In this document: positions 1 through 64,000 of the stretch, in pieces | Position numbering within the stretch: position 1 is the first letter of the stretch | How the letters are laid out: the number at the start of each line of letters is the position of its first letter | NCBI GenBank assembly: GCA_964599285.1 | Contig: CAZREI010000001.1 | Span: 34,562-98,561, forward strand | Source of the DNA: an uncultured Candidatus Saccharibacteria bacterium | GTDB lineage: Bacteria; Patescibacteriota; Minisyncoccia; Minisyncoccales; Staskawiczbacteraceae | Length of the DNA: 64,000 nucleotides | Reading direction: 5' to 3' | The notes under the pieces: generated by a model | The model's input: the letters and a program-made list of their open reading frames with translations, nothing else | What the model was told of the DNA's origin: nothing | The model's database searches: none | Program-made: the position numbers and the translations under genes

Positions 1-6
1 TTTATA

Positions 7-264
7 ATGATGATATCTCAAAACGCAATCAAACAATATAAAACACCGGTAGATAAAGAAGGTGGATACCGAATATATACCGTTTATAAAAAAGAAAATC
101 TTTTTGTTTTTGAATGCTGGGATTGCTCCCTAACCAGTAGTGACAATTCCAGTGTCGGAACACGCAAAGCATATAATGAATTCCCAATTGAAAAAGAAGC
201 TGTAGCTGAATACGAGAAATACATAAATACCTGGGAACCTAAAAATAGATCCCCAAAACTATGA
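7..264 (+). CDS. hypothetical small protein (mobile-element neighbourhood)
   Basis: 85-aa ORF. Its stop overlaps the next start (ATGA at 261-264). No recognisable motif. Confidence 0.35.
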   Translation: MMISQNAIKQYKTPVDKEGGYRIYTVYKKENLFVFECWDCSLTSSDNSSVGTRKAYNEFPIEKEAVAEYEKYINTWEPKNRSPKL

Positions 265-578
265 ACATAAAACCAGAAAAAATAAAAGAAGAATTCACAA
301 AGGATACTTATTGGACTCGTATTCATTTTGAGTCCGAAGACAAGTCCCAAAAATCCACACTGCTTGTTTGTGCTTCGCGAGAATATTTATGGGATCTTTT
401 TGGTGCGCGCAAACCAGAAGAAGTAAAAATAGACCAATGGCTTCAGGGTGTCATTAAAAAATGGGAATCGATGGCAGATATTATTTTTAACAACAAAGTC
501 CATTATGATGTATATGCCAATACTCCGGAGGGAAGTAAAAATGGGTTAAAATTTTTAAAAGAAGAAGTGACTCCATGA
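261..578 (+). CDS. hypothetical small protein, coupled to the previous ORF
   Basis: 105-aa ORF with a 4-nt overlap to the upstream ORF. No recognisable motif. Confidence 0.35.
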   Translation: MNIKPEKIKEEFTKDTYWTRIHFESEDKSQKSTLLVCASREYLWDLFGARKPEEVKIDQWLQGVIKKWESMADIIFNNKVHYDVYANTPEGSKNGLKFLKEEVTP

Positions 579-601
579 ATTCCCCCGGAATTTTTTTGAT
601 T

Positions 602-1912
602 CTAACCCAATTCTATCTTTTTATCTTTGATAGTAAGCTTGCTTTTCATGAATGACATGAGTTCTCGTTTCTCGGTTATGGTTCCGTCCCGTAATAGGTA
701 CTTTGCATAATTCCGTATATCAATATCCGCATTATTGGCTTCTTTTTTATGGCCCAAGACGCCGATCCTGAATTTATTGAATCTGGCGATTTCCAGTTCA
801 ATGGAAGCTCTGATCCCCAGCTCATCAAGATCTATTTTATCGACTAGTTCTATAAATTCATTGATTAATCCGGGTTCGGTTATCGCCGGATTCTTGCAGT
901 CAATATTTCTAGCCTTAGAGCAAAAATAGTAGACGTGGCGATTAACCCCGCCATCCTTGAGCTTTTTAAATTTCTCATCGGCAGTGATGCCGGATCCGCA
1001 GTAGCCACACTTGATCAGTTGGGTAAAGGCGAATTCCTTACTTTCGGTTTTAGGGATAAACTTTTCATTAAGTACCACCTGCACTTTATCGAAGAGTTCC
1101 TTTGTGATAATCGGGGTATGCTTGCCCTGGTACCAATTACCACTGCCGACCGGATATTCAAACTCACCGTAGTAAAAGGTATTTCTTAATAGGATATAAA
1201 TATTTCCCAGGGTCAGAGTTTTCCCGGTCTTAGTTTTGAAGCCGCTATCCACCAGCCAGCGGAATACTTTTCGGCCGGACCACTGCTCGTTTCCCACTTT
1301 TTCGAACATCTGTCTGATAATATGCCCGCGGTGAGGGTCAATCTTTACCTGGCATTTTTTATCCGTGCGGTGTTCGCTTAGGTAACCAGTCGGCGGCTGG
1401 CTTGGGCGCCAGCCCATTTCACATCGAGTCTTAAGGCCACGCATGACATTAACTACTTTATTATCATTTTCTAGCTTAGCCTGGCTACCAAGGATCATCA
1501 GCAAGAATTTCTCATTGGGATTGTTGGTGAATTTCTGGCTGTAGGTTCTGATTTCTACGATCAACTTTTGGTCTATCAGGTCTACCACTGATCCTAGGTC
1601 TCCAGCATTCCTCGCCAGCCGGTCGGGTGCCCAGGTCAAGATACCATTGAATTTCTTTTCACGGATATCAGCCAACATCTGATTGAAGATTGGTCGCTGA
1701 CCGACTTCCTTGGATGAGTGAGCCTCTTTCTTGATTTCTGCCACCGTTAAGCCATCACGCTCCGCTATGACCAGCATTTCCTTAATCTGGGACTCAATGG
1801 AGAGTGCCTGCTGGTCTTCAGCCTCCGTGCTTTTCCTGGCATAGAGGCAATATTTTACCGGTATGGGAATTACCACGGTTTTTTCTCTCGTTGTTATAGT
1901 TGCGTTTTCCAT
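602..1912 (-). CDS. large serine recombinase (resolvase/invertase N-domain, recombinase domain, zinc ribbon)
   Basis: N-terminal 'YCLYARKSTEAEDQQALSIESQ' with the catalytic-Ser context, plus 'WAPDRLARN'. C-terminal Cys cluster 'CGYCGSG...YYFCSKARNIDC'. Length is 436 aa. Confidence 0.9.
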   Translation of the reverse strand: MENATITTREKTVVIPIPVKYCLYARKSTEAEDQQALSIESQIKEMLVIAERDGLTVAEIKKEAHSSKEVGQRPIFNQMLADIREKKFNGILTWAPDRLARNAGDLGSVVDLIDQKLIVEIRTYSQKFTNNPNEKFLLMILGSQAKLENDNKVVNVMRGLKTRCEMGWRPSQPPTGYLSEHRTDKKCQVKIDPHRGHIIRQMFEKVGNEQWSGRKVFRWLVDSGFKTKTGKTLTLGNIYILLRNTFYYGEFEYPVGSGNWYQGKHTPIITKELFDKVQVVLNEKFIPKTESKEFAFTQLIKCGYCGSGITADEKFKKLKDGGVNRHVYYFCSKARNIDCKNPAITEPGLINEFIELVDKIDLDELGIRASIELEIARFNKFRIGVLGHKKEANNADIDIRNYAKYLLRDGTITEKRELMSFMKSKLTIKDKKIELG

Positions 1913-2047
1913 GGTTTTGTATGAAGGTTTAGTATTTTTTCCACTCGTATTCGACCTTTCTACATCAAGGAATGACGCAACCCCACTAGGGAGTCCAGAC
2001 CCCAGGAGTTGATAACTTTTGTTCTCTAATTTTTTATTTATGATAGA

Positions 2048-3442
2048 ATGAACGAATTGATTATTAAAAATAAAATTATGGAAAATATTACATCATCAAC
2101 GCCTCAGCCAACATTTATCACTCCGGACATTACTCCAAACCGTCCCAAAAGGAAGGTTTTTAAAATAATTCTAATAATAGCGCTACCTATTATTGTTTTA
2201 ATTGTGATTATAGTTGCTATCCCATTTTTTCTGAATACATTTTTTGCAAAAGATATACCCACCATAGATGATTCAGATCTCCAGCTTAAAAATATTGAAG
2301 TTGCCGACGCCGATAACGCTTATTTTGATTTGGCAAAAGTAAAAGACCTTTCTTTCCCAACCAGCCAGCAAAATCCACAAGAACTGCAAAAGGTAAATGA
2401 TATGCTCGCAGGAAAAACTTGGGACGATGATTTATTTAACCAACTGTATTCCCAAAACATCCACGCTATTTCTGATTTTGATAGTGCCGCCTCAAAACCT
2501 CTATTTCAAGACCCCGCACTTGCGCATCCTTCAAGAACTGAATTACCTGAATTAACAAACCTGACAGCTAATCTTAATATGGCAAAGATAAGTGCTTTGC
2601 ATGCCCTTTATTTGGCGAAACTCGGAAAAGATAAAGAGGCGATGGATGAAGCGTTAAAATCTGCTAACATTGGCCAAAAAATTCAAAGCTCGCAAGCAAT
2701 AATCATCGACTATTTAGTTGGCGCAAGTATGAAAAAAACTGGATTGCAGACTGCCCAACAAATTCTTTCCCAATCGAAACTAGATCCTAATGCAATAAAT
2801 CAGTATACGCAAGAGATGAATCAATACTACAATAATGAAGATGGATTTATCGCGTCGTTAAAAAATGAATATTATACTGAAACTTATATTTTTGAGTTGC
2901 TTAAAGCAAACAGGTTAAAAAACGAGGATACTCAATCTCTTAAAAAAAATTATTATTTCTCACCTAACACAACAGAACTTTTGTATGCCAATCTTTGGCG
3001 TACTTATATAAATAGTATAAAAGGTTCTTGTGATAATATTGATGCCATAAATGTTAGCAAAATTTCTCCTAATAACTTTGCTCAGCTATACATAGAGAGA
3101 AACGCCATTGGGGAAAAGTTGTATGATATAGTCGCAGACAGCAATATAAAAAATCATCTTTTCCACAGGTGCGATGAAGATGTATTGATAGGATCCACCC
3201 AAACAATGTTTGCCATGAAAGCCTATAAGGATAAAAATGGTCATTATCCTAATACACTCGATGATCTTGTTCCTGGCTATTTGCCGTCCGTACCTTTGGA
3301 TCCCTATGATAACAAAGAATTAAAATATTCCGTAGATAAAAAAATCATATATTCTATCGGGAAAGATTTGAAGGATAGCGGAGGAAGTACGGGGGATGAT
3401 TGGTCAAAAATGGCAGATCCTACCTTTACGGTTAATTTTTAG
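2048..3442 (+). CDS. membrane-anchored hypothetical protein with pseudopilin-like C-terminus
   Basis: N-terminal TM helix 'VFKIILIIALPIIVLIVIIVAIPFF'. The C-terminal 'LPSVPLDPYDNKELKYS...YSIGKDLKDSGGS' resembles the GspG-type C-terminal motif. Confidence 0.55.
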   Translation: MNELIIKNKIMENITSSTPQPTFITPDITPNRPKRKVFKIILIIALPIIVLIVIIVAIPFFLNTFFAKDIPTIDDSDLQLKNIEVADADNAYFDLAKVKDLSFPTSQQNPQELQKVNDMLAGKTWDDDLFNQLYSQNIHAISDFDSAASKPLFQDPALAHPSRTELPELTNLTANLNMAKISALHALYLAKLGKDKEAMDEALKSANIGQKIQSSQAIIIDYLVGASMKKTGLQTAQQILSQSKLDPNAINQYTQEMNQYYNNEDGFIASLKNEYYTETYIFELLKANRLKNEDTQSLKKNYYFSPNTTELLYANLWRTYINSIKGSCDNIDAINVSKISPNNFAQLYIERNAIGEKLYDIVADSNIKNHLFHRCDEDVLIGSTQTMFAMKAYKDKNGHYPNTLDDLVPGYLPSVPLDPYDNKELKYSVDKKIIYSIGKDLKDSGGSTGDDWSKMADPTFTVNF

Positions 3443-3489
3443 GACACAATCGCTTCTGCTTTAAATACGGGTATTTTTAAGTTTCTATT

Positions 3490-4626
3490 ATGCTTTGTCC
3501 TAACTGCAAGAAAGATTTAAGCGAGTATAAAGATAGGCGCATAGCAATGTATCAGTGTTACCGCTGTGGCGGTTTTTGGTTTCCATTTGGCACACTCGGA
3601 GAATTTCTTGATATATCAGTGAAAGAAAATCCAAATATTCCAGAAGAAAAGCTTGATTTGGAGAGAAAAGAAGATACCTACCGTGAAGTTCACAAAGATG
3701 AGAAGTCTTTTTTATGCCCTGTGGAAAATAAGCTCATGGAGCCTTTTAATTATGCCGCTGATTCCAATATTATTGTTTATCGCTGTGAGTCTTGTGAGGG
3801 TATCTGGGCAAGTAAAGAACAAGTAAGCGATCTTCTCTCTTTTCACAAAGGGGGTAAGGCCGTAGACACATTTGCCAAGGCTTTTGGAGAAGAAATAGGG
3901 GAGGAGGCAAGAGAGGAGCAAACTATAAAAGATGTTAGCAGTGTCTTTAGCAATCCCGCTTTTATACTTTTTCCAGTTATCCTTCCTCTCGAAGAAGAAA
4001 CAAAAATTAATATTTTTCCTGCTGTAACAATTATTATCATTGCTATAAACGTATGTGTTTTTCTGTATCAGATATTTTTTATTTCTAATATTGATTTTTA
4101 CTTTCAATTTTGGGGGCTTGTTCCCGCAGTTGTTTTTTCTCAAGGAAAATATTATCAATTCCTGTCGGCCATCTTTATTCATGAAGGCTTTTTCCATCTG
4201 TTCGGCAATATGTTTTATCTCTGGATATTTGGGCCACATATAGAAAAACATATCAAACCTCTAAAGTTTTTTTCCTTTTATATATTAATGGGCATTATTT
4301 CAAGTGCTGTGTATATTGATTTTCATCCATCGTCATACATTCCTTTAATCGGAGCAAGCGGCGCAATATCAGGAATCATGGGAGCATATTTTATTTTCTA
4401 CCCAAAGGTAAAAATCAAAACTCTTTTTGTAAGCAAAATTATAGAAATACCAGCATATGTATATCTTGGTCTTTGGGTTCTTTTGCAGTTTCATTCTATT
4501 GGTTCTTCAGTTGCTTGGCTTGCCCATATTGCAGGGTTTATTTTCGGTGCCGTAATTGCGTGGATCTACAAAATCAGAAAAAGAATTATCCTAACCCAAA
4601 AACAAGTAGGTGACACAGTGAATTAA
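3490..4626 (+). CDS. rhomboid-family intramembrane serine protease with two N-terminal zinc-ribbon modules
   Basis: 'GASGAISGIMGAYF' (GxSG catalytic Ser) and 'AHIAGFIFG' (catalytic His) within a multi-TM C-terminal half. N-terminus carries 'CPNC...CYRCGGFWF' and 'CPV...CESCEGIWA'. Confidence 0.85.
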   Translation: MLCPNCKKDLSEYKDRRIAMYQCYRCGGFWFPFGTLGEFLDISVKENPNIPEEKLDLERKEDTYREVHKDEKSFLCPVENKLMEPFNYAADSNIIVYRCESCEGIWASKEQVSDLLSFHKGGKAVDTFAKAFGEEIGEEAREEQTIKDVSSVFSNPAFILFPVILPLEEETKINIFPAVTIIIIAINVCVFLYQIFFISNIDFYFQFWGLVPAVVFSQGKYYQFLSAIFIHEGFFHLFGNMFYLWIFGPHIEKHIKPLKFFSFYILMGIISSAVYIDFHPSSYIPLIGASGAISGIMGAYFIFYPKVKIKTLFVSKIIEIPAYVYLGLWVLLQFHSIGSSVAWLAHIAGFIFGAVIAWIYKIRKRIILTQKQVGDTVN

Positions 4627-4692
4627 TTTCACCGCACAAAGTGACGACCTGTCTGCTCGCAAAAAATACCTAAAAAAATAAAACCAGTAAAC

Positions 4693-5175
4693 TTAGTGTC
4701 GCCCTAAAAACTCTTCTAATCCCGGAATATTAATATCGTTTGACCTATCCTTGATAACTCCCTTCTTAATCAAAAGACCCTTCAACTCCTTTTCTTGGTT
4801 CTGAAGGAGAGCTCTAATCTCAGGATCCTCAAGATCCGCCGGGTCAAGGTTGCTGGGCAGGTTGTAGAGGTATGGCCCCTGTTCAAGGTAAGTAAGTGTT
4901 ACTCCCGATGACGTGCCGGGTTTGCCTTCCAGTTGCTCAATAATGAATTTGGCAACACTGACGTTCTTTTCATCGATAGCCTTGTGGAAGAGTTTCTCGA
5001 TTAATAAATCAAGATGGGTAATATCCTTGCTCTCCCAGACCTTACTATTCGCCTTTTCCCTCAACAGTTCTCCGATTTGTTTTTTGATTGATACTGCACC
5101 AAGCGGCCTGCCTTTGGTGTTCCGCCGCGGGTCGTTTCCTTTTTGGAATGGTTTTAATGAATCGGGATTTGCCAT
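4693..5175 (-). CDS. phage/mobile-element-type protein (DUF5681-like N-terminus)
   Basis: The N-terminal 'KPFQKGNDPRRNTKGRPLG' resembles the 'PFxKGxSGNPxGRPKG' motif of phage-associated proteins. Family assignment is from memory. Confidence 0.45.
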   Translation of the reverse strand: MANPDSLKPFQKGNDPRRNTKGRPLGAVSIKKQIGELLREKANSKVWESKDITHLDLLIEKLFHKAIDEKNVSVAKFIIEQLEGKPGTSSGVTLTYLEQGPYLYNLPSNLDPADLEDPEIRALLQNQEKELKGLLIKKGVIKDRSNDINIPGLEEFLGRH

Positions 5176-5264
5176 ATTATCTCATGATACCATGTTTCTG
5201 ATTGAACGCAGTAAATTCACAGTTATTATGGTATATATCCACACCTATTGTGCTTATGGAAAAC

Positions 5265-5475
5265 AACTAAAATGTTACACCGGTCAGTACCACCGAAAAC
5301 ACGGCTTTCTGTGTAACATTTGTAACATTTTAGGAACAAAACGGGGAAAAATGTTACACAGCCAAAATACCGAAATGTTACAAATAAGACACGAGAATAA
5401 GACACGTGACTTGTGTCTTATTTGTCTTATTTACCGAACAAAATGGGAAAAATGAGACATAGCCAAAAATTTGCA
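5265..5475. promoter_or_regulatory. iteron/operator-like array of short direct and inverted repeats
   Basis: AATGTTACA occurs 5 times (5271+, 5312-, 5321-, 5350+, 5374+). AATAAGACA occurs 4 times (5383+, 5396+, 5414-, 5423-). The 24-nt direct repeat GGGAAAAATGNNACANAGCCAAAA is at 5344-5367 and 5445-5468. Confidence 0.6.
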
Positions 5476-5499
5476 TATTTTGCCAAAACCCCTTACAAT
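5471..5499 (+). promoter_or_regulatory. candidate sigma70-type promoter
   Basis: TTGCAT (5471-5476), a 17-nt spacer, then TACAAT (5494-5499). Confidence 0.3.
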
Positions 5500-5505
5500 A
5501 CAGCT

Positions 5506-5625
5506 AGACTGAGTGGCCTAGTTACGGAGCCACTCAAAACCCCTAATTTCCCTCTTAAAACCCAGGTTCACAACTGGGTTGGGGCACTAGAAAACTAAAA
5601 AGCCGCGGTAAAACTGTGGCTTTTT
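5506..5625 (+). ncRNA. candidate ~120-nt small RNA (two hairpins plus intrinsic terminator)
   Basis: Lies downstream of the candidate promoter. Hairpins are 'gagtggc..gccactc' and 'acccag..ctgggt'. The terminator at 5597-5625 has G-U pairs that only work on the + strand. Confidence 0.3.
5597..5625 (+). terminator. rho-independent terminator
   Basis: The stem aaaaagccgcgg/ctgtggcttttt has two G-T wobbles valid only as + strand RNA, followed by a T-run. Confidence 0.6.
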
Positions 5626-5635
5626 AGTTTCTATT

Positions 5636-5752
5636 CCCAGCAGGACTCGAACCCAAATCACCCCGTGTAGGAAAATATTAAAAACCGAGGGTTTTTAAAG
5701 CAGGGGGTCGGGGTGATTTGAAAGGGTTCTAGCGAAGCGGAGTCCTGCTGGG
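5636..5752. repeat. long imperfect inverted repeat / structured region
   Basis: cccagcaggactc-gaaccc-aaatcaccccg (5636-5665) pairs with cggggtgattt..gggttc..gagtcctgctggg (5709-5752). Confidence 0.6.
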
Positions 5753-5807
5753 GGCACAAACCAGTGCTAAGTCAACTGACCGACTGGGTCTGATGACTTA
5801 GTCGCTC

Positions 5808-5838
5808 AAAATCACCCTTTATTTTAGGGTGATTTTTT
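5808..5838 (+). terminator. rho-independent terminator
   Basis: Stem aaaatcaccct / agggtgatttt followed by tt, just upstream of the EamA gene. Confidence 0.6.
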
Positions 5839-5854
5839 GATAGGATGAGCGAAT

Positions 5855-6766
5855 ATGTTGACATGGTATCTGCTAGCTTTTTCTGCTCCAGCGCTTTGGG
5901 CAGTGAGCAATCATATCGATAAATATGTCTTAGGTCGTTATTTGAAGGGTGGAAGCATCGGCGCTCTTGTTATTTTCGGCGGGATTGTCGGCTTTATTTT
6001 TTCCATATTAATTTTTATTCTTGCTCCTCATCAATTATTAGCACTGACTCCTTTTCACGCCGCAATAATTATCATCAATGGAATACTCCTAATTGCTGCT
6101 ATGATTCCATATTTTTATGCCCTTTCAAAAGATGAAACTTCTATCATTGTTCCACTCTATCAAACCGTTTCTATTTTCTCCTTTTTGTTAGGATTTGCTG
6201 TTCTAGGAGAGACGATATCAGTTATGCGAATATTTGCCGGTATTTTGATTATTGCTGGAGCAGTAATGATTTCCGTAGACCTCGAAAATCTCAAAATTAA
6301 GAAAGGCGTTCTCCTTCTCATGTTGCTTTCTTCGTTCATGGTAGCAATCTATATTCTCATTTTTAAAATCGTTGCGCTTCAAGAAAATTTCTGGGGTAGC
6401 GCTTTTTATGAAGAAGTCGGGATTGCTTTGGCGGGTTTGTTGATTTTTACTTTTACGGGTAGGTATCGAAGACAGTTTTTGACCATTTTGAAGGAGAACC
6501 GGCTTTCCATTATTGGCGTTAATGGCTTAAATGAATTGGTAAATATTGGAGCGAAGCTGATGGTAAACTATGCTAGCTTACTGGCGCCTATTGCACTTGT
6601 GACAGTCGCCAATGGATTGCAACCATTTTTTGTTTTCATTTATGGCATCGCACTGACCCTATTCTTTCCAAAAGTTGCCCAGGAACGGGTTGATAGAAAA
6701 CATCTTGCACAAAAAGTCGTAGCAATCATTATTATATTTGCCGGCAGTTATTTGCTTATCTTTTAA
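5855..6766 (+). CDS. EamA/DMT-family transporter
   Basis: 303 aa with ~10 predicted hydrophobic helices and the duplicated EamA-like architecture. Confidence 0.75.
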   Translation: MLTWYLLAFSAPALWAVSNHIDKYVLGRYLKGGSIGALVIFGGIVGFIFSILIFILAPHQLLALTPFHAAIIIINGILLIAAMIPYFYALSKDETSIIVPLYQTVSIFSFLLGFAVLGETISVMRIFAGILIIAGAVMISVDLENLKIKKGVLLLMLLSSFMVAIYILIFKIVALQENFWGSAFYEEVGIALAGLLIFTFTGRYRRQFLTILKENRLSIIGVNGLNELVNIGAKLMVNYASLLAPIALVTVANGLQPFFVFIYGIALTLFFPKVAQERVDRKHLAQKVVAIIIIFAGSYLLIF

Positions 6767-6837
6767 TGGTTGTAATTATCCTTTCTTCTGGTATATTAAT
6801 ACGTAGATCTTTCCATCCTTCATCTTGGAGTTTTGCA

Positions 6838-7386
6838 ATGATTTCCTTAATTGCCGCGGTTGCCCAAAACGGAGTTATTGGTTATAGAAACGCCATGCCC
6901 TGGAATTTGCCCAATGATTTTCGATGGTTTAAGGAAAAAACGTTTGGCAAACAGTTAATTGTTGGACGCAAAACGTTTGAATCCATCGGCAAAAAACCGT
7001 TGCCCAACCGATCCCATGTTATCCTGACTACCCAGCGGGCATACGAAATCCCCAGCGATTGTAATTGTGTTCTGGCGCACTCTATAGATCAGGTCTTGGC
7101 GCTGACGCAGGAAAATCAAGAAACCATGGTATGCGGTGGCGGAATTGTCTACCAGCAATTTTTGCCCACGGCAGACAGGATGTACCTGACGTACGTTCAC
7201 CACGACTTTGAGGGAGACGTGTTCTTTCCAGAATTTTCGCCAACCCAATGGAGCCAAATCAATAAAAGGGACTACGGTCCCGATGAGGAAAATGTATACG
7301 CGTACTCCATCATCACTTTCCAAAAAACCAAGACTTCTTTGAATTACGAAATGCTTTCGAGGTATTTTCTTCAAATTTTGAGATAG
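6838..7386 (+). CDS. folA: dihydrofolate reductase
   Basis: 'MISLIAAVAQNGVIGYRNAMPWNLPNDFRWFKEKTFGKQLIVGRKTFESIG' is classic DHFR. The start was moved to ATG 6838. The last ~16 codons and the stop lie inside repeat family A. Confidence 0.85.
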   Translation: MISLIAAVAQNGVIGYRNAMPWNLPNDFRWFKEKTFGKQLIVGRKTFESIGKKPLPNRSHVILTTQRAYEIPSDCNCVLAHSIDQVLALTQENQETMVCGGGIVYQQFLPTADRMYLTYVHHDFEGDVFFPEFSPTQWSQINKRDYGPDEENVYAYSIITFQKTKTSLNYEMLSRYFLQILR

Positions 7387-7508
7387 AAATTTGATAGAAT
7401 TTTTCGGCTTAGCCAACGGCTCCGCCGAAAAATTATAGCGAATTTGTAGCCAAAATTTGGAGAAAAGACCCGAAATCCACTTTTTAATGTGCATTTCGTA
7501 ATTCAAAG
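7339..7508 (+). repeat. family A long-hairpin MITE-like element, copy 1
   Basis: TIRs are TTGAATTACGAAATG...CATTTCGTAATTCAA. Core is 'gagatagaaatttgatagaatttttcggcttagccaacggctccgccgaaaaattatagcgaattt'. Confidence 0.85.
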
Positions 7509-7513
7509 AAGGT

Positions 7514-8287
7514 TTAGCTCTTGGTTTTTCTTTGCTTACCGCTACCGCCTTTACGCCATGGCATTGAAGAAAATAGGGGATAGTACACATCTTCTTTTGT
7601 TTTGATTTCAAATGAAGAAAACGGCAGTTTTGACACGACGGGTTTAGTTACAAATGTTACCCAGGGAATGTCGGTGATAAGGCAAAGCGGCGTAGCCTCG
7701 GACCCTTCACCCATTAAAACAACAGCAGCCGCGGCAAGCCCATCGGCAATATTGGTTTGAGCCATTTTAAATTTTCTTCCAAACAAGTCGGGCTTGGCGC
7801 GATAATCTTTTAAGGGATTAAATCCGTAGTGGGCCAGCGAAATTCCCAAAACGCCGCGACGCAGGGGGAGGGTGTGAGAATCAGTAATAATAATGCCCAG
7901 ATTTTTTACCTTATATTTTTTTCGAAGCCAAGTCCATAATTGTTTTGCTGCGGCTTGCACATCTTTTGGCCATAGAATGTAGTAGCCATCAGCGTTACTT
8001 TCGTCAACGCCGGCCGCGGGAATGAATACATTATTTTTTATGGTGTGCATGCACCAAGCTCCCGGGGTGGCTTGGCGAGGCAAATACAAATCAGCTTCTT
8101 GCGCTACCAGTTCGTCCTTATTATGATCGATCATCGGCACACAGCATCCTTGCCAAATGCTCACTACTTTTGAGGTAATGGCGATGATACTTTTTTCGGG
8201 AATGGATTTTACAGAATCTTCAATGGCCGCCAAAAGATCATCTTGCGGTGGCCGGAGAACGCTGGTTTTAATGGGTTGCACGATCAT
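7514..8287 (-). CDS. CofE-family gamma-glutamyl ligase-like protein
   Basis: 'IITDSHTLPLRRGVLGISLAHYGFNPLKDYRAKPDLFGRKFKMAQTNIADGLAAAAVVLMGEGSEATP' matches the F420-0:gamma-glutamyl ligase fold pattern. Convergent with folA. Confidence 0.65.
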   Translation of the reverse strand: MIVQPIKTSVLRPPQDDLLAAIEDSVKSIPEKSIIAITSKVVSIWQGCCVPMIDHNKDELVAQEADLYLPRQATPGAWCMHTIKNNVFIPAAGVDESNADGYYILWPKDVQAAAKQLWTWLRKKYKVKNLGIIITDSHTLPLRRGVLGISLAHYGFNPLKDYRAKPDLFGRKFKMAQTNIADGLAAAAVVLMGEGSEATPLCLITDIPWVTFVTKPVVSKLPFSSFEIKTKEDVYYPLFSSMPWRKGGSGKQRKTKS

Positions 8288-8333
8288 ACTTATGTAATGT
8301 TAATTATTGGGTAATAATATCATTGGCGCATCA

Positions 8334-8366
8334 AAAAATACAGTCCGCTTGAACTGTATTTTTTCA
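8334..8366 (-). terminator. hairpin terminator (bidirectional shape)
   Basis: aaaaaatacagt..actgtatttttt, downstream of the 72-aa gene on the minus strand. Confidence 0.5.
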
Positions 8367-8386
8367 CGTCTAACCGAGTGAGTGCT

Positions 8387-8605
8387 TTAGTAACCGGGAG
8401 ATCGATTTTGCTGTTGGGTCTGGCTTTGGGTTTGAGATGGGCCAGCGCTTTGCTGAATTTGCGGTTGCGGATAGCGACCACGGTAAATGAAAAAGGCGAT
8501 AATTACCAATAAAATGGCGATAATAATACCCAGTAAAAGTCCCGCGCCCATTCCATCACCCGAATTATTCTGACTTGAGGGAGGATTGTTAATTACGGTT
8601 GCCAT
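8387..8605 (-). CDS. small membrane protein with a Gln/Pro-rich tail
   Basis: 72 aa with a single TM helix 'GLLLGIIIAILLVIIAFFIY'. Confidence 0.4.
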   Translation of the reverse strand: MATVINNPPSSQNNSGDGMGAGLLLGIIIAILLVIIAFFIYRGRYPQPQIQQSAGPSQTQSQTQQQNRSPGY

Positions 8606-8676
8606 AGGTTTTTACGATATTAATTGTTAATGCGCGACCTTTAGTAACATATAAGACGAAGCTGTTGGTAAATCTT

Positions 8677-8725
8677 TTTATTATGGCCCAGCTAAGCGGG
8701 CCTACCCCGCCCAGCGGGGTGCGAC
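8677..8725 (+). repeat. family B double-hairpin element, degenerate copy
   Basis: 'tttattatggcccagctaagcgggcctaccccgcccagcggggtgcgac' shares the ACCCCGC-NNN-GCGGGGT hairpin. Confidence 0.4.
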
Positions 8726-8921
8726 TCCGCCAGGGGGATCAAGGTTCGATAAGCAGATTGGCAAACACCCAAGGAGATTGAGCAACTGAACCTCAAAAGA
8801 AATCCCTTATTGTTGCGTCGCATATTATACTACCCCGAATCGCCCAGCCAAATCTCTTCATTTCCCTTCATTGGTTGCGGTGGTTCGGGGGAAAGACAAA
8901 TGGGTCGGCTTGTTTTCATTA

Positions 8922-9092
8922 CCGTGAATCGCGAAATGGTTTCTTTGGATTTCCCCCAATTTTTGAGATAGAAATTTGATAGAATTTTTCGGCTTAGCCA
9001 ACGGCTCCGCCGAAAAATAATAGCGAATTTATAGCCAAAAATTGGGGGAAAGACAAGAAATACGTTTTCATCATCCATTTCGTAATTCACGG
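8922..9092 (+). repeat. family A element, copy 2
   Basis: TIR variant CCGTGAATCGCGAAATGG...CCATTTCGTAATTCACGG with the same core as copy 1. Confidence 0.85.
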
Positions 9093-9118
9093 TTCATTAT
9101 CATTCATTTTTTAAAATT

Positions 9119-9162
9119 TTGAATTACGATTTGAATGGCATTGTCCATTTTGTAATTCAAAG
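9119..9162. repeat. family A solo-TIR mini hairpin
   Basis: 'ttgaattacgatttgaatggcattgtccattttgtaattcaaag' has only the terminal inverted repeats. It ends 9 nt before the ATG at 9171. Confidence 0.6.
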
Positions 9163-9170
9163 CAAAACCT

Positions 9171-9593
9171 ATGGCTCAAGATTCAAATACAACCACAACT
9201 TGGATTATCGTTATCGTAGTCATTATCATTATCATCGCTTTGGGTTGGTGGTACTTTGCCCAGCAAAATGCGGCAACCACGGTTACCACAACGCCATCGC
9301 CAAGCGCGCAAGTTCAAAGTTCGGCAAAATATATTATGTCATTTAGTTTTTCTGGTTTGACGCCGGCGGTTAGCGCCACCATTGACAACACCAACTACAC
9401 GGTCACAGCAACCGTTCCCAAAGGCACTGACTTGACCAAACTGACGCCCACGATTACGGTTTCTGATAATGCCACGGTAGTCCCCGCATCGGGCACCCAG
9501 CAAGATTTTACCAATCCGGTTACCTACACTGTTACGGCCCAGGACGGATCAACCCAGCAATATACCGTTACCGTGAAGGCGGCCAGCAAATAG
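9171..9593 (+). CDS. membrane-anchored surface protein with an Ig-like beta-sandwich domain
   Basis: N-terminal TM 'WIIVIVVIIIIIALGWWYF'. C-terminal 'TVPKGTDLTKLTPTITVSDNATVVPASGTQQDFTNPVTYTVTAQDGSTQQYTVTV' is typical of bacterial surface Ig-like repeats. Confidence 0.6.
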   Translation: MAQDSNTTTTWIIVIVVIIIIIALGWWYFAQQNAATTVTTTPSPSAQVQSSAKYIMSFSFSGLTPAVSATIDNTNYTVTATVPKGTDLTKLTPTITVSDNATVVPASGTQQDFTNPVTYTVTAQDGSTQQYTVTVKAASK

Positions 9594-9608
9594 TGGGAAA
9601 ATAATCAA

Positions 9609-9643
9609 ATTAAAACCACTTAGTATGAGTGGTTTTAATTTTC
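9609..9643 (+). terminator. rho-independent terminator
   Basis: ttaaaaccact-tagtatg-agtggttttaa followed by ttttc. Confidence 0.6.
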
Positions 9644-9664
9644 GCAACGGATCATTTAAGATTT

Positions 9665-9881
9665 CCTTGAATTACGAAATGCCCGTTTAAGAAGACTCTT
9701 TTTGTCTTTTCCGAGACGGGGCGAATTGACTGCGGCCAATTGCGCCTCGCGTCTTGACCAAATTTTGGCTATAAATTCGCTACAATTTTTCGGCGGAGCC
9801 GTTGGCTAAGCCGAAAAATTCTATTGAATTTCTATCTCAAAATTTGAGAAAAATCCTAAAAAGGCATTTCGTAATTCAAGG
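9665..9881 (-). repeat. family A element, copy 3 (inverted, with a ~45-bp internal insert)
   Basis: The core is in reverse orientation ('ggctataaattcgctacaatttttcggcggagccgttggctaagccgaaaaattctattgaatttctatctc'). Extra segment 'ccgagacggggcgaattgactgcggccaattgcgcctcgcgtcttgacc'. Confidence 0.8.
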
Positions 9882-9956
9882 AAAAGTTTAAAAGATTTTA
9901 CATCAGGTGCCGTCATACTGTATGATGACGCTCGCATGATTACCTGCAAGGTTAAG

Positions 9957-10044
9957 CAGTGTCCGCATGCGCCAGCGGCAACCATATTCTTTCAGGAGAA
10001 ATTAAATATGCCTGAAAGAGTGCCGCTGTCGCATGCGGACAGTG
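9957..10044 (+). promoter_or_regulatory. 88-nt hairpin enclosing the SD and start codon of the next ORF
   Basis: 24-nt arms at 9957-9980 and 10021-10044 (2 mismatches). An inner stem ctttcagg/cctgaaag flanks AGGAG (9994-9998) and ATG 10008. Confidence 0.5.
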
Positions 10045-10322
10045 TGAGGCAATCCATTATTAAAGGAAATACTACTGCTATGATTTTGATTATTTGGTTA
10101 GAATATATCGTTGTGTTTTTCGCTGCTAATCCGGTGGGGTTTGTGATGGGCATGGCACTCTTGGTGTACGCTCAATTTCGCTTGTTGCAAAATATTTCCG
10201 AAGATAAACAGCAAAAACGCATGCGGAAAATTATCCTGCAAAATGCTCATGCCTGGGAATATAGATTGACACATCTGCATCTTAAATTTCCAAGGTTACG
10301 GTTTAAACGAAAACCAGCGTAA
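10008..10322 (+). CDS. small membrane protein
   Basis: SD AGGAG lies 9 nt upstream. Two hydrophobic helices 'MILIIWLEYIVVFFAANPVGFVMGMALLVYA'. A strong terminator follows. Confidence 0.45.
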   Translation: MPERVPLSHADSVRQSIIKGNTTAMILIIWLEYIVVFFAANPVGFVMGMALLVYAQFRLLQNISEDKQQKRMRKIILQNAHAWEYRLTHLHLKFPRLRFKRKPA

Positions 10323-10330
10323 GTTTTAGA

Positions 10331-10363
10331 AACCGGCTCGCCAAAAATGGCGAGCCGGTTTTG
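10331..10363 (+). terminator. rho-independent terminator
   Basis: aaccggctcgcc-aaaaat-ggcgagccggtt followed by tt. Confidence 0.7.
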
Positions 10364-10448
10364 CTTGCAAAAAGCTTCTAAAGTATGTGATAATGACTAT
10401 GAAAATCATCCGGATATTTGTGCGAGGCTAAGCCTACCACAAAAATGT

Positions 10449-11051
10449 ATGAACAAATTTTTGGAATTAAAAAAACTGCACCAGGAAATGGTAAAAAACG
10501 CAAACCTTCCCCTCAAAACCAATTTGGTGTTTGGCGAAGGCAACCCCGATTGCCAGGTGCTGTTTATTGGCGAAGCGCCCGGAGCTGTGGAAGACCAATT
10601 GGTGCGCCCGTTTGTCGGCCGATCCGGACAGCTGTTGCGAAAATCCATCCGCGAGCTTGACTGGAAAGAAGAAGATGTGTATATTACCAATATTGTCAAG
10701 CGCAGGCCTCCGGAAAACCGCGACCCGTTGCCCGAAGAAATCGCCGCCTACAAACCTTACTTAACGCGCCAAATTGAAATTATCAATCCCAGAATTATTA
10801 TCCCGCTTGGCCGCTTTTCCATGAATTACTTTCTGCCCGAAGCTAAAATTACCCGCGACCAAGGCCACCTGTTTGAGGTGGTAGTTAAAAGTAAATCCGG
10901 ACAAGAATTAACACTGTTTGTGGCACCGATGCTTCATCCATCAGCGGCACTAAGAGCACCAGCCATGATGAAATCGTTTCAAGAAAGTTTCAAAAAACTC
11001 CCAGCGATGCTTAAGAAAGTGGAAGAAATGAAAGCTAAGGTGAAGCCTTAG
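10449..11051 (+). CDS. uracil-DNA glycosylase, family 4
   Basis: 'GEGNPDCQVLFIGEAPGAVEDQLVRPFVGRSGQLL' and 'HPSAALR'. The start was moved past the terminator to ATG 10449. Confidence 0.85.
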   Translation: MNKFLELKKLHQEMVKNANLPLKTNLVFGEGNPDCQVLFIGEAPGAVEDQLVRPFVGRSGQLLRKSIRELDWKEEDVYITNIVKRRPPENRDPLPEEIAAYKPYLTRQIEIINPRIIIPLGRFSMNYFLPEAKITRDQGHLFEVVVKSKSGQELTLFVAPMLHPSAALRAPAMMKSFQESFKKLPAMLKKVEEMKAKVKP

Positions 11052-11168
11052 CAAATCCCAAATTACAAATTACAAATCACAAACAACACCTAAATCACAA
11101 ATTAAAAACGTTTAGAATTTCAGTCATTAGGATTTATTTGTAATTTGGTGCTTGTAATTTGTAATTTC
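11052..11168. repeat. family E long hairpin (ACAAATTACAAAT arms), copy 1
   Basis: Arms 'aaattacaaattacaaatcacaaac' and 'gtaatttggtgcttgtaatttgtaattt'. It ends 8 nt before tRNA-Ala. Confidence 0.7.
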
Positions 11169-11176
11169 AAAGCATT

Positions 11177-11249
11177 GGGCCCATAGCTCATTCGGTAGAG
11201 CGCGCGCATGGCATGCGCGAGGTGACGAGTTCGAATCTCGTTGGGTCCA
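11177..11249 (+). tRNA. tRNA-Ala (anticodon GGC)
   Basis: Manual cloverleaf: acceptor GGGCCCA/TGGGTCC with G3:U70, D arm GCTC..GAGC, anticodon loop ATGGCAT, T arm ACGAG-TTCGAAT-CTCGT, discriminator A. No encoded CCA. Confidence 0.9.
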
Positions 11250-11252
11250 CAA

Positions 11253-11310
11253 CTTATTGTGCGACCCCGCTTAGCGGGGTCAAGGGTCCGCTGGGCGGAC
11301 CGACAAAATC
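11253..11310 (+). repeat. family B double-hairpin element
   Basis: 'cttattgtgcgaccccgcttagcggggtcaagggtccgctgggcggaccgacaaaatc'. Confidence 0.85.
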
Positions 11311-11396
11311 AGGGGTTTAACCTCTTTTTTTGTTTGCGTTTTGGACGGCTGGTGCTATATTAAAATCATTCACTGGGATTCATCGTCATTATTAGC

Positions 11397-12284
11397 ATGA
11401 GGTTGCAATACAAATTATTTTTATTTGGGCTATCGGTGGCGCTGGTTTTTTTCGCTCGGTTTTCAATTGCGGATGCTTTGCCGGCGCCTGGTGTAGTTAT
11501 TTCTTCTGATCATCTTGCGCAAGCTGACACGCTTTTGGTGGCCGTAAAAAATGAAACTGTAAAACCAGCGGGAACTTTGGGCAACGTAAAGCTACGATTT
11601 TTTCAAAGTCAAAATCAACAGGATTGGATTGCTTTAGTGGGCATGCCTGTTAGCAAAAAACCTGGTGATTATTTGCTCACCGTTACGGTCGCCGGCAAGG
11701 CGCCGTTTCAAAAAACCATTACCGTGGCGGCGCGGGAATTTCCGGTTACCGAATTGGTGTTAACGCCCCAGCTTTTACAAGAAGGCTACACGGCCAAAAA
11801 AATTATCAAAAATATCACCACCAAAGAAAATGTGCGTTTGGAAAAAGTGCTAAGCGTTATCCATAAAAAATCTTATATTGCAAAACCTTTTATTGACCCG
11901 CTCAAAGAAATTAAAATCGTGGGACCGTTTGGCGATATCCGGGCAACTAAAAAATATAAAATCCAGCACTTGGGGGTTGATTTGGCGGCACCCATCGGCA
12001 CGCCGGTGCTGGCGGTCAACGATGGCAAAGTGGTGTTTGAAAAAAGTTTGCCTGATTATGGCAACACACTGGTCATAGATCACGGCCTGGGATTATATTC
12101 GCTATATCTGCACCTTAAAACCTTCAACGTAAAAACGGGGGCCGCGGTAAAGCAAGGGGACACGGTGGCGCTATCGGGAAACACCGGGTACGTGACCGGC
12201 CCGCACTTGCATTTTTCTATCAAGATGCGCGGAGCTGCATTAGATCCACTAAAATTCATCCAAACCACGCAAACCACTTGGTAG
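11397..12284 (+). CDS. M23/LytM-family peptidoglycan endopeptidase
   Basis: Signal peptide, then 'HLGVDLAAPIGTPVLAVNDGKVV', 'GNTLVIDHG' and 'GNTGYVTGPHLHFSI'. Confidence 0.85.
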   Translation: MRLQYKLFLFGLSVALVFFARFSIADALPAPGVVISSDHLAQADTLLVAVKNETVKPAGTLGNVKLRFFQSQNQQDWIALVGMPVSKKPGDYLLTVTVAGKAPFQKTITVAAREFPVTELVLTPQLLQEGYTAKKIIKNITTKENVRLEKVLSVIHKKSYIAKPFIDPLKEIKIVGPFGDIRATKKYKIQHLGVDLAAPIGTPVLAVNDGKVVFEKSLPDYGNTLVIDHGLGLYSLYLHLKTFNVKTGAAVKQGDTVALSGNTGYVTGPHLHFSIKMRGAALDPLKFIQTTQTTW

Positions 12285-12286
12285 AT

Positions 12287-12343
12287 TTATTATGCGACCC
12301 CGCTTAGCGGGGTCAGGGGTCCGCTTAGCGGACCGACAATTTG
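12287..12343 (+). repeat. family B double-hairpin element
   Basis: 'tttattatgcgaccccgcttagcggggtcaggggtccgcttagcggaccgacaatttg'. Confidence 0.85.
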
Positions 12344-12447
12344 TTGACAATAGAGTAGTTTAATGATAGTATAAAACCGTAGCCCGGCGAAGAATTTTTC
12401 TTCGTTTTTGACAACCTAATCCCTTTGAAGTTTGAAGGAGGAATGCG

Positions 12448-13188
12448 ATGGTTCCCATTGTGGTTATGTTTCCTGATCACCAGGGCAAAGACGCTTTAGA
12501 TGGAGAATTTGTAACTCGGATAAAAAACACCCTGCCCAAAGCCGTCATCGTCCCGATTCTCAATGGCCTTCCATTAGCAGAGTTAGCTACCATTGCTGGC
12601 AAGGTTTCTGGATCCTGCGAGCCAGTGGTCGCGGCCGATGCTAGGGGACTGCTCGACACTTTAATTGCTGGCTATGTCAGGGTATTGGGTCAATATCCTT
12701 TGGCAACGGTCGTCCGTCTTGATACGGCGGAACATCCCGTTACGGATATTCCCAGGTTGATCGAAGTGGCCATAAACATCAATGGAATGGCAATCGGCGA
12801 TCTTGAATTCGAGCCAGGAACGCTAAGGAGTGATTCCATTGATGAATTTGCCCACCTTGATCTTTTTCCGGAACTCTATCGCCAAACCACCCGCGGCAAG
12901 CTTTCCATTTCCTGCGCGCATGGGTACCAAGCGTTTGCTCCGGGCGTATTGCGGGCAGTCCTTACAGCCGCTCAATGCATCGTCCACCGCGTCCAACAAG
13001 AGTTGGGGCCGATAAGCTGGGGGTTTGACGGGGCAATGGCACTGGGAGCAGTTGGCATTGGAACACCCGTTACCGTTGAAAAAGTTGAAGCTCAAGTACT
13101 GCGCGATCGCCCTCGCGCAAAGGTGGCCAGCCAATTTGCCGGAGCTTTGCGGATGTGCCTGGCCGCCGGCCAGCTATTTCAGTACTAG
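12448..13188 (+). CDS. orphan hypothetical protein, visibly more GC-rich than its neighbours
   Basis: Strong SD 'gaaggagg' upstream of the ATG, a 246-aa Ala/Gly/Leu-rich product, and its own terminator. No motif recognised. Confidence 0.55.
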   Translation: MVPIVVMFPDHQGKDALDGEFVTRIKNTLPKAVIVPILNGLPLAELATIAGKVSGSCEPVVAADARGLLDTLIAGYVRVLGQYPLATVVRLDTAEHPVTDIPRLIEVAININGMAIGDLEFEPGTLRSDSIDEFAHLDLFPELYRQTTRGKLSISCAHGYQAFAPGVLRAVLTAAQCIVHRVQQELGPISWGFDGAMALGAVGIGTPVTVEKVEAQVLRDRPRAKVASQFAGALRMCLAAGQLFQY

Positions 13189-13193
13189 TCCAT

Positions 13194-13245
13194 AGCGTTT
13201 TGCGGGATTCGTGAAAACGAAATTACCCGCAAAACGCTTTTTTAT
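13194..13245 (+). terminator. rho-independent terminator
   Basis: 13-bp stem agcgttttgcggg...cccgcaaaacgct followed by ttttttatttt. Confidence 0.7.
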
Positions 13246-13272
13246 TTTATAAAAATATCGTACAATGGAAAA

Positions 13273-13884
13273 ATGAAACATACGTTAACATCAAACGAAA
13301 TAGTTTTTGGGCTTGCATTTGATATTGAGAAAGATAAAGACCGTAAGAGCAAGTATCGGCCGGCAAAAAGAGATTTAAATTCAAATAAAGAAGTATTTGC
13401 TGACGTTAGGCTTGAAGCATTTGCCAATGTAATACGACTTAACATTACGAATAAATTAATTGTCGTGGGAGGAAATGAGCAAAAATATAGTAAAGAAACA
13501 CCACTCATTAATCGGGGGTGGGCCGTTTGCGAGATGCTTATTCATGATTTTGGCGTTAACCCAAAACAAGTGGGGTATTTAGAGTCCAAAGGAAATACTG
13601 CCGGTAATATTATGGCCATTAAAAAGTACGTTAAGAAAAATAAGATAGGCAAATATTTTATCGTCAGTAATTTTTACCATTTACCAAGAATTAGCGCGGA
13701 GTTAATCTTAAGAAAAAACCCTGCCATTACTTTGCCAGCAGAAGCATTCTGGTTATTAGACCATAATAATTCTACAAAAAAACTGGCAACTCTTTTGGGT
13801 AATGGGCCGTTGGCACAAAGGATTGTTAAAGAGTCCCAGGGTATTATGCAAAAAATTTCCAGAACTAATAAAAAACTACTGTAA
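13273..13884 (+). CDS. DUF218/YdcF-like protein
   Basis: 'IVSNFYHLPRISAELILR' resembles the DUF218 'SxxYHxxRA' region. Assignment is from memory. Confidence 0.5.
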   Translation: MKHTLTSNEIVFGLAFDIEKDKDRKSKYRPAKRDLNSNKEVFADVRLEAFANVIRLNITNKLIVVGGNEQKYSKETPLINRGWAVCEMLIHDFGVNPKQVGYLESKGNTAGNIMAIKKYVKKNKIGKYFIVSNFYHLPRISAELILRKNPAITLPAEAFWLLDHNNSTKKLATLLGNGPLAQRIVKESQGIMQKISRTNKKLL

Positions 13885-13895
13885 TCATTCGTTTC

Positions 13896-13942
13896 AAAAA
13901 AATACCATAATTTCCGCACCTGCGAAAATGATGGTATTTTTT
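13896..13942. terminator. bidirectional terminator between convergent genes
   Basis: aaaaaaataccat...atggtatttttt. Confidence 0.55.
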
Positions 13943-13957
13943 CAGATTTTTTTTGGG

Positions 13958-14590
13958 TTATTTTGCCAAATCCGTAAAAATTACAAGACGTTGCGTGTAG
14001 GTTTTTTGGGTGGCAATCCAATCTCCGTTGCAAGTAATCAAATTCAGATGCACGCCGTTTTTGTTGCTAAACACTTCCGAAGCGCGGTCGTTTGGGTTGT
14101 AGATTTTGCTGCCGGTGACCACAAAAGAAAATCGCTTGCCTTTATCGTCCTTGACGTAAACAACGTCGCCTTTTTTAAGCTGACTAAGGTTGTCAAACAC
14201 TGAATGCGCCCCGCTTTTCCATGGGCCAAAGTGTCCGGTCAGGATGGCGCTGCCTTGCGAGCCGGGCCGCGGACCGAGTTTAAACCAAGCCACTTGGTAA
14301 GGCCCTTTTGGCACGCCAATAGACCCGTCAGCTGCTAATCCAACGCTGATAACTTGCGCGTCCACCTTGATACTCGGAATACTCAAATGCACGGGCAGGC
14401 CGGGGCCAGTTTGGGTGCTTACGGCACTGGCTTGGAAATTTTGGCTGGCTGCTTGGGTTGGCGACTGGGACGCTCCAGGAATAATTTGCGTTGGTAAATT
14501 CTGGCCAGAAAATCCATAAAAAACTGCCAGCGCAATCAGCGCCAATCCGCCAAGAATGATGGATATGTTTTTTACGATTTTTGTAGCCAT
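13958..14590 (-). CDS. sortase-family transpeptidase
   Basis: N-terminal TM anchor, 'AILTGH' (His) and 'LNLITCNG' (TLxTC-type Cys). The start was moved to ATG 14590 because the upstream ATG lies inside a repeat. Confidence 0.8.
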   Translation of the reverse strand: MATKIVKNISIILGGLALIALAVFYGFSGQNLPTQIIPGASQSPTQAASQNFQASAVSTQTGPGLPVHLSIPSIKVDAQVISVGLAADGSIGVPKGPYQVAWFKLGPRPGSQGSAILTGHFGPWKSGAHSVFDNLSQLKKGDVVYVKDDKGKRFSFVVTGSKIYNPNDRASEVFSNKNGVHLNLITCNGDWIATQKTYTQRLVIFTDLAK

Positions 14591-14605
14591 AATATAAAAG
14601 CTTCT

Positions 14606-14677
14606 CGTCATTGCGAGGCGCGCCGAAGCAATCTTTTTGACAATGCCTGGATTGCCGCACTGCGGTTCGCAATGACG
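14606..14677. repeat. family C (GTCATTGCGAG...GCAATC) inverted pair
   Basis: 'cgtcattgcgaggcgcgccgaagcaatc' and 'gattgccgcactgcggttcgcaatgacg'. Confidence 0.8.
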
Positions 14678-14735
14678 AAAAGAAGAAATCTCCTCAACTA
14701 AGAGCCGAGCGACTTGCCCGGCTCTTAGTATCTGG

Positions 14736-15809
14736 CTATTTTGCTATCCATGCGCGTCGTGCTCCAACTGCAACCAGGAACAATCCCAACACTGACAAGC
14801 CGGCTAAGGCTGCTGCGTTCCATCCTGAAGGCTGGTCAGCGGGGCCAAATCCGGTGTTAGGCAAAACGGGAGTAACCGATGTGGGCGATACGGTAAACAG
14901 CACATCGTTGGACATTCCTCCTGGAGCGGGATTGGTTACCGATACCACGTACAATCCCGTAGTTCCAAGATCAGAAGCCGGAATCAATGCCGTCAGCCGA
15001 TTGGAAGACACAAAGCCAGTGGTACGGTTCAATCCATTGAAAGATACCTGGGAATTTGGGGTAAAGTTGCCGCCAAGGACGGTCAGGGTGAAAGCACCAC
15101 TGCCAACTACCGCTGACGATGGCAAAATGCTGGAGATAACCGGAGTGAGGTTTGGATTTGGGGTAGGGGTAGGAGTGTTGCCCGTAACAATAAAAGCCAA
15201 TGCATTAGAGGTTGCTGCTCCCGGATTGGTTACGGTAACGTTGAAGCTGCCGGAATTTACCAGGTCTACCGCGTTAATCGGAACGGTCAGTTGGTTGCTG
15301 GAAATGTAGGCCGTGGATCGAGCTAATCCGTTGACGTTCACCAAAGCTCCGGAAACAAAGCCTGAACCATTGACGGTAAGCGTGAATCCCGAACTTCCCA
15401 TAGCCGCCGATGAGGGTGACAAAGAACTGATGCTGGCTACCCCGTTTATATTGCCCACGGTAAACGTTACGCTGTTGGACGTTCCGCCGCCAGGACCCGG
15501 ATTGGTTACGTTAACGCTGAAACTTCCCGTGTTGCTGGTGTCGGAAGCAAAAACTGAGGCATCTACCTGGTTGGAAGAAATATAAGTAGTTGGCCGGCTG
15601 GATCCATTAAAGTTTACCATGGCTCCCGGCACAAAGTTACTGCCGTGGACAATCAGGGTAAAACCTGCCGTGCCCGCTGCCACCGATGACGGAACCACGT
15701 TGTTGACAAAAGGAACGGGGTTATCAGCCAGGGCCGCGAAAGGGATCATGGCCGCTAGTGCCAAACCCGTTGCTAAAACTGCGATAGATCGGATATTTTT
15801 AGTGTTCAT
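14736..15809 (-). CDS. LPXTG-anchored surface protein with three IPT/TIG-like repeats
   Basis: Signal peptide and three ~95-aa repeats ('P.ISS..PSS...G..GFTL.V.G..F..G..V.FNG..R.T..SSN'). C-terminal 'LPNTG' plus hydrophobic helix plus 'RRAWIAK'. Confidence 0.85.
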   Translation of the reverse strand: MNTKNIRSIAVLATGLALAAMIPFAALADNPVPFVNNVVPSSVAAGTAGFTLIVHGSNFVPGAMVNFNGSSRPTTYISSNQVDASVFASDTSNTGSFSVNVTNPGPGGGTSNSVTFTVGNINGVASISSLSPSSAAMGSSGFTLTVNGSGFVSGALVNVNGLARSTAYISSNQLTVPINAVDLVNSGSFNVTVTNPGAATSNALAFIVTGNTPTPTPNPNLTPVISSILPSSAVVGSGAFTLTVLGGNFTPNSQVSFNGLNRTTGFVSSNRLTALIPASDLGTTGLYVVSVTNPAPGGMSNDVLFTVSPTSVTPVLPNTGFGPADQPSGWNAAALAGLSVLGLFLVAVGARRAWIAK

Positions 15810-15902
15810 AGGTTTTTTATTTAATGTGATTATATTGGATTATATTGGGTTCGACCTTTATACTTAACCAGACGTTGGAGAGCGTAAAATCTTTGTTATT
15901 TC

Positions 15903-15930
15903 AGTCGTCGGCCGCGCGCGGCCGACGACT
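15903..15930. repeat. perfect 28-nt GC-rich palindrome
   Basis: agtcgtcggccgcg|cgcggccgacgact, in a divergent intergenic region. Confidence 0.8.
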
Positions 15931-16020
15931 CTGAAAAACTAGCTCAAACCCCTTGAAAAAATCTATAATTGTGCCATAATACCTTTGAATTAATAGCAAG
16001 TAACAATTTACATTAAACCT

Positions 16021-16896
16021 ATGAAAACCATACCATTATTTGCTTTCGCGGGAATTATTGCGCTATTTTTCGTTGCCAGTTTTTTGCCGGTCCAGCCTGC
16101 AAAAGCCATTACCTGCTACTCGCACGCCTCGCGCCAATGCATCAGTAATATTTCTTACTGGTATAACTCCTGTGGCGTCCTGGAAGACTTGGCCCAAAAC
16201 TGTAATGCCACCGGCCAGGTCTGTCAAAGCGGCCAATGCGTCAGTAAAAACCCCGTAACGACAATAACCCCAAGACCAACCCCGCAAAGCTCGCCGGTTT
16301 TGGTGCAAGCTCAGAATTCTCAAACCGCCAGCGCGACCATTGCTGTTTTTGGAAAAAATCACACCGACAGCGCGCAATGGACCAAAAATGTTTCCGCGGC
16401 GACTGGCAGCACCATTGACGTTTTGATTGTTGTCAAAAATAAATCCGAAACTCCCATCACCGATGCCTCGGTAAAAACATATTTGACCAGCCCGATTTTT
16501 ACCATCAGCGACTTACAAATTAACAACGCAACGGCTCCTTCCAACGATATTTCCCAAATTAACCTTGGTACGCTGGCAGCCAAAACAGCGCAAATTATTT
16601 CTTTTAGCGCGACGGTGCAATCACCCAGTGTCCAACCCCAAGCAAACGGCGCGACCGGAACCCAAATTATTGCCAACGTTACTTCGGGCACGGCCACGTA
16701 CGATTCGGATTACCTGGTAGTTTCTACCAACGCCGGCAATGGCGCATTAGCATCGGCTACTCCCACTGCCAGCCCAAGTTCAAAATTGGGATCCGGTTTT
16801 TTTAGCTTTAACAATAACTGGTTTATTTGGTTTTTGATCGTCCTGGTGCTGGTAGTAATCTTTATCATTTTGTTCAGGCGATTCTCCCGCGAATAA
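16021..16896 (+). CDS. secreted/anchored protein with a Cys-rich 'YWYNSCG' module and a DUF11-like domain
   Basis: Signal peptide. 'CYSHASRQCISNISYWYNSCGVLEDLAQNCNATGQVCQSGQCV'. C-terminal TM 'WFIWFLIVLVLVVIFIILFRRFSRE'. Confidence 0.7.
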   Translation: MKTIPLFAFAGIIALFFVASFLPVQPAKAITCYSHASRQCISNISYWYNSCGVLEDLAQNCNATGQVCQSGQCVSKNPVTTITPRPTPQSSPVLVQAQNSQTASATIAVFGKNHTDSAQWTKNVSAATGSTIDVLIVVKNKSETPITDASVKTYLTSPIFTISDLQINNATAPSNDISQINLGTLAAKTAQIISFSATVQSPSVQPQANGATGTQIIANVTSGTATYDSDYLVVSTNAGNGALASATPTASPSSKLGSGFFSFNNNWFIWFLIVLVLVVIFIILFRRFSRE

Positions 16897-16903
16897 CTTT
16901 TGT

Positions 16904-17079
16904 AACCGTGAATCACGAAATGGACAATAAGAAACATATTTCTTGTCTTTCCCCCAATTTTTGGCTATAAATTCGCTATAATTTTTCGGCGGACCCTTTG
17001 GGTAAGCCGAAAAATTCTATCAAATTTCTATCTCAAAAATTGGGGAAAATCCAAAGAAACCATTTCGTGATTCACGGTT
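16904..17079 (-). repeat. family A element, copy 4
   Basis: TIRs are CCGTGAATCACGAAATGG...CCATTTCGTGATTCACGG with the core in reverse orientation. It ends 10 nt before the ATG at 17090. Confidence 0.85.
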
Positions 17080-17089
17080 ATGCTTTGTC

Positions 17090-19717
17090 ATGCCCCAATC
17101 CGCAGCGGTTTTTGAATTTACTTCTTATACATTTGAACCCGATAAAAAAAGGGTTCTTTTCCGTTACACCACCAAATTTAAGGATCGACCACCGCTGCGT
17201 TTTACCGAAACTATTTTGTTGCCAAAGATTCCCAACCTTGATCGCATTCCGCCAGAACCTTTAAAAAAACTCCTCCAAAGCCTGCACTTAATACTGGGCA
17301 TCAGTTATTACAAGTTTTATTGCCCGCCCGCCGTAGCCTTGGCGAAGGAGGATGCGAAACTGTCAAAACAAGAAGCCGAGTTTTGGAACATCGTATACAA
17401 AAAAGGCCTTGGCGAATTTTTTTACAAAAACAATCTGAATCCAAACCGCGCTCCAAAATTTCCGTACGGGGTAACCCGTAACCAGGAACCCGTAACCAGT
17501 AAATTACGCGTTACGGGTTACGCGTTACCGGTTACCAAAAGATCTCTCGTGGGCATCGGGGGAGGAAAAGACTCCATCGTCGCCGCGGAATTATTGAAAG
17601 AAGGCGGGTTTGACGCCACCGCGTTTTACGTTCAAACCAGCAGCGACTCATCGCTGGTAAATAGCATCATCAAAAAAACTGGCCTGCCGTCGCTGAAAAT
17701 TCGACGATTGCTAGACGAAAAAGTGCATCAACCTCATCTTTATGATGGCCATGTTCCCGTGTCAGCCATCCTGGCATTTTTGGGATTTTTTGCCGGCATA
17801 CTTTACGGTTTTGATTATGTCATCGTGGGCAACGAATACAGCAGTAACTTTGGCAACCTCAAATACAAAGGTTTAGACATTAACCACCAGTGGAGCAAGT
17901 CGTTTGAATTTGAAACGCTTTTTCAAACCTATGTAAAAACTTTCATCACGCCTGACATAACCTATTTTTCTTTGCTGCGGCGGTTTTACGAAATCCGGAT
18001 TGTAAAATTGTTTGCAAGTCATAAAAAATATTTTCCGCATTTTTCAAGCTGCAATTCCAATTTCAGAATCGCGGAATCACGCGGAAATTTACGCGGAAAA
18101 ATGCGGAATAAATGGTGTGGTCGATGTGCTAAGTGTGTTTTTGTATTTACACTTCTGTCGGCGTTTTTACCAAAAAAAGAATTGGTTAACATTTTTAAAA
18201 AAAACTTGTACCAAGATAAAACTCTCCTGCCATTATTTAAAGATATTTTGGGATTTGGCGCGATGAAACCTTTTGATTGCGTCGGCACGTTTGAAGAAGC
18301 GCAAACCGCGATGTGGCTGGCCAAAAAAAGATTCGCCCGTGATTTTATTATGCGACAACTTGGCCGGCGCGTAACATTTCACCAAGAAGTTTTTACGACC
18401 AACAAAAACGCCCGCATTCCCGAACAGTTTACTTTCTTGGGAATGGATAGCACGTTGATAGCCGGATTTGGCAACGAGGGAAGTGCTACCAAGAAATACC
18501 TTGAAAAATATTACCCAAAATTAAAACTTGGGATAGCCGAAATATATAAAAATAGGGAAGTGTTCCGCGTAGTTCCGCGTGAATTTCCGCGTAGTTCCGC
18601 GGCTTTTGATCTGGCAATCAAAACTCCAGGCATCAAAAAAGAACTGATTAAAATTCCGTACACCACCGCCACCAATATTTTTTTCTCAAATATTTCCGGC
18701 AAATATCTTACTATCGGCGTTACCGGCAGCAAAGGAAAAAGCACCACCGCGTCACTCATTTTTCATATCTTAAAAACCGCCGGAAAAAATGTTCACCCCG
18801 TTAAATCCGCCAAAAGCGGTGTTTCGCAAACTGCGAAACAATTTAACAGGGTAAAACTATTGGGCAACATTGGAAAACCCATGCTAGAAAATTTGCTCCA
18901 TCCTATAGCAAAAAATACCATTTTTGTCCTGGAACTTTCCAGTTACCAGTTAGATGACCTGCGGTTTTCTCCCGATATTGCCGTGGTGACAAATTTATTT
19001 CCGGAGCACTTGGATTTTCACGGTAGTCTTCAACATTATTACGATGCCAAAAAAAATATCATCCGCTACCAGCAGCCCGACCAATATTTTGTCTACGATA
19101 AAAAAACTGAACCGTGGCTAAAAGAATATCGAGGCAAGCCGGTGCCATTTGCCAAAACAATTCCGGTTCCAAAACACCAAATTCCATTATTGGGTCAGCA
19201 CAATGAAAGCAACATTAAAGCGGCCATCGCCGTCGCTCGGATTTTAAAAATTCCGGAAGCAAAAATAAAAAAAGCCATTAAATGTTTTAAAGGCTTACCG
19301 CATCGATTAGAAAACGTAGGAACATTTAAGGGAATTATTTTTTACGACGACGCCATTTCCACCACGCCCGAATCAACCATCATGGCCATCAAAGCCTTGC
19401 CAGGCGTGCAAACTATTTTTTTGGGAGGCAGCGACCGCGGCTACGATTTTTCGCAGTTGGAAAAAACCTTAAAACAATATAAAATAAAGAACGTGGTGCT
19501 GTTTCCCGACACCGGCTCGCGCATCATAAAAAACACCAAGGGTTTGAATATTCTAAAAACTCGCAGCATGGAAAAAGCGATTGCCTTCGCCTACAAACAC
19601 ACCACACCAGGACACATCTGTTTATTGTCCTGCGCATCGCCCAGCTATTCATTATGGAAAAACTTTGAACACAAAGGCACCCAATTTACCAGATTGGTAA
19701 AAAAGTTGGCTAAGTAG
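17090..19717 (+). CDS. murD: fusion protein: PP-loop-like N-terminal domain (possible MurL-type epimerase) plus UDP-MurNAc-L-Ala--Glu ligase MurD
   Basis: The C-terminal half carries 'IGVTGSKGKSTTASL', 'LELSSYQLDD', 'NLFPEHLDFHGS' and 'GLPHRLE'. The N-terminal ~455 aa carry 'VGIGGGKDSIVAAELL' and 'WCGRCAKC'. Confidence 0.85.
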   Translation: MPQSAAVFEFTSYTFEPDKKRVLFRYTTKFKDRPPLRFTETILLPKIPNLDRIPPEPLKKLLQSLHLILGISYYKFYCPPAVALAKEDAKLSKQEAEFWNIVYKKGLGEFFYKNNLNPNRAPKFPYGVTRNQEPVTSKLRVTGYALPVTKRSLVGIGGGKDSIVAAELLKEGGFDATAFYVQTSSDSSLVNSIIKKTGLPSLKIRRLLDEKVHQPHLYDGHVPVSAILAFLGFFAGILYGFDYVIVGNEYSSNFGNLKYKGLDINHQWSKSFEFETLFQTYVKTFITPDITYFSLLRRFYEIRIVKLFASHKKYFPHFSSCNSNFRIAESRGNLRGKMRNKWCGRCAKCVFVFTLLSAFLPKKELVNIFKKNLYQDKTLLPLFKDILGFGAMKPFDCVGTFEEAQTAMWLAKKRFARDFIMRQLGRRVTFHQEVFTTNKNARIPEQFTFLGMDSTLIAGFGNEGSATKKYLEKYYPKLKLGIAEIYKNREVFRVVPREFPRSSAAFDLAIKTPGIKKELIKIPYTTATNIFFSNISGKYLTIGVTGSKGKSTTASLIFHILKTAGKNVHPVKSAKSGVSQTAKQFNRVKLLGNIGKPMLENLLHPIAKNTIFVLELSSYQLDDLRFSPDIAVVTNLFPEHLDFHGSLQHYYDAKKNIIRYQQPDQYFVYDKKTEPWLKEYRGKPVPFAKTIPVPKHQIPLLGQHNESNIKAAIAVARILKIPEAKIKKAIKCFKGLPHRLENVGTFKGIIFYDDAISTTPESTIMAIKALPGVQTIFLGGSDRGYDFSQLEKTLKQYKIKNVVLFPDTGSRIIKNTKGLNILKTRSMEKAIAFAYKHTTPGHICLLSCASPSYSLWKNFEHKGTQFTRLVKKLAK
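17464..17536. repeat. intragenic in-frame hairpin (CGTAAC/GTTACG words)
   Basis: 'ggtaacccgtaaccaggaacccgtaacc...gttacgggttacgcgttaccggttacc' encodes 'GVTRNQEPVTSKLRVTGYALPVT'. Confidence 0.7.
18067..18113 (+). repeat. intragenic array of 4x CGCGGAA
   Basis: 'aatcgcggaatcacgcggaaatttacgcggaaaaatgcggaa' encodes 'ESRGNLRGKMRN'. Confidence 0.7.
18558..18602 (-). repeat. intragenic array of 4x TTCCGCG (inverse of the 18067 array)
   Basis: 'ttccgcgtagttccgcgtgaatttccgcgtagttccgcgg' encodes 'FRVVPREFPRSSA'. Confidence 0.7.
18796..18851. repeat. intragenic in-frame compound hairpin
   Basis: Outer stem ccccgttaaat/atttaacaggg with inner hairpins ccgc-caaaa-gcgg and tgtttcgc-aaact-gcgaaaca. Encodes 'HPVKSAKSGVSQTAKQFNRV' between the MurD P-loop helix and 'LLGNIG'. 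Confidence 0.7.
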
Positions 19718-19720
19718 AAC

Positions 19721-19806
19721 TGGCTACCAAATACGAATCTGTACGAATATACCAATAACCAAAGCGTTTTCATTCGTATATTCGTACAGATTCGTATTTG
19801 GTAGCA
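19721..19806. repeat. family D (TACGAATAT-word) long hairpin, copy 1
   Basis: Perfect 29-bp stem gctaccaaatacgaatctgtacgaatata / tatattcgtacagattcgtatttggtagc. It ends 3 nt before the ftsW start. Confidence 0.85.
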
Positions 19807-19808
19807 TA

Positions 19809-20936
19809 GTGATGAAGCAACACATAAATTATTATTTTTTAGGATTATCCATTATTCTTTCCGGATTCGGTCTGCTGTTTTTATCAACCCTTTCGGCCAT
19901 CGCCTCGCTGCAAGTGTTTGGCAACACTAACCACTATTTATTCCACCAATTAATTGCCCTGGTCATTGGCATTGTTGCCGGCATCATCATATTTTTTCTG
20001 CCGCTGGGATTTTTAAAAAAACTGTCGCCGATATTGCTGGTAATAAATGTTTTGGGATTGGTGGTGGTATTTTTGCCATTTTTGGGAACCAAATTTTGGG
20101 GTGCTTCGCGCTGGATTAGCGTGGGAGACACCACCTTCCAACCTTCGGAATTTTTTAAAATCACCATCATTTTATTTTTTGCCAGCTGGCTTGCCAGCAA
20201 GTTCTCCGAGTCATCAAAAAGAGGCTTTGGATTTAAAATAAAAAAAGAGTACGATAATCTGGTAAAAGTATTTGTGCCTTTTGTTATTTTTTTGGCCATC
20301 ATCGCCGCCATTTTTTATTTACAAAAAGACATCAGCACGCTGGGCATTATCATGGTGGCGCTCTTGGGAATGTACTTTATTGCTGGCACGCCGATTTGGC
20401 ACACGCTGACATTGCTAGTGGTTGGAGTGTCAGGTGCGGCGCTGGTTATTATTAAAGAACCTTATCGCTTAAACCGTTTGCTGATATTTTTGCATCCGGA
20501 CGCCGACCCTTTGGGCAAAGGATTACAATTAAAACAGTCACTCATTGCCCTGGGATCAGGTGGTTGGTTTGGAAAGGGGCTTGGCATGTCCACCCAAAAA
20601 TTCGGCTTTTTGCCCCAAGCCATGTCGGACTCTATTTTTGCCATTTTGGGAGAGGAACTGGGCATCATCGGTTGCGCTATTTTGGTGCTGGCATTTTTAG
20701 CATTTTTGTATTTGGGATTTAAAATCTCGCGCCAATCAACTGATTCATTTGCTCGCCTGACCGCCGTTGGCATCACCCTGTGGATTGTGTTTCAGGCGTT
20801 TTTCAACATAGCCTCAACCCTGGGGTTGTTTCCACTAAGCGGCATTCCGCTGCCATTTTTTTCTTACGGAGGCTCGCACATCATAGCGGAACTGATGGGA
20901 GTGGGGTTGATGTTGAATATCTCTAAGAACGGGTAA
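19809..20936 (+). CDS. ftsW: SEDS-family peptidoglycan glycosyltransferase FtsW/RodA
   Basis: Multi-TM protein with 'GGWFGKGLGMS', 'SDSIFAILGEELG' and 'PLPFFSYGGS'. Confidence 0.9.
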   Translation: MMKQHINYYFLGLSIILSGFGLLFLSTLSAIASLQVFGNTNHYLFHQLIALVIGIVAGIIIFFLPLGFLKKLSPILLVINVLGLVVVFLPFLGTKFWGASRWISVGDTTFQPSEFFKITIILFFASWLASKFSESSKRGFGFKIKKEYDNLVKVFVPFVIFLAIIAAIFYLQKDISTLGIIMVALLGMYFIAGTPIWHTLTLLVVGVSGAALVIIKEPYRLNRLLIFLHPDADPLGKGLQLKQSLIALGSGGWFGKGLGMSTQKFGFLPQAMSDSIFAILGEELGIIGCAILVLAFLAFLYLGFKISRQSTDSFARLTAVGITLWIVFQAFFNIASTLGLFPLSGIPLPFFSYGGSHIIAELMGVGLMLNISKNG

Positions 20937-21020
20937 GTGGCTTGATTTACGATTTATGATTTAGGATTTATGAATCCGTAAAAAAACGACGCCTCATCAT
21001 TCTGATTTGGCGCCCTGTTA

Positions 21021-21287
21021 TTAGAGCTTCTTGCCACACTCTGTGCAATAAATGCTTCTTGCCTCTTCAGGAAGTTCGCACTCGTCCTCTTTTTCGGTTT
21101 GATGGTATTTATGCGGGTCAGCGTCATGACGCTCCTGTTCGGAATTCTCCTCTCTTATTTCTAATGCATCCAAATTGGGCGGAAGAGGAAGAAGTTTACC
21201 ACATTGCCGACAATACCTATCATAGTTACCGATGGGCCAATGACAGTTTGGGCATTCTTGAATATTGATTTCATCAAATAAGACCAT
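21021..21287 (-). CDS. small double zinc-ribbon protein
   Basis: 'CPNCHWPIGNYDRYCRQCG' and 'CTECGKKL' separated by an acidic linker. Confidence 0.5.
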   Translation of the reverse strand: MVLFDEINIQECPNCHWPIGNYDRYCRQCGKLLPLPPNLDALEIREENSEQERHDADPHKYHQTEKEDECELPEEARSIYCTECGKKL

Positions 21288-21399
21288 ATGGCCTCCTGGT
21301 TAAGAAAGAGCAAATAGTAACCTTTTGTACTTTAGTACATTAAAATAATAATGTCAAGTCTTTTATGGCTCTGCCAAGTTTGATAACATGAACGAACAA

Positions 21400-21463
21400 G
21401 ATTGCCGCGCTGCGGCCTCGGCCAGCTGAGCTGGCCAGACCCGCTCAGCGGGTCGCAATGACG
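21400..21463. repeat. family C element
   Basis: 'gattgccgcgctgcggcctcggccagctgagctggccagacccgctcagcgggtcgcaatgacg'. Confidence 0.75.
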
Positions 21464-21464
21464 T

Positions 21465-21536
21465 TACGTATTAGCAATTTTGTAGATTAGCATAAGATTT
21501 GTAGATTTGCATTGCCCTTATTAGCATTACAATTAT
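21465..21536. repeat. family G arm (GCAAATCTACAAATCT words)
   Basis: 'attagcaattttgtagattagcataagatttgtagatttgcattgccc' is near-identical to 33780-33826. It abuts the murG ATG. Confidence 0.7.
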
Positions 21537-22649
21537 ATGAAAATACTTTTTACCGGTGGGGGAACGGGCGGCCACTTGTTTCCCGTCATTGCCATCGCCC
21601 GGGAACTCAAGCGCTTGTCGCAGGACCCGTCCATTAGCCTGCACTACATTGGTCCCGCGGACAGATTGGGCAGCGCGGTTTTGGCCCAGGAAAACATTGC
21701 CATTCATTCCATTGTTGCCGGAAAACTGCGCAACTATTTTTCTTTACAAAATATCAGCGACGCGCTTTTTTTTATTCCCCTTGGATTTTTGCAAAGCTTT
21801 TTTTTGTTGCTTTTTATCCGACCCAATCTGGTTTTCAGCAAAGGCGGCACCGGATCGGCCCAGGTGGTACTGGCCGCCAGAATTTTGGCCATCCCGATAT
21901 TCATTCACGAATCCGATTCGGTAGCCGGCCGCGCCAACAAGCTGGCCTATTCGTGGGCCAAAAAAGTGTTTGCCTCATTTGAAAAAACTGATTACTTTGA
22001 CCCGTCAAAATCCGTGGTAGTGGGCAACCCGATATTAAAAGAAATCACCGAAGGTGACAAAAAAACCGCAAAAGATATTTTCAATCTTGCACTGCAAAAA
22101 CCGGTTTTACTCTTTTTGGGAGGTTCGCAAGGCGCCCAGCCCATCAACGATTTTATCCTTGGCATTTTGCAGGATCTGACAAGAAGTTACCAGGTCATCC
22201 ATGTCTGTGGCAAAAAAAATGAAACAGCAGTCAAAGAAGAGTCTGACGTGATTTTGACTGGCGACGCAAAAGCGCAATACCATGTTTTTGGATTCCTCAA
22301 TGAAATAGAACTAAAACATGCCTTCGCCGTCGCGGACTTGGTGGTTTCGCGGGGCGGGTCGGGCAGCATTTTTGAAATCGCCGCTTGCGGCAAACCCAGC
22401 ATTATTATTCCTTTGCCATCATCGGCCAACAACCACCAAGCCAAAAATGCCTATGCGTACGCCAAAAATGGCGCGGCGCTGATCATAGAACAAGACAACC
22501 TGACCCCAAACTTTTTTCTGGAAAAACTGCGCAATTATTTTTCACATCCGGAAGAGTTGGAAAGCATGAGCCAAGCCGCCCTGCAATTTGCCAAGCCACT
22601 GGCAGCCAAAGCGATTGCAAGAGAAATCTTGGAATTTCTCAATGCGTAA
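21537..22649 (+). CDS. murG: UDP-GlcNAc:lipid I N-acetylglucosaminyltransferase MurG
   Basis: 'KILFTGGGTGGHLFPVIAIA', 'RGGSGSIFEIAACGKPSIIIPLP' and 'HQAKNA'. Confidence 0.9.
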   Translation: MKILFTGGGTGGHLFPVIAIARELKRLSQDPSISLHYIGPADRLGSAVLAQENIAIHSIVAGKLRNYFSLQNISDALFFIPLGFLQSFFLLLFIRPNLVFSKGGTGSAQVVLAARILAIPIFIHESDSVAGRANKLAYSWAKKVFASFEKTDYFDPSKSVVVGNPILKEITEGDKKTAKDIFNLALQKPVLLFLGGSQGAQPINDFILGILQDLTRSYQVIHVCGKKNETAVKEESDVILTGDAKAQYHVFGFLNEIELKHAFAVADLVVSRGGSGSIFEIAACGKPSIIIPLPSSANNHQAKNAYAYAKNGAALIIEQDNLTPNFFLEKLRNYFSHPEELESMSQAALQFAKPLAAKAIAREILEFLNA

Positions 22650-22788
22650 TTGATCTAATTAACCTAATTATTCTAATTGATCTAATCAAATCCCAATGCC
22701 AAAATGTCCAAACCGTTTTAGCAATTAGTCATTCACGTTTTTAGACATTCCTTAGAATAATTAGGTTAATTAGAACAATTAGAATAAT
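22648..22788 (+). repeat. family F long hairpin (AATTAGAATAATT arms), copy 1
   Basis: Arms 'taattaacctaattattctaattg' and 'cttagaataattaggttaattagaacaattagaataatt'. It ends 7 nt before the gltX ATG. Confidence 0.8.
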
Positions 22789-22795
22789 TTAAAAA

Positions 22796-24265
22796 ATGAG
22801 AGAGAAAAAATCAAAAGTAAAAATAAATGATATTCGCGTGCGCTTTGCTCCCTCTCCCACCGGTCCTTTGCACATTGGTGGCGCTCGCACGGCGCTGTTT
22901 AATTACCTGTTTGCCAAACAACACAAAGGCAGCTTTTTGTTGCGCATTGAAGATACTGATAAAGAACGTTCAGATCAAAAATGGACCCAGGAAATTATTG
23001 ACGAATTACACTGGTTGGGCCTTGAGTGGCAAGAAGGTCCGGATGTGGGCGGTAAATTCGGCCCATACAAGCAATCTCAGCGGCTTGATATTTACCAAAA
23101 ATATTTAGAAAAATTATTAGCAGAAAACAAATCTTATTATTGTGATTGCAGTCCGGGAGAATTAGAAGCCAAACGCCAAGACCAGCAAAGCAGGGGACTG
23201 GCACCAAAATATGATGGCAAGTGCCGTGGTTTGCACAAAACCCAGGGCGTCATTCGGTTTCATATAGAAAATAAAAAAGTGAAATTCCACGATTTGGTGC
23301 GCGCTGATGTGGAGTTTGACATGGGACTTTTAGGTGATATTGTCATTGCCAAAAATCTGGAAACTCCGCTGTTTCACTTCACTGTTGTGGTTGATGATTT
23401 TTTGATGCAGATAAGCCACGTCATCCGCGGCGAAGAGCACCTGTCAAACACGGCCCGCCAAATACTATTGCAGGAAGCGCTAGGATTTTCGCATCCGATA
23501 TACGCGCACATTCCGCTGTTTTTAAATCCTGACCGCAGCAAAATGTCCAAACGTCAAGGGGACGTGACACTAAAGGACTACCATGACAAAGGTTATCTGC
23601 CTGAAGCGCTGATAAATTTCATGGCGCTTTTGGGCTGGAATCCGGGGACCCCTTCGACTTATCGCTCAGGGCAAGCTGAAAAAGAAATATTTACGCTTGA
23701 CCAATTGGTCAAAGAATTTTCCTTGGAAAACGTGCAAAAATCCGGTGCCATATTTAACCTGCAAAAATTGGATTACTTAAATGGCTATTATATTCGCGAA
23801 AAATCTGCGGCGGCTTTGGTGAAATTGTGTTTACCGTATTTACCGGAAAGCGCGGCCAACCTGCCTAAAAAAACGCTGGAAAAAATAGTAGAAGCATACA
23901 AAGCGCGGCTAAAAAAACTTTCCGATATTACCGAACTAACAAATTTTTTCTTTCAAGAAAAATTATCATACGACAAAAAATTATTAGCCTGGCAAAAAAT
24001 GGGGGATAGGGAAGTGAGGGAATCATTGGAGCATTCACAAAAAGTTTTATCATCGGCAAAAAAATGGGACAAAAAAGGTTTGGAAGAATTACTGGTCAAA
24101 GAAGCTGAAAAATTCAATCCAAAAAGCAAAGGAAATTTGCTGTGGCCGCTAAGAGTAGCCTTGTCTGGAAAAGAAGCATCGGCCAGCCCGTTTGAAATAG
24201 CCGAAATTCTAGGCAAAGAAAAATCAATGCAAAGAATCCAAGAAGCCATAGCACTGCTTGATTAG
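22796..24265 (+). CDS. gltX: glutamyl-tRNA synthetase
   Basis: 'RFAPSPTGPLHIGGARTALFNYLFA' (HIGH) and 'KMSKRQG' (KMSKS). Confidence 0.9.
   Translation: MREKKSKVKINDIRVRFAPSPTGPLHIGGARTALFNYLFAKQHKGSFLLRIEDTDKERSDQKWTQEIIDELHWLGLEWQEGPDVGGKFGPYKQSQRLDIYQKYLEKLLAENKSYYCDCSPGELEAKRQDQQSRGLAPKYDGKCRGLHKTQGVIRFHIENKKVKFHDLVRADVEFDMGLLGDIVIAKNLETPLFHFTVVVDDFLMQISHVIRGEEHLSNTARQILLQEALGFSHPIYAHIPLFLNPDRSKMSKRQGDVTLKDYHDKGYLPEALINFMALLGWNPGTPSTYRSGQAEKEIFTLDQLVKEFSLENVQKSGAIFNLQKLDYLNGYYIREKSAAALVKLCLPYLPESAANLPKKTLEKIVEAYKARLKKLSDITELTNFFFQEKLSYDKKLLAWQKMGDREVRESLEHSQKVLSSAKKWDKKGLEELLVKEAEKFNPKSKGNLLWPLRVALSGKEASASPFEIAEILGKEKSMQRIQEAIALLD
23651..23678. repeat. intragenic in-frame repeat word in gltX
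   Basis: 'ccttcgacttatcgctcagggcaagctg' encodes 'PSTYRSGQAE', at a position where GltX proteins are usually contiguous (from memory). Confidence 0.4.
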
Positions 24266-24275
24266 AACTATCGTG

Positions 24276-24309
24276 AATGGCTAATTCGCACGAATTAGCC
24301 ATTTTTATT
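24276..24309 (+). terminator. hairpin terminator after gltX
   Basis: aatggctaattcg..cgaattagccatt followed by tttatt. Confidence 0.55.
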
Positions 24310-24360
24310 GTGCGACCCCGCTCAGCGGGGTCAAGGTCCGCTTAGCGGACCGACAGTTTG
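24304..24360 (+). repeat. family B double-hairpin element
   Basis: 'tttattgtgcgaccccgctcagcggggtcaaggtccgcttagcggaccgacagtttg'. Confidence 0.85.
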
Positions 24361-24479
24361 GCTTGGCAAAAAGATAAAACTACTCTATACTGAAGTTCAG
24401 CACCTACTACATGGCTCATCTTAGTTTTGCCTTCGCCAAACCAAAGATGCGCCATACTCATACACAGGGAGGATTTGTC

Positions 24480-25028
24480 ATGGAACGGGTAACACCACGT
24501 ACTGGAGAGAGAGAGTCATTACGGGTTCACATCCGTTGGATGATTCGGCGCGACATGCCCGAAGTACTCTGCATTGAAGAAAGTAGTTTTGATTACGCTT
24601 GGACAGATGAAGACTTCTTGCGATGTTTGCGCCAACGCCAGTGCATTGGCATGGTTGCCGAGCATGGCGAAAAAGTCCTCGGATTTTTCATAAAGGAGCT
24701 CCACCGGTCAAAATTCCACATCTTGAATTTTGCCGTCCATCCGGACTTTCGCCACCAAGGAATTGGCAGTCAAATGGCAGGCAAACTCATCAGCCAGCTC
24801 GCGAGTGAAGGCCATCCAAATCGGCGCACTATCGAATTGGAGGTACGTGAAAAAAATCTGCCGGCGCAACTCTTTTTCCGAAGCCAGGGCTTTGAAGCCA
24901 CGCGCGTACTTCGAAGTTACTACGAAGACACCGGAGAAGACGCGTTCCTGATGCGTTACCAGCTCAATGGCGCTCACATGGAAACCGAGACAAGCCGACT
25001 TGCTCAATATTTTGAAGGGCAAGATTAG
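24480..25028 (+). CDS. GNAT-family N-acetyltransferase (RimI-like)
   Basis: 'ILNFAVHPDFRHQGIGSQMAGKLI' is the acetyl-CoA motif A. SD 'gggagga' precedes ATG 24480. More GC-rich than flanking housekeeping genes. Confidence 0.8.
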   Translation: MERVTPRTGERESLRVHIRWMIRRDMPEVLCIEESSFDYAWTDEDFLRCLRQRQCIGMVAEHGEKVLGFFIKELHRSKFHILNFAVHPDFRHQGIGSQMAGKLISQLASEGHPNRRTIELEVREKNLPAQLFFRSQGFEATRVLRSYYEDTGEDAFLMRYQLNGAHMETETSRLAQYFEGQD

Positions 25029-25046
25029 AAATGGCAAATCCCGACA

Positions 25047-25080
25047 GAAGCCCTGGATTCAATTTCAGGGCTTTTTTATT
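25047..25080 (+). terminator. rho-independent terminator
   Basis: aagccctg-gattcaattt-cagggctt followed by ttttatt. Confidence 0.65.
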
Positions 25081-25119
25081 ATTTTACGGATGTGGTAAAA
25101 TACATTAACGCGTCGCAAT

Positions 25120-25174
25120 CTTATTGTGCGACTCCGCTCAGCGGAGTCAGGGTCCGCTTAGCGGACCGACAAAT
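25120..25174 (+). repeat. family B double-hairpin element
   Basis: 'cttattgtgcgactccgctcagcggagtcagggtccgcttagcggaccgacaaatg' carries a compensated hairpin variant (ACTCCGC/GCGGAGT). Confidence 0.85.
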
Positions 25175-25177
25175 GAT

Positions 25178-25516
25178 ATGGACACAAAAGCATTTTTTAA
25201 AAACTTAGCCATTATCGCCATCATCTTTGTGGTGCTTTTTTTGAGCCAACTACCTTATTTTCGACAACGGGGTAATGGAAGTAATGGCACTTACTCACAA
25301 GGAATCGCGCAGCTAAACTCCTATTGGCTCAAAGCCAACGATTGGGTCAAAGCGTATCTTGGACCCAAGGTCAGTAGGGAAGTGGCCAAGGATAAGGTCA
25401 CTGCAACCCAAGAATTTACCAAGCAAAAAGATTATTTAGTGCAAAATATTTGGGAGAAAATAAAAAATTATTTCGCACAAAAATTTTCCGCGATCTTTGG
25501 CACCAAAGTAAAGTAG
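25178..25516 (+). CDS. small membrane-anchored protein
   Basis: The start was moved out of the repeat to ATG 25178. TM helix 'LAIIAIIFVVLFLSQL'. Confidence 0.5.
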   Translation: MDTKAFFKNLAIIAIIFVVLFLSQLPYFRQRGNGSNGTYSQGIAQLNSYWLKANDWVKAYLGPKVSREVAKDKVTATQEFTKQKDYLVQNIWEKIKNYFAQKFSAIFGTKVK

Positions 25517-25524
25517 GGTATGTC

Positions 25525-25553
25525 TTGACAGGGCTTTTTGCAGAGCTTATCAT
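25525..25553 (+). promoter_or_regulatory. candidate sigma70-type promoter for the recombinase gene
   Basis: TTGACA (25525-25530), a 17-nt spacer, then TATCAT (25548-25553). Confidence 0.4.
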
Positions 25554-25610
25554 GGATAATAGTAGTTCGCATAATTATAGTTAAGCGTACCATAAGAGGC
25601 CCTTAAACAT

Positions 25611-26591
25611 ATGGAACAAAGCAATATACCAATCCCAAAACACATAAATAACTTCTTAGATTGGATAGATATTGAAAAAGGATTATCTTCTAAAACTCAA
25701 GAAAATTACCGCAGATTCCTTGAAAAATTTTTGGTTTGGTTGAAAAAAAATAATTTAGAAAGTTTGCTTCCCCACCAGCTAACCAAAGAACATATTTGGG
25801 ACTATAGGGTCCACTTATCACGTCATTCCCCTCGACCCAGCCGACCTGGGTACCCCGATAACCAGCCTTTAAAGAAGATAACCCAAAACTACTATTTAAT
25901 CGCTTTAAGGGCCTTTTTAGGCTATTTTGTGGCCAAAGACATACTTTCCATGCCTCCCGATAAAATAACGCTTTCTAGGCCCGATAAAGAGAAAATAGTG
26001 AAGTTTTTGACACTAGAACAGCTATATAAGCTATTTTTAGCTCCAGATACCTCTACGATGCAAGGATTGCGAGATAAAGCCATATTAGAGACCTTCTTTT
26101 CAACCGGAATGAGAATATCAGAGTTAACTTCTTTAAATCGGGAGCAAATTAAAATCAAACCAGGTGCAAATGAAATAGAACTTGGAATTGTCGGCAAGGG
26201 AGGCAGGGCTAGAACCGTTTATTTTTCAAAAAGCACCGTAGAATCGCTAAAAAAATACCTTGACGCGCGAGATACTCAAAACGATAAAGAAAAGGCATTA
26301 TTTGTAAGTTATAGCGGAAAAAAAAATTCACCACACAGATTAACTCCAAGAGCCATTGAAAAAAACTTAAAAAAATACATCATTTTGGCGGGTCTGCCGG
26401 TCACCACAACCCCCCATGTCCTGCGCCATAGCTTTGCTACTGATTTATTGACCCAAGGCGTGGATTTAAGAGTTATCCAGGAATTTCTGGGACATAAAAG
26501 CATTGTTGCCACTCAAATATATGCCCATGTTACGAGTAAAAAATTAAAAGATATCCACCAAAAATTCCACGGCGAGCCAGGTTCAAAGTAA
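25611..26591 (+). CDS. tyrosine recombinase, XerC/XerD-like
   Basis: 'HVLRHSFATDLLTQGVDLRVIQEFLGHKSIVATQIYAHV' (R-H-R-Y catalytic region) and 'GKGGRARTVYF'. Confidence 0.85.
   Translation: MEQSNIPIPKHINNFLDWIDIEKGLSSKTQENYRRFLEKFLVWLKKNNLESLLPHQLTKEHIWDYRVHLSRHSPRPSRPGYPDNQPLKKITQNYYLIALRAFLGYFVAKDILSMPPDKITLSRPDKEKIVKFLTLEQLYKLFLAPDTSTMQGLRDKAILETFFSTGMRISELTSLNREQIKIKPGANEIELGIVGKGGRARTVYFSKSTVESLKKYLDARDTQNDKEKALFVSYSGKKNSPHRLTPRAIEKNLKKYIILAGLPVTTTPHVLRHSFATDLLTQGVDLRVIQEFLGHKSIVATQIYAHVTSKKLKDIHQKFHGEPGSK
25821..25858. repeat. intragenic in-frame repeat word in the recombinase gene
   Basis: 'cgtcattcccctcgacccagccgacctgggtaccccga' (family C-like GTCATTCC plus a cccag..ctggg hairpin) encodes 'RHSPRPSRPGYPD'. 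Confidence 0.45.
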
Positions 26592-26631
26592 CAAACTGTC
26601 AGCCGTTTTAGTCACTCTCCCCAATCCTAAT

Positions 26632-26729
26632 GTGTCGCACAATAAAACGCTCCTACCCACCTACGAGTAGGAGTGTTTTGTCGGTCGCTAAGCGGACCCT
26701 GACCCCGCTCAGCGGGGTCGCATAATAAG
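26632..26729 (-). repeat. composite: truncated family B tail, 24-nt hairpin module, full family B copy (left island boundary)
   Basis: 'gtcgcacaataaaacgctcctacccacctacgagtaggagtgttttgtcggtcgctaagcggaccctgaccccgctcagcggggtcgcataataag'. Confidence 0.85.
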
Positions 26730-26804
26730 ATTGAGGCAAAGAAAAAGCCCTGCGCATTGCTGACGCCGGGCCTGTTTTTTTTTGCGTGGTAAGCGTGGAT
26801 ACGC

Positions 26805-27512
26805 TTACGGTTTTTGAGCTTGGGGTTGCTGTCCTTGATTCCAAACTTCGATACAGTAGCTGCGATAGTGGTACCTCGAGTCTCCTTCATCTAAAGCCAC
26901 CAAAAGAAGATCAGTATGGACAGGAAAACGCTTCATTGAGCTTGGATTTTCCAGGTGAAAATCTCGCGGGATATGCCGCACCCACAATTCCCGTACCTCA
27001 AATTGTACGTCAGCACATTTTTCCCGCAAAACCTTCATAATCTGTGCCACGGATACAGAAAGACTTTGGTCATTTACATCTATGACTCTTGGAAGCCAAC
27101 TAGCGTCTGTTTGCATGGTTTTAGAGTAATAGACAGCGAAGGCTATACCAAGAATGATACTGGGTAACCCACCGTATTTGCAGGATACCACAAACCAAAT
27201 AGGAGGGTCGGTAAAACATGCCGTAACACCCATCCCAAAAATCCCGAAAAGAGCCAAGATAGCTGCAATAACAATGGGAGGACCTAGGGCGTCGTACAGC
27301 TTTTCATCTAAACGACGGGCGTTACGAACTGCACTATCCATGTATGCTGTCACGGATTCACGCGTAAACGGCTGGATTCCCAGCTGCTCCATGGCCAAAC
27401 ACAGGGGTGTTAACGCCTCGGTTTTTTCGGGGCCAGACTCTTGGTCAGCTTGAGAAGATTCGCTTTCAACTTGAAATCGAATCGGCCGGCGTTCTAACAA
27501 TGCGGTGCTCAC
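26805..27512 (-). CDS. hypothetical membrane protein (island cargo)
   Basis: 235 aa with central hydrophobic helices 'PPIVIAAILALFGIFGMGVTACF' and 'GGLPSIILGIAFAVYY'. No motif recognised. Confidence 0.5.
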   Translation of the reverse strand: MSTALLERRPIRFQVESESSQADQESGPEKTEALTPLCLAMEQLGIQPFTRESVTAYMDSAVRNARRLDEKLYDALGPPIVIAAILALFGIFGMGVTACFTDPPIWFVVSCKYGGLPSIILGIAFAVYYSKTMQTDASWLPRVIDVNDQSLSVSVAQIMKVLREKCADVQFEVRELWVRHIPRDFHLENPSSMKRFPVHTDLLLVALDEGDSRYHYRSYCIEVWNQGQQPQAQKP

Positions 27513-27615
27513 GACGCAATCCTTTCACTCAAGAAAGTAGCAGGAGCCACAAAACGCTTGTGGCAAAAAGAAGGAACTGGTTTTATGCTAACACGAGCGC
27601 GACACCCAGTCAACG

Positions 27616-27671
27616 AAGTCGGTCCGCTCAGCGGACCGAAACCCCGCTTAGCGGGGTTGCACAATAAAAAG
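27616..27671 (-). repeat. family B double-hairpin element
   Basis: 'gaagtcggtccgctcagcggaccgaaaccccgcttagcggggttgcacaataaaaag'. Confidence 0.85.
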
Positions 27672-27711
27672 CACTCTTGTCGCATAATTACTTATTTGCT
27701 ATACTTATACT

Positions 27712-28212
27712 ATGACAGCGAAAATATCAGAATTTAATTTAGCTCAACTTGCCAGCGATGACGGCTGTTTTGATTTGCAGTTTCGCAAGGATACTCGGCA
27801 CGATCGCACCGGCTCCCCCACTTACTATCGCTGGAAGGCGCAATTTATTATTACCCTGCCAAAAGAACAAGTTGACATTTTGGAAAAAGCTAAAAAAACT
27901 ATCGGCTGTGGTACGGTTTCAAAAACTGCTACACAAGCCCGATTTTCGGTCCAGAACATTGATGATATTGCCGATGGCGTAATCCCCTACTTTACCCAAC
28001 ACAAGCTGTCGGGCAATAAAAAACAAGATTTTTCGCTGTGGCAAAAAGCCGTCCAAATTATTTACCAAAATAAGCGGACGCCGCTTTCCAAATGGAAAAA
28101 GAATGATTTGTTGAGCCTTCTGCAAATCCACAAAGCCAGCGCCAAATATAAAATAAAACCCAAAAAATCCAAGTGGATGGAGATGGCACAAGTGTTAGTT
28201 AAAAAACCGTAA
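27712..28212 (+). CDS. LAGLIDADG-family homing endonuclease, single-motif (homodimer-size), free-standing
   Basis: 'FNLAQLASDDGCFDL' is a LAGLIDADG-type motif. 166 aa. 'GVIPYFTQHKLSGNKKQDFSLW' is typical of the family. Confidence 0.75.
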   Translation: MTAKISEFNLAQLASDDGCFDLQFRKDTRHDRTGSPTYYRWKAQFIITLPKEQVDILEKAKKTIGCGTVSKTATQARFSVQNIDDIADGVIPYFTQHKLSGNKKQDFSLWQKAVQIIYQNKRTPLSKWKKNDLLSLLQIHKASAKYKIKPKKSKWMEMAQVLVKKP

Positions 28213-28227
28213 ATACATCAGCAACTT

Positions 28228-28287
28228 GTCATTCCCAGCTCGACTGCCTTTAAAAAAACTCTGGATCCCCGCTTTCGCGAGGATGAC
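28228..28287. repeat. family C variant (GTCATTCC...GGATGAC)
   Basis: 'gtcattcccagctcgactgcc...ctggatccccgctttcgcgaggatgac'. Confidence 0.6.
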
Positions 28288-28323
28288 TAGTGGAGAAAAA
28301 AAGTTGCGAATAACGAAAAGAAA

Positions 28324-28353
28324 GAACCGCAGAAACGCTCTGCGGTTTTTTTG
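28324..28353 (+). terminator. rho-independent terminator
   Basis: aaccgcaga-aacgct-ctgcggtt followed by tttttg. Confidence 0.6.
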
Positions 28354-28368
28354 TTGCGCAAAGGACAG

Positions 28369-28728
28369 TTATTGGGTTTGTGCTGTTTGGTAGGACGGCA
28401 CCACTTCAAACACGATGGCCGTGAAACCAACATACCTTTTTGTTTGGTAGTAGCGCCAGCGACTTGCGTCCTTGTTTGAAACAAGGCTTTGCGCCCATTG
28501 CCGATGCTCCGTTGTATTTTTGGAAACCAACGAATCTTCAATGACTACCGCCACGTAGGCGCAACGATCCCGTTCCGAAAAACTCATTTCTGGCGCGGTT
28601 GTTTCATCCACGAATACCACGTAATCGGGAATGTCTTTTGCGTACGTCGCAACAAAATACGTAACAACATTGGAAGCAACAATCGCCAAAATTACCAGAG
28701 CGTGCCACCGCAGATTTTTAGAAACCAT
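28369..28728 (-). CDS. hypothetical membrane-anchored protein (island cargo)
   Basis: 119 aa with N-terminal TM 'WHALVILAIVASNVVTYFVATY'. Confidence 0.35.
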   Translation of the reverse strand: MVSKNLRWHALVILAIVASNVVTYFVATYAKDIPDYVVFVDETTAPEMSFSERDRCAYVAVVIEDSLVSKNTTEHRQWAQSLVSNKDASRWRYYQTKRYVGFTAIVFEVVPSYQTAQTQ

Positions 28729-28858
28729 CGCAAAACCCCTTTGCGTTAGAAATCGAAGTTATGCAGGTGCTGGGTTTATTGTACTGCGAATGGATGCAAG
28801 AAAAAAGCCCCTCCACACGCGTGTGCGAAGGGGCTTGGCGATACTTTTGAGCATCGCC

Positions 28859-30295
28859 CTAAATCAAGGTCATTGTAGGAGCTGTAACGGGTGGAGTCGA
28901 ATCCATCGTTCCGGTTGTTGCACCAGTCGTAAATTTGACCCACGACAATGCGATGGTCGCGGTTGTTCCCGGCGGAAGGCCACCTATACCCACCGAAGCG
29001 TAAGATACAAATACTGCCATCATCAATCCAGCGCCACCGTTGGGAACGGCAAGATTCAAACCAGTCAGGTATGCAATTCCATTTACCGGAGCCGCGCACA
29101 CCGTTCCTACGCAAATATTGGTAACGGCGTTGTTGGTAACCGTGAACTTCAGTGCGGTAATAGTCAAGGCACCACCTACCGAAACAAAGTTGTAGGTTGC
29201 CTGGGAAGCATTGACAGCTCCACTACTACCGACCGCGATGGATTGCGACGGCGTTGTAAGAGCGGTAACAATCGTGGGGCGGCTCAAATGGCCGATACTT
29301 AGTGTTAAAGTTTGGCCAGTGATCGGGCCGACCGTAGCCGGAATGTTGTCAACCACGCCGATAGACGAAACTGTCAGCATGGTGGCAATGGTGCCGCTGA
29401 TATCTGGACCGGTGTCGGTAAAGATGTCGAGTACCATGGACTGTCCGGACTGCAAGATGTCGTTAACCGAGAATACATCGTTGCCCGTTGGCTGAATGGC
29501 TTGTGAGCCAGAGCCAGTGGTGTCCGAAGTCTTCAAGCCCGAAAAGTTACTGAAAGTCGTGCCCGCCACGGTCGTGGCAATGCTCAAGGAACTGATCCGG
29601 ATAGCTTCCGACGTTCCCAAGTTTTGTAAAACGTAAGAACCAATCTTTACGTTAGTCGTATTGGGCGCAACGGTTTGGTTTAGGTAAGCGGAATTTTGAG
29701 AAACTACCAGTAACGCGGCGGATTTCAAATGGTGGAGCGTTGGACTTGCGCCACCATACGCCACATGGGAATTAGGAACCGGCGTATTGCGCAAGTCGGC
29801 AAAAAACGCCTGGGCTAATTCCACACCAATCTTGTCTCCCGTGAAGTGGCTGCCAAAGTAAGCGACCACTTGCAGATGGATCAAACGATTTGGCCGAGCC
29901 CACGCCGGATAGAAGGTGCGAAAATCAACCACGTCGGTTTGGTAGTTTGCGCGCGCCGCGGCAATAGGGGTTTCGCAGCCATCTCGCGAATCGCCGTTAA
30001 GGTCAGCCAGAAGCCTCATGCCTATGGTATTAGGCCACAAAACTTCGCTTCCCACGGCCGGGACCAACAGCATTTCTGTCAGCCTTGCGTACGATCGGTT
30101 CGTAGTATTGATGGTCATGTCGGCGATCACCCGATTGGTGGCGCCCGGCAAGATGTTCAACGGCCTTTCGGGCAGGTTCATTACCTGCACCATAGGCGGC
30201 ACAACCGGCGGCAGTGGAGGCAAAAAACCTCCTGTCGGCAATTCCCTATACTCCAACTGTTCCAGCGAAAGACGGCAAACATTCTTCTTGGACAT
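28859..30295 (-). CDS. GC-rich secreted beta-rich orphan protein with an 'LxLEQLExR' N-terminal motif
   Basis: 478 aa. N-terminus 'CRLSLEQLEYRELPTG' followed by a Pro-rich stretch, then Thr/Ser/Gly/Val-rich sequence. Confidence 0.55.
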   Translation of the reverse strand: MSKKNVCRLSLEQLEYRELPTGGFLPPLPPVVPPMVQVMNLPERPLNILPGATNRVIADMTINTTNRSYARLTEMLLVPAVGSEVLWPNTIGMRLLADLNGDSRDGCETPIAAARANYQTDVVDFRTFYPAWARPNRLIHLQVVAYFGSHFTGDKIGVELAQAFFADLRNTPVPNSHVAYGGASPTLHHLKSAALLVVSQNSAYLNQTVAPNTTNVKIGSYVLQNLGTSEAIRISSLSIATTVAGTTFSNFSGLKTSDTTGSGSQAIQPTGNDVFSVNDILQSGQSMVLDIFTDTGPDISGTIATMLTVSSIGVVDNIPATVGPITGQTLTLSIGHLSRPTIVTALTTPSQSIAVGSSGAVNASQATYNFVSVGGALTITALKFTVTNNAVTNICVGTVCAAPVNGIAYLTGLNLAVPNGGAGLMMAVFVSYASVGIGGLPPGTTATIALSWVKFTTGATTGTMDSTPPVTAPTMTLI

Positions 30296-30413
30296 TGCAC
30301 GTTCTCCTAAAATATAATGAGCTTTCCTTCACGCTTTTTAGGGCGTATTCCTTCACACGAAAGAATATTTTAGCTTAGCACACTTTGTATATTTTGTCCA
30401 TACTTTGACCAAT

Positions 30414-30552
30414 CTTGTCGGTCCGCTAAGCGGACCTTGACCCCGCTCAGCGGGGTCGCATAATAAAACACTCCTACTCGTAGGTGGGTAGGAGTGTTTT
30501 GTCGGTCCGCTACGCGGACCCTGACCCCGCTCAGCGGGGTCGTATAATATAA
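30414..30552 (-). repeat. composite: family B copy, 24-nt hairpin module (flipped), family B copy (right island boundary)
   Basis: 'cttgtcggtccgctaagcggaccttgaccccgctcagcggggtcgcataataaaacactcctactcgtaggtgggtaggagtgttttgtcggtccgctacgcggaccctgaccccgctcagcggggtcgtataatat'. Confidence 0.85.
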
Positions 30553-30559
30553 ATCTGAA

Positions 30560-30587
30560 GATTGCTTCGCTGCGGCTCGCAATGACG
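30560..30587. repeat. family C element
   Basis: 'gattgcttcgctgcggctcgcaatgacg'. Confidence 0.8.
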
Positions 30588-30616
30588 ACGGTGAAAAAAA
30601 TGACGACTATAAAAAA

Positions 30617-30661
30617 TTCGTGATTCGTGGAAATTCGTTCGTCAATTCGTGTTCATTCGTT
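30617..30661. repeat. family D-like half element (ATTCGT words)
   Basis: 'attcgtgattcgtggaaattcgttcgtcaattcgtgttcattcgt'. Confidence 0.5.
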
Positions 30662-30663
30662 TT

Positions 30664-31350
30664 TTACTTCCCGAAGCGGCGGTGGCGGCTGTCAAATTCC
30701 TCCAGCGCTTTATCAAAGTCTTCCTTGGTAAAATCCGGCCAGAGTTTTTCGGAAAAATAGAGTTCCGCGTAGGCCGCTTGCCATAAGACAAAATTAGACA
30801 AGCGCATCTGGCCGCCGGCGCGGATGACCAAATCCGGATCGGGCAAGCCCGCCGTTGATAAATAATTTTCAAACAGTTCTTCGGTTATTTTTTCTGCCGG
30901 AATTTTCTCCTGGATGATTTTTTTGACCGCTTGCACAATGTCCCATTTTCCGCCGTAGCTTACGGCCAGATTCAAATGTAATTTTTGATTTTTCGCGGTT
31001 TGAGTTTCTACATTTTCCACCACTTTTTTTAAAGATGAAGATAATTTTTCTTTTTGGCCGATGACGCGCACCCGCACGCCTTCTTGGTTAAACCGATCAA
31101 TGCCTTGGCTAAGGTATTTTTCAAACACGTGCATTAAAAAATCAACCTGATCTTGCGGGCGCTTCCAATTTTCACTGGAAAATCCAAAAACGGTGACCAC
31201 CTTCACTCCCCTTTCCTTGCACCAGCCCAAAAAATCATTGAATTTATCTTTGCCTTTTAGGTAACCGTCTTGCATCAAAAAACCCTTTTCTTGCGCCCAG
31301 CGCCGGTTGCCATCGGGAAATAAGACGATATGATTTGGTACCTTTGACAT
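30664..31350 (-). CDS. uppS: undecaprenyl-diphosphate synthase
   Basis: 'HIVLFPDGNRRWAQEKG', 'VTVFGFSSENWKRP' and 'DLVIRAGGQMRLSNFVLWQAAYAELYF'. Confidence 0.9.
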   Translation of the reverse strand: MSKVPNHIVLFPDGNRRWAQEKGFLMQDGYLKGKDKFNDFLGWCKERGVKVVTVFGFSSENWKRPQDQVDFLMHVFEKYLSQGIDRFNQEGVRVRVIGQKEKLSSSLKKVVENVETQTAKNQKLHLNLAVSYGGKWDIVQAVKKIIQEKIPAEKITEELFENYLSTAGLPDPDLVIRAGGQMRLSNFVLWQAAYAELYFSEKLWPDFTKEDFDKALEEFDSRHRRFGK

Positions 31351-31378
31351 AGATTACAGTATACACGATGGAAAATTT

Positions 31379-31407
31379 TTGACAAATACAGGTATTCTTG
31401 CTAACAT
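31379..31407 (+). promoter_or_regulatory. candidate sigma70-type promoter for rpmA
   Basis: TTGACA (31379-31384), a 17-nt spacer, then TAACAT (31402-31407). Confidence 0.4.
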
Positions 31408-31444
31408 ACAATTGTTATGTAATTGAACTATTAAAGTTATTATC

Positions 31445-31530
31445 TTGCTACGAAATACGAATTTTTTACGAATATACGAAACTAAACGCTTATGTTCGTA
31501 TATTCGCAGGTAATTCGTATTTCGTAGAGA
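31445..31530. repeat. family D long hairpin, copy 2 (rpmA leader)
   Basis: 'gctacgaaatacgaattttttacgaatatacgaa...ttcgtatattcgcaggtaattcgtatttcgtagaga' ends 5 nt before ATG 31536. Confidence 0.85.
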
Positions 31531-31535
31531 AATTC

Positions 31536-31814
31536 ATGTCAACAAGTAAATCATCAGGTTCATCCAGGCTCGGCCGAGATTCGGCCGCACAGCGCCTTGG
31601 CATTAAGCGATACGCCGGCCAAACGGTAAAAACCGGCATGATCATCGTGCGCCAGCGCGGCACGCGGTATTTGCCTGGAAAAAATGTAAAACGCGGATCG
31701 GACGATACGCTCTACGCCTACAAACCGGGAACGGTGCGGTTTGCAACTAAATTAAAAAAGTTATTTAATGGACGGCAACGGCAGGTTAAGGTGGTGAATG
31801 TAGACGCAAAATAA
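31536..31814 (+). CDS. rpmA: ribosomal protein L27
   Basis: '[56 protein letters not shown]'. The start was trimmed to ATG 31536. Confidence 0.9.
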
Positions 31815-31832
31815 ATAATTATTTATTTTACG

Positions 31833-31968
31833 TAAATCACAAACCACAAATTACAAATCACAAACAATATCTAAATTCGAATTTTTAAAACTAAAACTTA
31901 TTTAGAATTTCGGGTTTTAGTAATTGGAATTTGTTTGTAATTTGTTTATTGTAATTTGGAATTTAACA
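31833..31968. repeat. family E long hairpin, copy 2
   Basis: Arms 'aaatcacaaaccacaaattacaaatcacaaac' and 'gaatttgtttgtaatttgtttattgtaatttgg'. Confidence 0.7.
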
Positions 31969-31988
31969 AAAAATAGAATCTCTCGATT

Positions 31989-33611
31989 CTATTTTTTGTT
32001 TGTGGCTTTGATAAATTCCCTAAACAGCGGATTGGGCTTGAGCGGGCGCGACGTAAATTCCGGGTGGAACTGGGTTCCCAACATAAACGGATGCACGGAT
32101 TTTGGTAGTTCGGCAATTTCCATCAACCGACCATCGGGGGAGGTGCCGCTAAACACAAGCCCCGCGTCCGAAAGCGGTTTTATATAATCCATATTTACCT
32201 CGTATCGATGCCGATGACGCTCACGAACTTCGCTGGCTCCATACGCTTCTTTGGCAATAGTTTTTGGATGCAATACACACGGATAGCCGCCCAGGCGCAT
32301 GGTGCCTCCGTAGTCCTGCCGAGACATTTTATCTTTTTGTTCAACCATCAAATCAATAACCTTGTGCGGCGCATCGGGATTTACTTCGGCGGTGTTTGCA
32401 TTTTTTAACCCCGCGACGTTCCTGGCATATTCAATAACCATCCACTGCATGCCATAGCACAGTCCAAGGTACGGAATTTTGTTGACACGAGCAAACTCAA
32501 TGGCAAGCACAATGCCCTCCACTCCCCTGCTGCCAAATCCGCCAGGAACCACGATGCCATCGTAGGCGCGCAGTTGCTCCAACTTTTTGGGATCTTTTTC
32601 ATATTCTTCGGAATCAAGATAAGAAAGTTTTATCCCCACATTCTGATCGGCGCACGCATGTTTTAGGGCTTCAATGACGGAAATATAAACGTCTGACAGA
32701 ACGTAGTCTCCCGACATAAAATATTTTCCAACGACGGCAATTTGCAATTTTTTACTGCCATTTTTTACTTTGGCGACAAAACCCTCCCATTCTTTTAAAT
32801 TGGTTGGACGGTGTTTCAATCCCAACACATCGCATAAAATATCTCCCAATCCGTCTTTTTCAAAATTCAAAGGCACGTCGTAAATGCTTTCCACGTCCGG
32901 AGCCGAGATAACACGCTCTGGCAATACGTTGCAAAACGTGGCGATTTTTTCTTTGCGTTTTTGGTCAAGCGGTACGGTGGCACGGGCCAAAATAATATCT
33001 GCCTGCAGTCCCGCCGCATTGAGTTCCCGATTGGCGTGTTGAGTAGGTTTGGTTTTCATTTCTCCAATGTGATTTGGTGAATGCACATAGGAAACCAAAA
33101 CATTGGCAACATCATGGGGATGTTGATGCTTTAATAGACGCGCGGCTTCTAAAAATAAAATATTATCGTAGTCGCCAACCGTTCCACCAATTTCAATAAC
33201 CACAATATCGGCTTTTGACTCCGATCCTGCAGCCTTAATGCGACGAATAACATCAAGAGGCACATCGGGAACCACTTGGACGGTCTTGCCCCCGTATTCC
33301 AAATTGCGCTCTTTGCGGATGACTTCCTGGTAGACCCGACCCGTGGTCATGTAGTTAATAGACGGCAGTGTTTCATCCAGAAACCTTTCGTAGTTGCCCA
33401 TGTCTTGATCGGTTTCATAGCCGTCGTCCAAAACAAAAACCTCGCCGTGTTCGGTGGGGTTCATAGTGCCCGCATCAACGTTGATGTAAGGGTCGATTTT
33501 TAGGGCAGTAACCGTATATCCTTTTGATTTAAGAATGCGGGAGATCGAAGAAGAAGCTATGCCTTTGCCGATTCCGGACATCACGCCGCCGGCGACGAAA
33601 ATATACTTCAT
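31989..33611 (-). CDS. pyrG: CTP synthase
   Basis: 'KYIFVAGGVMSGIGKG' and the glutaminase domain 'GLCYGMQ' and 'HRHRYEVN'. Confidence 0.95.
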   Translation of the reverse strand: MKYIFVAGGVMSGIGKGIASSSISRILKSKGYTVTALKIDPYINVDAGTMNPTEHGEVFVLDDGYETDQDMGNYERFLDETLPSINYMTTGRVYQEVIRKERNLEYGGKTVQVVPDVPLDVIRRIKAAGSESKADIVVIEIGGTVGDYDNILFLEAARLLKHQHPHDVANVLVSYVHSPNHIGEMKTKPTQHANRELNAAGLQADIILARATVPLDQKRKEKIATFCNVLPERVISAPDVESIYDVPLNFEKDGLGDILCDVLGLKHRPTNLKEWEGFVAKVKNGSKKLQIAVVGKYFMSGDYVLSDVYISVIEALKHACADQNVGIKLSYLDSEEYEKDPKKLEQLRAYDGIVVPGGFGSRGVEGIVLAIEFARVNKIPYLGLCYGMQWMVIEYARNVAGLKNANTAEVNPDAPHKVIDLMVEQKDKMSRQDYGGTMRLGGYPCVLHPKTIAKEAYGASEVRERHRHRYEVNMDYIKPLSDAGLVFSGTSPDGRLMEIAELPKSVHPFMLGTQFHPEFTSRPLKPNPLFREFIKATNKK

Positions 33612-33826
33612 GATAATGGTAATGCAAATCTACAAATCTCATGCGAATGCCGCGAAATTGCGAATGCTACAAATCTTGGATTGCCGCGTGTCCGGCTTGC
33701 GAGCCGGCACTCGCAATGACGACGAGCGCATATACGCCTCTCACCGTCATTGCGAGCCGCAGCGTGGCAATCCAGACACATTAGCAATTTTGTAGATTAG
33801 CATGAGATTTGTAGATTTGCATTGCC
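33612..33826. repeat. family G composite long hairpin with a family C pair at its centre
   Basis: The left arm 'ggtaatgcaaatctacaaatctcatgc' and right arm 'gcatgagatttgtagatttgcattgcc' enclose 33679-33773 ('ggattgccgcg...cgcaatgacg' / 'cgtcattgcgagccgcagcgtggcaatcc'). Confidence 0.8.
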
Positions 33827-34276
33827 CTATGCTTTCTCTTCCGTTATAATCACTTTTACTTCTGCTTCCAAGTTATGATCCAGATTTATTTTTACCGGAA
33901 ATTCTCCGGTTGCCTTTATCGGTTCACCAAGCGTAATCTGGGATTTTTTTACCACAAAGCCCATTTCTTTTAATTTTTCGACTATCTTTACGGCGCTAAT
34001 GGACTCAAACAACTGACCCGAGTCCCCCACCTTCACCGCCATCGGCACTTCCAAGCCATCAAGATGCGATGCCATTTCTTGGGATTTTTTCAGATCTTCT
34101 TCAACCTCTTTTTCCATGACCTCTTTTTGTTTTTTAAGCCACAGTAAATTTTCTTTGGTAGCTTTTTTGATCAAATTCTTGGGCATCAAAAAGTTTCGGG
34201 CATAGCCGTCTTTAACTTCCTTAACATCATACTTTTTCCCCACGTTTTCAATGTCCTCAAGCAAGATTACTTTCAT
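33827..34276 (-). CDS. rplI: ribosomal protein L9
   Basis: 'MKVILLEDIENVGKKYDVKEVKDGYARNFLMPKNL'. Confidence 0.9.
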   Translation of the reverse strand: MKVILLEDIENVGKKYDVKEVKDGYARNFLMPKNLIKKATKENLLWLKKQKEVMEKEVEEDLKKSQEMASHLDGLEVPMAVKVGDSGQLFESISAVKIVEKLKEMGFVVKKSQITLGEPIKATGEFPVKINLDHNLEAEVKVIITEEKA

Positions 34277-34389
34277 GGATATAGTTTTTGGTTTAAAGTT
34301 TTAGGTTTTGGTTTTTTGGTTGTAAGTTTTAAACCGAAAACTTTTTTAAACTTAAACTTTAAACTATCAACTACTAACTATTTGATATT

Positions 34390-35580
34390 CTACTTTAAAT
34401 TCTGTATGATTTCAAGGGCTTTGGCCAGCTGCGGATCTTTTTTTGCCTGGATATCGGCGTCGTTGATGTCAACTTTTACATCGGGGGCAAGTCCGACTTC
34501 GGAAATGGAATTTCCCTTGGGCGTCAGCCACTTGGCAATGGTAATTTTCAAAAACGATGCGTTGTCCTGCAAATTTATTACTTCCTGCACCGATCCCTTG
34601 CCAAACGATTTTTCGCCAATCAATTGGACATTACGATCATCGTGCAAGGCTCCGGCCAATATTTCCGAAGCCGATGCTGACCCTTTGTTCATCAAAACCA
34701 CCACCGGATACAAAGCAAAACTGGCGTTTCCCTCGGCTTTATACTGCTCCTGCGCCTTGCCTTTTCCAAAATCTTCAATGGTCACCACCTGGCCTTGTTT
34801 TAAAAACCAACCGGCAATATCCTGGCAAACTTCAAGGTATCCGCCTGGATTGTCGCGCACGTCAATGATAATTTTTTTGGCCGGACTTTTTAAAATTTCA
34901 AAAGCGGCTTTTTTAAAATCATCTGATAACGTTTGGTCAAACTGGTGGATATGGATAACCGCCACATCGCCATCTTTTAGCTGCCAATCCACCGATGGCA
35001 CAATAATAGTGGCGCGGGTAATGGTAAAATCTTTGGTGTCGTTCCATCCTTCCCGAAAAATGGTAAGTGTCACCGGAGTTCCCTTTTTGCCGCGGATGGC
35101 GTTGACCGCTTGATCGGCGCTCATGTCAGAAGTGCTTTTGCCATTGATTTTTACAATCGCATCACCGGCTTTTAACCCAGCTTTTTCGCCCGGCGTACCT
35201 TTTAGGGGTGCCACAATAGTCAGCTGGTCTTTTTTGATGGCAACTTCTATGCCAATACCTTCAAATGATCCAGCCAAATCCTGTTGGAATATTTTGGCGT
35301 CTTGCGGATTAAAAAACGAAGTGTATGGGTCTCCTAAGCTTTTAGTCATGCCGGCGATAGCGCCGTAAACCACCTGCTGATCTTGAATTTTATCGGGATT
35401 GATATAATTTTGGTGGAGCTTATTGTAAGCGTCCCAGAACAAAGAAAAATCAACCGTTTCCGGTTTGCAAACTTTGCAGACCACCTGGCTTTTACCCAAT
35501 AAATCACCGGCACCAAAAGCAATCAAAAGCAACAGAATAAATCCTACCCCATAGCCAATATTTTTTTTATTAAAAACCAT
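34390..35580 (-). CDS. ctpA: C-terminal processing peptidase (S41) with a PDZ domain
   Basis: 'GIGIEVAIK...GTPGEKAGLKAGDAIVKING' (PDZ), 'DVRDNPGGYL' and 'VVLMNKGSASASEILAGAL'. Confidence 0.9.
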   Translation of the reverse strand: MVFNKKNIGYGVGFILLLLIAFGAGDLLGKSQVVCKVCKPETVDFSLFWDAYNKLHQNYINPDKIQDQQVVYGAIAGMTKSLGDPYTSFFNPQDAKIFQQDLAGSFEGIGIEVAIKKDQLTIVAPLKGTPGEKAGLKAGDAIVKINGKSTSDMSADQAVNAIRGKKGTPVTLTIFREGWNDTKDFTITRATIIVPSVDWQLKDGDVAVIHIHQFDQTLSDDFKKAAFEILKSPAKKIIIDVRDNPGGYLEVCQDIAGWFLKQGQVVTIEDFGKGKAQEQYKAEGNASFALYPVVVLMNKGSASASEILAGALHDDRNVQLIGEKSFGKGSVQEVINLQDNASFLKITIAKWLTPKGNSISEVGLAPDVKVDINDADIQAKKDPQLAKALEIIQNLK

Positions 35581-35662
35581 GTCCTATTTATACCAAAAAA
35601 TATTTCACAAGGCAATGCGCAGCACGGCAATCCTCGTACTTCAAGCAAAACCCCGTCACCGT

Positions 35663-35735
35663 GTCATCCCAGGCCGCGACCCGGGATCCAGAATTTCAAC
35701 ACCCTCCTGGATTCCCGCTTGCGGCGGGAATGACA
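35663..35735. repeat. family C variant pair (GTCATCCC...GGGAATGAC)
   Basis: 'gtcatcccaggccgcgacccgggatccag' and 'ctggattcccgcttgcggcgggaatgaca'. Confidence 0.6.
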
Positions 35736-35901
35736 GCGGGTACGGTTCACATGTAAACCGTACCCTAAATTTACAACGTTGTAAATTTGCGCTACGGTTT
35801 TAAAATGAAACTCCGCCACCGTCATTGACGTAGAGTGAAAACAAATTCTTTGCATAAAAAAATTGCTTTCATTTATGAAAACAATTTTTTTTATTACTTA
35901 A

Positions 35902-36210
35902 TTATATCGCGTTTTCTTTCTGGCGGATTTGGAGGATTTTGTTTTGGAGGGTTCTTTGGGCCATCAGGTCCTTTGGGTTTTTAATTCCCAATTTTGGCAT
36001 GATTCCCAAGAATCCCGACCGGTACATCCAAATGCCGATGACCGCAATTACCAGCGGCAGGAAAAACGAATCGGTCAAAAGATTATTGGTCAGCCCAGTT
36101 GAAACATTAGTTGGGCCAAGTCCTGGTGTCACAATCACCGACGCGCTGGCGTTTCCTGGGTCATACCCGGGATCGGTGGTAGTGACAATAACGTTGTTTG
36201 CACTAGTCAT
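35902..36210 (-). CDS. small membrane protein
   Basis: 102 aa with TM 'FFLPLVIAVIGIWMY'. The start context 'tcgtagagaaattcATG' is identical to that of rpmA. Confidence 0.45.
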   Translation of the reverse strand: MTSANNVIVTTTDPGYDPGNASASVIVTPGLGPTNVSTGLTNNLLTDSFFLPLVIAVIGIWMYRSGFLGIMPKLGIKNPKDLMAQRTLQNKILQIRQKENAI

Positions 36211-36215
36211 GAATT

Positions 36216-36304
36216 TCTCTACGAATTACGAATGTAGTACGAATATACGAATGCAAATGTTTTTGGTTATTGGTATATTCGTAAAAAATTCGTATTTCGT
36301 AGCA
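36216..36304. repeat. family D long hairpin, copy 3
   Basis: 'ctctacgaattacgaatgtagtacgaatatacgaatg...ggtatattcgtaaaaaattcgtatttcgtagca'. Confidence 0.85.
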
Positions 36305-36308
36305 TATT

Positions 36309-39300
36309 TTATCTTAATACTTGCGCGTAGTAAGTAATGGTTCTTGTCTGGCCTTGGGTGATGCTGCCGATGTTTAATCCCGATATCACGTCGCCGGAAT
36401 TAGGAATGCCGTCAACCGTTAAGTTTCCCTTGTAAATTAAGTTGTAAGGCAGAAGATCTCGCACCGAAACATTGTTGACGTTCTGAAAGGCAGATGAAGA
36501 AACTACAATTTTAAACTGGACAACATCATCAACGTGGGCATAGACAAAGTTTCCCCAGGTCAACAGTCCATTGGAAAGGTTGCGCACGGTTTTTACCACA
36601 ATGAACGAAGACCGGCTTGTCGTCTGTCCCACACAAGAACTGTTTTGGCAGGTTTGGTTGCCCTGGCAATACTGCGCCACTTCCTGCTGGTTGCCGCAGG
36701 AGTTGTACCAGTACACATTATTGTTGGAACAGAGCTGGTAGGAATGGTTGATGCAGAAATTATTATTGTTATTGATACAGCTTCCGTTCTGGCAGGTTTG
36801 GTTTGAATTGCAGTTGTAGCTGAAGGTTCGGTTGCCGCAATTGTCTTGATTATACACCGCGTTTCCTTGGCAAATCTGGCTGGTATTCTGGTTGCAATTT
36901 TGGTTAACTTGAACACTGCAAGAAGCGCTTTGCGTCTGACCAGCCGATGTTACGGTGACCGAAGCGGTTTGGGTATTTGAATAGTAGTTTGAGTTTGAAA
37001 AAACGTTGGAACAGCTTTGATTGGAACCACTGCAAGCTCCCGACCATTGGTAAGTGTAGCTGCTGTTGCCGCCGGTTGGGCTGGCCGTAAAGGTTACCAC
37101 CTGGTTGGCATTGGCCGGATTTGGAGAAGCATTGCAGGTAACCTGTAAATTGCTTTGAGTTTGGTTAACTTGAACGGAACAGGTGGTGTCTTTAGTTTGG
37201 CCATCGGATGTTACTCTCAAGTTGGCGGTTTGGGTTCCGGTGCTACCAAAAGAATTTTGGCAAGTTTGGCTGGAACCGGTACAGGCGTTGGTCCACTGGT
37301 AATTATAGGTTCCATTGCCACCGCTGACGGTTGGCACAAAGGTTACTTGCTGATTAGTGTTGGCGGGATTAGGAGCAGCCAAACACGAAGCTTGCAGATT
37401 ATTATTGGTAGTTTGATTAACCTGAACACTGCAGATTGCGTCCTGAACTTGACCACCCGAAGTCACCCGAAGCCCGGCATTAAAGGTGCCTGTATTGCTA
37501 AACGTAGTGGAGCAGGTTTGGCCGGAGCCGGTGCAGGCATTGGTCCATTGATAAGTATAGCTGCCGTTCCCACCATTGATAATTGGGAAAAAGGTTACTT
37601 GCTGGTTAGTCGTTGTAGGGTTTGGTGAAGCGCTGCAAGAAATTTGCAAAGGATTTGGCGTTGGGGTTGGGGTAGGAGTTGGGGTCGGGGTTGGCGTAGG
37701 TCCTGGATTTACCTGGACCGTGCAGACCGCATCTTGGGCCTGATTGCCCGAAGTTACATGAAGCGCAGCAGTATAAGTTCCTGGCGCAAATGAGTTTACG
37801 CAGGTTTGGTTATTTCCATTGCAAGCCAACATCCAATGATAAGTATAACTTCCCGTTCCGCCGATGGCGCTTCCAGTAAAGGTAACTGGCTGGTTTGGTG
37901 TGGCGGGATTGGGAGCGCCGCTGCAAGAAATTTGCAGGTCGGCAGTTGGCGCTATAATGCTGAAATAATTGTCTGATAGATCGTTTGGAGCACCGGTTTG
38001 GGTAACATCATCGACTTCTATTTTGTATGTATTGCCTTGTAGCCCAGCTGGTATTGTCCATGAATATGATCCAGAATTAATGGTATTCGCTATAAGCGTA
38101 CTGACAACAACGCCACGATAATCATTAAGGAAAATCTGAATGTTTGCATTTAATGGCACGTTAGTTGATGTCCACGTAATAGTGTGCGTGGTTCCTTGAA
38201 TCCATTGCTCACCTCCATTTGGTGAAATCACGGTAATAGTTGGTGTTGGATTGTTATTGCAGGTGCCGTTTGAGCAGGTTTGGTTGCTTTGGCAATTCTG
38301 CACCAAATTGCCTCGCACTCCGCAAGAGTCAAAGTTGTAAACACCGGTAACTCCGTTGACCGTGGTGCATTGCTGGGATGCGTTTGGAGTGCAGGTTTGG
38401 TTGACTAATACACTGCACGAAGCAGTTTGGGTTTGGTTTCCCGAGGTAACGGTTACGGACGCAACGTGGATTCCCGGAAAAGCATACGCTACCCTGCAAA
38501 TTTGGGCGCTATCGCACATGGCTACTCCTCCGGTCCATTGGTAGCTATAACTGCCAGTGCCTCCGGTGGGTATAGGGGTAAAGGTAACTTGCTGGTTAGT
38601 GTTGGCTGGATTAGGAGAGGAAGAACAGGAAACTTGCAGAGGGTTTGGATTTTGAATGCAGGTTCCGCCCATGCACGTTTCGTTTGCATTGCAAGGTGTT
38701 TTTTGCTGAAACACGGTAGCGGTGTCACAACGGGCATTGGGTGTTGAAGGATTGACACAAGTATTGGTGGTAAAATCTTGCCACACACTGCCGTTAAAGC
38801 ATCTTGGGAATCCCGTGTATCCAGTAGCTCCGCAATCGGTGTTAGTGTTGCACGCGATAGTTTGGTTCTGGCAGACGGCAGTGCTGGAACTGGTGTTGAC
38901 GCAGGTTTGGTTGGTGGTGCAATTTTGGGCAAGACTGCCTCGCACTCCACAAGAATCAAAGTTGTAAACACCGGTAACTCCGTTGATTGTGGCACATTGC
39001 TGAGATGCGTTAGGAGTGCAAACCTGGTTTACCTGGACATCGCAAGTGGCATCCTGGAATTGGCTCCCTGATGTTACATGCAAATGTGCCGTATAGGTTC
39101 CTGGATTTGAAAAGGTGCGAGCGCAGCTTTGGTTGGAACCATTACAATCGCCGGTCCATTGATAGATGAAATTTCCAACGCCTCCGGTAACCGAAGCATG
39201 AAATTGCATTGCGGTGTTGGTCGATACGGGGTTTGGAAAAGCAAAACAGGAAACTTGGAAAGGAAAAGGAGTCGGAGTTGGCGTGGGATTATTAAAACAG

Positions 39301-40025
39301 CTTCCGGATTGGCAAGTTTGGATTGAAGAACAGCTATGGTCAAACGTTTGATTTCCGCAAGAGTCTACATCAAATACCGAATTATTTTGACAGATCTGGC
39401 TGACGTTAGGCGTGCAAGTTGGCGTTGGGGTCGGGGTGGGAGTTGGCGCTGGAGATGGAACGAGACTCGGACAATCATTTATTAAATTTGCAAAGGAATA
39501 CCCAAAAGGCTGACCTGGGTAAGTTACCACTGGCGCGACGCCATTGATGGCATCCATGAAAAAATCCAGCTGCATGGATCCGCAGGACTGGTTGTTAAAT
39601 TGCACCACGTCGGCTTCTATCAATTTGCTTTCACCGGGTTGCAAGGTTACGTCTTGTGAAATGACTTGGCAGGCCTGGCTGGTGGGATTTTGGTCGGGAG
39701 TCCAGTAGTGCTGGCACTGGCCGATTCCGGATCTGGCTGGCCAACCACTGGCTTCCTGGCAACGACAAGAAAACTTGCGCAAAGCAAGCGTCTTGGCAAA
39801 TCCATCGTTGTTTTTGACCCAGGCTTGCAGGCTGTTTTGGCCGCCCACAACATACTGGGCAATCGGGCCGATAGTCAGCCCGTTAAAATAACTTGATGGG
39901 GCAATGACCGTGCCGCTGTTGCCATAGGTATAGTCGGCCGATATTACTCCCGGGTACAATAAGATGCTGGCCAACGCAAAAAACAGCAATGCGCCGGTGC
40001 TCGATGCTTTATATACTATCTTCAT
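36309..40025 (-). CDS. giant secreted protein: ~8 PKD-like repeats, ~6 Cys-rich modules, C-terminal DUF11-like domain
   Basis: Signal peptide from ATG 40025. Repeats 'LQVSC..PNPA.TNQ.VTF....GG.G.Y.YQW...C.G..Q.C'. Cys modules 'C.PNASQQC......VYNFDSCG.......C..NQTC'. PT-rich linkers. Confidence 0.8.
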   Translation of the reverse strand: MKIVYKASSTGALLFFALASILLYPGVISADYTYGNSGTVIAPSSYFNGLTIGPIAQYVVGGQNSLQAWVKNNDGFAKTLALRKFSCRCQEASGWPARSGIGQCQHYWTPDQNPTSQACQVISQDVTLQPGESKLIEADVVQFNNQSCGSMQLDFFMDAINGVAPVVTYPGQPFGYSFANLINDCPSLVPSPAPTPTPTPTPTCTPNVSQICQNNSVFDVDSCGNQTFDHSCSSIQTCQSGSCFNNPTPTPTPFPFQVSCFAFPNPVSTNTAMQFHASVTGGVGNFIYQWTGDCNGSNQSCARTFSNPGTYTAHLHVTSGSQFQDATCDVQVNQVCTPNASQQCATINGVTGVYNFDSCGVRGSLAQNCTTNQTCVNTSSSTAVCQNQTIACNTNTDCGATGYTGFPRCFNGSVWQDFTTNTCVNPSTPNARCDTATVFQQKTPCNANETCMGGTCIQNPNPLQVSCSSSPNPANTNQQVTFTPIPTGGTGSYSYQWTGGVAMCDSAQICRVAYAFPGIHVASVTVTSGNQTQTASCSVLVNQTCTPNASQQCTTVNGVTGVYNFDSCGVRGNLVQNCQSNQTCSNGTCNNNPTPTITVISPNGGEQWIQGTTHTITWTSTNVPLNANIQIFLNDYRGVVVSTLIANTINSGSYSWTIPAGLQGNTYKIEVDDVTQTGAPNDLSDNYFSIIAPTADLQISCSGAPNPATPNQPVTFTGSAIGGTGSYTYHWMLACNGNNQTCVNSFAPGTYTAALHVTSGNQAQDAVCTVQVNPGPTPTPTPTPTPTPTPNPLQISCSASPNPTTTNQQVTFFPIINGGNGSYTYQWTNACTGSGQTCSTTFSNTGTFNAGLRVTSGGQVQDAICSVQVNQTTNNNLQASCLAAPNPANTNQQVTFVPTVSGGNGTYNYQWTNACTGSSQTCQNSFGSTGTQTANLRVTSDGQTKDTTCSVQVNQTQSNLQVTCNASPNPANANQVVTFTASPTGGNSSYTYQWSGACSGSNQSCSNVFSNSNYYSNTQTASVTVTSAGQTQSASCSVQVNQNCNQNTSQICQGNAVYNQDNCGNRTFSYNCNSNQTCQNGSCINNNNNFCINHSYQLCSNNNVYWYNSCGNQQEVAQYCQGNQTCQNSSCVGQTTSRSSFIVVKTVRNLSNGLLTWGNFVYAHVDDVVQFKIVVSSSAFQNVNNVSVRDLLPYNLIYKGNLTVDGIPNSGDVISGLNIGSITQGQTRTITYYAQVLR

Positions 40026-40132
40026 AATCGTGGCGCGCTTTATTAGGCTCGCGTAAGTAGATGCCCGAGAAACTTGGCAAATCCCCACTACAAAACAAAG
40101 CGTCAAATTAATTTACCTTTTTATGTATTTTA

Positions 40133-40305
40133 CTTTGAATTACGAAATGCTTTCGAGGTATTTTCTCCAAATTTTGAGATAGAAATTTGATAGAATTTTT
40201 CGGCTTAGCCAACGGCTCCGCCGAAAAATTATAGCGAATTTATAGCCAAAATTTGGAGAAAAGACGCGAAACTCGCCTTTTCAAATGGCATTTCGTAATT
40301 CAAAG
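40133..40305 (+). repeat. family A element, copy 5
   Basis: Near-identical to copy 1 (TTGAATTACGAAATGCTTTCGAGGTATTTTCT...). Confidence 0.85.
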
Positions 40306-40570
40306 TATTTTAGTACAACGTATCAAAAAAGAATCCTTTTTGATGTATGACATTACATGCTACCCTTTTTGTGTGTTGCTGTCAAGCCTTGGCGCAATTG
40401 GCAAGCATTTTTCTGGGGTTTTTGCCGTGTTCATTATATTCTTTGAAAAATGAAGATAGTATTAATCAGCAAAAAACCAGAAGCAGGAAGCAAGAAAAAT
40501 CTTGTTCAACAAAAAACGCTTTTGCAGCGTATGAGGCATTGTAACCGCAGAAGATTAATATTTTATGAAC

Positions 40571-40657
40571 ATGCTACCAAATACCAATAGTTACGAATAT
40601 ACCAATAACCAAAACGTTTTCATTCGTATATTCGTAAAAAATTCGTATTTCGTAGCG
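40571..40657. repeat. family D long hairpin, copy 4
   Basis: 'atgctaccaaataccaatagttacgaatataccaataaccaaaacgttttcattcgtatattcgtaaaaaattcgtatttcgtagcga'. Confidence 0.85.
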
Positions 40658-40663
40658 ATCGTC

Positions 40664-40726
40664 ATCCCAATAACTTAATAACCACTCCAATAATAGCCAG
40701 CACCACCCCCACTACCCAAAACCGTC
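40664..40726 (-). pseudogene. relic duplicate of the mraY 3' end (last 20 codons plus stop)
   Basis: The reverse complement translates 'RRFWVVGVVLAIIGVVIKLLG*', versus the live mraY C-terminus 'MRFWIVGIVLAIIGVVIRLLG*'. Confidence 0.7.
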
Positions 40727-40732
40727 GCTTCG

Positions 40733-40817
40733 CTCCTTAGAAACCCACGGTTTCTAACGTGTCCGCTTCGCGGCACTGTTTTCCTTCACGGGGAAATACC
40801 CAATTTCCCCGACCCCC
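40733..40817. ncRNA. candidate structured motif, copy 1 (three hairpins)
   Basis: 29 nt are identical to copy 2 (gctccttagaaacccacggtttctaacgt), followed by a variable hairpin and then a conserved 41-nt segment with a covarying 8-bp stem. Confidence 0.35.
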
Positions 40818-40854
40818 TTTGTACGGTTTTGGATTGTCCTGCCTCAAAGAGTTG

Positions 40855-41916
40855 CTATCCCAACAACCGTATTACCACTCCTATGATAGCTAATACAATT
40901 CCAACAATCCAAAACCGCATCGTAACCTTGTATGCTGGCCAGCCTATGGCTTCAAAGTGATGGTGGATGGGTGTGGATTGGAATATTTTTTTGTGGCGAA
41001 ATTTTTTGGATAAAAGTTGGATAATCACTGACAGAACTTCTATCACCAAAAGACCGGCAATGATGGGCAAGACAAAAACGGAATCTGTCAAAAACGCTAC
41101 GACCGACAACGTGGTAGCAAGCCCGACCGTTCCCACTTCTGACATGTAAAACCGAGCCGGCGGAATGTTAAACCACAAAAAAGAAAAAAGCGTTCCCGTA
41201 ATGACCGCGCAGAAAGTTGCCAAATCCACCTTGCCCTGCGAGAAAGCAATAATGGTAAAGGCGCCAAAAATAGAAGCAAAAACGCCGCCAGACAATCCGT
41301 CTAACCCGTCAATGATGCCTCCGGACCAGGTAGCAATCATCACGATAATAAAAACCGGAATATAAAAAATTCCCAAAGAAATATGTCCCAATAACGGAAT
41401 GCTGATTACGTCAAATCCGAGTTTTGCATAAAACCACCAACCACCTACCAATCCAATCAGCGCTACTATCAAAAGGCGTTTTTTAAAAGACAATCCCCCG
41501 CCAACATAACCACCCAGCGACGATACTACCAGCATATCGTCTAAGAGCCCCGCCAATGAAGCGACTATCAACGTAAACAACGGAAGCCAGGTTTGGCTTC
41601 TTGATAAAAAATTCAGATTTGCAAACCAAGTATTAGGAAACAGGAAAGAAATAATATAAAAAAAGAAAATAACCGCTACCGTGGTGATGCAAATTAAAAG
41701 TCCTCCCATGCGCGGCGCCTTGGTTTCACGCTCTTTATGAAGACTGTTAAATACTACAGCTTCTTCTCCGCTGATAGCTTTTTTTCCAGCCTGTTTTTTC
41801 CAGAGCTTATGCTTATACAAAAAATGTATTAAAAAAGGACACCAGGCAATGGCGATGATAGAAGCGGCGGCCGAAACCCCCAAAACCTTAATTACATAAA
41901 ACGTAAGAAGTGTCAT
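40855..41916 (-). CDS. mraY: phospho-N-acetylmuramoyl-pentapeptide transferase
   Basis: Multi-TM protein with 'GLLDDMLVV', 'IIDGLDGLSGG' and 'TPIHHHFE'. Confidence 0.9.
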   Translation of the reverse strand: MTLLTFYVIKVLGVSAAASIIAIAWCPFLIHFLYKHKLWKKQAGKKAISGEEAVVFNSLHKERETKAPRMGGLLICITTVAVIFFFYIISFLFPNTWFANLNFLSRSQTWLPLFTLIVASLAGLLDDMLVVSSLGGYVGGGLSFKKRLLIVALIGLVGGWWFYAKLGFDVISIPLLGHISLGIFYIPVFIIVMIATWSGGIIDGLDGLSGGVFASIFGAFTIIAFSQGKVDLATFCAVITGTLFSFLWFNIPPARFYMSEVGTVGLATTLSVVAFLTDSVFVLPIIAGLLVIEVLSVIIQLLSKKFRHKKIFQSTPIHHHFEAIGWPAYKVTMRFWIVGIVLAIIGVVIRLLG

Positions 41917-41923
41917 TAAACTT

Positions 41924-42097
41924 GGCTACGAAATACGAATTTTTTACGAATATACGGAAACGCTTCGCTTCTCCACGAATTACGAAACGAGTACGAATAT
42001 ACGAACGTGAACCTATGACTCATTTTCGTATATTCGTAAGATTTCGTATTTCGTAGCCCGTTTTGGTATATTCGTAAAAAATTCGTATTTCGTAGCG
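41924..42097. repeat. family D double-length hairpin cluster, copy 5
   Basis: 'gctacgaaatacgaattttttacgaatatacgg...cgtatattcgtaagatttcgtatttcgtagc' plus 'ggtatattcgtaaaaaattcgtatttcgtagcga'. It starts 8 nt upstream of the mraY ATG. Confidence 0.85.
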
Positions 42098-42100
42098 ATA

Positions 42101-43102
42101 TCACCAGGTGTAGGCTTTCCCAACCCAGTCAACCAGTTCCTGCATTTGGCCGAAGCGGTCTTCGGTTCCAAGAACAATATAAATAATATCATCTCCCTGT
42201 TTTTGGTTTTGTTGGACCACCATAAAACATCCCAGCGCCTTGTCGGTCCATCCGGTTTTGCCGCCGATGATATTATCCGTTCCCAGTAATTTGTTGGTGT
42301 TGACCAGAACGTGATGAAGTGTGCCATCGTCCAAATATAACGAATGCTCCTTTTGGCTGACAATTTCCCGAAAGAGCGGATAATTTTCAAACAAGTATCC
42401 TGATAATACGGCCAAGTCTTTGGCACTGGAATGAGACGCGACGTCCAGACCGGCTGGATCGCTAAAATGGGTTTGAGTCAATCCCAAATTTTTGGCTTGC
42501 TCGTTCATGGCTGACACAAAAGCGTCAGTACCCATCACTTCCGAAAGCGCAAAAGCGGCTCGATTGCTGGATTCCATTAAGGTAATGTATAAAAGGTTTT
42601 TTACCGAAAGTGTTTGGCCAAGTTGCAAGCTTCCCTGTTCACCCTCTTGTGCCATCGCCGCTGAATCTATGGTAATTTTTTTGCCCAAGTCAAGATTTTG
42701 CATCACCGCCAGCGCTGTCATCAGCTTGGTCAAACTGGCAACCGGCAAACGTATTTGAGCATTTTTTTGAAATAATATTTTGGAAGGTTGGTTGCCAATT
42801 TCAACTGCAATAGCTGAAGGCGCGTCAAGCGCCAAGTCTTCCACTTGCCAATTGCGAGTGGGCTTGGTGTCTGGATTAGCCAGTGGTTTAACCGCAGGAC
42901 TGTCCGATGGCAAAGGTTTTTGAATGTTAGCTGATACGTTTTCAATAGGCGCGGGCAAACTTGCGGTAAAAAATCCCTTGTGACTAAAAGTCCAATTGCT
43001 CGCGTTGGTCGCAAGCCACTGGACTGAAGTAACCAGCAGCGAAGCCAAAACCAAACATTTAAAAAATACTACGGCTTGTTTTGCGATGTATACCCTGTTC
43101 AT
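42101..43102 (-). CDS. D-alanyl-D-alanine carboxypeptidase (S11 PBP)
   Basis: 'ASLTKLMT' (SxxK), 'MESSNRAA' (SxN) and 'GGKTGWT' (KTG). Confidence 0.85.
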   Translation of the reverse strand: MNRVYIAKQAVVFFKCLVLASLLVTSVQWLATNASNWTFSHKGFFTASLPAPIENVSANIQKPLPSDSPAVKPLANPDTKPTRNWQVEDLALDAPSAIAVEIGNQPSKILFQKNAQIRLPVASLTKLMTALAVMQNLDLGKKITIDSAAMAQEGEQGSLQLGQTLSVKNLLYITLMESSNRAAFALSEVMGTDAFVSAMNEQAKNLGLTQTHFSDPAGLDVASHSSAKDLAVLSGYLFENYPLFREIVSQKEHSLYLDDGTLHHVLVNTNKLLGTDNIIGGKTGWTDKALGCFMVVQQNQKQGDDIIYIVLGTEDRFGQMQELVDWVGKAYTW

Positions 43103-44580
43103 TTTTTATGTTTACCGTGAATGTTTGCTTTTTTTGTGGCAAGTGTTTTGTGGCCAGGAGCTGGATGCTTTTGTATTTGAATATGTAATTCCTTCAATTG
43201 CTCCGGATAAATTTCCGATGGAGCCTGCATCATCAAGTCTCGTCCATCACCGGTTTTAGGAAAAGCAATCACTTCGCGGATATTGGGTTCGCCCAATAAT
43301 AATGCCACAATCCTATCAATGCCGCTACCAATTCCTCCGTGCGGCGGCGCGCCAAAGGTGTAAGCTTCCACCATATGACCAAACTTTTCCTTGATTTCTT
43401 GTTTGCCATACCCCATAATTTCAAACACCGCCTCAATGGCTTCAGGCGTATTGTTGCGGATGCTGCCTCCGCCGATTTCCCAACCATTGAGCACAATATC
43501 ATACTGGCTGGTCAATATATTGGCGATGTTTTTTTTGGCTAATAAATCTTGCATAAACTCCGGCTTGGGCGCGGAAAAAGGGTTGTGGGTGAATGTCCAC
43601 TTTCCGTCATCGCCTTGCTTGCCCTGAGCCGGTTCGACGGGTTCAAAAAAGGGAAAGTCAACAACCCAGCAAAATGCCAAAAGATTTGGATCGTTTTTAT
43701 CAGTGCGAAGATCTGGCTTGTCCGATTGATATTTTTCCATTGCTTCCTGATAGCTCAATCGTGGAAACGGAATCTGTTGGATTTTTTTTTCGGGAAAAAG
43801 AGTTTGGACCAGCGCGATGAGCATCCGTTCGTACAGTTCTATAAAATCATCCCGTTCAATGAAGCTCATTTCCACGTCAATTTGAGTGTGCTCGGTTTGC
43901 CGATCCCCCCGCGGATCTTCGTCGCGCAGGCATCGAGCCAACTGAAAATATTTTTCAATCCCCGCTACCATCAGCAGTTGCTTGTACTGTTGCGGGCTTT
44001 GCGGGAGCGCGTAAAACATCCCCGCGTGCAGGCGGCTTGGCACCACAAAATCTCGCGAGCCTTCCGGAGTTGACTTGGTTAATGTTGGAGTTTCAATTTC
44101 CACAAAACCTTCCTGGGCAAAAAACGCGCGCGCAAAGTTAGTCACTTTTTGTCGCATAATAAGATTGCGCTGTAACCGCGGTCGGCGCAAATCCAAGTAG
44201 CGATATTTCATGCGTATCTCCTCGTTAATTTCCATGCCATCGGTGCTTACATCAAAAGGCAATGTTTGCGCTTTTGCCAAAACCGCCAAGCTTTCCACAG
44301 CCATTTCCACACCACCGGTTTCAATAGCGGTATTGACCATTTTTTCCGGCCGCTTAATAATCTGGCCAACAAGCTCCACCACCCATTCGCTACGTACGTC
44401 CTGCGAAGTGGCGTAAGCCTCTGCGTTTTGCGGCACCAGCACGCACTGCAAAACCCCCGACTTGTCGCGCAAATCAATAAAAACAATCTTGCCATGGGCA
44501 CGGCGCACACTGACCCATCCGGCCACCTTCACTTTTTCGCCCACATGTTTTGCCGCCTCACTGATTAGAAATCTAGGCAT
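43099..44580 (-). CDS. aspS: aspartyl-tRNA synthetase, bacterial-type core without the GAD insertion domain
   Basis: 'FYALPQSPQQYKQLLMVAGIEKYFQLARCLRDEDPRGDRQTEHTQID', 'GGGSIR' and 'PPHGGIGSGIDR'. Only 493 aa. Confidence 0.9.
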   Translation of the reverse strand: MPRFLISEAAKHVGEKVKVAGWVSVRRAHGKIVFIDLRDKSGVLQCVLVPQNAEAYATSQDVRSEWVVELVGQIIKRPEKMVNTAIETGGVEMAVESLAVLAKAQTLPFDVSTDGMEINEEIRMKYRYLDLRRPRLQRNLIMRQKVTNFARAFFAQEGFVEIETPTLTKSTPEGSRDFVVPSRLHAGMFYALPQSPQQYKQLLMVAGIEKYFQLARCLRDEDPRGDRQTEHTQIDVEMSFIERDDFIELYERMLIALVQTLFPEKKIQQIPFPRLSYQEAMEKYQSDKPDLRTDKNDPNLLAFCWVVDFPFFEPVEPAQGKQGDDGKWTFTHNPFSAPKPEFMQDLLAKKNIANILTSQYDIVLNGWEIGGGSIRNNTPEAIEAVFEIMGYGKQEIKEKFGHMVEAYTFGAPPHGGIGSGIDRIVALLLGEPNIREVIAFPKTGDGRDLMMQAPSEIYPEQLKELHIQIQKHPAPGHKTLATKKANIHGKHKK

Positions 44581-44635
44581 AATTTTTTATTATTTTACAG
44601 ATTCAAAAGGTTTATATTTCGTTTCAACTTTATTT

Positions 44636-45199
44636 TTACGAATTTTCTGCTACTTTTTTAATTAATGCCTCCAACATCTCTAATGTTCCCTGCTTCTGCG
44701 CCAAATCTCTAACCCGCTCTAAATCAACTTCTGAAATAGCCAACACTGATTCTATATCTTCAAGCTGTCGAGTTGATTCCGTCATTTTGTGCCACAAAAG
44801 CTTGCTTAAAATTAAATCTTCAGGACAAACAAAATTAATCTTATAACCATAAAAATCTTTGGCAACCGCTCGTTTTAATTCTTGTTCATTAAAATAATCT
44901 TTAACAATCCAAAAATCTGCTTTTAGTCCGGTGTTTGGATCAACAAAATTAAATTCTCCCTTTTGTTTTAACGCTTGCCCCATGGCTTCTTTCGAAACAT
45001 ACACATCTTTATCGAATTGTAATAATTCTCTAGCCAAGGTACCAATATCTTTTGGAGTAAATTCAACGATGATATCAACGTCTGCGGTATGACGCACCCT
45101 TCCCCAAACAGAAACTGCCATTCCACCCGTTATAGCATAAGGTATTTTTAACCGGTCTAATATTTTAGCTATTTTTATGAGAAAGGCCGTTATTTCCAT
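44636..45199 (-). CDS. minimal nucleotidyltransferase-fold protein
   Basis: 'IPYAITGGMAVSVWGRVRHTADVDIIV' fits the GGx(9-13)DxD NTase signature. Confidence 0.55.
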   Translation of the reverse strand: MEITAFLIKIAKILDRLKIPYAITGGMAVSVWGRVRHTADVDIIVEFTPKDIGTLARELLQFDKDVYVSKEAMGQALKQKGEFNFVDPNTGLKADFWIVKDYFNEQELKRAVAKDFYGYKINFVCPEDLILSKLLWHKMTESTRQLEDIESVLAISEVDLERVRDLAQKQGTLEMLEALIKKVAENS

Positions 45200-45347
45200 G
45201 CTTTTTCCTATCGTTTAACGAGTTTAACGTTTTACCAAGCTCAAAAAGCTGACCTACCATGCTAATCTTTTGGGCTGCGGTCATTTTCTTAAAAATTTCA
45301 TCCTGCATTTTCTGAGCCATCTTTGGAGTTACTATTTGTTTTTTCAT
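45165..45347 (-). CDS. small helical protein upstream of the NTase gene (possible partner)
   Basis: 60-aa ORF overlapping the NTase start by 35 nt. No motif recognised. Confidence 0.3.
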   Translation of the reverse strand: MKKQIVTPKMAQKMQDEIFKKMTAAQKISMVGQLFELGKTLNSLNDRKKHGNNGLSHKNS

Positions 45348-45350
45348 TAT

Positions 45351-46529
45351 TTATTTCAACTTTATTTTTATAAATTTTCGTTTGCCCGCCTGCACCACCA
45401 TTTCATTTTCCAACGCTACCTCTTCTTTCCAGTTGGTAATTTTTATTTCCGAATTAATGGTCACCGCGCCACCGTCCACCAGCCGGCGGGCTTCATTTTT
45501 TGAGGGAGCCAAATTACTATCGCACAATAAATCTAAAATCGGGTAACTGGTTTTTGATGTTTCAAAAATTTCTATTTCGCTAGGCGTTTCGTGCCGGCGA
45601 AACACTTTATCGAAATTTTCTGTTGCCTCTCTAGCGGCTTTTTCTCCGTGGTACATTTTTACAATCTCGCTTGCCAGACGCGCTTTTTGATCGCGCGGGT
45701 TTGGTATTTTTTTAATTTCTTGTAAATCTAAATTCGTGCAAAGTTCAACATAATCACCAATCAATTCATCCTTTATAGACATAATTTTTCCGTACATATT
45801 TTCAGGAGTATCGGTAAGGTAAATCGCGTTATCATACGTTTTACTCATTTTACGCCCATCGGTGCCCAGCAACAGTTTTGTGGTTAAAATATCTTTGTCT
45901 TTATGATGGTATATTTTTTGCAAGGTTCTGCCACAAAGCATGTTAAACATTTGGTCGTTTCCGCCAATCTCCACATCAACGTCCATGGCCACCGAATCGT
46001 ACCCTTGCATTAACGGGTACATAAATTCAGTTTGGTTTATCGGAGTATTTTCTTTCATGCGCTTATCAAACATGTCCCGATGCAACATTTGCTGAACGGT
46101 AAAATGGCTGGATAATGTTAGAATATCTTCCCACCGTAATTTTGAAAGCCAAGCGGAATTATACTTTATTTTTACGTTGGAAAAATTTAAAACTTTGGAA
46201 GCCTGCTTTTTATAATTTTTAAAATTTTCTTTGATTTGCTTATCAGAAAGCGGTAAGCGCATGGCATCGCGGCCAGAAGGATCCCCAATTTTTGCGGTAA
46301 AATCTCCGATTAACAAAATAACTTCATGTCCCAGTTCCACAAATTCTTGTAGTTTTTTCAAAACAACCGCATGCCCCAAATGCAACAAAGACCCCGTAGG
46401 ATCAATGCCGTAATATACCCTAAGCCGCTTGCCCGAAAGCAGCTTTTTTCCCAAGTCCTGTCGCACAATAACTTCGCTCACTCCCCTGCTCAACACGCCT
46501 TCAATTTTTTGCTGGTCAATGTTTACCAT
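45351..46529 (-). CDS. tyrS: tyrosyl-tRNA synthetase
   Basis: 'GIDPTGSLLHLGHAVVLKKL' (HIGH), 'KMSKT' and the C-terminal S4-like 'SKNEARRLVDGGAVTIN'. The start was trimmed to ATG 46529. Confidence 0.9.
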   Translation of the reverse strand: MVNIDQQKIEGVLSRGVSEVIVRQDLGKKLLSGKRLRVYYGIDPTGSLLHLGHAVVLKKLQEFVELGHEVILLIGDFTAKIGDPSGRDAMRLPLSDKQIKENFKNYKKQASKVLNFSNVKIKYNSAWLSKLRWEDILTLSSHFTVQQMLHRDMFDKRMKENTPINQTEFMYPLMQGYDSVAMDVDVEIGGNDQMFNMLCGRTLQKIYHHKDKDILTTKLLLGTDGRKMSKTYDNAIYLTDTPENMYGKIMSIKDELIGDYVELCTNLDLQEIKKIPNPRDQKARLASEIVKMYHGEKAAREATENFDKVFRRHETPSEIEIFETSKTSYPILDLLCDSNLAPSKNEARRLVDGGAVTINSEIKITNWKEEVALENEMVVQAGKRKFIKIKLK

Positions 46530-46566
46530 GAGTTTATTATACTGATTTGCCAATAAAATAAAACTA

Positions 46567-46594
46567 TTGACAATAACTCTCAACATAGTAAGAT
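46567..46594 (+). promoter_or_regulatory. candidate promoter for the small Cys-rich ORF
   Basis: TTGACA (46567-46572), a 16-nt spacer, then TAAGAT (46589-46594). Confidence 0.35.
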
Positions 46595-46660
46595 GGGTGC
46601 GAGTAGGATGGCAGAATGGTTTTGCCAAAAACTCAATGTGTCCTTTGACAAGGGATTGGT

Positions 46661-46855
46661 ATGAACATCAGTGAAAACGGGTTCGGGAAGAATTTTTGTA
46701 GAGGCAACTGCGGCAAAGAACTGCCAAGAGGCCAGTTCTACTGCCCGACTTGCCATGGCAAGATAGGTTCAAAGCCGCTTTCAAAAGTGGCTATCCTGAT
46801 GATGCGGTGCAAACCGAAAGGCAAACGTTGTCCGGCAAAGAGTCCGCCGGAATAG
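46661..46855 (+). CDS. small Cys-rich (zinc-ribbon-like) protein
   Basis: 'CRGNCGKELPRGQFYCPTCHGK', bracketed by a candidate promoter and a terminator. Confidence 0.4.
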   Translation: MNISENGFGKNFCRGNCGKELPRGQFYCPTCHGKIGSKPLSKVAILMMRCKPKGKRCPAKSPPE

Positions 46856-46877
46856 TAAAATCACAAAACCACGAATG

Positions 46878-46907
46878 CGGCAAAGCTGATGCTTTGCCGT
46901 CTTTTTT
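46878..46907 (+). terminator. rho-independent terminator
   Basis: cggcaaagc-tgat-gctttgccg followed by tcttttttt. Confidence 0.65.
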
Positions 46908-48232
46908 TAAAACTTGTCCACAAGCTTATAAATATCTCCAGCTCCCATAATCACTAATACTTCCCCATTTTTTATGTTTTCTTTTACGAATTTTTCGGCT
47001 TGATCAGTTGGCATATAAGTTGCATTTTTGCGAGCGATTTTTTTTACCAGATTTTCAGAGCTTACCTCATTGCTGATTTTTTTCTCCTCGCGGCCAGCGA
47101 CATCGTAAATATCGGTAATAATAATGGTATCTATTTTGACTTGCCGAAACACTTTTACAAAATCTTTTAATAAATAAAACGTGCGCTGATATTGGTGGGG
47201 CTGGAAAATGAGCCAGATTTTTCTTCGCCCTTCCGAAGCCTTGCGCGAAGGAGGGTTAGAAGGATATTTTTCTCGTGCGGCTTTAAGTGTCGCTAACACT
47301 TCGTTTGGATGATGGCCGTAATCAGAAACCACGATTATTTTTTTCCCATTGACATTCCCTTCCTTAATTTCGAATCTTCTCCAAGATCCCTTGTATTCAG
47401 AAAGAACTTTAAACGTAATAGCATCTTTGATATGCAAAATTCTGGCCACTGCCAGTACCGCCAATGCGTTGGACACGTTATGCTGGCCGGGAATTTTTAA
47501 AATCTTTTTTATTTTTGCCGATTCTTTCTGGCGCAGCGAATATGGCATAGCGGAAAATTTCCCACCAGAAATTTTTTTCAAATTTTTATCGTCGTTATTA
47601 AATACCAAAAATCCATCGCGGGGTAACTTGGCAATAAAATGCTTGAAGGTTTTTACAACGTTGGCAAACGTTTTAAAATAATCCAAATGTTCTTTGTCCA
47701 CGTTGGTGACTACCGTAATTTTAGGAAAATAATGGGAAAAAGAATCATCGTACTCGCAGGCTTCAATGACCAGGTACTTGCTCTGGCCCATCCTAAAATT
47801 TGAATTATTAAACTCTTTTAATTTAGTGCCGACAATCACCGTCGGGTCCAGCCCCGCTTTTACCAACGTCAAAGCAATCATGGCCGTGGTAGTACTTTTG
47901 CCATGGCTCCCAGAAACCGCGATGGTGTCGTATGTTTTGGTTAATTCTCCCAATGCTTCAGGGTAAGTTATAGCTTTTAGCTTATAGCTTATAGCTTTTA
48001 GCAATTCCGGGTTATTCTGCGCAACTGCGGGACTATAAACTACTAAATCAAAACTTTTATCTATGTGTTCTGCTTTATTGCCAATGAGAATTTTTACTCC
48101 TTTGGCTTCCAAAAAATCGGTAATTTCCGACTGTGCCAAATCCGAGCCACTAATTTTGTGTCCCTGCCCCAAATAATATTGGGCCAAAGCCGAAACCCCA
48201 ATACCCCCAATGCCAATAACGTGAATTTTCAT
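46907..48232 (-). CDS. murC: UDP-N-acetylmuramate--L-alanine ligase
   Basis: 'KIHVIGIGGIGVSALAQ', 'IAVSGSHGKSTTTAMI' and 'VVTNVDKEHLDYF'. Confidence 0.9.
   Translation of the reverse strand: MKIHVIGIGGIGVSALAQYYLGQGHKISGSDLAQSEITDFLEAKGVKILIGNKAEHIDKSFDLVVYSPAVAQNNPELLKAISYKLKAITYPEALGELTKTYDTIAVSGSHGKSTTTAMIALTLVKAGLDPTVIVGTKLKEFNNSNFRMGQSKYLVIEACEYDDSFSHYFPKITVVTNVDKEHLDYFKTFANVVKTFKHFIAKLPRDGFLVFNNDDKNLKKISGGKFSAMPYSLRQKESAKIKKILKIPGQHNVSNALAVLAVARILHIKDAITFKVLSEYKGSWRRFEIKEGNVNGKKIIVVSDYGHHPNEVLATLKAAREKYPSNPPSRKASEGRRKIWLIFQPHQYQRTFYLLKDFVKVFRQVKIDTIIITDIYDVAGREEKKISNEVSSENLVKKIARKNATYMPTDQAEKFVKENIKNGEVLVIMGAGDIYKLVDKF
47223..47263. repeat. intragenic in-frame repeat word in murC (AGCCTTGCGCGAAGGAGG type)
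   Basis: 'cttcgcccttccgaagccttgcgcgaaggagggttagaagg' encodes 'PSNPPSRKASEGRRK' on the minus strand. Confidence 0.55.
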
Positions 48233-48294
48233 ATTTTTCTGTCCAGACGCGAGCGAGGCCGGCTTTGCCGGATCGCCCGTCTCGGGAAAAATTT

Positions 48295-48376
48295 CTTACG
48301 AATTACGAATTTGGCCGAATTACGAATGTACGAATTCGCCGTATTCGTAATTCGCTTAAATTCGTAATTCGTAGGA
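48295..48376. repeat. family D-type hairpin, copy 6
   Basis: 'cttacgaattacgaatttggccgaattacgaatgtacgaattcgccgtattcgtaattcgcttaaattcgtaattcgtagga'. Confidence 0.8.
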
Positions 48377-49048
48377 TTATTTTAATTGATGTGATTCAAT
48401 AATTACATAGCGCGGCCCCTGGCGCGTCAGTTCTGATTCCATTACTTCAATCGATTCAACCGTGAATGTCGCATCAAGGGATTGGCTGACTTCCGGTCGC
48501 TCCTCTGGTTCAATCGCCCGCCACTCCCAATCTTTAATTCTGGCCAAGGTAACATGTGCGGTAAAACTATTTTTATCAATTTTAAATTTTATGCTTTCAA
48601 ACAACGCGTCTTCTAAATCTTTTTTAAGTTTTGATGCTTCGCTATTTGCTTGGCCACCTGCCCAAATGTATCTCGGGCTCCTAAGTTTTGGCATCGATAA
48701 CGCATCATTGTCTATATTCTCATCTTCTGTAACCATATCGCTGCTGACACTATTGCTATTTAAAAATTTAGGCGCCCGAGGAGGAACTTTTCCTTCCGGC
48801 CCGTACGCTATTTTTTGCAGGGTAATATTAAAAGCCCTGTGGCGGCTGGCGACTTCTTTTGCATCCAAACAGACTTGACCCAATTCAACATCGGTTAAGT
48901 CTCCCAAAAACAATAGGGTAATATGCAAATTTTCTTCGGGCGTCCACTTGGCAGGCAAATCCGGCCATTTTTTTTGAAAACCGGCCAAAAACTTTTTGAC
49001 ATCGCCAGGCAGATTTATGGCGATAAAAATTCGATGTCGCTTATGCAT
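48377..49048 (-). CDS. thpR: 2H-phosphoesterase (2'-5' RNA ligase / ThpR family) with a central insertion
   Basis: 'HITLLFLG' and 'HVTLAR' HxT/S motifs, spaced ~35-40 aa further apart than I recall for the family. Confidence 0.8.
   Translation of the reverse strand: MHKRHRIFIAINLPGDVKKFLAGFQKKWPDLPAKWTPEENLHITLLFLGDLTDVELGQVCLDAKEVASRHRAFNITLQKIAYGPEGKVPPRAPKFLNSNSVSSDMVTEDENIDNDALSMPKLRSPRYIWAGGQANSEASKLKKDLEDALFESIKFKIDKNSFTAHVTLARIKDWEWRAIEPEERPEVSQSLDATFTVESIEVMESELTRQGPRYVIIESHQLK
48672..48781. repeat. intragenic ~110-bp TIR-bounded insertion in thpR
   Basis: The TIRs ctcgggctcctaagtttt (48672-48689) and aaaatttaggcgcccgag (48763-48780) enclose sequence translated as 'PKFLNSNSVSSDMVTEDENIDNDALSMPKLRSP'. 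Confidence 0.65.
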
Positions 49049-49159
49049 GCGTTCAGCTTATCAAAAAAACTTTTTGGTTTCACTATTGACATATACTTCT
49101 AACGTGCTACCGTTAAAGTAGTATTGGAACCACTTGGCAATTCAAATTAAGGAGAAGTT

Positions 49160-49516
49160 ATGGAAATTCGAAAACGCACGCTGGTGGCGTGTGATTTGTA
49201 CCTGCCGGCCAATAGAAAAATGGGGTTTGGCATCGTACTAAATCAGGATGAAAATGAAAACAGTTTAGCGGGACGGAGCTTCCGAGTAAAAATAATCTAT
49301 CCGGACTCCGCTAAAAACTCAACCTATCACATTCTTGAAACCGAAATGGTTCCGCTGGCACAAGATTGTGATCTGGATAGCAAAGCAGATCATCTCCTGG
49401 AACATCTCCCCGAAGTTTTCCTTACCCTAATACGCGCCATTGACGGTCTGAAAAGGGAAAACCAATTCCTCAAACAGACCATTAACGGCGGCGTTGACGG
49501 TGTTAAGATACGGTAG
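49160..49516 (+). CDS. hypothetical protein
   Basis: 118-aa ORF preceded by 'aaggagaag' and followed by a terminator at 49541-49569. Confidence 0.5.
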   Translation: MEIRKRTLVACDLYLPANRKMGFGIVLNQDENENSLAGRSFRVKIIYPDSAKNSTYHILETEMVPLAQDCDLDSKADHLLEHLPEVFLTLIRAIDGLKRENQFLKQTINGGVDGVKIR

Positions 49517-49540
49517 GTCTTGCGAGGAATTTCGTAAGAC

Positions 49541-49569
49541 AAAGCTCGAATCCCGGTTCGAGCTTTTTT
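49541..49569 (+). terminator. rho-independent terminator
   Basis: aaagctcgaa-tcccgg-ttcgagcttt followed by tttg. Confidence 0.65.
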
Positions 49570-49589
49570 GTTCTTTTAAACATGGTACT

Positions 49590-50294
49590 ATGGAAATGAT
49601 GAATAAAGAAATTGCTGATATTTTTAATGACATGGCTATCCTCTTGGAAATTAAGGGAGATTCGGCTTTTCGAATCAATGCTTACCGAAAATCGGCTCGG
49701 ATTTTGGCTTCCCTACCCCAGGATATTTCAAGTATTTATCAGGAGAAGGGGTTAAAAGGCATACGGGATATCGGCATCGGAGAGAAAAATGCCAAGAAAA
49801 TTGAGGAGTATATTCAAAGCGCCGCGCGCCCGCGGGCGCGCGGCGCAGGTGGCTTCGGAAAAATCAAAGACTACGAAAAATTAAAAGAAGAAACCGCTAT
49901 CCGCCAAATTATCACCCATTTTTTCAAATCCAAGGGACTGGGCTTGCAAGAATTAAAAGAACATGCTAAAAAAAGAAAGATAATCTATTCCCGCTACACC
50001 AAACCGGCAAAACAGCTTTTAGAATTGGCTGGATCCATTGAAGGCGCCAAACAAGCCATTGATACGGTAGCCGCCTGGGCCAATTCGCGCAAACTGGATT
50101 ACACCATTGAAACGGTTTTTAAAAAGTGGCTGGAATTGGATCGCTTAAAGCCCAAAGAAATTATCAAAAAACCGTTTTACCAGGGTGACCCGATAGTAGA
50201 AAAACACGGCAAGCGTTATGTTATTTCAAAGCAGGGAGAATGGCTCTTGTTCGCGGGCAAGGACAAAGACATAGAGTGGAGAATAGTAAATTAA
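49590..50294 (+). CDS. helix-hairpin-helix protein resembling the N-terminal 8-kDa domain of PolX, without a polymerase domain
   Basis: 'EIADIFNDMAILLEIKGDSAFRINAYRKSARILASLPQDI...IGIGEKNAKKIEEYI'. The start was moved past the terminator. Confidence 0.55.
   Translation: MEMMNKEIADIFNDMAILLEIKGDSAFRINAYRKSARILASLPQDISSIYQEKGLKGIRDIGIGEKNAKKIEEYIQSAARPRARGAGGFGKIKDYEKLKEETAIRQIITHFFKSKGLGLQELKEHAKKRKIIYSRYTKPAKQLLELAGSIEGAKQAIDTVAAWANSRKLDYTIETVFKKWLELDRLKPKEIIKKPFYQGDPIVEKHGKRYVISKQGEWLLFAGKDKDIEWRIVN
49819..49846. repeat. perfect 28-nt GC palindrome embedded in frame
   Basis: gcgccgcgcgcccg|cgggcgcgcggcgc encodes 'SAARPRARGAG'. Confidence 0.8.
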
Positions 50295-50424
50295 CCTAAT
50301 TATTCTAATTATTCTAATCAAATCCCAATACAAAAATACCTAATGCCTAAAATCGTGCTTGGGCATTCACTGATTTAGTCATTATTTAGAATAATTAGTT
50401 CAATTAGAATAATTAGAATAATTT
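50290..50424 (+). repeat. family F long hairpin, copy 2
   Basis: Arms 'ttaacctaattattctaattattctaat' and 'tttagaataattagttcaattagaataattagaataatt'. It ends 7 nt before the efp ATG. Confidence 0.8.
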
Positions 50425-50431
50425 CACACGC

Positions 50432-50998
50432 ATGTTGACACACACTGATTTAAAAAAAGGAACTCAATTTATTTTTGAAGGCCAGCCATGGGAAGTGGTG
50501 GACGCGCTTTTGGTTAAAATGGCCCAGCGCCGGCCGGTGGTGCAGACCAAAATAAAAAACCTCATTGACGGCCGGTTTCAGGAAAAAAATTTCCAGCAGG
50601 GCGACGTGTTTGAAGAAGCTATGTTGGAAAAAAAGAATATTAAGTTTTTGTATTCTAATAAAGGCCAGTATTGGTTTTCCGAGGAAAACGATCCCTCCAA
50701 GCGCTTCTTTTTTACCGAGGAAATGCTGGGAGCGCAGGCAAAGTTTTTTAAACCTAATTCAATGGTGGAAGGTATTATGTTTGATGAAAAAATCATCAAC
50801 GTAAAGTCGCCCATCAAGGTGCAATTGAAAGTCAAAGAAGCGCCACCGGGAATTAAGGGAGACCGCGCTCAGGGAGGAACTAAAGCGGCCGTGCTGGAAT
50901 CGGGAGCGGAAATTCAGGTTCCATTATTCATAGAAGAGGGTGACACAATAGAAGTCAACACGGAACTGGGAGAATACGTAAAGCGCGCGTCGGAATAA
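50432..50998 (+). CDS. efp: translation elongation factor P
   Basis: 188 aa with 'DLKKGTQFIFEGQPWEVVDALLVKMAQRRPVVQTKIKNL' and 'PPGIKGDRAQGGTKAAVLESGAEIQVPLFI'. Confidence 0.95.
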   Translation: MLTHTDLKKGTQFIFEGQPWEVVDALLVKMAQRRPVVQTKIKNLIDGRFQEKNFQQGDVFEEAMLEKKNIKFLYSNKGQYWFSEENDPSKRFFFTEEMLGAQAKFFKPNSMVEGIMFDEKIINVKSPIKVQLKVKEAPPGIKGDRAQGGTKAAVLESGAEIQVPLFIEEGDTIEVNTELGEYVKRASE

Positions 50999-51010
50999 TT
51001 TAAAATTTAA

Positions 51011-51043
51011 AAAAGCCGTCGCGTTTGGAGCGACGGCTTTTTT
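51011..51043. terminator. bidirectional terminator between convergent genes
   Basis: aaaaagccgtcgc-gtttgga-gcgacggcttttt. Confidence 0.7.
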
Positions 51044-51054
51044 AGTTTAGGTTT

Positions 51055-51981
51055 TTACAGGAATTTTTTAAAAAGGCTTTTTACCACAAGAGAACTTAAG
51101 AAAGAAGCCAGTAACTGGGATTGGAGAAGATACGGAAGGTTTGTAGAATTTGTTGAACTTGTTGAAGGTGGCTGGTTTTGAGTATTACTACTATTATTAT
51201 AATTAGAGCTCCCAAGCAAACAATCAGAATTCTCTTGGCATAATTTATTTCCATGGCTAAATACACATTTCATATCTTGGCAGGTGGAACCAGATTCTCT
51301 GCAATCGTATTCCCCACCATTGCATTGGTCAGAACCTGGACCATCTTTTTCTACACACTTTTGGTAAGGTGGATCTTTTTCATCGTCGACACAGACAAAA
51401 TGAGTACTTTTTTTACAATCACTATTATTTCTACATTGATCATCACCTTTTCCTGCTACATAAATACATGTTTCTTGAGAACACTCGGTATGGATTGAGG
51501 AAGTCACACCACACTCGAAATCACCATAACACTGATTAAATCCTCCATGACCTCCACCTAATAAACACCTTTGATTAACACATATATTATTTCTTCCACT
51601 AGCACAATCATCATCACTATTGCATTCATTAATACCTGGACTATTTATTTCTTTGCAAACATTGAGACCTCCTTCTCCGACAGCACATTCGTTGTGATTT
51701 TCTATAACAACCGGAGGAAAGAAGCCAGATCCTGGAATAAAGCAATCTCCATCACGAAGGCATTGATTTTTACCCTCTCCATCTTTAACTTCGCATTTCG
51801 CTGTAGTAATATCTCCCGCCGCCTCCTGAACACATTCATTATGAGTCAATTTAATTGGAGTAGGTGTAGGAGATAAATTACCCGGTGTTTCTCCCGAGTA
51901 GGCTTTTACCGCAACATGCATACCGAATATAAAAACAGAAACAACGCCTAATAAAATAACTGCTTTTAAAAAATTTTTCAT
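51055..51981 (-). CDS. secreted protein with six Cys-rich repeats
   Basis: Signal peptide. Repeats of the form 'C.....C....G.G..QC....DC' occur 6 times. Asn/Ser-rich tail and a hydrophobic C-terminus. Confidence 0.6.
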   Translation of the reverse strand: MKNFLKAVILLGVVSVFIFGMHVAVKAYSGETPGNLSPTPTPIKLTHNECVQEAAGDITTAKCEVKDGEGKNQCLRDGDCFIPGSGFFPPVVIENHNECAVGEGGLNVCKEINSPGINECNSDDDCASGRNNICVNQRCLLGGGHGGFNQCYGDFECGVTSSIHTECSQETCIYVAGKGDDQCRNNSDCKKSTHFVCVDDEKDPPYQKCVEKDGPGSDQCNGGEYDCRESGSTCQDMKCVFSHGNKLCQENSDCLLGSSNYNNSSNTQNQPPSTSSTNSTNLPYLLQSQLLASFLSSLVVKSLFKKFL

Positions 51982-52010
51982 GTATTTTTAATTTTAATAA
52001 TTTTTACTGC

Positions 52011-54488
52011 TTATTTTTTAACTATGGGTGGCGGAGTTGGAGGTACTACCGGAGCCATAACAAACGAGCGCTTTACAATATCTTCTTCCACTATCGCTCG
52101 CGGTTTTCCGTATTTTAATTTGGAGATTTTTTTTATGGCTTCCACAATTTTTGGATTTCCTTTTTTGGGCGCGTACGTTTCCATTTTAAATGGGCTTGAA
52201 ATTTTGTTATTTAACATCATTTTTACAATCAAGTTAAAGTTGTCCAAATTGACCAAGTCAAAACGCGAGAAGCCCGGCTCAAACTGTTTTTCCAAAAATT
52301 CAGCATCTTCCGCGCCAATCCGGAAAGCGCCGATCGTCCCCACGTTCCCCAGCACTGCATTTTTAATTTGATCAGTTAGTTGTGGAATATATTGATGAGC
52401 GATGGTTAAATTTAATTTATACTTTCGGGCTTCAGATAAAATGGTGGCAATGGAATCGGTGGTAAAATTTTGGAACTCGTCAACATACAAGTAAAAATCT
52501 TTTCGCTTTTCAGACGCCATAGCAGATCTTTTCATAGCCGCCATCTGCATTTTGGAAACCAAAATCAGACCCAACAAAGAACTGTTAACTTCACCGGTCT
52601 GACCCTTAGATAAATTGGCCAAAAATATTTTTCCGCTATCCATAATTTCCGATAAATCAAACCCGGATTGACCCTGTCCGATAATATTTCTCATCATTTC
52701 GTTTTCAATGAACCGCCCCACTTTTGACACCACATATCCCAACATATCGCTGCGAGTATTTCCTGTTGTCTGCGCCCATTCTTTGACCCAAAAATTCCTG
52801 ACCACCGGATCCTGCACCTTGGCCAGACGTTCCTGCAAAAAAGCTGGGTCGGTAAACATTTTGGGAATTTCCACCAGCGTGCCCGGGTGATCCTTGTCGG
52901 CCATCAGCGCCAGCATGGCGTTTCGCATGTAGTGTTCAAACATCGGGCCGATGATTTCTGGCGGAAATAGTTTGTAAAAAATGGCAATCATTTCCTGCAC
53001 CGCAAAATCTTTTTGCTCGGGCGAATCGTATTCCAGCATATTTAAACCCATGGGTCGCTCCAGGTCAAAAGGTTCAAACAACACCACGTCGTCAACTCGG
53101 TTTTTGGGAATGTTGGCCAGCGTCGCTTCTATTAATTCCCCGTGCGGGTCAATGACTGCCACGCCTTCCCCATTTTCAATATCCTGTCGAATCATTTCCT
53201 GTAAAAAGGCCGATTTTCCGGTACCGGTTTGCCCAATGACATAAAAGTGGCGGCGGCGATCATCGCGCGAAGCAAAATAGACCCTTTTTTCTTCACCGCG
53301 AAACAATACTTTGCCCAATAAGTTAATCCCCTGTTCCGGCAAATCGCTGGGCGGAGCAGCCACCGCGGATTTTGCGGCTTTAATATAAGGAGTTTCGGTA
53401 AAGTGCGTCGGGAAATGGTAAATGCTGGCCAGTTCTTCAATGTTTAAAATATTGCTTTGCGACTGGTCAAAAATCCGAAAACTGAATTGATACATAAATT
53501 TTTTCAGCTGCCGTTTTTGCACGATTACGGGATTTAAGCTATTGATGGCCGAAAGCGAAAACTGCGAAAAGGCGCCAACTAAGTGATGTAAAATTTCCTC
53601 CGCCCGATCTTTGGATTGGGCGCAAGCCACCAGTCGTATATTTGTTTCAAATGGCTGTTTTTGAATTTTATTTTGCACGGCGTCGTAAGCCACTTGGTCA
53701 AAACCTTGCTCTTTGGGTTTTTGGGATTCCAATTCTTTTTGAGATGGAGTTTGTGGTTTGGCTCCGCTCTTAAATATTTCCGACAAAAGCGTCATGGCCA
53801 TATTTTGCGTGGCTTCTATCACGGCGCTGCGGGCGTTTTTGCCTTCCCTGATTTTTTGCAAAGCCTTTTCGCCTTTTTTCCGTAAATTCAATCCCGATAG
53901 CGGCCGTATGATCACCTGCACCGCCGCGCCTTCGCTGGGCGCAATTTTGCTTAAATTATTGGTGATGGTTGATAAGGGATCCTTTTCCAGTTTTTGGTAG
54001 GTACTGATGGGAAATAAATAATTTTCCTGCAACTTTGTATATGCGCCGGCCGATTCTCCCTGCGGTTCAAAAACGGTATAGTCTTCAGGAACCTTGTCCA
54101 CAATAGCCCGCGGATAAACACCCTGCACGTATTTTTCAAAAGCTGACTCTAAATATGTTGGTACGCAAACATAAAACAAAATATCGCTGCCGCCGGTTTT
54201 TGAGGCGATTTCCAGAGCTATTGATGGCGCTTCTTGAAATACTTTTGGTTTTTTTAAATATAAAAAGTTTGCCAGCACTTGCTCCATTTGGGAAATTAAC
54301 ACTTTTTCTTCCTTTTGCGCCTCGCCTTCTTTTTTGGCTTCGTTTTTTGGCATCATAATCAAAAACAGGACGGATTCTAATCCGCCAAAAACCGCCCGTT
54401 TTTCCGATTGCTCTGCGCGTAGGGCAATCATAAAAGCAAAGACAATCAAGAAAAAAACCAAGATGAGGCCGTAGATGATGAAAGGCAT
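52011..54488 (-). CDS. membrane-anchored P-loop ATPase of the TraD/VirD4/HerA-FtsK type (T4 coupling-protein-like)
   Basis: N-terminal TM. Walker A 'VIGQTGTGKSAFLQEMI', Walker B 'FYLYVDEFQNF' and 'LTIAHQYIPQL'. Confidence 0.75.
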   Translation of the reverse strand: MPFIIYGLILVFFLIVFAFMIALRAEQSEKRAVFGGLESVLFLIMMPKNEAKKEGEAQKEEKVLISQMEQVLANFLYLKKPKVFQEAPSIALEIASKTGGSDILFYVCVPTYLESAFEKYVQGVYPRAIVDKVPEDYTVFEPQGESAGAYTKLQENYLFPISTYQKLEKDPLSTITNNLSKIAPSEGAAVQVIIRPLSGLNLRKKGEKALQKIREGKNARSAVIEATQNMAMTLLSEIFKSGAKPQTPSQKELESQKPKEQGFDQVAYDAVQNKIQKQPFETNIRLVACAQSKDRAEEILHHLVGAFSQFSLSAINSLNPVIVQKRQLKKFMYQFSFRIFDQSQSNILNIEELASIYHFPTHFTETPYIKAAKSAVAAPPSDLPEQGINLLGKVLFRGEEKRVYFASRDDRRRHFYVIGQTGTGKSAFLQEMIRQDIENGEGVAVIDPHGELIEATLANIPKNRVDDVVLFEPFDLERPMGLNMLEYDSPEQKDFAVQEMIAIFYKLFPPEIIGPMFEHYMRNAMLALMADKDHPGTLVEIPKMFTDPAFLQERLAKVQDPVVRNFWVKEWAQTTGNTRSDMLGYVVSKVGRFIENEMMRNIIGQGQSGFDLSEIMDSGKIFLANLSKGQTGEVNSSLLGLILVSKMQMAAMKRSAMASEKRKDFYLYVDEFQNFTTDSIATILSEARKYKLNLTIAHQYIPQLTDQIKNAVLGNVGTIGAFRIGAEDAEFLEKQFEPGFSRFDLVNLDNFNLIVKMMLNNKISSPFKMETYAPKKGNPKIVEAIKKISKLKYGKPRAIVEEDIVKRSFVMAPVVPPTPPPIVKK

Positions 54489-54494
54489 TATTGT

Positions 54495-54639
54495 GAATTA
54501 TTCTAATTATTCTAAGTGCTCTAGTTATTCTAAGGAATGTCTAAAAACGTGAATGACTAATTGCTAAAACGGTTTTGGGATTTTGGTCATTGGGATTTAT
54601 TTAGGTCAATTAGAGTAATTAGGTTAATTAGAATAATTC
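54495..54639 (-). repeat. family F long hairpin, copy 3 (reverse orientation of copy 1)
   Basis: The centre 'ggaatgtctaaaaacgtgaatgactaattgctaaaacggttttgggattttggtcattgggattt' is the reverse complement of the copy 1 centre. It starts 7 nt upstream of the ATPase ATG. Confidence 0.8.
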
Positions 54640-54649
54640 GCAAGGAATT

Positions 54650-55042
54650 TTATTTTAAAAATTCTTTGTAGTATCCTTCTTGCGCCAGCTTGTCATGGAA
54701 TGTATCCAAAAGGTACGGATCATTCATTTTTTTGGCGACTTGCACCGCAAAAACCACTCCTTTAGTTTTGACAAGCTGCAGCAGGTGTTCTAGTTTTTTC
54801 TCATCATCCAGTGATTGCGCTTTTGCCGCGTGCTGCCCTGCTTCATTTTTTTGCTTTGCATCCAAATCCATCGCTTCTAATTCTTGGCGCACTTTTTTAT
54901 GATCAAGTTCATCCTGCGATAATTCCCTTTTTTCCGGCGTTTCTTTGGTTTCCCCTGCAATAGCGGCAGTTTCTTGTTCAATCAAAAACTCCTCGGGCGC
55001 ACCAATTTCTTTGTGTTTTTCAGTTTTATCTTTTTTTACCAT
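54650..55042 (-). CDS. acidic coiled-coil hypothetical protein
   Basis: 130 aa, Glu/Lys-rich, tightly packed in the operon. Confidence 0.45.
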   Translation of the reverse strand: MVKKDKTEKHKEIGAPEEFLIEQETAAIAGETKETPEKRELSQDELDHKKVRQELEAMDLDAKQKNEAGQHAAKAQSLDDEKKLEHLLQLVKTKGVVFAVQVAKKMNDPYLLDTFHDKLAQEGYYKEFLK

Positions 55043-55047
55043 TTCTT

Positions 55048-55668
55048 TTATTGTAGCTGCATGTCGATGATCGCCTTTTGCTTCTTGGAAGAATTGGGAT
55101 CAGACACGATGACTTCTATTTTTAGATCCTTTGATTCTTTAGAAACTTCGTAGTATTTGGTGCAAGGCGTTGGTTCAAATTCGGGTTTTAATAACGCACC
55201 GCACAAATTGGGGTTGGGCAAAAAGTAAAACGCCTGGTCGTTGATGGTGACAAAATTCCGGCCGTCCGAATCAATGATATTGCCCACGTCCCAGGAGTCG
55301 CGCGGAATGTTCACCTTTCCTTTGTTCTGCGCGCCGACAACCACTTTAACGAATCGGTCGGTGGTGGTTAAATTCTGCTGGAAGGCTCGATTTCGGCTTA
55401 CCAAAACGCTGCCTAAGTCCTGGGCCGACTCAAAAACAAAGCGAGTGTTGCCGATGGTGGTTTCGTAGACCGGTTCGGGAGACTCAACAACACCAGAAGG
55501 ACCTGGGCTGGAACTAGGTTTTGCATTTCGGTTAGCCGCGATCCTGATGGCCACAAAAATGATAATCACCACAACCACCAGTAAAATGCCTAAAAATAAA
55601 ATGACCGTTGACACCGCCCCCGCTGATTTTTTTTGATTTTTGATTTTCATAGGAGTATAAGTTTTCAT
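55048..55668 (-). CDS. membrane-anchored extracytoplasmic beta-sandwich-like protein
   Basis: N-terminal TM 'VSTVILFLGILLVVVVIIIFVAI' with a beta-rich C-terminal domain. Confidence 0.5.
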   Translation of the reverse strand: MKTYTPMKIKNQKKSAGAVSTVILFLGILLVVVVIIIFVAIRIAANRNAKPSSSPGPSGVVESPEPVYETTIGNTRFVFESAQDLGSVLVSRNRAFQQNLTTTDRFVKVVVGAQNKGKVNIPRDSWDVGNIIDSDGRNFVTINDQAFYFLPNPNLCGALLKPEFEPTPCTKYYEVSKESKDLKIEVIVSDPNSSKKQKAIIDMQLQ

Positions 55669-55688
55669 TTATTATATCACAAGCCCTT

Positions 55689-55848
55689 TGTCATTGCGAG
55701 ACGGCGCGCCCTCGGGCGCGCCGTTTTGGTAACTCTCGCCACCGTCATTGCGAGTCCCGACCGCAGACCCGCTAAGCGGGCCCGCAGTCGGAGACGCGGC
55801 AATCCAGTCATCACAAAAAGATTGCTTCGCTGCGGCTCGCAATGACGG
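55689..55848. repeat. cluster of three family C elements (one containing a GC palindrome at 55701-55724)
   Basis: 'tgtcattgcgagacggcgcgccctcgggcgcgccgt', 'ccgtcattgcgagtcccgaccgcag...gacgcggcaatcc' and 'gattgcttcgctgcggctcgcaatgacgg'. Confidence 0.8.
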
Positions 55849-55887
55849 CATGCGGTAAGGTTTGTTTCACCGGTCAAACGTCAAATG

Positions 55888-58800
55888 TCACTTGTTAACG
55901 GTATTTAGAGCCGCCAGTGTGGCCGGTCCCACGTTGCCGGTTTGGCGAATGTTTTTTGATTTCTGAAAAAGTTTTACGGCTTGTGTGGTGGCTTGTCCGT
56001 AGTAACCATTGGGAATCGCGGTTAAAAATCCCAACTTTACCAAAAGCTGTTGAAGATTCAAAACGTCGGGACCACGGTCGGTCGGGCCAAGGTAGCGAGT
56101 CAAGGACGTGCTTAAGATTGCTTCGCTGTGGCTCGCAATGACGGGTGACATGACCGTAACTTGGGCAACCGCTCGAGCCTCATGGCCATAGGAATCTTTG
56201 GCAAAGACGGTGATGGTGTGCGTTCCAATATCATGTTGAGTCGGAGTCCAGGTAAAGATGCCCAAGGCATTGATGTTGGCGTTGGTGATACTGGTGGCCA
56301 CGGCAGGCGCGGGCGGCGTGGACTGCTTATTCTCACGAATAAGCAGTCCGTTGAGAACGTCTTTGGTTTTGGGGCCCACGTTTCCGGTTTGGCGGATGTT
56401 TCGAGATTGCTGGAAAAGTTTTACGGCAGTGATGGTTGATGGACCGTAGTTTCCGTTTGGTTGGATGTTTGATGGAAAGAAACCTTGCTGGTGCAACCAT
56501 TGTTGCAGTGCTAAGACATCGGGGCCGTGATCGCCCGGACCAAGGTAGCGGGAGAGCAACGCGCTTTGCGGAGGCACAGTGACGGGTGGCAAAGACACTA
56601 CCGGAGTTGATGGAGTAAACTGGTCGCTTAAAGAATACAACGGGTTGGTGGCAAAACCTTGTGGGTAAGCCTTGAGCGTAACCTGATTACCCGCGGCAAC
56701 GGATTGCTTTGAGTTGGAAAGCGAGAGGCTGAACTGAGAGCCGATCCAGCCGATGCCGCCACCCCCGCCACCTCCACCGGACGGAGTTGGTGTGGGCGTT
56801 GGCGAAGCCGCGGCCGGCGTGGTAGCAGAAGATTCGTTGGATGGATTTCCGATGCCAACAGAATTGATAGCAGAAACTCGGTAGTTGTATTGGGTGCTGG
56901 CAGTCAGGCCGGTATTGGAATAGGTGGTTGCAGTCGTCCCGGTATCGGCCACCAAAACAGCAAATCCGTTGCCAACCGGAGATTCTCTTTCTATTTTGTA
57001 ACCAGTAACCGTTCCTGAAGGCGCCGTCCAAGATAAATCAATCTGGCTGGTAGAAATAGCCGTAGCTGATAAATTAGTTGGAGCATCAGGAATAAATAGC
57101 TGCCAACGAAGATATGGGTAGCCATCGTTGCGCGCCAATGCGCTATCGATGTTCCAAATAGTGGCAAAGTCCCAAGGTTGTGATCCGCCTTGAGCATAAA
57201 CGGCATGAGTAGTTGCTCCCTTGAAAACAGTGGCACCGGCGGGTTCCAGAGTGCCTTGCCCGTTGTCGTGAGCGGAGTCAGTGAAGAAGGAGTTGGTGAT
57301 GGTGGGAATTACATTAGTGTTGCCTATTAAACCACCTACGTTACCTGTACCAGAAACGGTACCGTTAGCATAAGAGTTAGTGATGACAACTAAATTAGCG
57401 AAAGAAATTCCCACTAACCCGCCTATGTTACCGTCGCCAGAAACATTACCGGTAGCATAAGAATTGACAATGGTAGTGGGACCATACGCGCCCGCCATGA
57501 GCCCACCGCTATCAAATCCCGTCCCAAGAACACTTACATTCCCCGTGGCATACGAGTTGGTGATGGTAAGGGTGCCATCTGAGTCACCCACCAAGCCGCC
57601 AGTGTAGATACCGGTTACATTTCCGGTAGCATAGGATTTATCAACAATGAGGATGCCATCCATGTCACCGACTAATCCGCCGATACCATACGATGAATCA
57701 TCGCTGCTTGTGTTGGCAGTAGAGTAAGATTGGGTGATAGTAGTGATTCGGTCATATGGACTAAAATCGTCTTCCACGTATCCCACCAAGCCTCCAATAG
57801 CAAAAGCATTAGTAGGAACTCCGGTTACGCTTCCCGTAGACCAGCAGTTGGTGATGGTTGAAGTGCCAGATGACCAGCCGACAAGTGCGCCAACTTCATA
57901 ACTGCCACTTATGTTAGCTGATTCCACACCAACATTTTGAATGGTAGCATTGTTAATGAAACCAAAAAGCCCAATGGCTTCCACGCCGCTAGTGTTGATG
58001 AATAAGTTAGTGACTTTGTGTCCTTGGCCATTCAGTGATCCTGTGAAGGGAGTGAAGGTGTTATCAAAATCTCCCACGGGGATGAATCCCGCGCCGGAAT
58101 TCCAGTTGACGGTGTCGGAACAGTCAATGTCTCGGTCTAAAATAAAATAGGAAGAAAGCCAGTTATTCATTTCTTGGAGTTGGGTGCAGGAAGTGATTAC
58201 ATACGGATCATTTTGGGTGCCAGAACCCGAGCCGAAAAAAGAGCCTCGTGTAGTAAAATTCAACTCATCACCATACGCGTATCCCTGCGAATTGTGAGCA
58301 TAAGCCCTAAAATAATATGTGGTACTTGAGACGAGGCCAGTTAGGGAAGAGGAGAATGAAATGGCACCAAATGGACCATTGGCATCTTCCGTAAACGTGT
58401 CGTAGCCCGAAGAACCTGGCGCAGTGTTACCAGGATCTGATGGGAAGCTGGTGGTGCCATACACAAATCCTCGCTTGTCGGCATCTTCGCCGCCGGTATC
58501 GGTGATGGTGCCATGGACATCGGCGGCTGTAATGCCAATATTGTCGGAGGAATCGGTGGTAACTACCGGCTGAGAATTGGAAAAGATCCAGCCGGTGTTG
58601 TTGTCTGGGTCGGTGATGGAGTTTGCTCCGGCATACCATTGGGCGCCACCCGTCGCAGCGGAGTCTTGCAAATCAAGGTAGTCGCAATGAACAACGCCCG
58701 ATGGTTTGGACAAGGTATGACGAACTCCGTTGGTGGATGATCGAATGGTAATAATATTTCCTGGACTCCCGGCACAAGTGAACGTGCCATTGATGGTTTG

Positions 58801-61425
58801 AGTGAGAGAGGAGGGGAAGGCAATAGATTCAGGGGCGCCGATGGTAAAATTAGCGAACGTGTTTGCTGAAGAGAAAATTGATGACCCATTTGCTCCTGAA
58901 ATTACGACTGAGGTAGGATAGAATCCTCCAATAGTTCCATTAAAACTGATGAGACCAGAAGAAGTAATGGTGAACACGGGAGTAGTTCCGTTGGCTCGAT
59001 CAACAGAATCAGAAAAGGTAATATTACCATTTCCTGTATCAATGGTAGAATTAGTCGGTATTTGAACTGGACTATTGAATAGCACTGACTGATTCGAGGT
59101 AGTTACATTAGCGTTAAGAAAAGTAAATCCACTGCTAAAAGTAAATGCCCCACTGCCGGAAGCGGTTTGATTTCCATTAAGGAAAATGAAATTTTGAGCA
59201 ATAAAATGAATCGATGTATCCCAAGAGGAATAACTATTTAATGTTATCGTATCTGTTTTTGAGTTGTCACCGATGGTTAGGTCAGTGTAGTTAAGATAAC
59301 CCAGTGTCGTGCTATCAAGTTGCAAAGTTCCCGTTCCGCCGGCTACTCCCACGGTGGTGCTGGCAGTGTAAGGGGCGATCGTCAGTGACGAAACGCTGTT
59401 GATGTCATTGGCTTGGGCAAGGTTGATGGTATCTGTATTAACCGTGATGGTGCCAGTGCCGCTGGTTTGCAGGCCACCAGATATGCCCACTTGGATACCG
59501 TAGTTAGAACTATCACCACCGCCGCGAATACCAATAATAGACAAGTTACCAGACCCTGTAGTTTTGATAGTACTGTTAGTATTAAAAATTGAAATTCCAA
59601 CATTGTCACTACCTGTTCCAGCTCCGCCGCCCGTAGCAGTGATACTCAGATTACCATCAGCCGTAGAAATAGCGCCGCCACTTCTCACAGTTACACCATA
59701 ATTGCTATCGCCATTACCGCTGCCAGTGCCTCCGCCATTACCGATAATACTTAAACTTCCTGATCCGGTATTGCTCATAAGAGCATTGGTACCGGAGACT
59801 TTAACACCATAATTAGCATTACTGGCATCATCACTGCCTCCAGTACCGGTGATAGTCATCGCGCCTCCCGAACCGGTAATAGAACTGCCATCGTTGACGT
59901 AAATACCATAATTACCAAATCCACCACCCGACCCGCTACCACCAGTCCCCGTAACCGAGAGGGTTCCGGTGCCGGTTGTTTGAATACAATGAGAAACCTG
60001 ACACTCAACTCCATCATTAGAATTGCCTGAACCATCAGAATCTCCGCCAATACCCGAAACTGAAAGATTGCCCGAACCGGTAGTTTTAATAGTGCTATTA
60101 GTATTTGCAATCAAAACACCATAACTAGTACTGCCCGTCCCCGCACCACCGCCATTACCGGTAGCAGTTAAATTCCCATCAACCGTAGAAACAATTGCAC
60201 CGCCTCCCATTTGCAAGCCATAGTCTTGGCTACTATCACCAGTTCCCATTCCATTGGCGGTTACAACAAGGGTGCCTGATCCGCTATTATTGATAGCGGC
60301 GGTGCTGCCCGAAATGCGAATGCCGGCATTACTACTGCCGCTGCTATTGCCGCCAGTACCCGTGATAGTCATCGCGCCTCCTGAAGCATTAATAGAACCG
60401 GCCACAAAAATGCCATTGTTACTGCCTCCACTGCTGGTACTGCCGGTTCCTGTAACTGAAATAGCACCAGTACCGGTTGCTTGAATACAATTAACTACAT
60501 TGCAATATACTCCATAATTGCTCCCGCTACTCCCGCTGGGATTGCCCCCGGTTCCGGTAATTGAAATATTCCCCGAACCCGTGCTTTCAATGGTGCTATT
60601 GGTTCCAGTAATATAAACGCCATAGTTATTAGCGCCTGACCCTGCTCCTCCGCCGGTACTATTATTGATGGTAAGATTGCCATTCTCTGCAGAAATACTG
60701 CCACCGGCCGCGACTCGCAAACCATAATCACTATTGCTATTGCTGGTACCATTTCCATTACCCGTGATGGAAATGGTACCCGAACCAGTAGTAGTGATAT
60801 GGCCGTCAAGACCAACGCCTATATTGTTATTGGTAGTAGTGGCAAAACCTTGTCCATTAGCTATGACATTGCCTCCGCCAGCGGTTATTGTCCCTGAAAT
60901 ATAAATACCAATCGGCTGACCAGAATTTCCTATGGCAAACCCGGCACCCGTATCAATAGTACCGCTGCCCCCTCCTACAGTAACATTCCCTCCATTAGAT
61001 GTAATCGTACTATCAATCAGTACATAGCCGGAAGAGTCGGCATCTCTATCCGCATTCAATAAAATGTTAAGTTTGTTGGATGTAGAGGAAATATTTGCAC
61101 CAATATTGAGTATAATATTACTATCAGCGTAGAAACTTGCAGTCGCATCAGTTCCGGAAGATTTGGTAAAGGCATTGTTGACGGTGATGCTGCCTCCGCT
61201 GGCGGTAAAGCTCACACTCGTGCTTGCATTAAGTTGGGTTTGGATATCAGTAACATTGACGACGCAATCACTACCGCTGGTCGCCCAATCCGGACTGCCG
61301 GTGCAAGTAGTAGAAGAACTACTGATAGTAAGGTTGGCAGCTTGGGCGAATACCGGCAGGAACACAAAAAACACGGTAAGAATGAGTGACAGGAGAAAAA
61401 TGTTTTTTACATTACATTTTAACAT
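55888..61425 (-). CDS. giant surface protein: Gly/Ser/Thr-rich tandem repeats, GLUG-motif repeats, FN3, Ig-like and two PG-binding domains
   Basis: Signal peptide. ~140-aa repeats 'TGSGNLS..G.GG...'. 'GGLVG' occurs 6 times. '[21 protein letters not shown]...GYKIERE' is FN3. There are two 'LG.GD.GPDVL.LQ..L...GF......G.YG..T..AVK.FQ....I..TG.VGP.T' domains. Confidence 0.85.
56116..56144. repeat. family C element embedded in frame in the giant gene
   Basis: 'gattgcttcgctgtggctcgcaatgacgg' differs by 1 nt from the intergenic copies at 55820-55848 and 30560-30587. It translates as '[10 protein letters not shown]'. Confidence 0.85.
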
Positions 61426-61538
61426 AGTGCTAATGTGAAATTCGAAATTTTTGCAGACATATTCTTAAATTATACCACGATTTTGCGAGCCATTACCATC
61501 TCTTTTTTGTGGATAAATATCTGGTCAAAATAAAATCA

Positions 61539-61560
61539 GCGCGGCCCCGCGGGGCCGCGC
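61539..61560 (-). terminator. perfect 22-nt GC palindrome, likely prmC terminator
   Basis: gcgcggccccg|cggggccgcgc is flanked by an A-run and a T-run. Confidence 0.6.
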
Positions 61561-61584
61561 CTATTTATTTTGTGAAGAGCTAAG

Positions 61585-62364
61585 CTAATCACAAATAATC
61601 ACGTACCTAAATTTACCGTACTGGTCTTTGCGAAATTCCCAGTGATTGTAACCGTATTTTTTTAATAATTTTTCTATGCCAGGTTTTTGCGGCGGGTCAA
61701 ACTCCATGTATATTTTTCCGTTTTGGTTTAGGAAATTTTTGGCTTCGGCCAAAAATTTCCTGATGTAAAACAATCCATCCTTTCCACCAAACAAAGCCAT
61801 TTTGGGTTCGTATTGTAAAACTGATTTTTGTATGTTATTTTTTTGTGTCGTTGGAATATACGGCGGATTGGCAAAAATGTAATCATACCTGCCTTTTATA
61901 TTACTAAAAACATCTGATTGAACGACATGATGCCTTTTCTTATTATCTATTCGCTTATTCGTACGAATAAGCGAATAGTTTATTTTTATATTTATTTTTA
62001 TCTGTTCTAAAAAGTTTTTTTCTTTTTCCACAAACGTTAGAGTCGCGTTTTTAATCTGTCGCATAATAGAAACACCAATGCACCCGGACCCGGCAAACAT
62101 ATCTAAAACTCGTATACTACGTTTTTCACGGCCGTTAAAATCAGAGTATATGTCTTCCGTGGCTTTTTGGACCCAATATTCCGTTTCCGGCCGAGGAATC
62201 AAAGGCTTTTTCGACAAATCAATTTTGCATCCTAAAAATTCAGTAAAGCCAATAACATAATCCACCGGCTCCCCCATTTTCAGGCGCCTAACATCTTGTT
62301 GAAATTTTGCAGTTGGCTTTCCCTGATATTTCTCTTTCAAAAGCCATGAGATTTCTTTTTGCAT
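61585..62364 (-). CDS. prmC: release-factor glutamine N5-methyltransferase
   Basis: 'VLDMFAGSGCIGVS' (SAM motif) and 'IFANPPYIP' (NPPY). Confidence 0.85.
   Translation of the reverse strand: MQKEISWLLKEKYQGKPTAKFQQDVRRLKMGEPVDYVIGFTEFLGCKIDLSKKPLIPRPETEYWVQKATEDIYSDFNGREKRSIRVLDMFAGSGCIGVSIMRQIKNATLTFVEKEKNFLEQIKINIKINYSLIRTNKRIDNKKRHHVVQSDVFSNIKGRYDYIFANPPYIPTTQKNNIQKSVLQYEPKMALFGGKDGLFYIRKFLAEAKNFLNQNGKIYMEFDPPQKPGIEKLLKKYGYNHWEFRKDQYGKFRYVIICD
61947..61978. repeat. perfect 32-nt palindrome embedded in frame in prmC
   Basis: ctattcgcttattcgt|acgaataagcgaatag, built of ATTCGT/ACGAAT words, translates as 'YSLIRTNKRID'. Confidence 0.8.
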
Positions 62365-62384
62365 GTTTTTTTATTCTTGCATAA

Positions 62385-62413
62385 ATAAAAAAAAGACCCA
62401 AATTACTTTGGGT
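62385..62413 (-). terminator. rho-independent terminator after pyrB
   Basis: The minus strand reads gacccaaagtaatttgggtc followed by ttttttttatt. Confidence 0.65.
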
Positions 62414-62429
62414 CACCAACCGTTAGGTT

Positions 62430-63404
62430 CTATTCTTTTGGAGCAAGGATTATCCGAAGCAAAGCCATCCGCACTGATAGCCCATTGGCTACTTGTCGAA
62501 AATAAGCGGCTCGTGGGTCGGCGTCAACTTCGGGCGCGATTTCATCCACCCTGGGCAACGGATGCATAATGATGGCATCTTTTTTCATGCGCTCAAGCAC
62601 CTTGCCATCAACGGTAAAGTATCCGAGTTTCCGGTCGTTGCTCTTAAAATTACTTCCGCGCTCTTTTTGGACTCTGGTCTGGTAGATCACATCTATCTCC
62701 GGCGCTACGTCCAAAATGCTCGTTGATTCGGAAAACACAATGCCTCGACGCTCCAAGTATGCTTTAATGTCCGGCTTCATTTGAGCACATGTTGGCGAGA
62801 CAAAATCAATGTGCACACCTTCGAACTTACCCAAGTTGTAGCAAAGCGAACGCACGACCCTACTTTTTTCCAAATCACCCACCATGGCAATGCGTAAATT
62901 ATCGATGCGACCCAACTCTTTTTGGATAGTAAAAATGTCCAGCAATGCCTGCGTGGGATGCTGCTGTTTGCCATCCCCCGCATTGATGATAGGAACACTG
63001 GAAACTTTGGCCGCTTCTTTGGACGCATCATCTTGGTGATGGCGCAAAACGATGACGTTAGGCTTATACTGGCAAAGAACCTGTATGGTATCGGTAAGAA
63101 TTTCGCCCTTTGCCGCCGAAGAAAACAGCCCGGCGTTTTCGGTGGAAAACATAGTTTGTCCACCAAGCCTAAGCATTGCGGCAGAAAATGATGCCCTGGT
63201 ACGAGTACTTTCTTCGTAAAATAACTGAACCATGGTTTGATGTTCCAGAAGAGTTCTTACCCATTTTAATTCAACTCGTTCTTGCATCGTATTAGCTCTG
63301 TCCATCAATATCGCTTCCCGAAAAAATGGGCCCTCAATCCATTCTCGAGAAAACTGCTGTGCTTCCAGGATGTGAGGAAAACCAGGAAATCGTTCGGAGA
63401 TCAT
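62430..63404 (-). CDS. pyrB: aspartate carbamoyltransferase catalytic subunit
   Basis: 'ESTRTRASF', 'HPTQALLD' and 'HPLPRVDEI'. SD AAGGAG lies 8 nt before ATG 63404, so the ORF-track TTG start was trimmed. Confidence 0.9.
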   Translation of the reverse strand: MISERFPGFPHILEAQQFSREWIEGPFFREAILMDRANTMQERVELKWVRTLLEHQTMVQLFYEESTRTRASFSAAMLRLGGQTMFSTENAGLFSSAAKGEILTDTIQVLCQYKPNVIVLRHHQDDASKEAAKVSSVPIINAGDGKQQHPTQALLDIFTIQKELGRIDNLRIAMVGDLEKSRVVRSLCYNLGKFEGVHIDFVSPTCAQMKPDIKAYLERRGIVFSESTSILDVAPEIDVIYQTRVQKERGSNFKSNDRKLGYFTVDGKVLERMKKDAIIMHPLPRVDEIAPEVDADPRAAYFRQVANGLSVRMALLRIILAPKE

Positions 63405-63474
63405 TACCCTGCTCCTTGTTGTTAAGGTGCGACCACTCAAAAAATCCGCAACGTCACTCGCCTTTTTTGGGCGA

Positions 63475-63592
63475 GCTCCTTAGAAACCCACGGTTTCTAA
63501 CGTCTCTGTGCTCATGAGAATTTTTTGCTAAAAATTCTCATGAGCACAGGACTGTTTTCCTCCACGGGAAGATACCCAATCTTCCCGACCCC
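63475..63592. ncRNA. candidate structured motif, copy 2 (pyrB upstream region)
   Basis: Same conserved flanks as 40733-40817. The variable middle hairpin is expanded to a 19-bp stem (ctgtgctcatgagaatttt/aaaattctcatgagcacag). Confidence 0.35.
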
Positions 63593-63597
63593 ATCTT

Positions 63598-63628
63598 TAA
63601 AAAAGCAGCTTTAATAGCTGCTTTTTTG
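63598..63628. terminator. bidirectional-shape terminator after rplU
   Basis: aaaagcagct-ttaat-agctgctttt. Confidence 0.65.
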
Positions 63629-63636
63629 CGGATTTT

Positions 63637-63978
63637 TTAATTTCCAATTTTTAAAATCTCAATTTCAGTGAACAGTTGCCGATGTCCGATTTTTCTTTTG
63701 TATCTTTTCTTGGGCTTGTATTTAAAAATAATCAGTTTTTCGCCTTTGCCATGATTCAGTACTTTGGCGGTTACTTTGGCATCTTTTACTAGCGGCGCGC
63801 CAATTTGCATATCTTTGTTTCTCGCACCCTCCTTCGCTAAAGCTTCAGAAGAGCAAAGCAATAAAACCTCGCCAAAGGTAATTTCTTTTCCTTCTTTTTC
63901 ATCCAGTTTTTCCACCTTGATTTTATCGCCGGGCTGGACAAGATACTGCTTGCCACCGGTTTTAATCACTGCAATCAT
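63637..63978 (-). CDS. rplU: ribosomal protein L21 (with a short internal insertion)
   Basis: 'MIAVIKTGGKQYLVQPGDKIKVEKL' and 'KVLNHGKGEKLIIFKYKPKKRYKRKIGHRQ'. Confidence 0.9.
   Translation of the reverse strand: MIAVIKTGGKQYLVQPGDKIKVEKLDEKEGKEITFGEVLLLCSSEALAKEGARNKDMQIGAPLVKDAKVTAKVLNHGKGEKLIIFKYKPKKRYKRKIGHRQLFTEIEILKIGN
63824..63851. repeat. intragenic in-frame repeat word in rplU (GCGAAGGAGG type)
   Basis: The reverse complement 'cttctgaagctttagcgaaggagggtgc' encodes 'SEALAKEGA', which is absent from the L21 sequences I can recall. Confidence 0.5.
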
Positions 63979-64000
63979 GATAGTTTTTGGTTTTAGGTTT

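Follow-up and report, generated by a model that had tools for sequence, protein, structure and literature searches.

In a window of 64 kb, by which we mean the whole stretch of DNA that was analysed, from a small-genome candidate-phylum bacterium (Parcubacteria), housekeeping genes carry, in frame, short GC-rich inserts of 27 to 105 bases that consist of repeat words and hairpins. The window contains 53 ORFs, and ortholog alignments identify a window-specific insert in 11 of the 30 genes that are testable. The insertions themselves, their sporadic distribution among relatives and the family relations between them at the DNA level are direct observations. We consider it probable that small repeats resembling REPs or Rickettsia palindromic elements (RPEs) have colonised coding DNA, and that they persist only where the reading frame is kept and the insertion can be tolerated. 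The phenomenon would be a miniature counterpart of that of RPEs.

Insertion status was scored against PDB homologs and closer orthologs, with orthologs from roughly 90 further Parcubacteria loci, which sample some 2–3% of each genome, and 240 database homologs (120 PrmC and 120 bL21). A sequence-only reading of this DNA had listed nine genes with such segments; all nine segments and their translations are present in the window, and the identities of the host genes are borne out by Pfam. Alignment with orthologs delimits most of the segments as in-frame insertions specific to the lineage. The claim of in-frame insertion holds for gltX, prmC, rplU, murC, thpR and the HhH protein, and is weak for the murD fusion. 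The GC content of the inserts is far higher than that of the host genes. As a means of finding inserts, a scan for GC spikes (27-nt windows, at least 70% GC) was dropped as too unspecific, with 152 hits.

Empty and filled sites are crisply distinguished at the codon level in gltX, prmC, murC, thpR and the HhH gene. More specifically, gltX carries a 27-nt insert (23651–23677, forward strand) that adds the nine residues PSTYRSGQA, includes the word GCTCAGGGCAAGC and is missing in 10 of 10 aligned relatives, eight of them at 69–77% identity. The same word is found in a class II tRNA synthetase (Asp/Asn/Lys type), within an insert of 8 aa, PAQGKQGD (43609–43632, reverse strand); this case is additional to the earlier list, and its site is an insertion hot spot in orthologs. 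The rplU insert of 30 nt (63823–63852, reverse strand) contains the F1 element in sense orientation and adds ten residues, SEALAKEGAR, to a loop between two beta-strands. It is extra relative to every bL21 in the PDB and to most clade orthologs, and across 120 homologs and the clade orthologs this loop accommodates at least eight types of insert. In prmC (61945–61978, reverse strand), an F2-family insert of 27 nt at 61945–61971 encodes SLIRTNKRI (+9 aa) and lies in a perfect 32-nt palindrome at 61947–61978. Inserts of 6 aa or more number 75 in 120 PrmC proteins, N-terminal extensions among them; 22 share the window's site, where one kind of palindrome occurs in two phases (LIRANK.. and ISNSHELE..) that are scattered in the tree. 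A second perfect hairpin in prmC, with a 14-bp stem (61730–61761, reverse strand), lies in a native helix with no insertion; relatives retain this hairpin through complementary substitutions in its two arms, which change the protein sequence.

The murC insert (33 nt, SNPPSRKASEG, +11 aa; 47228–47260, reverse strand) contains the F1 element on the opposite strand. MurC orthologs have inserts in about 20 alignment blocks, and the DNA of these inserts has a GC content of 0.5–0.78 compared to 0.30–0.42 in the host gene, with many folding into hairpins. In the murD fusion, the F1 copy CCGCCCGCCGTAGCCTTGGCGAAGGAGGAT of the MurL-like N-terminal part (PPAVALAKED; 17324–17353, forward strand) overlaps residues found in orthologs (PTKIKLP---Y there) for a net gain of 3 aa; 25 nt of it are identical to F1 copies in the IMG/VR contigs L101 and L127. 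The MurD middle domain holds a window-specific insert of 20 aa, VHPVKSAKSGVSQTAKQFNR (18791–18850, forward strand), containing a hairpin at 18820–18840, which was also not on the earlier list. The longest element, in thpR (105 nt, +35 aa; 48677–48781, reverse strand), has terminal inverted repeats of 16–19 nt, with the ends CCTCGGGCGCCTAAATTTTT and AAAACTTAGGAGCCCGAG. It is absent in all 39 orthologs listed of the 71 aligned, and a second copy was found neither in the window nor in about 1.4 Mb of related DNA nor in IMG/VR; the evidence for a target-site duplication is ambiguous. At the ThpR 'KIPP' site and at the aaRS site, orthologs carry differing inserts at the same position. The HhH (HHH_8) protein has a 36-nt insert (+12 aa; 49818–49853, forward strand) that includes a perfect 28-nt all-GC palindrome at 49819–49846, and inserts at this one site differ between orthologs through paired, complementary arm changes.

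The xer segment RHSPRPSRPGYPDN (25821–25862, forward strand), with the hairpin CCCAG-CCGAC-CTGGG, stands as an insertion in part: it adds about 7 aa compared with relatives at 55–59% identity, but is common to the closest relative (84% identity), whose hairpin is 6 nt shorter. Nucleotide conservation of this shared insert is above neutral expectation, similar to that of rplU. The giant adhesin has no close orthologs, and its two repeat copies, both in variable linker, fall outside insertion scoring. One of these (VIASHSEAI; 56116–56144, reverse strand), before the last PG_binding_1 domain, is a solo end of the CGTC-tagged F3 family and matches the intergenic copy at 55818–55848 at 30 of 31 nt, in agreement with the single difference read earlier from the sequence. 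The other copy, an addition to the earlier list, is a palindrome with a 13-bp stem (LLIRENKQ; 56320–56349, reverse strand) of the F2 family seen in the prmC insert. The description of the hosts as essential genes needs narrowing, since an essential role is not evident for thpR, xer, the HhH protein or the adhesin.

More than 100 inserts across orthologs are all in frame and all free of stops, and out-of-frame inserts were absent from 80 murC, 75 thpR and 33 HhH orthologs. The sole frameshift candidate at insert sites, the thpR of one related locus, was rejected because the frameshift falls elsewhere in the gene. Other Parcubacteria orthologs have different inserts at identical loop positions, scattered over lineages. 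The phenomenon extends beyond the first description, to further genes of the window and to the sampled genomes of related Parcubacteria. AlphaFold modelling covered two proteins, bL21 and PrmC. The bL21 insert (residues 43–53) lies between strands 38–42 and 57–59, the PrmC insert (residues 130–139) between helix 116–128 and strand 145–149, and both are the lowest-pLDDT stretches of otherwise confident models. In these models both inserts are predicted surface loops compatible with the fold, the location that the sequence-only reading had expected.

Repetition within the window is established for three families only: F3, CGTCATTGCGAG, with 10 copies (0.24 expected); F2, palindromes of the form CTWATTC..GAATWAG, with 3 loci (0.02 expected); and the F1 word GCGAAGGAGG, with 3 copies (0.08 expected), all 3 of them intragenic. 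The earlier notion of a repeat family applies to these and is not borne out for the gltX, xer and thpR segments; a second copy of the gltX, xer, thpR and MurD inserts was sought across the window and none was found. The word AGCYTTNGCGAAGGAGG, first read as shared by three segments, is exact in two, the murC version being 1 nt longer. In the sampled DNA, 4 of 4 copies of the F1 word and 8 of 10 of the GCTCAGGGCAAGC word are inside ORFs. Identical words of 17–25 nt recur in unrelated genes and distant genomes, in differing frames. F1 is read as ALAKEG in rplU and murL, as PPSRKAS on the opposite strand in murC and as SLGEGG in the murC of a related locus, all from one element; CGTCATTGCGA is translated as VIAS, SLR, RNDG or LAMT, and the frame containing a stop is never used.

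F1 has a 6-bp stem and a 14-nt loop, contains AAGGAGG and keeps its consensus across very different genomes. Its tag position reads GTAG in the murL copy and GAAG in rplU and murC; this position is weakly conserved, GTAG (many copies) alternating with GAAG in IMG/VR. The F1 word has 79 copies in 75 IMG/VR stretches, by a rough estimate about twice chance overall; there, information comes only from contigs with several copies and from the consensus of the flanks. F3 begins with CGTC or TGTC in 10 of 10 copies, followed by a stem that starts with AT, and has either a 5-bp stem or two 13-nt ends some 80 nt apart. Nine of the 10 copies are intergenic, with inverted pairs at 14606/14666, 33710/33745 and 55743/55836. 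In an intergenic composite (55689–55848, no strand assigned), the 13-nt inverted ends CCGTCATTGCGAG and CTCGCAATGACGG pair around inner hairpins; the composite further contains a GC-only palindrome (55701–55724), which resembles the core of the HhH insert at 17 of 18 nt. Neither the HhH palindrome (12-bp stem, 4-nt loop) nor that of prmC (14–16 bp stem) has a GTAG or CGTC tag. Directly after the gltX stop, the F2-type hairpin AATGGCTAATTCGCACGAATTAGCCATT (24276–24303, forward strand) is intergenic, followed by a T run and terminator-like.

The window holds 40 perfect hairpins whose stem is 9 bp or longer, compared to 1–5 in shuffles. Described as palindromic without exception in the sequence-only reading, the nine words divide on the shuffle test: the description fits HhH (z −3.8), prmC (z −6.3), the thpR ends (z −2.75) and xer (z −2.3), while single DNA strands of the murL, gltX, murC, rplU and adhesin words (5 of 9) fold no better than shuffles. 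Because Rfam and tRNA scans of the window matched a tRNA-Ala only, the words are unexplained by known RNA families. Local tandem duplication as a source was not seen, the inserts sharing no sequence with flanking DNA, and no consistent target-site duplication or target motif was seen at insert sites. None of the window's 53 ORFs was identified as a REP-mobilising transposase or RAYT (IS200/IS605-type tyrosine transposase).

RPEs (Ogata et al. 2000, 2002) are described as repeat DNA, inter- and intragenic, found in frame in unrelated genes of a reduced genome; the same accounts give RPE-1 as about 100–150 bp with one conserved peptide in one frame (PMC10969869, PMC3733652), and RPE sequences as ending in a CGTC tag (PMC3733652). 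The present inserts are like RPEs in being in-frame repeat DNA in unrelated housekeeping genes, sporadic among orthologs, both intergenic and intragenic, and placed in loops taken as exposed; the CGTC end tag of F3 adds a likeness by description of RPE sequences. Unlike RPE-1, they are mostly 27–36 nt, form several unrelated families, use several frames and both strands, and are in part non-palindromic; the host belongs to the Patescibacteria/CPR, and the inserts are denser, occurring in 11 of the 30 testable genes of this 64-kb window. The RPE-like idea therefore stands for its core, lineage-specific repeat-derived inserts in frame, and not for size or for the several non-palindromic words. 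Nor are RPEs the only precedent: GTAG- and CGTC-tagged REPs, stem-loops of 20–40 bp often in inverted pairs downstream of genes, also lie in frame inside genes in several phyla, some wholly within ORFs, including tRNA synthetase genes, where they encode extra residues (Di Nocera et al. 2013, PMC3733652). The REP stem is generally 6–9 bp with a loop of about 4–5 nt, CGTC REPs having an 8–9-bp stem that begins with AT and a 4–5-nt loop, and CGTC families exist without a dedicated transposase (PMC3733652). F3 shares with REPs the initial CGTC (or TGTC), the AT-initial stem and the inverted intergenic pairs, and one F1 copy in the window has GTAG. Differences from REPs are the 5-bp stem of F3 or its 13-nt ends around about 80 nt, the mostly GAAG tag of F1, the intragenic position of 3 of 3 F1 copies where REPs are mostly intergenic, the lack of a RAYT among the window's ORFs, and a phylum outside those reported (PMC3733652). 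At 27–36 nt, these elements resemble intragenic REPs more than classical RPE-1. REPs lying in frame within genes have been described before in organisms other than Rickettsia (PMC3733652); in the literature on CPR, Patescibacteria or Parcubacteria we found no report of in-frame repeat inserts, and searches for the literal words gave none either.

In-frame insertions are also known from MITEs, as with intragenic ERIC and Anabaena MITEs (PMC10969869). The thpR element is MITE-like in size (105 nt; MITEs are 70–300 bp), inverted ends, noncoding nature and in-frame fusion, but has neither a second copy nor a clear target-site duplication, and the other inserts are too short. Fungal mitochondrial genes contain GC-rich palindromic clusters and 'byp' elements, the latter skipped by the ribosome, so that frame is optional. 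The likeness lies in short GC-rich hairpins in coding DNA of an AT-rich reduced genome; unlike byp elements, the inserts here always keep the frame.

According to the explanation that we favour, several unrelated families of very short repeats would populate this genome and its relatives, with members of about 27–36 nt, each a hairpin or a word made of a short stem and a conserved loop, and the one 105-nt element with inverted ends. Intergenic copies would resemble REP- or terminator-type hairpins, and copies would also land within genes, where those surviving would have a length that is a multiple of three, no stop in the used frame and a position in a permissive loop or linker. Such selection would account for the same loop positions being hit repeatedly across lineages. 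The elements may be mobilised by an enzyme in trans or by templated repair, their mobility may be selfish, and surviving copies are presumably translated as short loops rich in Ala, Arg, Gly, Ser and Pro. Several observations go against this explanation: F1 and GCTCAGGGCAAGC words are nearly confined to ORFs, unlike mainly intergenic repeats; a transposase among the 53 ORFs and a consistent target duplication are missing, and several inserts are single copy; and the shared rplU and xer inserts are conserved at the nucleotide level beyond neutral junk. Together with the complementary arm changes, this conservation hints at constraint or a homogenising process.

Alternatively, hairpins could arise and grow in place, by replication template switching in quasi-palindromes or by error-prone repair, with nothing moving. 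The native prmC hairpin with its complementary changes, the paired arm changes at the HhH site, the 6-nt longer xer hairpin, the single-copy inserts and the missing transposase are all consistent with this, but we regard it as unlikely, given identical 17–25-nt words in different frames of unrelated genes and distant genomes, the 30/31 match of the adhesin copy to intergenic DNA and the lack of sequence common to inserts and flanks; moreover, the non-palindromic gltX and rplU words cannot derive from hairpin correction. Retention for a function of the nucleic acid, as an mRNA hairpin, an internal Shine-Dalgarno-like pause site or a protein-binding site with the loop as by-product, would fit the Shine-Dalgarno-like AAGGAGG of F1, its consensus in very different genomes and the hairpins preserved by complementary changes in HhH inserts and prmC. 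It would also fit the rplU insert, in which 7 of 8 synonymous codons are identical in relatives (79% aa identity) compared to 48–63% elsewhere in the gene, and C-to-T changes in the left arm preserve G-U pairs in the mRNA sense. Because close orthologs lacking the inserts do well, the F1, gltX and adhesin words taken singly fold no better than shuffles, both orientations occur (murC versus rplU) and the conservation signal is small (8 codons), we judge such a function improbable.

Indels of at least 5 aa are common among orthologs at 55–75% identity, loops tolerate any indel, and the xer and murL cases are small, the former shared with a relative, so that one might consider the inserts to be loop indels of the ordinary, lineage-specific kind, formed at the level of the protein and only incidentally repeat-like. 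The frame-independence of DNA words common to different proteins largely refutes this reading, and the perfect 28- and 32-nt palindromes, a much higher GC content than in the host gene and near-identity with intergenic copies add to making it very improbable. Some inserts are stable hairpins, and the inserts might be cut out of the mRNA or skipped by the ribosome like yeast mitochondrial 'byp' elements; neither process would demand that more than 100 ortholog inserts be in frame and stop-free, and we give this reading hardly any credence.

CPR genomes are tiny, with little room for junk, yet about a third of the testable genes in the window have a lineage-specific in-frame insert, several of these being recognisable repeat DNA and one residing in a ribosomal protein. 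A far-reaching and rather doubtful extension is that Parcubacteria, perhaps CPR generally, host clade-wide and still active mini-hairpin elements that persist preferentially in coding DNA, are maintained as nucleotide sequence through a homogenising mechanism or an mRNA function, and form a major undescribed source of surface-loop variation in essential proteins, including ribosomal proteins and tRNA synthetases. Metagenome-assembled genomes provide numerous empty and filled sites, making rates, hot spots and tolerance directly measurable. If the pattern is genome-wide, annotators and structure predictors should treat such segments with caution, it would account for part of the odd length variation and low-complexity 'junk' peptides of CPR proteins, and it would provide, beside Rickettsia, a second, independent and much larger system in which selfish or repair-derived DNA becomes protein.

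The window belongs to a Parcubacteria genome (CPR/Patescibacteria) near Candidatus Staskawiczbacteria, whose closest murC relatives, most of them labelled Staskawiczbacteria, Nealsonbacteria or Patescibacteria, are at most 73% identical. Its GC content is about 43%, and it contains several intergenic repeat families and 40 perfect hairpins with stems of at least 9 bp, compared to 1–5 in shuffled sequences. The sequence-only reading placed nine palindromic repeat words in frame within genes, and all nine were recovered with the expected translations: in the murD fusion (17333-17352), gltX (23651-23678), a xer-like gene (25821-25858), murC (47223-47263), thpR (48672-48781), an HhH gene (49819-49846), a giant adhesin gene (56116-56144), prmC (61947-61978) and rplU (63824-63851). 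Pfam describes these hosts as a Mur-ligase fusion, GluRS, a tyrosine recombinase, MurC, a LigT/ThpR phosphoesterase, an HHH_8 protein, an 1845-aa cell-surface protein with fn3 and PG_binding_1 domains (the adhesin), PrmC/HemK and bL21.

The segments were delimited against solved homologs and closer orthologs (80 genome loci around murC, 10 metagenome loci around gltX and two syntenic contigs), and 120 PrmC and 120 bL21 database homologs were compared. Ortholog alignments reveal clean in-frame insertions in gltX, prmC, rplU, murC, HhH and thpR. More specifically, the nine bracketed residues of GltX, WNPGT[PSTYRSGQA]EKEIF, are missing in all 10 relatives aligned, eight of which are 69–77% identical. 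PrmC reads INY[SLIRTNKRI]DNKK where relatives have IN-KI-NK, MurC reads KYP[SNPPSRKASEG]RRKIW for KYPKQKIW, and the HhH protein reads EEYIQ[SAARPRARGAGG]FGKIK for EEYIK-KGKIK. The bL21 insert, VLLLCS[SEALAKEGAR]NKD, is extra relative to all bL21 structures in the PDB and to the clade's predominant 103-aa form. ThpR reads KVP[35 aa]PRYIW; of its 71 aligned orthologs, 39 were displayed, most of which have KIPPRYIW instead and none of which carries the window's insert. Translation of the inserts would give junction peptides such as VLLLCSSEALAK and GWNPGTPSTYR.

The other segments are less clear as insertions. The xer product is about 7 aa longer than relatives at 55–59% identity, but its segment is common to the closest relative, minus two residues. 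The murD-fusion word brings a net gain of 3 aa but overlaps residues present in orthologs, and the adhesin copy sits in a linker of such variable length that insertion cannot be scored there. The murD ORF itself (17090-19717) has a fused N-terminal domain of about 440 aa with an SGGKDS PP-loop motif, possibly a MurL-like epimerase partnering MurD2; this domain and MurD are fused in close relatives (824–865 aa) and encoded apart in more distant ones. A systematic screen of the 30 window genes with at least four comparators identified, in 11 of them, internal inserts of 5 aa or more that are confined to the window. Among these are two that had escaped the sequence-only reading: PAQGKQGD in a class II tRNA synthetase (43609-43632), sharing the word of the gltX insert, and 20 aa with two hairpins inserted into the MurD domain (18791-18850).

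No out-of-frame insert was found in 80 murC, 75 thpR and 33 HhH orthologs. AlphaFold models built from family alignments, both of good overall confidence, place the PrmC insert between helix 116-128 and strand 145-149 (mean pLDDT 93.9) and the bL21 insert between strands 38-42 and 57-59 (mean pLDDT 85.1), in each case within the lowest-confidence stretch of the model. Frame and predicted structure fit translated surface loops. They do not fit excision from the RNA or ribosomal bypass, neither of which would demand retention of the frame.

Membership in repeat families holds for part of the segments: three families recur within the window. The segments in gltX, xer and thpR are single-copy there. 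Family F3 (CGTCATTGCGAG...) has 10 copies versus 0.24 expected. Nine of them lie between genes, frequently paired in inverted orientation, and the tenth, in the adhesin gene, is identical at 30 of 31 nt to 55818-55848; in the spacer 55689-55848, inner hairpins are enclosed by 13-nt inverted ends, which consist of the motif and its complement. The palindromes of family F2 (CT(T/A)ATTCnnnCGAAT(A/T)AG) occupy three loci versus 0.02 expected, namely the prmC insert, an adhesin site missed at first reading (56320-56349, LLIRENKQ) and a terminator-like hairpin directly after gltX (24276-24303). Family F1, the 'ALAKEG' word, has three copies versus 0.08 expected, all intragenic.

The description of the words as palindromic was likewise accurate in part. 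When treated as single DNA strands, only the HhH (z -3.8) and prmC (z -6.3) segments, the thpR ends (z -2.75) and the xer segment (z -2.3) fold better than shuffles; no such advantage is seen for the words in murL (MurL-like part of the murD fusion), gltX, murC, rplU and the adhesin gene. The full form of F1 is nevertheless a hairpin with a 6-bp stem and a conserved 14-nt loop (consensus GCCCTCCG(T/A)AGCCTTGGCGAAGGAGGGT from 79 IMG/VR contig copies), which the window copies match with degenerate left arms; in rplU, the stem is retained via G-U pairs in the mRNA sense. Several copies of the F1 word per contig are present in some GC-rich viral or provirus contigs from IMG/VR (L095-L169; for example L100, L131 and L144, which are one 33.8-kb contig, and L101, L127, L143), with the common flanks CCCTCCG(T/A)AGCC...GGAGGGT. 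The murL copy shares 25 identical nt with copies in contigs of 53–59% GC from distant genomes.

The inserts appear to be DNA-level elements rather than protein motifs, since one and the same word is read in several frames and from either strand. F1 encodes ALAKEG in rplU and in the MurL-like domain, PPSRKAS on the opposite strand in murC, and SLGEGG at another site of murC in locus L012, and PSPKASEGQ occupies the same bL21 loop in a homolog from another organism. In the 1.34 Mb of Parcubacteria sequence covered, the readings of CGTCATTGCGA are VIAS, SLR, RNDG or LAMT, never that of its stop-containing frame, and CTTCGACAAGCTCAGG is used in three frames. Insert DNA in murC orthologs has a GC content of 0.5–0.78 versus 0.30–0.42 for the host gene, and many inserts form hairpins. 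The inserts do not copy flanking sequence.

A simple selfish-element model leaves several observations unexplained. No REP-mobilising transposase was found among the window's 53 ORFs, which do include a large serine recombinase (602-1912, near the window start) and a free-standing LAGLIDADG endonuclease (27712-28212). Insert sites show no consistent target duplication, and the F1 and GCTCAGGGCAAGC words are almost exclusively intragenic in the sampled DNA. Two relatives at 79% protein identity share the rplU insert, in which 7 of 8 conserved residues have the same codon, versus 48–63% in the remaining gene, and codon conservation in the xer segment is similar. The GC hairpins found at the HhH site in the window, L008 and L016 are not the same, and the differences between their arms are complementary. 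A perfect hairpin with a 14-bp stem also lies in a native, non-inserted helix of PrmC (61730-61761, RKFLAEAKNFL), and relatives retain a hairpin at this place by paired arm changes that alter the protein (DAFLAAAKNAF in L012). Together, these findings suggest, in no order of preference, independent insertions, selection for the hairpin, or arm-to-arm homogenisation via template switching.

Relatives carry inserts of their own. In MurC orthologs, inserts are spread sporadically over about 20 alignment blocks, and the 120 PrmC homologs contain 75 that measure 6 aa or more, some of them N-terminal extensions. At the window's prmC site, 22 of the 120 have an insert, either LIR(A/T)NK... or ISNSHELE..., scattered across the neighbour-joining tree; judged from the protein, these look like two phases of one kind of palindrome. 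The bL21 loop holds at least eight insert types, and the ThpR site is occupied in the window by the 105-nt element, whereas L005, L014 and L092 have the word FDT(T/A)Q(G/D)KP there and other inserts are found elsewhere. Because the exact nucleotide positions vary between events, we infer that these hot spots reflect tolerance of the protein for extra residues, not sequence targets.

The window contains further repeats. A repeat of about 150 nt has five intergenic copies in both orientations, at most 95% identical (7337-7485, 8922-9070, 9758-9881, 16954-17077, 40133-40281). A double-hairpin repeat, GACCCCGCTYAGCGGGGTC plus GGTCCGCTNAGCGGACC, has eight copies (11249-11304, 12282-12337, 24300-24355, 25116-25171, 26677-26730, 27616-27669, 30415-30468, 30499-30552) and flanks the LAGLIDADG ORF; supported genes contain none of them (one reaches into the beginning of a 130-aa ORF that lacks a Pfam match), and the repeat was not seen in 1.3 Mb of related loci. 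GC-only perfect palindromes occupy the spacers at 15903-15930, 55701-55724 (17 of 18 nt matching the HhH insert core) and 61539-61560, the last immediately beyond the prmC stop codon and, with a T run after it, terminator-like. Heptamers of the TACGAAT type and words of the AATTAGAATAATTAG type form arrays on the borders of several genes (31448-31531, 36219-36306, 40623-40659, 41926-42099; also 22642-22790, 50283-50424, 54481-54648) and may be promoter or operator motifs. The surface protein gene (55888-61425) is missing in two relatives (L092 and L094), where the rplU-prmC-...-EF-P-HhH-thpR-murC region is otherwise syntenic, and is probably a lineage-specific acquisition.

The nearest known systems are the Rickettsia palindromic elements (RPEs), described as in-gene repeats (PMC10969869), and the intragenic GTAG-/CGTC-tagged REPs reported from several phyla, tRNA synthetase genes included; RPE sequences also bear the CGTC tag (PMC3733652). 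Rickettsia is not the sole precedent. F3 resembles CGTC REPs in its CGTC (or TGTC) tag and AT stem start but differs in stem and loop dimensions, the GTAG tag of GTAG REPs is present in just one window copy of F1, and the thpR element has the structure of a MITE but is single-copy. Because of these incomplete fits, we assign no family to a named REP or RPE family. The literature searched, with incomplete coverage, yielded no description of such in-gene repeats in CPR, Patescibacteria or Parcubacteria. Taken together, the phenomenon is real and wider than the sequence-only reading had reported, and its RPE-like interpretation is right in substance, with the reservation that some words are non-palindromic and some occur just once in the window. 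The system in this genome works like RPEs and intragenic REPs, its elements being presumably mobile and the inserts probably translated within their host proteins.

Follow-up and report, generated by a model that had tools for sequence, protein, structure and literature searches.

AT-rich palindromic hairpins at stop-start gene junctions of Patescibacteria and Bacteroidota: a probable non-autonomous mobile DNA element

Introduction

Hairpin-forming repeats of the MITE type are represented in bacteria by the Correia elements of Neisseria and the ERIC sequences of enterobacteria, which can be cut by RNase III/E and can alter mRNA stability. Correia elements are confined to one genus and are characterized by a TA duplication, an IHF site and an outward promoter. 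The STRR heptamer repeats and the SDR mini-elements of Nostoc are found in cyanobacteria only, and we know of no rule described for them that concerns stop-start junctions. Long stem-loops in a polycistronic mRNA are also known from the early mRNA of phage T7, where the 3' side of the intercistronic RNase III hairpins lies near the next start. REP elements have short, GC-rich stems of 5-13 bp preceded by an unpaired 5' GTAG, their termini can bear GTAG/TAG, and they are often located a few nucleotides from stop codons (PMC3733652).

Here we describe a hairpin family, termed family D, found in a 64-kb stretch of DNA (the window, meaning the whole stretch analysed) from Candidatus Staskawiczbacteria, a lineage of the ultra-small Patescibacteria. 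The window contains seven family D hairpins, one of which is nested, as well as a one-armed word array.

Architecture of family D and comparison with known systems

All members follow the layout (G)CTACGAAATACGAAT-nnn-TACGAATATACGAAT-loop-mirror image. Each arm is 35-40 nt long and consists of an outer block, CTACGAAATACGAAT, and an inner block, TACGAATATACGAAT, which are separated by a variable, usually unpaired spacer of 3-5 nt, while the arms surround a variable loop of 10-40 nt; the stems are AT-rich and comprise 30-38 bp, and the repeated unit extends from (G)CTAC to GTAG(C/AG). Within the window TACGAATAT occurs 11 times, compared with 0.39 expected, and a covariance model search of the window recovered exactly the D copies (E 3e-16 to 4e-8). 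As in a MITE, terminal inverted repeats enclose a short non-coding core that is present in many copies (7 in the 64 kb, 83 full-length in the examined loci). Rfam holds no family for D: the sole match above threshold was tRNA-Ala, and the D hairpin itself gave only generic miRNA-precursor matches, all below threshold. The viral, phage and plasmid collections searched yielded no match, and no mention of the D words was found in the searchable literature. On sequence grounds, family D is a previously undescribed palindromic repeat element.

Family D resembles the RAYT-mobilised REP/REPIN systems in being a short, multicopy, intergenic palindromic hairpin repeat that often lies close to stop codons and can have GTAG/TAG at its termini, and shares with REPINs the conserved stems and variable loop, with no target duplication evident in either. 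Unlike REP, however, it has long AT-rich stems (30-38 bp) that consist of tandem words, and its CTAC/GTAG ends are paired with each other and placed at the 3' end of each strand. The imperfect palindrome of 20-40 nt with an unpaired 5' GTAG or CGTC tag by which REP is recognized was not found in family D, whose arms are not palindromes. Furthermore, GTAG REPs have not been reported from Bacteroidetes or Patescibacteria, and REPIN families are lineage-specific, whereas D crosses phyla. Correia and ERIC elements are similar to D in that they are inverted-repeat elements of 80-170 bp near genes, form long hairpins and are present or absent at orthologous sites; they are transcribed into mRNAs as long hairpins, as predicted folds suggest for D. 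By contrast, D has no known duplication, promoter or parent IS, its arms are word arrays, and its address is the gap between stop and start. With STRR/SDR it shares the intergenic location, the tandem 7-nt words, the capacity to form hairpins and the nesting of small elements in other repeats, but the words differ. The likeness to the T7 hairpins lies in a possible mode of action and not in family membership, since T7 sites are unique sequences and D is a dispersed repeat family; cleavage of D by an RNase III-type enzyme would be hypothetical, by analogy.

Family D hairpins in the window

Copy 1 (19723-19805, no strand assigned) fills the gap between the stop of a Mur-ligase gene (19715-19717) and the start of ftsW (GTG 19809, ATG 19812). 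Its 34-nt arms are 97% complementary and contain a perfect stem of 30 bp (19723-19752 with 19776-19805), so that the long perfect stem of the original prediction was found, although not its length of 29 bp. Copy 2 (31447-31527, plus strand) is located in the 5' UTR of rpmA, downstream of the promoter TTGACA-17-TAACAT (31379-31407), and its terminal GTAG at 31527 lies 8 nt before the ATG at 31536, to which it is joined by the unpaired tail AGAAATTC (31528-31535, plus strand). Copy 3 (36219-36302, minus strand) is placed between the stop of a PKD-domain gene (minus-strand ORF 36309-40106, counted with its stop codon) and the start of a 102-aa gene (ATG 36210), and also carries the tail AGAAATTC (36211-36218, minus strand); the predicted identity of the junction TTCGTAGAGAAATTCATG at rpmA and the 102-aa gene is thus confirmed. 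Copy 4 (40574-40655, minus strand) lies in the 3' region of mraY, about 200 nt past the stop. Further downstream come a canonical terminator-like site (40530-40516) and then a site resembling a promoter (40385-40357), so that copy 4 is not the terminator.

The 174-nt hairpin at 41925-42098, which had been predicted as a single structure, is real and resolves into two D elements, one nested in the other. The minus-strand 3' arm of the outer copy 5 (41925-41962, minus strand) stops 8 nt short of the mraY ATG (41916), and the other arm of copy 5 (42059-42096, minus strand) begins 4 nt past the stop of the D-Ala-D-Ala carboxypeptidase gene (42101-42103), while the inner copy 6 (41973-42056, minus strand) sits within the loop of copy 5. 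Copy 7 (48287-48383, minus strand) is diverged and composed of ACGAATT words. It directly adjoins the LigT stop (48377), and a murC-like start (48232) follows about 60 nt downstream. All six sites that had been proposed are thus long hairpins of ACGAAT/ATTCGT words, and the proposed distances to the starts of ftsW, rpmA, the 102-aa gene and mraY hold within a few bases. The "half copy" proposed at 30617 is instead a run of five ATTCGT-like words in one arm (30617-30665, plus strand), which has no partner arm, forms no hairpin and was missed by the family models.

The identities of the genes around the window copies were confirmed with Pfam, and the sense-strand RNA folds of these copies have z-scores of -6 to -14. 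In the predicted folds the last 8-11 nt before the AUG stay free of pairing at the nested site and at all but one of the five single-copy sites. As originally noted, these starts lack a GGAGG-type Shine-Dalgarno (SD) sequence. The whole window has few SD-like motifs, and the leaders of most of its starts are of the type aaaacctATG. Window spacers of at least 80 nt nearly all consist of one big hairpin each.

Location at stop-start junctions

Placement was analysed for 83 D copies, where a start was an ATG opening an ORF of at least 60 codons and the cut-off for start proximity was 16 nt. An ATG lies within this distance of 49 copies (59%), compared with 11% under uniform intergenic placement, although the copies were retrieved by an exact core pattern and are not independent, several coming from the same genomes. 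The comparison with random placement that accompanied the original prediction therefore gives a result far from random. The distance to the ATG has its mode at 7-10 nt. A stop codon adjoins 60% of the copies (17% simulated) and both stop and start adjoin 37% (1.9% simulated). In the typical layout about 5 nt separate the stop from the hairpin, and about 8 nt the hairpin from the ATG. Since the upstream stop is tied to the element as closely as the start, start proximity is one half of a junction rule and not a start-specific property. D copies occur almost only in would-be gene-boundary spacers of 5-25 nt, as well as inside the loops of other hairpins, whereas co-directional spacers of up to 24 nt make up only 0.8% of intergenic bases.

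The suggested association with cell-envelope and ribosomal genes did not emerge as special, and the genes 3' of D elsewhere are varied, including groES, groEL, recA, nusA, hisS, glyQ, tgt, comEC, ftsH and tsf. Five Bacteroidota MAGs have D at one and the same junction, upstream of queD, which fits selective retention and old insertion alike. In the Staskawiczbacteria lineage, roughly every second same-strand gene junction appears to carry a hairpin insert.

An AAATT-type motif is present at positions -11 to -1 of 24% of D-adjacent starts, compared with 4% of 387 other starts of the same loci (p=5.6e-5), and 17 of the 22 element ends bearing the motif face a start codon. However, the identical (100%) copies L047:549 and L047:3178 continue as AGAATCT-ATG and GGGTT-ATG, respectively, and the 98%-identical copies L095:2722 and L097:602 as CCAAATT-ATG and AGAAGTC-ATG. 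Comparison of these sequences indicates that the element does not carry its 8-nt tail along. The proposal that the element brings the initiation region with it is thus supported only in part, by start proximity and the AAATT-type enrichment, because near-identical copies differ in their tails.

Distribution and copying

The exact 22-nt core, together with the outer words, recurs at more than 115 loci, and by record title these divide into 53 Patescibacteria, 44 Bacteroidota and 18 other or unplaced labels. The family spans many Patescibacteria classes, the Bacteroidota records include contigs of more than 1 Mb, and a copy in a 60%-GC Uhrbacteria contig retains AT-rich words. A Nostoc record (L056) was considered as a member, but is the sole Nostoc match and looks like chance.

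Despite this breadth, related mraY loci (86 loci, 401 kb) contain no D copy, compared with seven in the window. Among 83 orthologues the dacA-mraY spacer mostly has a length between -4 and 27 nt, and it holds unrelated hairpin families in L118, L125, L127/L159 and L130 where the window has the nested D copies; other hairpins are likewise found in relatives at the rpmA 5' UTR and at the junction between the PKD-domain and 102-aa genes. Copies that are 100%, 98% and 93% identical occupy different loci of one genome. Identity of 98-100% extends over 82-86 nt, loops included, at unrelated loci, and in the two closest pairs similarity stops at or within a few nucleotides of CTAC/GTAG. In L106 (2886-2972) a different repeat occupies a D loop. 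Presence or absence at orthologous sites together with near-identical dispersed copies is as expected of a MITE. Because orthologous junctions are empty or otherwise filled, 401 kb are free of D and dispersed copies are 98-100% identical, the sequences indicate that D copies were inserted and recently copied.

No direct repeat flanks the identical pairs, although a TA duplication may hide in C-TA-CGAA...TTCG-TA-G, and no filled and empty site pair close enough to define an insertion event was found. No transposase or other mobilising gene was linked to D in the examined loci. In REPIN systems a single-copy RAYT gene is flanked by the REP sequence, whereas the sole Y1_Tnp (Y1/RAYT-like) gene that a phmmer search of all ORFs of 119 sequences revealed (L080:6206-6862, Pfam E=1.5e-7) is flanked by GAAGGCGACATTCCGGAATGTCGCCTTC hairpins and not by D. 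Solo D arms are rare in the examined loci, and none are paired at kilobase distance around an ORF as in an autonomous partner.

Origin and possible function

We consider it probable that the palindromes of family D are mobile DNA elements of a non-autonomous, MITE/REPIN-like kind, since the family combines the lack of a sense-strand folding bias and little covariation with conserved words and variable loops. Indeed, the sense fold is slightly weaker than the antisense fold (+1.1 kcal/mol, p=0.012), G-U pairs number 63 in sense and 78 in antisense, and neither arm is favoured in conservation relative to gene direction, so that the hairpin body has no polarity. The stems are conserved in sequence with little covariation, words being kept while loops vary, and of 58 copies only 8 have internal spacers that match each other perfectly as complements. 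Compensatory stem changes and a sense-strand bias, as expected of a structured cis-regulatory RNA, were thus not found in D. Since conservation is confined to the words, with spacers and loops varying freely, the words are most likely recognition sites for a putative trans-acting DNA-processing protein.

The same signature bears on an unlikely alternative, that the hairpins are host-beneficial intercistronic RNA elements (acting in processing, stability or translation coupling) kept at junctions by selection and not by selfish mobility; they might, for instance, be cut by an RNase III-type enzyme or be bound by an RNA-binding protein with sequence specificity. The extremely non-random placement with its narrow, mostly 7-10-nt distance to the AUG argues for such a role, as do the different hairpin families that independently fill the same junctions in relatives, the big hairpin in nearly every window spacer of at least 80 nt, the AAATT-type tail enriched at D-adjacent starts, the retention upstream of queD in the five MAGs and the AT-richness of the words despite a 60%-GC genome. 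Junction specificity and the AAATT tail could indeed reflect host function and count against mobility. However, an RNA element is expected neither to lack an advantage or G-U excess in the sense fold, where the reverse is seen if anything, nor to have non-covarying stems with mostly unpaired internal spacers. Moreover, identical copies at different loci indicate copying, and the hairpin is dispensable, since close relatives free of D have spacers of 2-27 nt at the same junctions. Conserved words with free spacers and loops, and symmetry relative to gene direction, would also suit word arrays that bind a nucleoid, replication or regulatory protein, the hairpin shape being incidental; REP/BIME sites are bound by gyrase, IHF and Pol I. 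Such a DNA-level host function is highly improbable, given the patchiness among close relatives, the location at gene junctions and not at promoters, and a variable arm-to-arm distance that is ill-suited to a double-stranded operator.

Repeated origin in place, in which template switching or slippage during replication makes word palindromes from short spacers, would account for arms that are tandem arrays of 7-8-nt words, for one-armed arrays (30617-30665) and for similar nnGAAT words in many families of these genomes, and perfect hairpins are a known product of template switching (bioRxiv 10.1101/2023.04.19.537475). It is nevertheless very unlikely in view of the identical 22-nt core and outer words at more than 115 loci across phyla, the loops that in some cases are common to copies of different genomes, and the copies at unrelated loci that are 98-100% identical over 82-86 nt including their loops. 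Rho-independent terminators or attenuators, suggested by stable stem-loops directly past stop codons, are barely credible: the hairpins are followed by AGAAATTCATG, CCAAGTTTAATG or similar and not by a T-run, a terminator scan called no D copy, AT-rich stems of 30-38 bp far exceed terminator length, D lies within conserved operons (e.g. the dcw genes and groES-groEL), and copy 40574 has its separate terminator-like site downstream.

For a mobile element at these sites, tolerance by the host would be explained as follows. D would be co-transcribed in operons and 5' UTRs and fold into a self-contained hairpin, which would leave both the stop codon and the 7-10 A/U-rich nt preceding the AUG unpaired and place them next to each other. 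Such a fold would hardly disturb termination-reinitiation or SD-independent initiation, and essential operons could tolerate the insertion. Start proximity would thereby result from the junction address together with selection that favours an A/U-rich stretch free of structure in front of the AUG, and not from delivery by the element. The hairpins may also affect mRNA processing or stability. A wider reading, which we regard as doubtful, is that D and the other word-built hairpins form an undescribed mobile class of Patescibacteria and Bacteroidota, in both of which SD-led initiation is largely missing, and that this class homes to stop-start junctions and hairpin loops, has its words read by a putative protein and has become a functional part of operon mRNAs; its members may then serve as self-folding spacers that juxtapose stop and start for SD-independent reinitiation, or may set processing or stability.

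Implications

Patescibacteria genomes are regarded as streamlined, yet gaps of at least 80 nt in the window are almost all long hairpins. If the element is truly mobile and homes to stop-start gaps of essential operons, it would bear on the way in which small mobile DNA locates safe sites in compact genomes, and it would have to be asked how translation copes with a 30-bp stem located 8 nt before a start that lacks an SD sequence. Identical 15-nt words in Patescibacteria and in Bacteroidota would then also point to possible DNA exchange between the two groups as a question to pursue, for which the genetic tractability of Flavobacterium provides a testable handle on the element. D hairpins would also be a practical hazard for gene calling, through spurious ORFs and wrong starts, and for MAG assembly.

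Word-built hairpins of family D

All six sites that the original prediction read as long hairpins of ACGAAT/ATTCGT words (family D) proved to be such hairpins, and the window contains 11 occurrences of TACGAATAT, where 0.39 would be expected. A covariance model trained on 46 family members picks out precisely the copies at 19724-19804, 31448-31527, 36219-36302, 40574-40655, 41973-42056 and 48296-48374. An outer copy's split arms (41926-41967) are matched as well, and nhmmer recovered both of them, 41926-41963 and 42060-42095; the 174-nt feature before mraY therefore consists of two elements, one in the loop of the other. The copy at the ftsW junction (19723-19805) has a perfect stem, measured at 30 bp, and the supposed half copy at 30617 turned out to be a one-armed word run with no hairpin. 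The neighboring genes are those named at the outset, encoding a Mur ligase, FtsW, UppS, L27, a conserved 102-aa protein, a PKD-domain protein, MraY, a D-Ala-D-Ala carboxypeptidase, a MurC-like ligase and LigT. MraY has a 100% identical NCBI protein, and its closest named relatives (75-84% identity) are from Candidatus Staskawiczbacteria (Patescibacteria). An exact look-up of the FtsW and L27 proteins gave no recorded match.

A search for the palindromic core TACGAATATAC-N10-40-GTATATTCGTA, run on a single genome of each species, returned at least 115 loci. By record title, 53 among the matches listed come from Patescibacteria of many classes, 44 from Bacteroidota (including a Flavobacterium MAG, contigs of 0.8-1.5 Mb) and 3 from Omnitrophota, the remainder having other or unplaced record labels; taxon labels are those of the database records throughout. 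Two of the loci, in Veillonella (L021) and Nostoc (L056), look like chance hairpins. The Patescibacteria form reads (G)CTACGAAATACGAAT-nnn-TACGAATATACGAAT-loop-ATTCGTATATTCGTA-nnn-ATTCGTATTTCGTAG(C), and the outer word of the Bacteroidota form is GATTACGAAT. Copies were gathered via the exact core pattern, several of them from the same genome, arms were matched by end words and nhmmer (internal loops defeat ungapped arm extension), and the surrounding genes were called by ORF heuristics. One copy lies directly after an FtsW/RodA-type gene on an Uhrbacteria contig of 60% GC (L081, 6757-7776); here the AT-rich hairpin and a 108-aa ORF form a 467-nt unit in tandem repeat, which is either a genuine duplication or an assembly artefact. 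No Rfam family matches D, either at the gathering threshold or by E-value, and no match was found for the core in 2.9 million viral contigs or, by BLAST, for D in phage and plasmid records. The searchable literature, queried for the word strings, for CPR palindromes and MITEs and for Bacteroidetes REP/RAYT, holds no account of D; TIGR arrays were dismissed as a published counterpart, being tandem arrays and not single hairpins.

Placement at stop-start junctions

The hairpins had been described as ending close to start codons, and this holds well beyond random intergenic placement. Among 83 full-length Patescibacteria-type copies found by nhmmer in the loci examined, 49 (59%) have, no more than 16 nt from one end, an ATG that begins an ORF of 60 codons or longer. 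The corresponding share is 11% in a simulation in which D copies were removed and insertions scattered uniformly over the non-coding sequence of those loci (binomial p=5e-26). The stop codon of such an ORF lies within 12 nt in 50/83 (60%, against 17% simulated; p=2e-18), and start and stop both adjoin the copy in 31 (37%, against 1.9%; p=1e-31). Start distances like those of random placement, which the original prediction named as its refutation, are therefore not what is observed, and placement is highly non-random. For the 62 copies with an assigned gene direction, the distance to the ATG, measured from the A ending the terminal GTA, is 7-10 nt in 38/46, and the median distance to the stop is 5 nt. 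Of the intergenic bases of this lineage, only 0.8% belong to same-strand spacers of up to 24 nt, which are 8-18% when counted per junction. What D follows, however, is a rule for the junction as a whole, in which some 5 nt separate the stop from the hairpin and some 8 nt the hairpin from the start. Copies in Bacteroidota sit tighter on the stop side (1-4 nt), with the start 5-50 nt off.

Elsewhere, the genes downstream of D are ordinary housekeeping genes of every kind (rpsF, rplJ, tsf, groES, groEL, recA, nusA, ftsH, hisS, glyQ, murG, tgt and comEC), and the proposed link to envelope and ribosomal genes mirrors the gene content of the window. In one unplaced MAG (L062, 982-1429) a D copy precedes each of groEL (Pfam Cpn60) and a putative groES (a ~96-aa ORF, assigned by position and size), with the tails AGAAATTT-ATG and AGAGAATC-ATG.

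The tail before the start codon

The identical junction GTAG-AGAAATTC-ATG reported for rpmA and the 102-aa gene was confirmed, and similar junctions occur in other genomes (AGAAATTCC, AGAAATTT, AGAAAATC, AGAAAAAC and CCAAATT). AAATT is found at positions -11 to -1 of 24% of D-adjacent starts; for the 387 remaining starts of these loci the figure is 4% (p=5.6e-5). A start codon is faced by 17/22 copy ends bearing AAATT compared with 32/144 ends that lack it (p=8e-7). The tails differ, however, within pairs of D copies that are 100% and 98% identical, and a sister copy away from any start (L049:423) lacks the motif, so that the tail is not carried along with the hairpin and was rejected as part of the mobile unit. 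The proposal that the element brings the initiation region with it finds only partial support. The tail stems either from a preference for certain targets or from selection that keeps the sequence unstructured and A/U-rich at an AUG abutted by a hairpin. SD sequences are little used genome-wide. Sense-strand RNA folds of the window copies have z-scores of -6 to -14, and the 8-11 nt immediately preceding the AUG are unpaired in these folds, the ftsW site excepted.

Evidence for insertion

In the great majority of 83 orthologous loci, mraY is separated from the upstream gene by -4 to 27 nt. The junction is occupied by two nested D copies in the window, and among closer relatives the database loci L118, L125, L127/L159 and L130 each have it filled by a different, unrelated hairpin family. 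Likewise, the junction before the 102-aa gene holds a hairpin of a non-D family in L118, and the rpmA 5' UTR, behind a conserved promoter, holds a hairpin that differs between L117, L119/L120 and L121. The 86 related loci scanned, 401 kb in all, contain no D copy, compared with seven in the 64-kb window. Copies at different loci of the same genome are 100% (L047:549 and L047:3178), 98% (L095:2722 and L097:602) or 93% (L089:1183 and L095:7585) identical; similarity stops at, or a few nucleotides from, CTAC/GTAG in the first two pairs, and a few flanking nucleotides are common as well in the third. Hairpin loops are insertion sites too, as seen from the D copy within a D loop in the window and from an unrelated repeat within the D loop at L106:2886-2972. 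An empty ftsW junction was sought in metagenomes and not found. The DNA of relatives has diverged too far to be searched by exact patterns.

Other hairpins and repeats

Nearly all intergenic spacers of at least 80 nt in the window are essentially a single large hairpin, with gaps of 0-10 nt to the flanking genes (e.g. 22650-22778, 50298-50423, 54491-54643, 11054-11380, 33618-33826 and 16902-17081), and their non-D word families include TTATTCTAA/AATTAGAAT, ACAAAT and GCAAATCTACAAAT. Same-strand spacers in Staskawiczbacteria loci have a median of 99 nt and appear to fall into two groups, below 25 nt or about 100-175 nt. A recurrent composite element of ~200 nt (7323-7522, 9655-9891, 40115-40300) has outer arms TTGAATTACGAAATGC / GCATTTCGTAATTCAA around an inner hairpin TTTC(C)CCAAATTTTGG...CGGCNNAGCC (7366-7466, 9760-9844, 40170-40254; also 8941-9059 and 16948-17048), and one copy of it lies in the rpmA leader of the relative L120. 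The rpmA gene (upstream regions: window 31379-31535; L117, L119, L120, L121) stands alone, divergent from uppS, with a promoter TTGACA-17-TA(A/G)NAT; a hairpin directly precedes its ATG in every relative examined, with a sequence unrelated between genomes. Within the 875-aa Mur-ligase ORF (17090-19717), whose N-terminal ~540 residues have no Pfam match, a hairpin of GTAACC(C/A) words with 33-nt arms (17470-17536) may be an in-frame word-hairpin insertion. A structured element of ~110 nt, GGGGGTCGGGG...CCCCGTG(A/T)AGGAAAA plus a TTAGAAACC...GGTTTCTAA hairpin, has three copies (5638-5750, 40718-40830, 63457-63570) and no Rfam match; relatives also conserve it downstream of mraY (L117, 11080-11170; L118, 11060-11120). 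The small GC-rich hairpins GACCCCGCTNAGCGGGGTC and GGTCCGCTNAGCGGACC come in several copies, frequently as pairs (11250-11300, 12291-12335, 21420-21460, 30415-30545). The repeat GCTTCGCTGCGGCTCGCAATGAC / GTCATTGCGAG lies at 30566-30590, 14611-14680, 55683-55760 and 56110-56140, as well as in L106 (2886-2972, the unrelated repeat in the D-like loop) and L118 (11150-11240), and gives rise to spurious "...LRFARND..." ORFs.

A signal in DNA or in RNA

The main rival to a mobile element is an RNA function selected by the host, in processing, stability or coupling. The striking junction address and the tail motif speak for it, as does the retention of D at the queD junction of five Bacteroidota MAGs (L003, 2010-2092; L107, 7160-7237; L086, 2893-2963; L101, 4738-4808; L023, 5104-5188). 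There, a D-type hairpin begins 2-3 nt after an upstream gene of ~360-385 aa has ended in its stop codon, and the ATG of queD (6-pyruvoyl-tetrahydropterin synthase family) follows the hairpin at 5-9 nt; the loops of four of the five are mutually similar. Once copies are oriented by gene direction, sense RNA folds are slightly weaker than antisense ones (+1.1 kcal/mol, p=0.012), with 63 G-U pairs in sense and 78 in antisense, and neither arm is better conserved (39 vs 35 variant words). In the alignment A1 of 46 D copies, on the plus strand as fetched, a variant apical word (ACC/ACT/ACA-AAT in the 5' arm) is present in the 5' arm of 16 copies and in the 3' arm of 4, an asymmetry that is lost upon orientation and is probably due to chance. 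Outer and inner words are set apart by spacers of 3-5 nt, whose perfect complementarity is limited to 8/58 copies, and thus a variable internal loop belongs to the design of D. Its stems are conserved in sequence and its internal and apical loops are free, which is the opposite of structured RNAs and the pattern of protein-bound inverted repeats. A host-selected RNA function is rated unlikely, and is kept as a rival on account of the address, the tail motif and the retention at queD. Promoter scans revealed neither enrichment nor a consistent promoter in the arms, and no consistent terminator was found there. A role as transcription terminator was rejected, given that D has no T-run and that a separate canonical terminator-like site lies downstream of the copy at 40574, as does a promoter-like site.

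Relation to known systems and proposed mechanism

D resembles both REP/REPIN and co-transcribed MITEs such as Correia and ERIC. It lacks the anatomy that defines REP, in which a short, GC-rich palindrome carries GTAG unpaired at its 5' end (PMC3733652), and differs from all of these systems in its long, AT-rich arms of tandem words, its two-helix design with an internal loop, its address at the stop-start junction and words common to Patescibacteria and Bacteroidota. No RAYT, parent IS or target duplication for D was found in the loci examined. Searching them for IS200/RAYT-like genes with approximate query sequences returned one gene, linked to a non-D hairpin: a Y1_Tnp gene (Pfam E=1.5e-7) of a Patescibacteria MAG (L080, 6140-6912), with the GC-rich hairpin GAAGGCGACATTCCGGAATGTCGCCTTC on both sides and one copy in the gene. 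This arrangement is REPtron-like and unrelated to D, and shows only that such systems exist in Patescibacteria.

The best-supported explanation makes D a mobile element that is palindromic, non-autonomous and similar in kind to MITEs and REPINs, whose word blocks are probably protein recognition sites and whose surviving copies sit in stop-start gaps and in the loops of hairpins. Co-transcribed in an operon, such an element would fold on itself and leave the stop codon and the start region single-stranded and side by side, so that coupled or SD-independent initiation could carry on. Initiation left undisturbed in this way would explain why D is tolerated in dcw, groESL and ribosomal protein genes.

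Follow-up and report, generated by a model that had tools for sequence, protein, structure and literature searches.

The 3′ end of mraY in the window (the whole 64-kb stretch of DNA analyzed here) is occupied by a structured unit that probably belongs to a family of site-specific insertion elements of the Patescibacteria (candidate phyla radiation, CPR); these would be ORF-less, non-autonomous units of ∼100 to 300 nt that duplicate or supply the end of their host gene. Our proposal builds on the anatomy of the unit, its recurrence at other loci, compensatory and mirror covariation within its core, its presence or absence in relatives and the conservation, as protein, of the gene ends that it displaces. 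The family is apparently large and undescribed in these bacteria: we found no description of it in the literature on CPR repeats, ribozymes and target duplications.

The nearest relatives of the MraY protein encoded here are those of Candidatus Staskawiczbacteria (Parcubacteria/CPR), with which it shares 75 to 87% identity. The reverse complement of positions 40855 to 40920 translates as the live C-terminal tail, MRFWIVGIVLAIIGVVIRLLG-stop, and that of 40662 to 40727 as a second mraY tail, RRFWVVGVVLAIIGVVIKLLG-stop. The initial annotation had described this second tail as a relic conserved in protein and diverged in DNA, and our comparisons confirmed both points. A tblastn search with the tail peptide as query recovered the relic at E = 9e-15. 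The relic matches the 20-residue live tail at 17/20 positions and is its best other match in the window, whereas five shuffled windows reached at most 8/20. Over 20 codons, 16 of 60 nt differ between the tails, distributed 4/1/11 over the three codon positions, with three resulting amino acid changes, all conservative (I/V, I/V and R/K). The probability that 16 random substitutions would give three or fewer changes and no stop is ∼1e-5. No ORF of at least 20 aa in the window's ORF list uses the relic frame; the reading of the relic as a piece of another, conserved ORF was rejected, as none was found in that list. Both window tails fall inside the natural variation of 120 homologues, and relic residues 2 to 21 are identical to the C terminus of P0013, a natural MraY of Staskawiczbacteria, which argues that the relic originated as a true mraY end and diverged under protein-level constraint. 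The two tails are 27% diverged in DNA, as much as orthologues of different species, and the sequences that follow their stop codons are unrelated to each other.

Along the mraY strand, the live stop codon is followed by a 17-nt spacer, a 14-nt arm (40837 to 40824), a 99-nt core (40823 to 40725) and the relic (Table 1); nhmmer matched the core at 40730 to 40823. The initial annotation had recognized a structured motif between the tails, closed by a 10-bp inverted repeat. The motif was found as described, with a fold of three hairpins at z = −5.2 as RNA and −5.5 as DNA, and the repeat (CCAAAACCGT/ACGGTTTTGG) lies at 40716 to 40725 and 40823 to 40832; the features stood and their exact coordinates did not, being 1 to 2 nt off. 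The structured insert had been given as 125 bp, whereas the inserted unit, consisting of live tail, spacer, arm and core, is about 190 nt. The antisense arm had been overlooked, the inverted repeat being part of it. The arm complements nucleotides 40904 to 40917 of the live tail at 14/14 positions and only the first 9 to 10 nt of the relic. The first 9 nt of the relic (40716 to 40724, CGGTTTTGG) are the same as in the live copy and pair with the arm, and in the predicted fold arm and relic start form the 10-bp inverted repeat that closes a four-way junction of the three hairpins. The element spans 40716 to 40908, with edges that are ambiguous within the common CGGTTTTGG, and occupies the last 21 codons of mraY.

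Table 1. Features of the mraY element and related repeats in the window.
Feature	Position	Strand	Sequence or detail	Basis or context
mraY CDS, live gene	40855..41916	-	353 aa, PF00953	ORF list; 100% match to P0001
Live copy of duplicated segment	40855..40917	-	CGG TTT TGG ... GGA TAG, RFWIVGIVLAIIGVVIRLLG-stop; probably supplied with the element	Arm complements first 14 nt
Spacer after live stop	40838..40854	-	17 nt, CAACTCTTTGAGGCAGG; unlike the sequence after the relic stop	Tail comparison
Antisense arm	40824..40837	-	ACAATCCAAAACCG; closing stem of the core	Complementarity, folds, family-wide control
Conserved structured core	40725..40823	-		Folds, compensatory changes, mirror covariation, nhmmer
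Core leader		-	TACAAAGGGGG; third strand AAAGGGG at 40814-40820, then TC	
H3	40790-40810	-	GGGGAAAT TGGGT ATTTCCCC	Fold
Core junction, after H3		-	GTGAAGGAAAACAGT	
H2	40761-40774	-		Fold
H1	40737-40757	-	TTAGAAACC GTG GGTTTCTAA	Fold
Core tail	40725-40736	-	GGAGCGAAGCGA; includes GCGAAGC mini-hairpin, 40727-40733	
Relic (displaced) mraY tail	40662..40724	-	RFWVVGVVLAIIGVVIKLLG-stop; stop TGA at 40662-40664	tblastn and tail comparison
Palindromic intergenic repeat	40561..40661	.	ATACGAAT-rich; unrelated to core	Abuts relic stop codon
Palindromic repeat copies	40561-40665, 19717-19813, 36209-36308, 31437-31556, 41925-42099, 48297-48374			
Second core copy	63466..63600	-	Long perfect H2	Between rplU terminator and pyrB-like gene
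Third core copy	5630..5760	+	Circularly permuted, opened at H3 loop	nhmmer and fold

Within the 190-nt unit there is no supported ORF of at least 20 aa. At the gathering threshold, Rfam 15 searched over the whole window returned no family that fits the insert; at E up to 10, the region 40600 to 40960 gave a chance lncRNA match only, and permissive searches of both motif regions gave nothing credible, ribozyme and intron models included. A tRNA/tmRNA scan of the window called only a tRNA-Ala at 11177, and the insert is not a tRNA. Two known arrangements were considered and rejected. In a shufflon, inversion at the 14-nt inverted repeat would ruin the mraY tail, and a template/variable-repeat pair of a diversity-generating retroelement (DGR) does not fit differences that are of all types, not A-specific, and that fall for the most part on third codon positions; nor was a reverse transcriptase seen nearby.

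Comparison of mraY 3′ regions revealed that relatives with 84 to 87% identical MraY have a single tail and no core, which indicates that the insert is lineage-specific; the second tail is absent from all 80 genome loci and from L201 to L203 that we examined. In by-eye counts of DNA identity to L001, L201 and L202, synonymous sites are saturated and the window tails are not separable by age. An exact look-up in the collection of the excised-state MraY (body joined to relic tail) gave no match. A diverged relative of the core is also present in the closest reference genome, directly after the mraY stop (L001:7063-7130); it is made up of a GGGAG..CCCTC hairpin, GTGCAGGAAAATAGT and a GCCGCGAGC hairpin and is not accompanied by a second tail, which hints at a wider superfamily.

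The relic most likely represents the original tail of the resident gene, with the live tail, spacer and arm having arrived with the element. This assignment draws on four observations: it is the live tail, not the relic, that the arm matches; the stop codons of the two tails are followed by unrelated sequences; a repeat family native to this genome directly adjoins the relic; and the tails differ as orthologues of different species do, mostly at synonymous positions. The repeats in question (ATACGAAT/TACGAATTTTTTACG) are present in at least six copies in the window, often directly 3′ of stop codons, and two of them flank mraY. Because the relic directly adjoins one of these copies, the DNA downstream of it would be native. 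The initial annotation had read the locus as the footprint of an element that integrated into the 3′ end of a gene and brought a replacement tail. The footprint is supported by the same motif between duplicated ends elsewhere and by relatives without the insert. The imported tail finds support at mraY in the arm, post-stop and repeat evidence, whereas perfect repeats at two other loci (L084 and L128) suggest duplication in place.

The search for the motif beside other duplicated gene ends, which had been proposed earlier, found it at dozens of other loci; a scan of metagenome contigs with a degenerate H3 pattern gave at least 120 loci in all. Two scans of viral contigs with such a pattern returned 0 matches, and a phage origin was rejected on this basis. 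Aligned copies share the order NACAGAGGGGG-TC, H3, GTGNNGGAAA, an optional and variable H2, H1, and then GGAGCGA, a variable hairpin and GCGAC, with core boundaries that are constant in more than 100 copies. The surrounding layout is also recurrent, running from gene end through spacer, arm and core to a second gene end, and the unit is always co-oriented with the gene. In protein genes the last 5 to 28 codons and the stop are duplicated; the targets comprise mraY (window, L084, L173), EF-G, L11, sensor kinases, a 577-aa protein and others. In tRNA-type copies, the segment from the T loop to the 3′ end of the tRNA is repeated after the core. Among the matches listed, mraY is occupied three times independently, complete tRNAs end 28 to 83 nt before the core at 18 loci, nearby tRNAs are co-oriented with the core in 34/36 cases, and 11 loci of ≤15 kb contain two copies each.

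Directly before each core lies a locus-specific arm complementary to the first nucleotides of the duplicated segment, in many cases reaching 1 to 3 nt past it upstream. Among the matches listed, flanking direct repeats scored at least 12 at 54/91 loci compared to 9/91 controls, and the arm scored at least 12 against its own upstream copy at 45/91 loci compared to 3/91 controls; of the two flanking copies, the arm fits the upstream one more closely in 65 of these listed cases and less closely in 13. The junctions show no common motif flanking the targets. When ORFs within 3 kb of 128 copies were clustered, housekeeping genes alone recurred, and no recombinase, transposase or reverse transcriptase did so. 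At loci sharing a target, a test for recent horizontal spread did not show the element to be more alike between genomes than its flanks are; the segment comprising live tail and arm diverges alongside the upstream gene, at 70 to 80% identity.

The displaced ends have kept their coding character. In all of the ∼28 credible diverged pairs the relic frame is open and ends in a stop that coincides with the live one or is no more than a few codons away, and in our own tally the codon differences number ∼126 synonymous versus ∼48 non-synonymous (11 versus 0 in L169, 8 versus 0 in L151 and 5 versus 0 in L173). Such preservation could reflect successive rounds of excision and integration, gene conversion between relic and live copy or real use of the relic, the last of which would agree with the intron-like alternative considered below. 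Some relics contain an insertion. In the T loop of those of the tRNA type (L093, L097, L119, L188, L195 and others), GGTTC and GAGTCC are separated by an extra TAG and a small hairpin, in many cases CGAAGCG, and protein-gene relics in L131, L152, L171, L176 and L103 have an extra single T inside TTTGG. In both types the extra sequence sits in the exact middle of the arm-complementary sequence, and it may mark a crossover or cleavage point.

Individual loci show further variants. At L082:1736 (+90 to +290), the 3′ end of a tRNA-Ala is present three times in tandem: the core and a first relic are followed by a different structured insert and then by a third tRNA-Ala end, whose terminator is 95% like the live one. 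This arrangement indicates that one tRNA was struck repeatedly. Downstream of mraY in a distant lineage (L060:6130-6215, L070:5505-5585 and L182), only arm, leader, H3 and junction remain, and the junction GGAAAAA leads directly into the ATG of the next gene, as if the truncated core had been co-opted as its ribosome-binding region.

The window itself contains three copies of the core in its 64 kb. The second is bounded by an outer inverted repeat, AAAAAATCCGC...GCGGATTTTTT, and has no evident duplicated gene end. The permuted third copy runs in the order arm CCCAGCAGGACTCGAACCC, H3 3′ arm, junction, H1, leader with H3 5′ arm, GGGTTC and TAGCGAAGCG hairpin, and ends in a tRNA-like 3′ end, GAGTCCTGCTGGGGGCACA; no matching live tRNA was called upstream of it, and an RNA-like stretch at ∼5480 to 5590 has no Rfam match. 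Just to its left are genes for a large serine recombinase (Resolvase, Recombinase and Zn ribbon; 602-2092, − strand) and a DUF5681 protein (4693-5175, − strand), which may belong to a separate integrated element. A tyrosine recombinase gene (Phage_integrase, XerC/D-like; 25596-26591, + strand) and a free-standing LAGLIDADG endonuclease gene (27688-28212, + strand) lie near the switch from + to − gene orientation at ∼26 to 28 kb. None of the tyrosine recombinase, large serine recombinase and LAGLIDADG genes of the window consistently adjoins a copy. Gene orientation flips at ∼27 kb, and all three copies are co-oriented with their local genes, an arrangement that fits either action on the lagging-strand template or a dependence on transcription.

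In the element that we propose, copies are located within the 3′ end of a conserved gene or immediately downstream of it, the targets being tRNAs, mraY, EF-G, L11 and others. Each copy has the orientation of its host gene and is placed between two direct copies of the gene end, and the host gene therefore stays intact. Read on the sense strand, the unit has four parts: the end of the live gene, including stop codon and trailer; an arm of 13 to 24 nt, the reverse complement of the sequence across the presumed insertion point; the core, with a purine leader that mirrors the H3 purine arm in a putative intramolecular triplex, followed by H2 (where present), H1 and a mini-hairpin of the GCGAAGC type; and the displaced relic gene end. 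Integration would be site-specific, at the junction complementary to the arm, and excision is probable too. Like prophage e14 at icd, the element would bring its own replacement for the gene end, and its folded sense strand would be the acting form, most likely as single-stranded DNA (ssDNA) on the lagging-strand template, with enzymes provided in trans. Several observations count against this proposal: no recombinase, transposase or reverse transcriptase recurs beside the copies; the live-tail/arm segment tracks the divergence of the upstream gene, with no recent horizontal sweeps; and the window's second copy lacks a duplicated gene end. The proposal does not account for the origin of a new arm for a new target, the extra T or TAG-hairpin of the relics is not what simple reciprocal recombination would yield, and the ssDNA step takes its motif chemistry from the literature.

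A further difficulty for an imported gene end is posed by the flanking repeats, which range from perfect to diverged and from 15 to 80 bp in length. They are perfect at L084 (in mraY, 80 bp), L128 (70 bp), L129 (38 bp) and L131 (24 bp), copies that appear on this evidence to be young, and at L084 and L128 they resemble duplication on site rather than imported cargo. Perfect repeats of variable length would be expected if insertion proceeded by copy-and-paste, making a long target-site duplication in place through target-primed reverse transcription of a small core RNA or through a replication template switch; we regard this as a serious though rather unlikely alternative. The tails would then be identical at birth, and gene conversion together with selection on the live copy would keep the relic protein-like. 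In keeping with this, the two tails of one genome are usually closer than orthologous tails of different genomes, yet those of the window are diverged like orthologues and have unrelated post-stop sequences. The L084 repeat extends into the arm, reusing a native ACCCAA as a 6-nt microhomology at the left junction, and inverted templated segments with microhomology are typical of template switching; however, three precise switches would be required at every new site, and the core boundaries are nevertheless constant in the family. Moreover, the arm reaches 1 to 3 nt beyond the repeat into unique upstream sequence, and no reverse transcriptase was seen near the copies.

Variation within the family bears on the form in which the core would act. 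GC/AT compensatory changes are found in H3 pairs 4 to 6 and H1 pairs 1 to 4, the stems covary while the unpaired junction nucleotides are invariant, and G·T pairs outnumber A·C pairs in the core stems when read on the sense (gene) strand. The leader is the mirror image of the H3 purine arm in 54/71 unique copies among the matches listed, compared to a mean of 15.7 and a maximum of 28 in 5,000 shuffles in which leaders were reassigned at random. Leader and H3 vary together as four co-varying types, plus one with a leader T opposite an A of the H3 purine arm (an A-T pair), a variant that fits a purine-motif triplex on the sense strand only. As far as sequence can tell, this mirror covariation is the signature of an intramolecular purine-motif triplex. 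Triplexes of this type are said not to form in RNA (PMC4666352). The commonest small hairpin of the family is GCGAAGC, an "extraordinarily stable" DNA mini-hairpin; the GCGNAGC type is much more stable as DNA than as RNA and occurs at ssDNA priming sites (PMC13037366). The exclusion of purine triplexes in RNA and the preference of the mini-hairpin for DNA, both from the literature and both indirect, suggest that the active form would be the folded sense strand of DNA.

Two further readings place the activity in the core itself. In the broader one, which we consider doubtful, the element would be self-targeting: the ∼90-nt core with its programmable antisense arm would be the active agent, as a guide-bearing ribozyme or DNA structure able to enter and leave the junction complementary to its arm (a "fail-safe intron/mini integrative element" that would always bring a spare gene end, with both tails used and selected), or the core would guide an unrecognized trans-acting recombinase of CPR bacteria. 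In the narrower one, the core would be an RNA made with the host gene, either a 3′-end processing element or a new self-cleaving or self-splicing ribozyme with the arm as internal guide; as a "fail-safe intron," the unspliced transcript would encode the live tail and the spliced one the relic tail, both under selection. The arm spans the putative 5′ junction and pairs with the relic start in a P1/P10-like geometry, and the extra T or TAG-hairpin lies exactly at the expected 3′ junction, but no conserved splice-site nucleotides were seen, and in L093 the relic tRNA half is incompatible with the live 5′ half. The invariant junction nucleotides, covarying stems and natural circular permutation recall ribozymes, the last as in hammerhead and twister, yet no Rfam ribozyme or intron model matched at E up to 10. 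Likewise, the unit is always co-oriented with the gene that it occupies and relic tails are protein-conserved in all credible cases, but the stretch from the live gene end to the arm often contains an intrinsic terminator. Finally, a sense-strand mirror repeat implies the purine type of triplex reported not to form in RNA (PMC4666352), and GCGAAGC hairpins are DNA-favored (PMC13037366). On balance we judge an RNA of this kind improbable. A local tandem duplication of the mraY end around an unrelated structured intergenic motif, such as a terminator or regulatory hairpin cluster, with no mobile element at all, would suit a single genome of this lineage and a locus at which no enzyme was found, but in many genomes the same motif separates the duplicated ends of numerous unrelated genes, each time with a locus-specific complementary arm, and relatives have neither motif nor duplication, making this reading hardly credible.

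If the insertion element that we favor is real, CPR/Patescibacteria genomes are peppered with an unnoticed class of tiny structured elements that occupy the 3′ ends of essential genes and tRNAs harmlessly, each with the complement of its own site. They would constitute a compact, naturally retargetable "address plus scaffold" system for which an enzyme partner or an activity of its own could be sought, and would account for the pseudo-tails and pseudo-tRNA halves that confuse annotation of CPR genomes. A natural, covariation-conserved purine triplex combined with DNA mini-hairpins would point to a function of folded ssDNA in cells, and the family would illustrate the persistence of selfish DNA in very small genomes.

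Among known systems, the gene-end-restoring elements offer the first parallel. Prophage e14 holds the live end of icd and leaves behind the C-terminal fragment icdC, and its excision recombines icd with icdC into a functional chimera with mostly synonymous changes (PMC13626634). As with e14 and phage 21 at icd and with tRNA-gene islands, a direct repeat of the target's 3′ end (attL/attR) flanks the insert at mraY, the live gene is whole again, and its displaced counterpart is still protein-like, with mostly synonymous differences; by analogy, excision would be expected to rebuild a functional chimeric gene here as well. However, e14-type elements are 10 to 50 kb in size, with their own tyrosine integrase and arm-type sites, whereas the mraY-type unit has ∼190 to 300 nt, is ∼100 times smaller than e14 and has no ORF and no tyrosine or serine integrase of its own; it also differs from e14 in its conserved folded core and junction-complementary antisense arm.

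Small mobile repeats offer a second parallel. Like MITEs, REP/BIME and PATE, the core family is small, non-coding, structured and present in many copies per genome (three in the 64 kb here), and is presumably mobilized in trans. Unlike them, its copies share no terminal inverted repeats and no short target duplication of fixed length: the flanking repeats of 15 to 80 bp are gene-derived, and the arm differs from copy to copy, matching its own site.

In nucleic-acid–guided systems (IS110 bridge RNA and IS1111 seekRNA; ω RNAs of IS200/605 TnpB and of IscB; group II EBS-IBS pairings; the group I internal guide), a structured non-coding guide complements the insertion junction, as the arm does here. 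In contrast to those systems, the ∼90-nt core has no adjacent recombinase, nuclease or reverse transcriptase, and the live target remains intact beside the element. IS200/IS605 elements make no target duplication and have a fixed 4- to 5-nt motif and an ω RNA by tnpB or iscB, whereas the family has long flanking repeats, no common junction motif and no adjacent nuclease gene. IS110/IS1111 elements have two split-guide loops and an adjacent DEDD recombinase; here a single contiguous arm of 13 to 24 nt is found, and no recombinase. The Rfam 15 covariance models of group I and II introns and self-cleaving ribozymes gave no match. A scaffold-plus-guide reading of the TnpB type (antisense) or IscB type (sense) was rejected: the targets have no common TAM-like motif, the element would cut its own live target, and the antisense strand required for the TnpB-like form does not accommodate the T-for-A triplex variant.

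Intrastrand-triplex repeats are known from E. coli and further bacteria under the names BoxC, TMECO and PIT (Hoyne 2000; Holder 2015, PMC4666352). They resemble the core as short interspersed intergenic repeats in which a single strand, made up of a hairpin and a mirror-repeat purine strand, folds into a purine-motif triplex, an organization also seen on one strand of the core through the mirror statistics given above; they tolerate T opposite A-T, as the core does, and their link to local genome instability is a further likeness to the core family. The order of strands differs, being R-R-Y in the core (third strand, purine arm, pyrimidine arm) and Y-R-R in BoxC, and the core does not conform to the BoxC/TMECO consensus CCCTCNCCC-N3-6-GGGNGAGGG-N3-GGGNGAGGG (PMC4666352). 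H1, H2, the mini-hairpin, the target-specific arm and the duplicated gene ends have not been reported for BoxC.

Folded ssDNA sites such as CTXφ attP(+), integron attC and G4-type ssi/sso may be likened to the core in that one specific strand folds and its stem mimics a duplex site, and mini-hairpins of the GCGNAGC type found in the core also occur at ssDNA priming sites (PMC13037366). Those sites are fixed protein-recognition sequences (dif-like, R/L boxes, CS-6), whereas the stem sequence of the core changes with its target. Both gene-end-restoring integrative elements and small structured repeats are known, and by analogy the mraY element would combine features of the two within ∼190 nt, together with a nucleic-acid arm.
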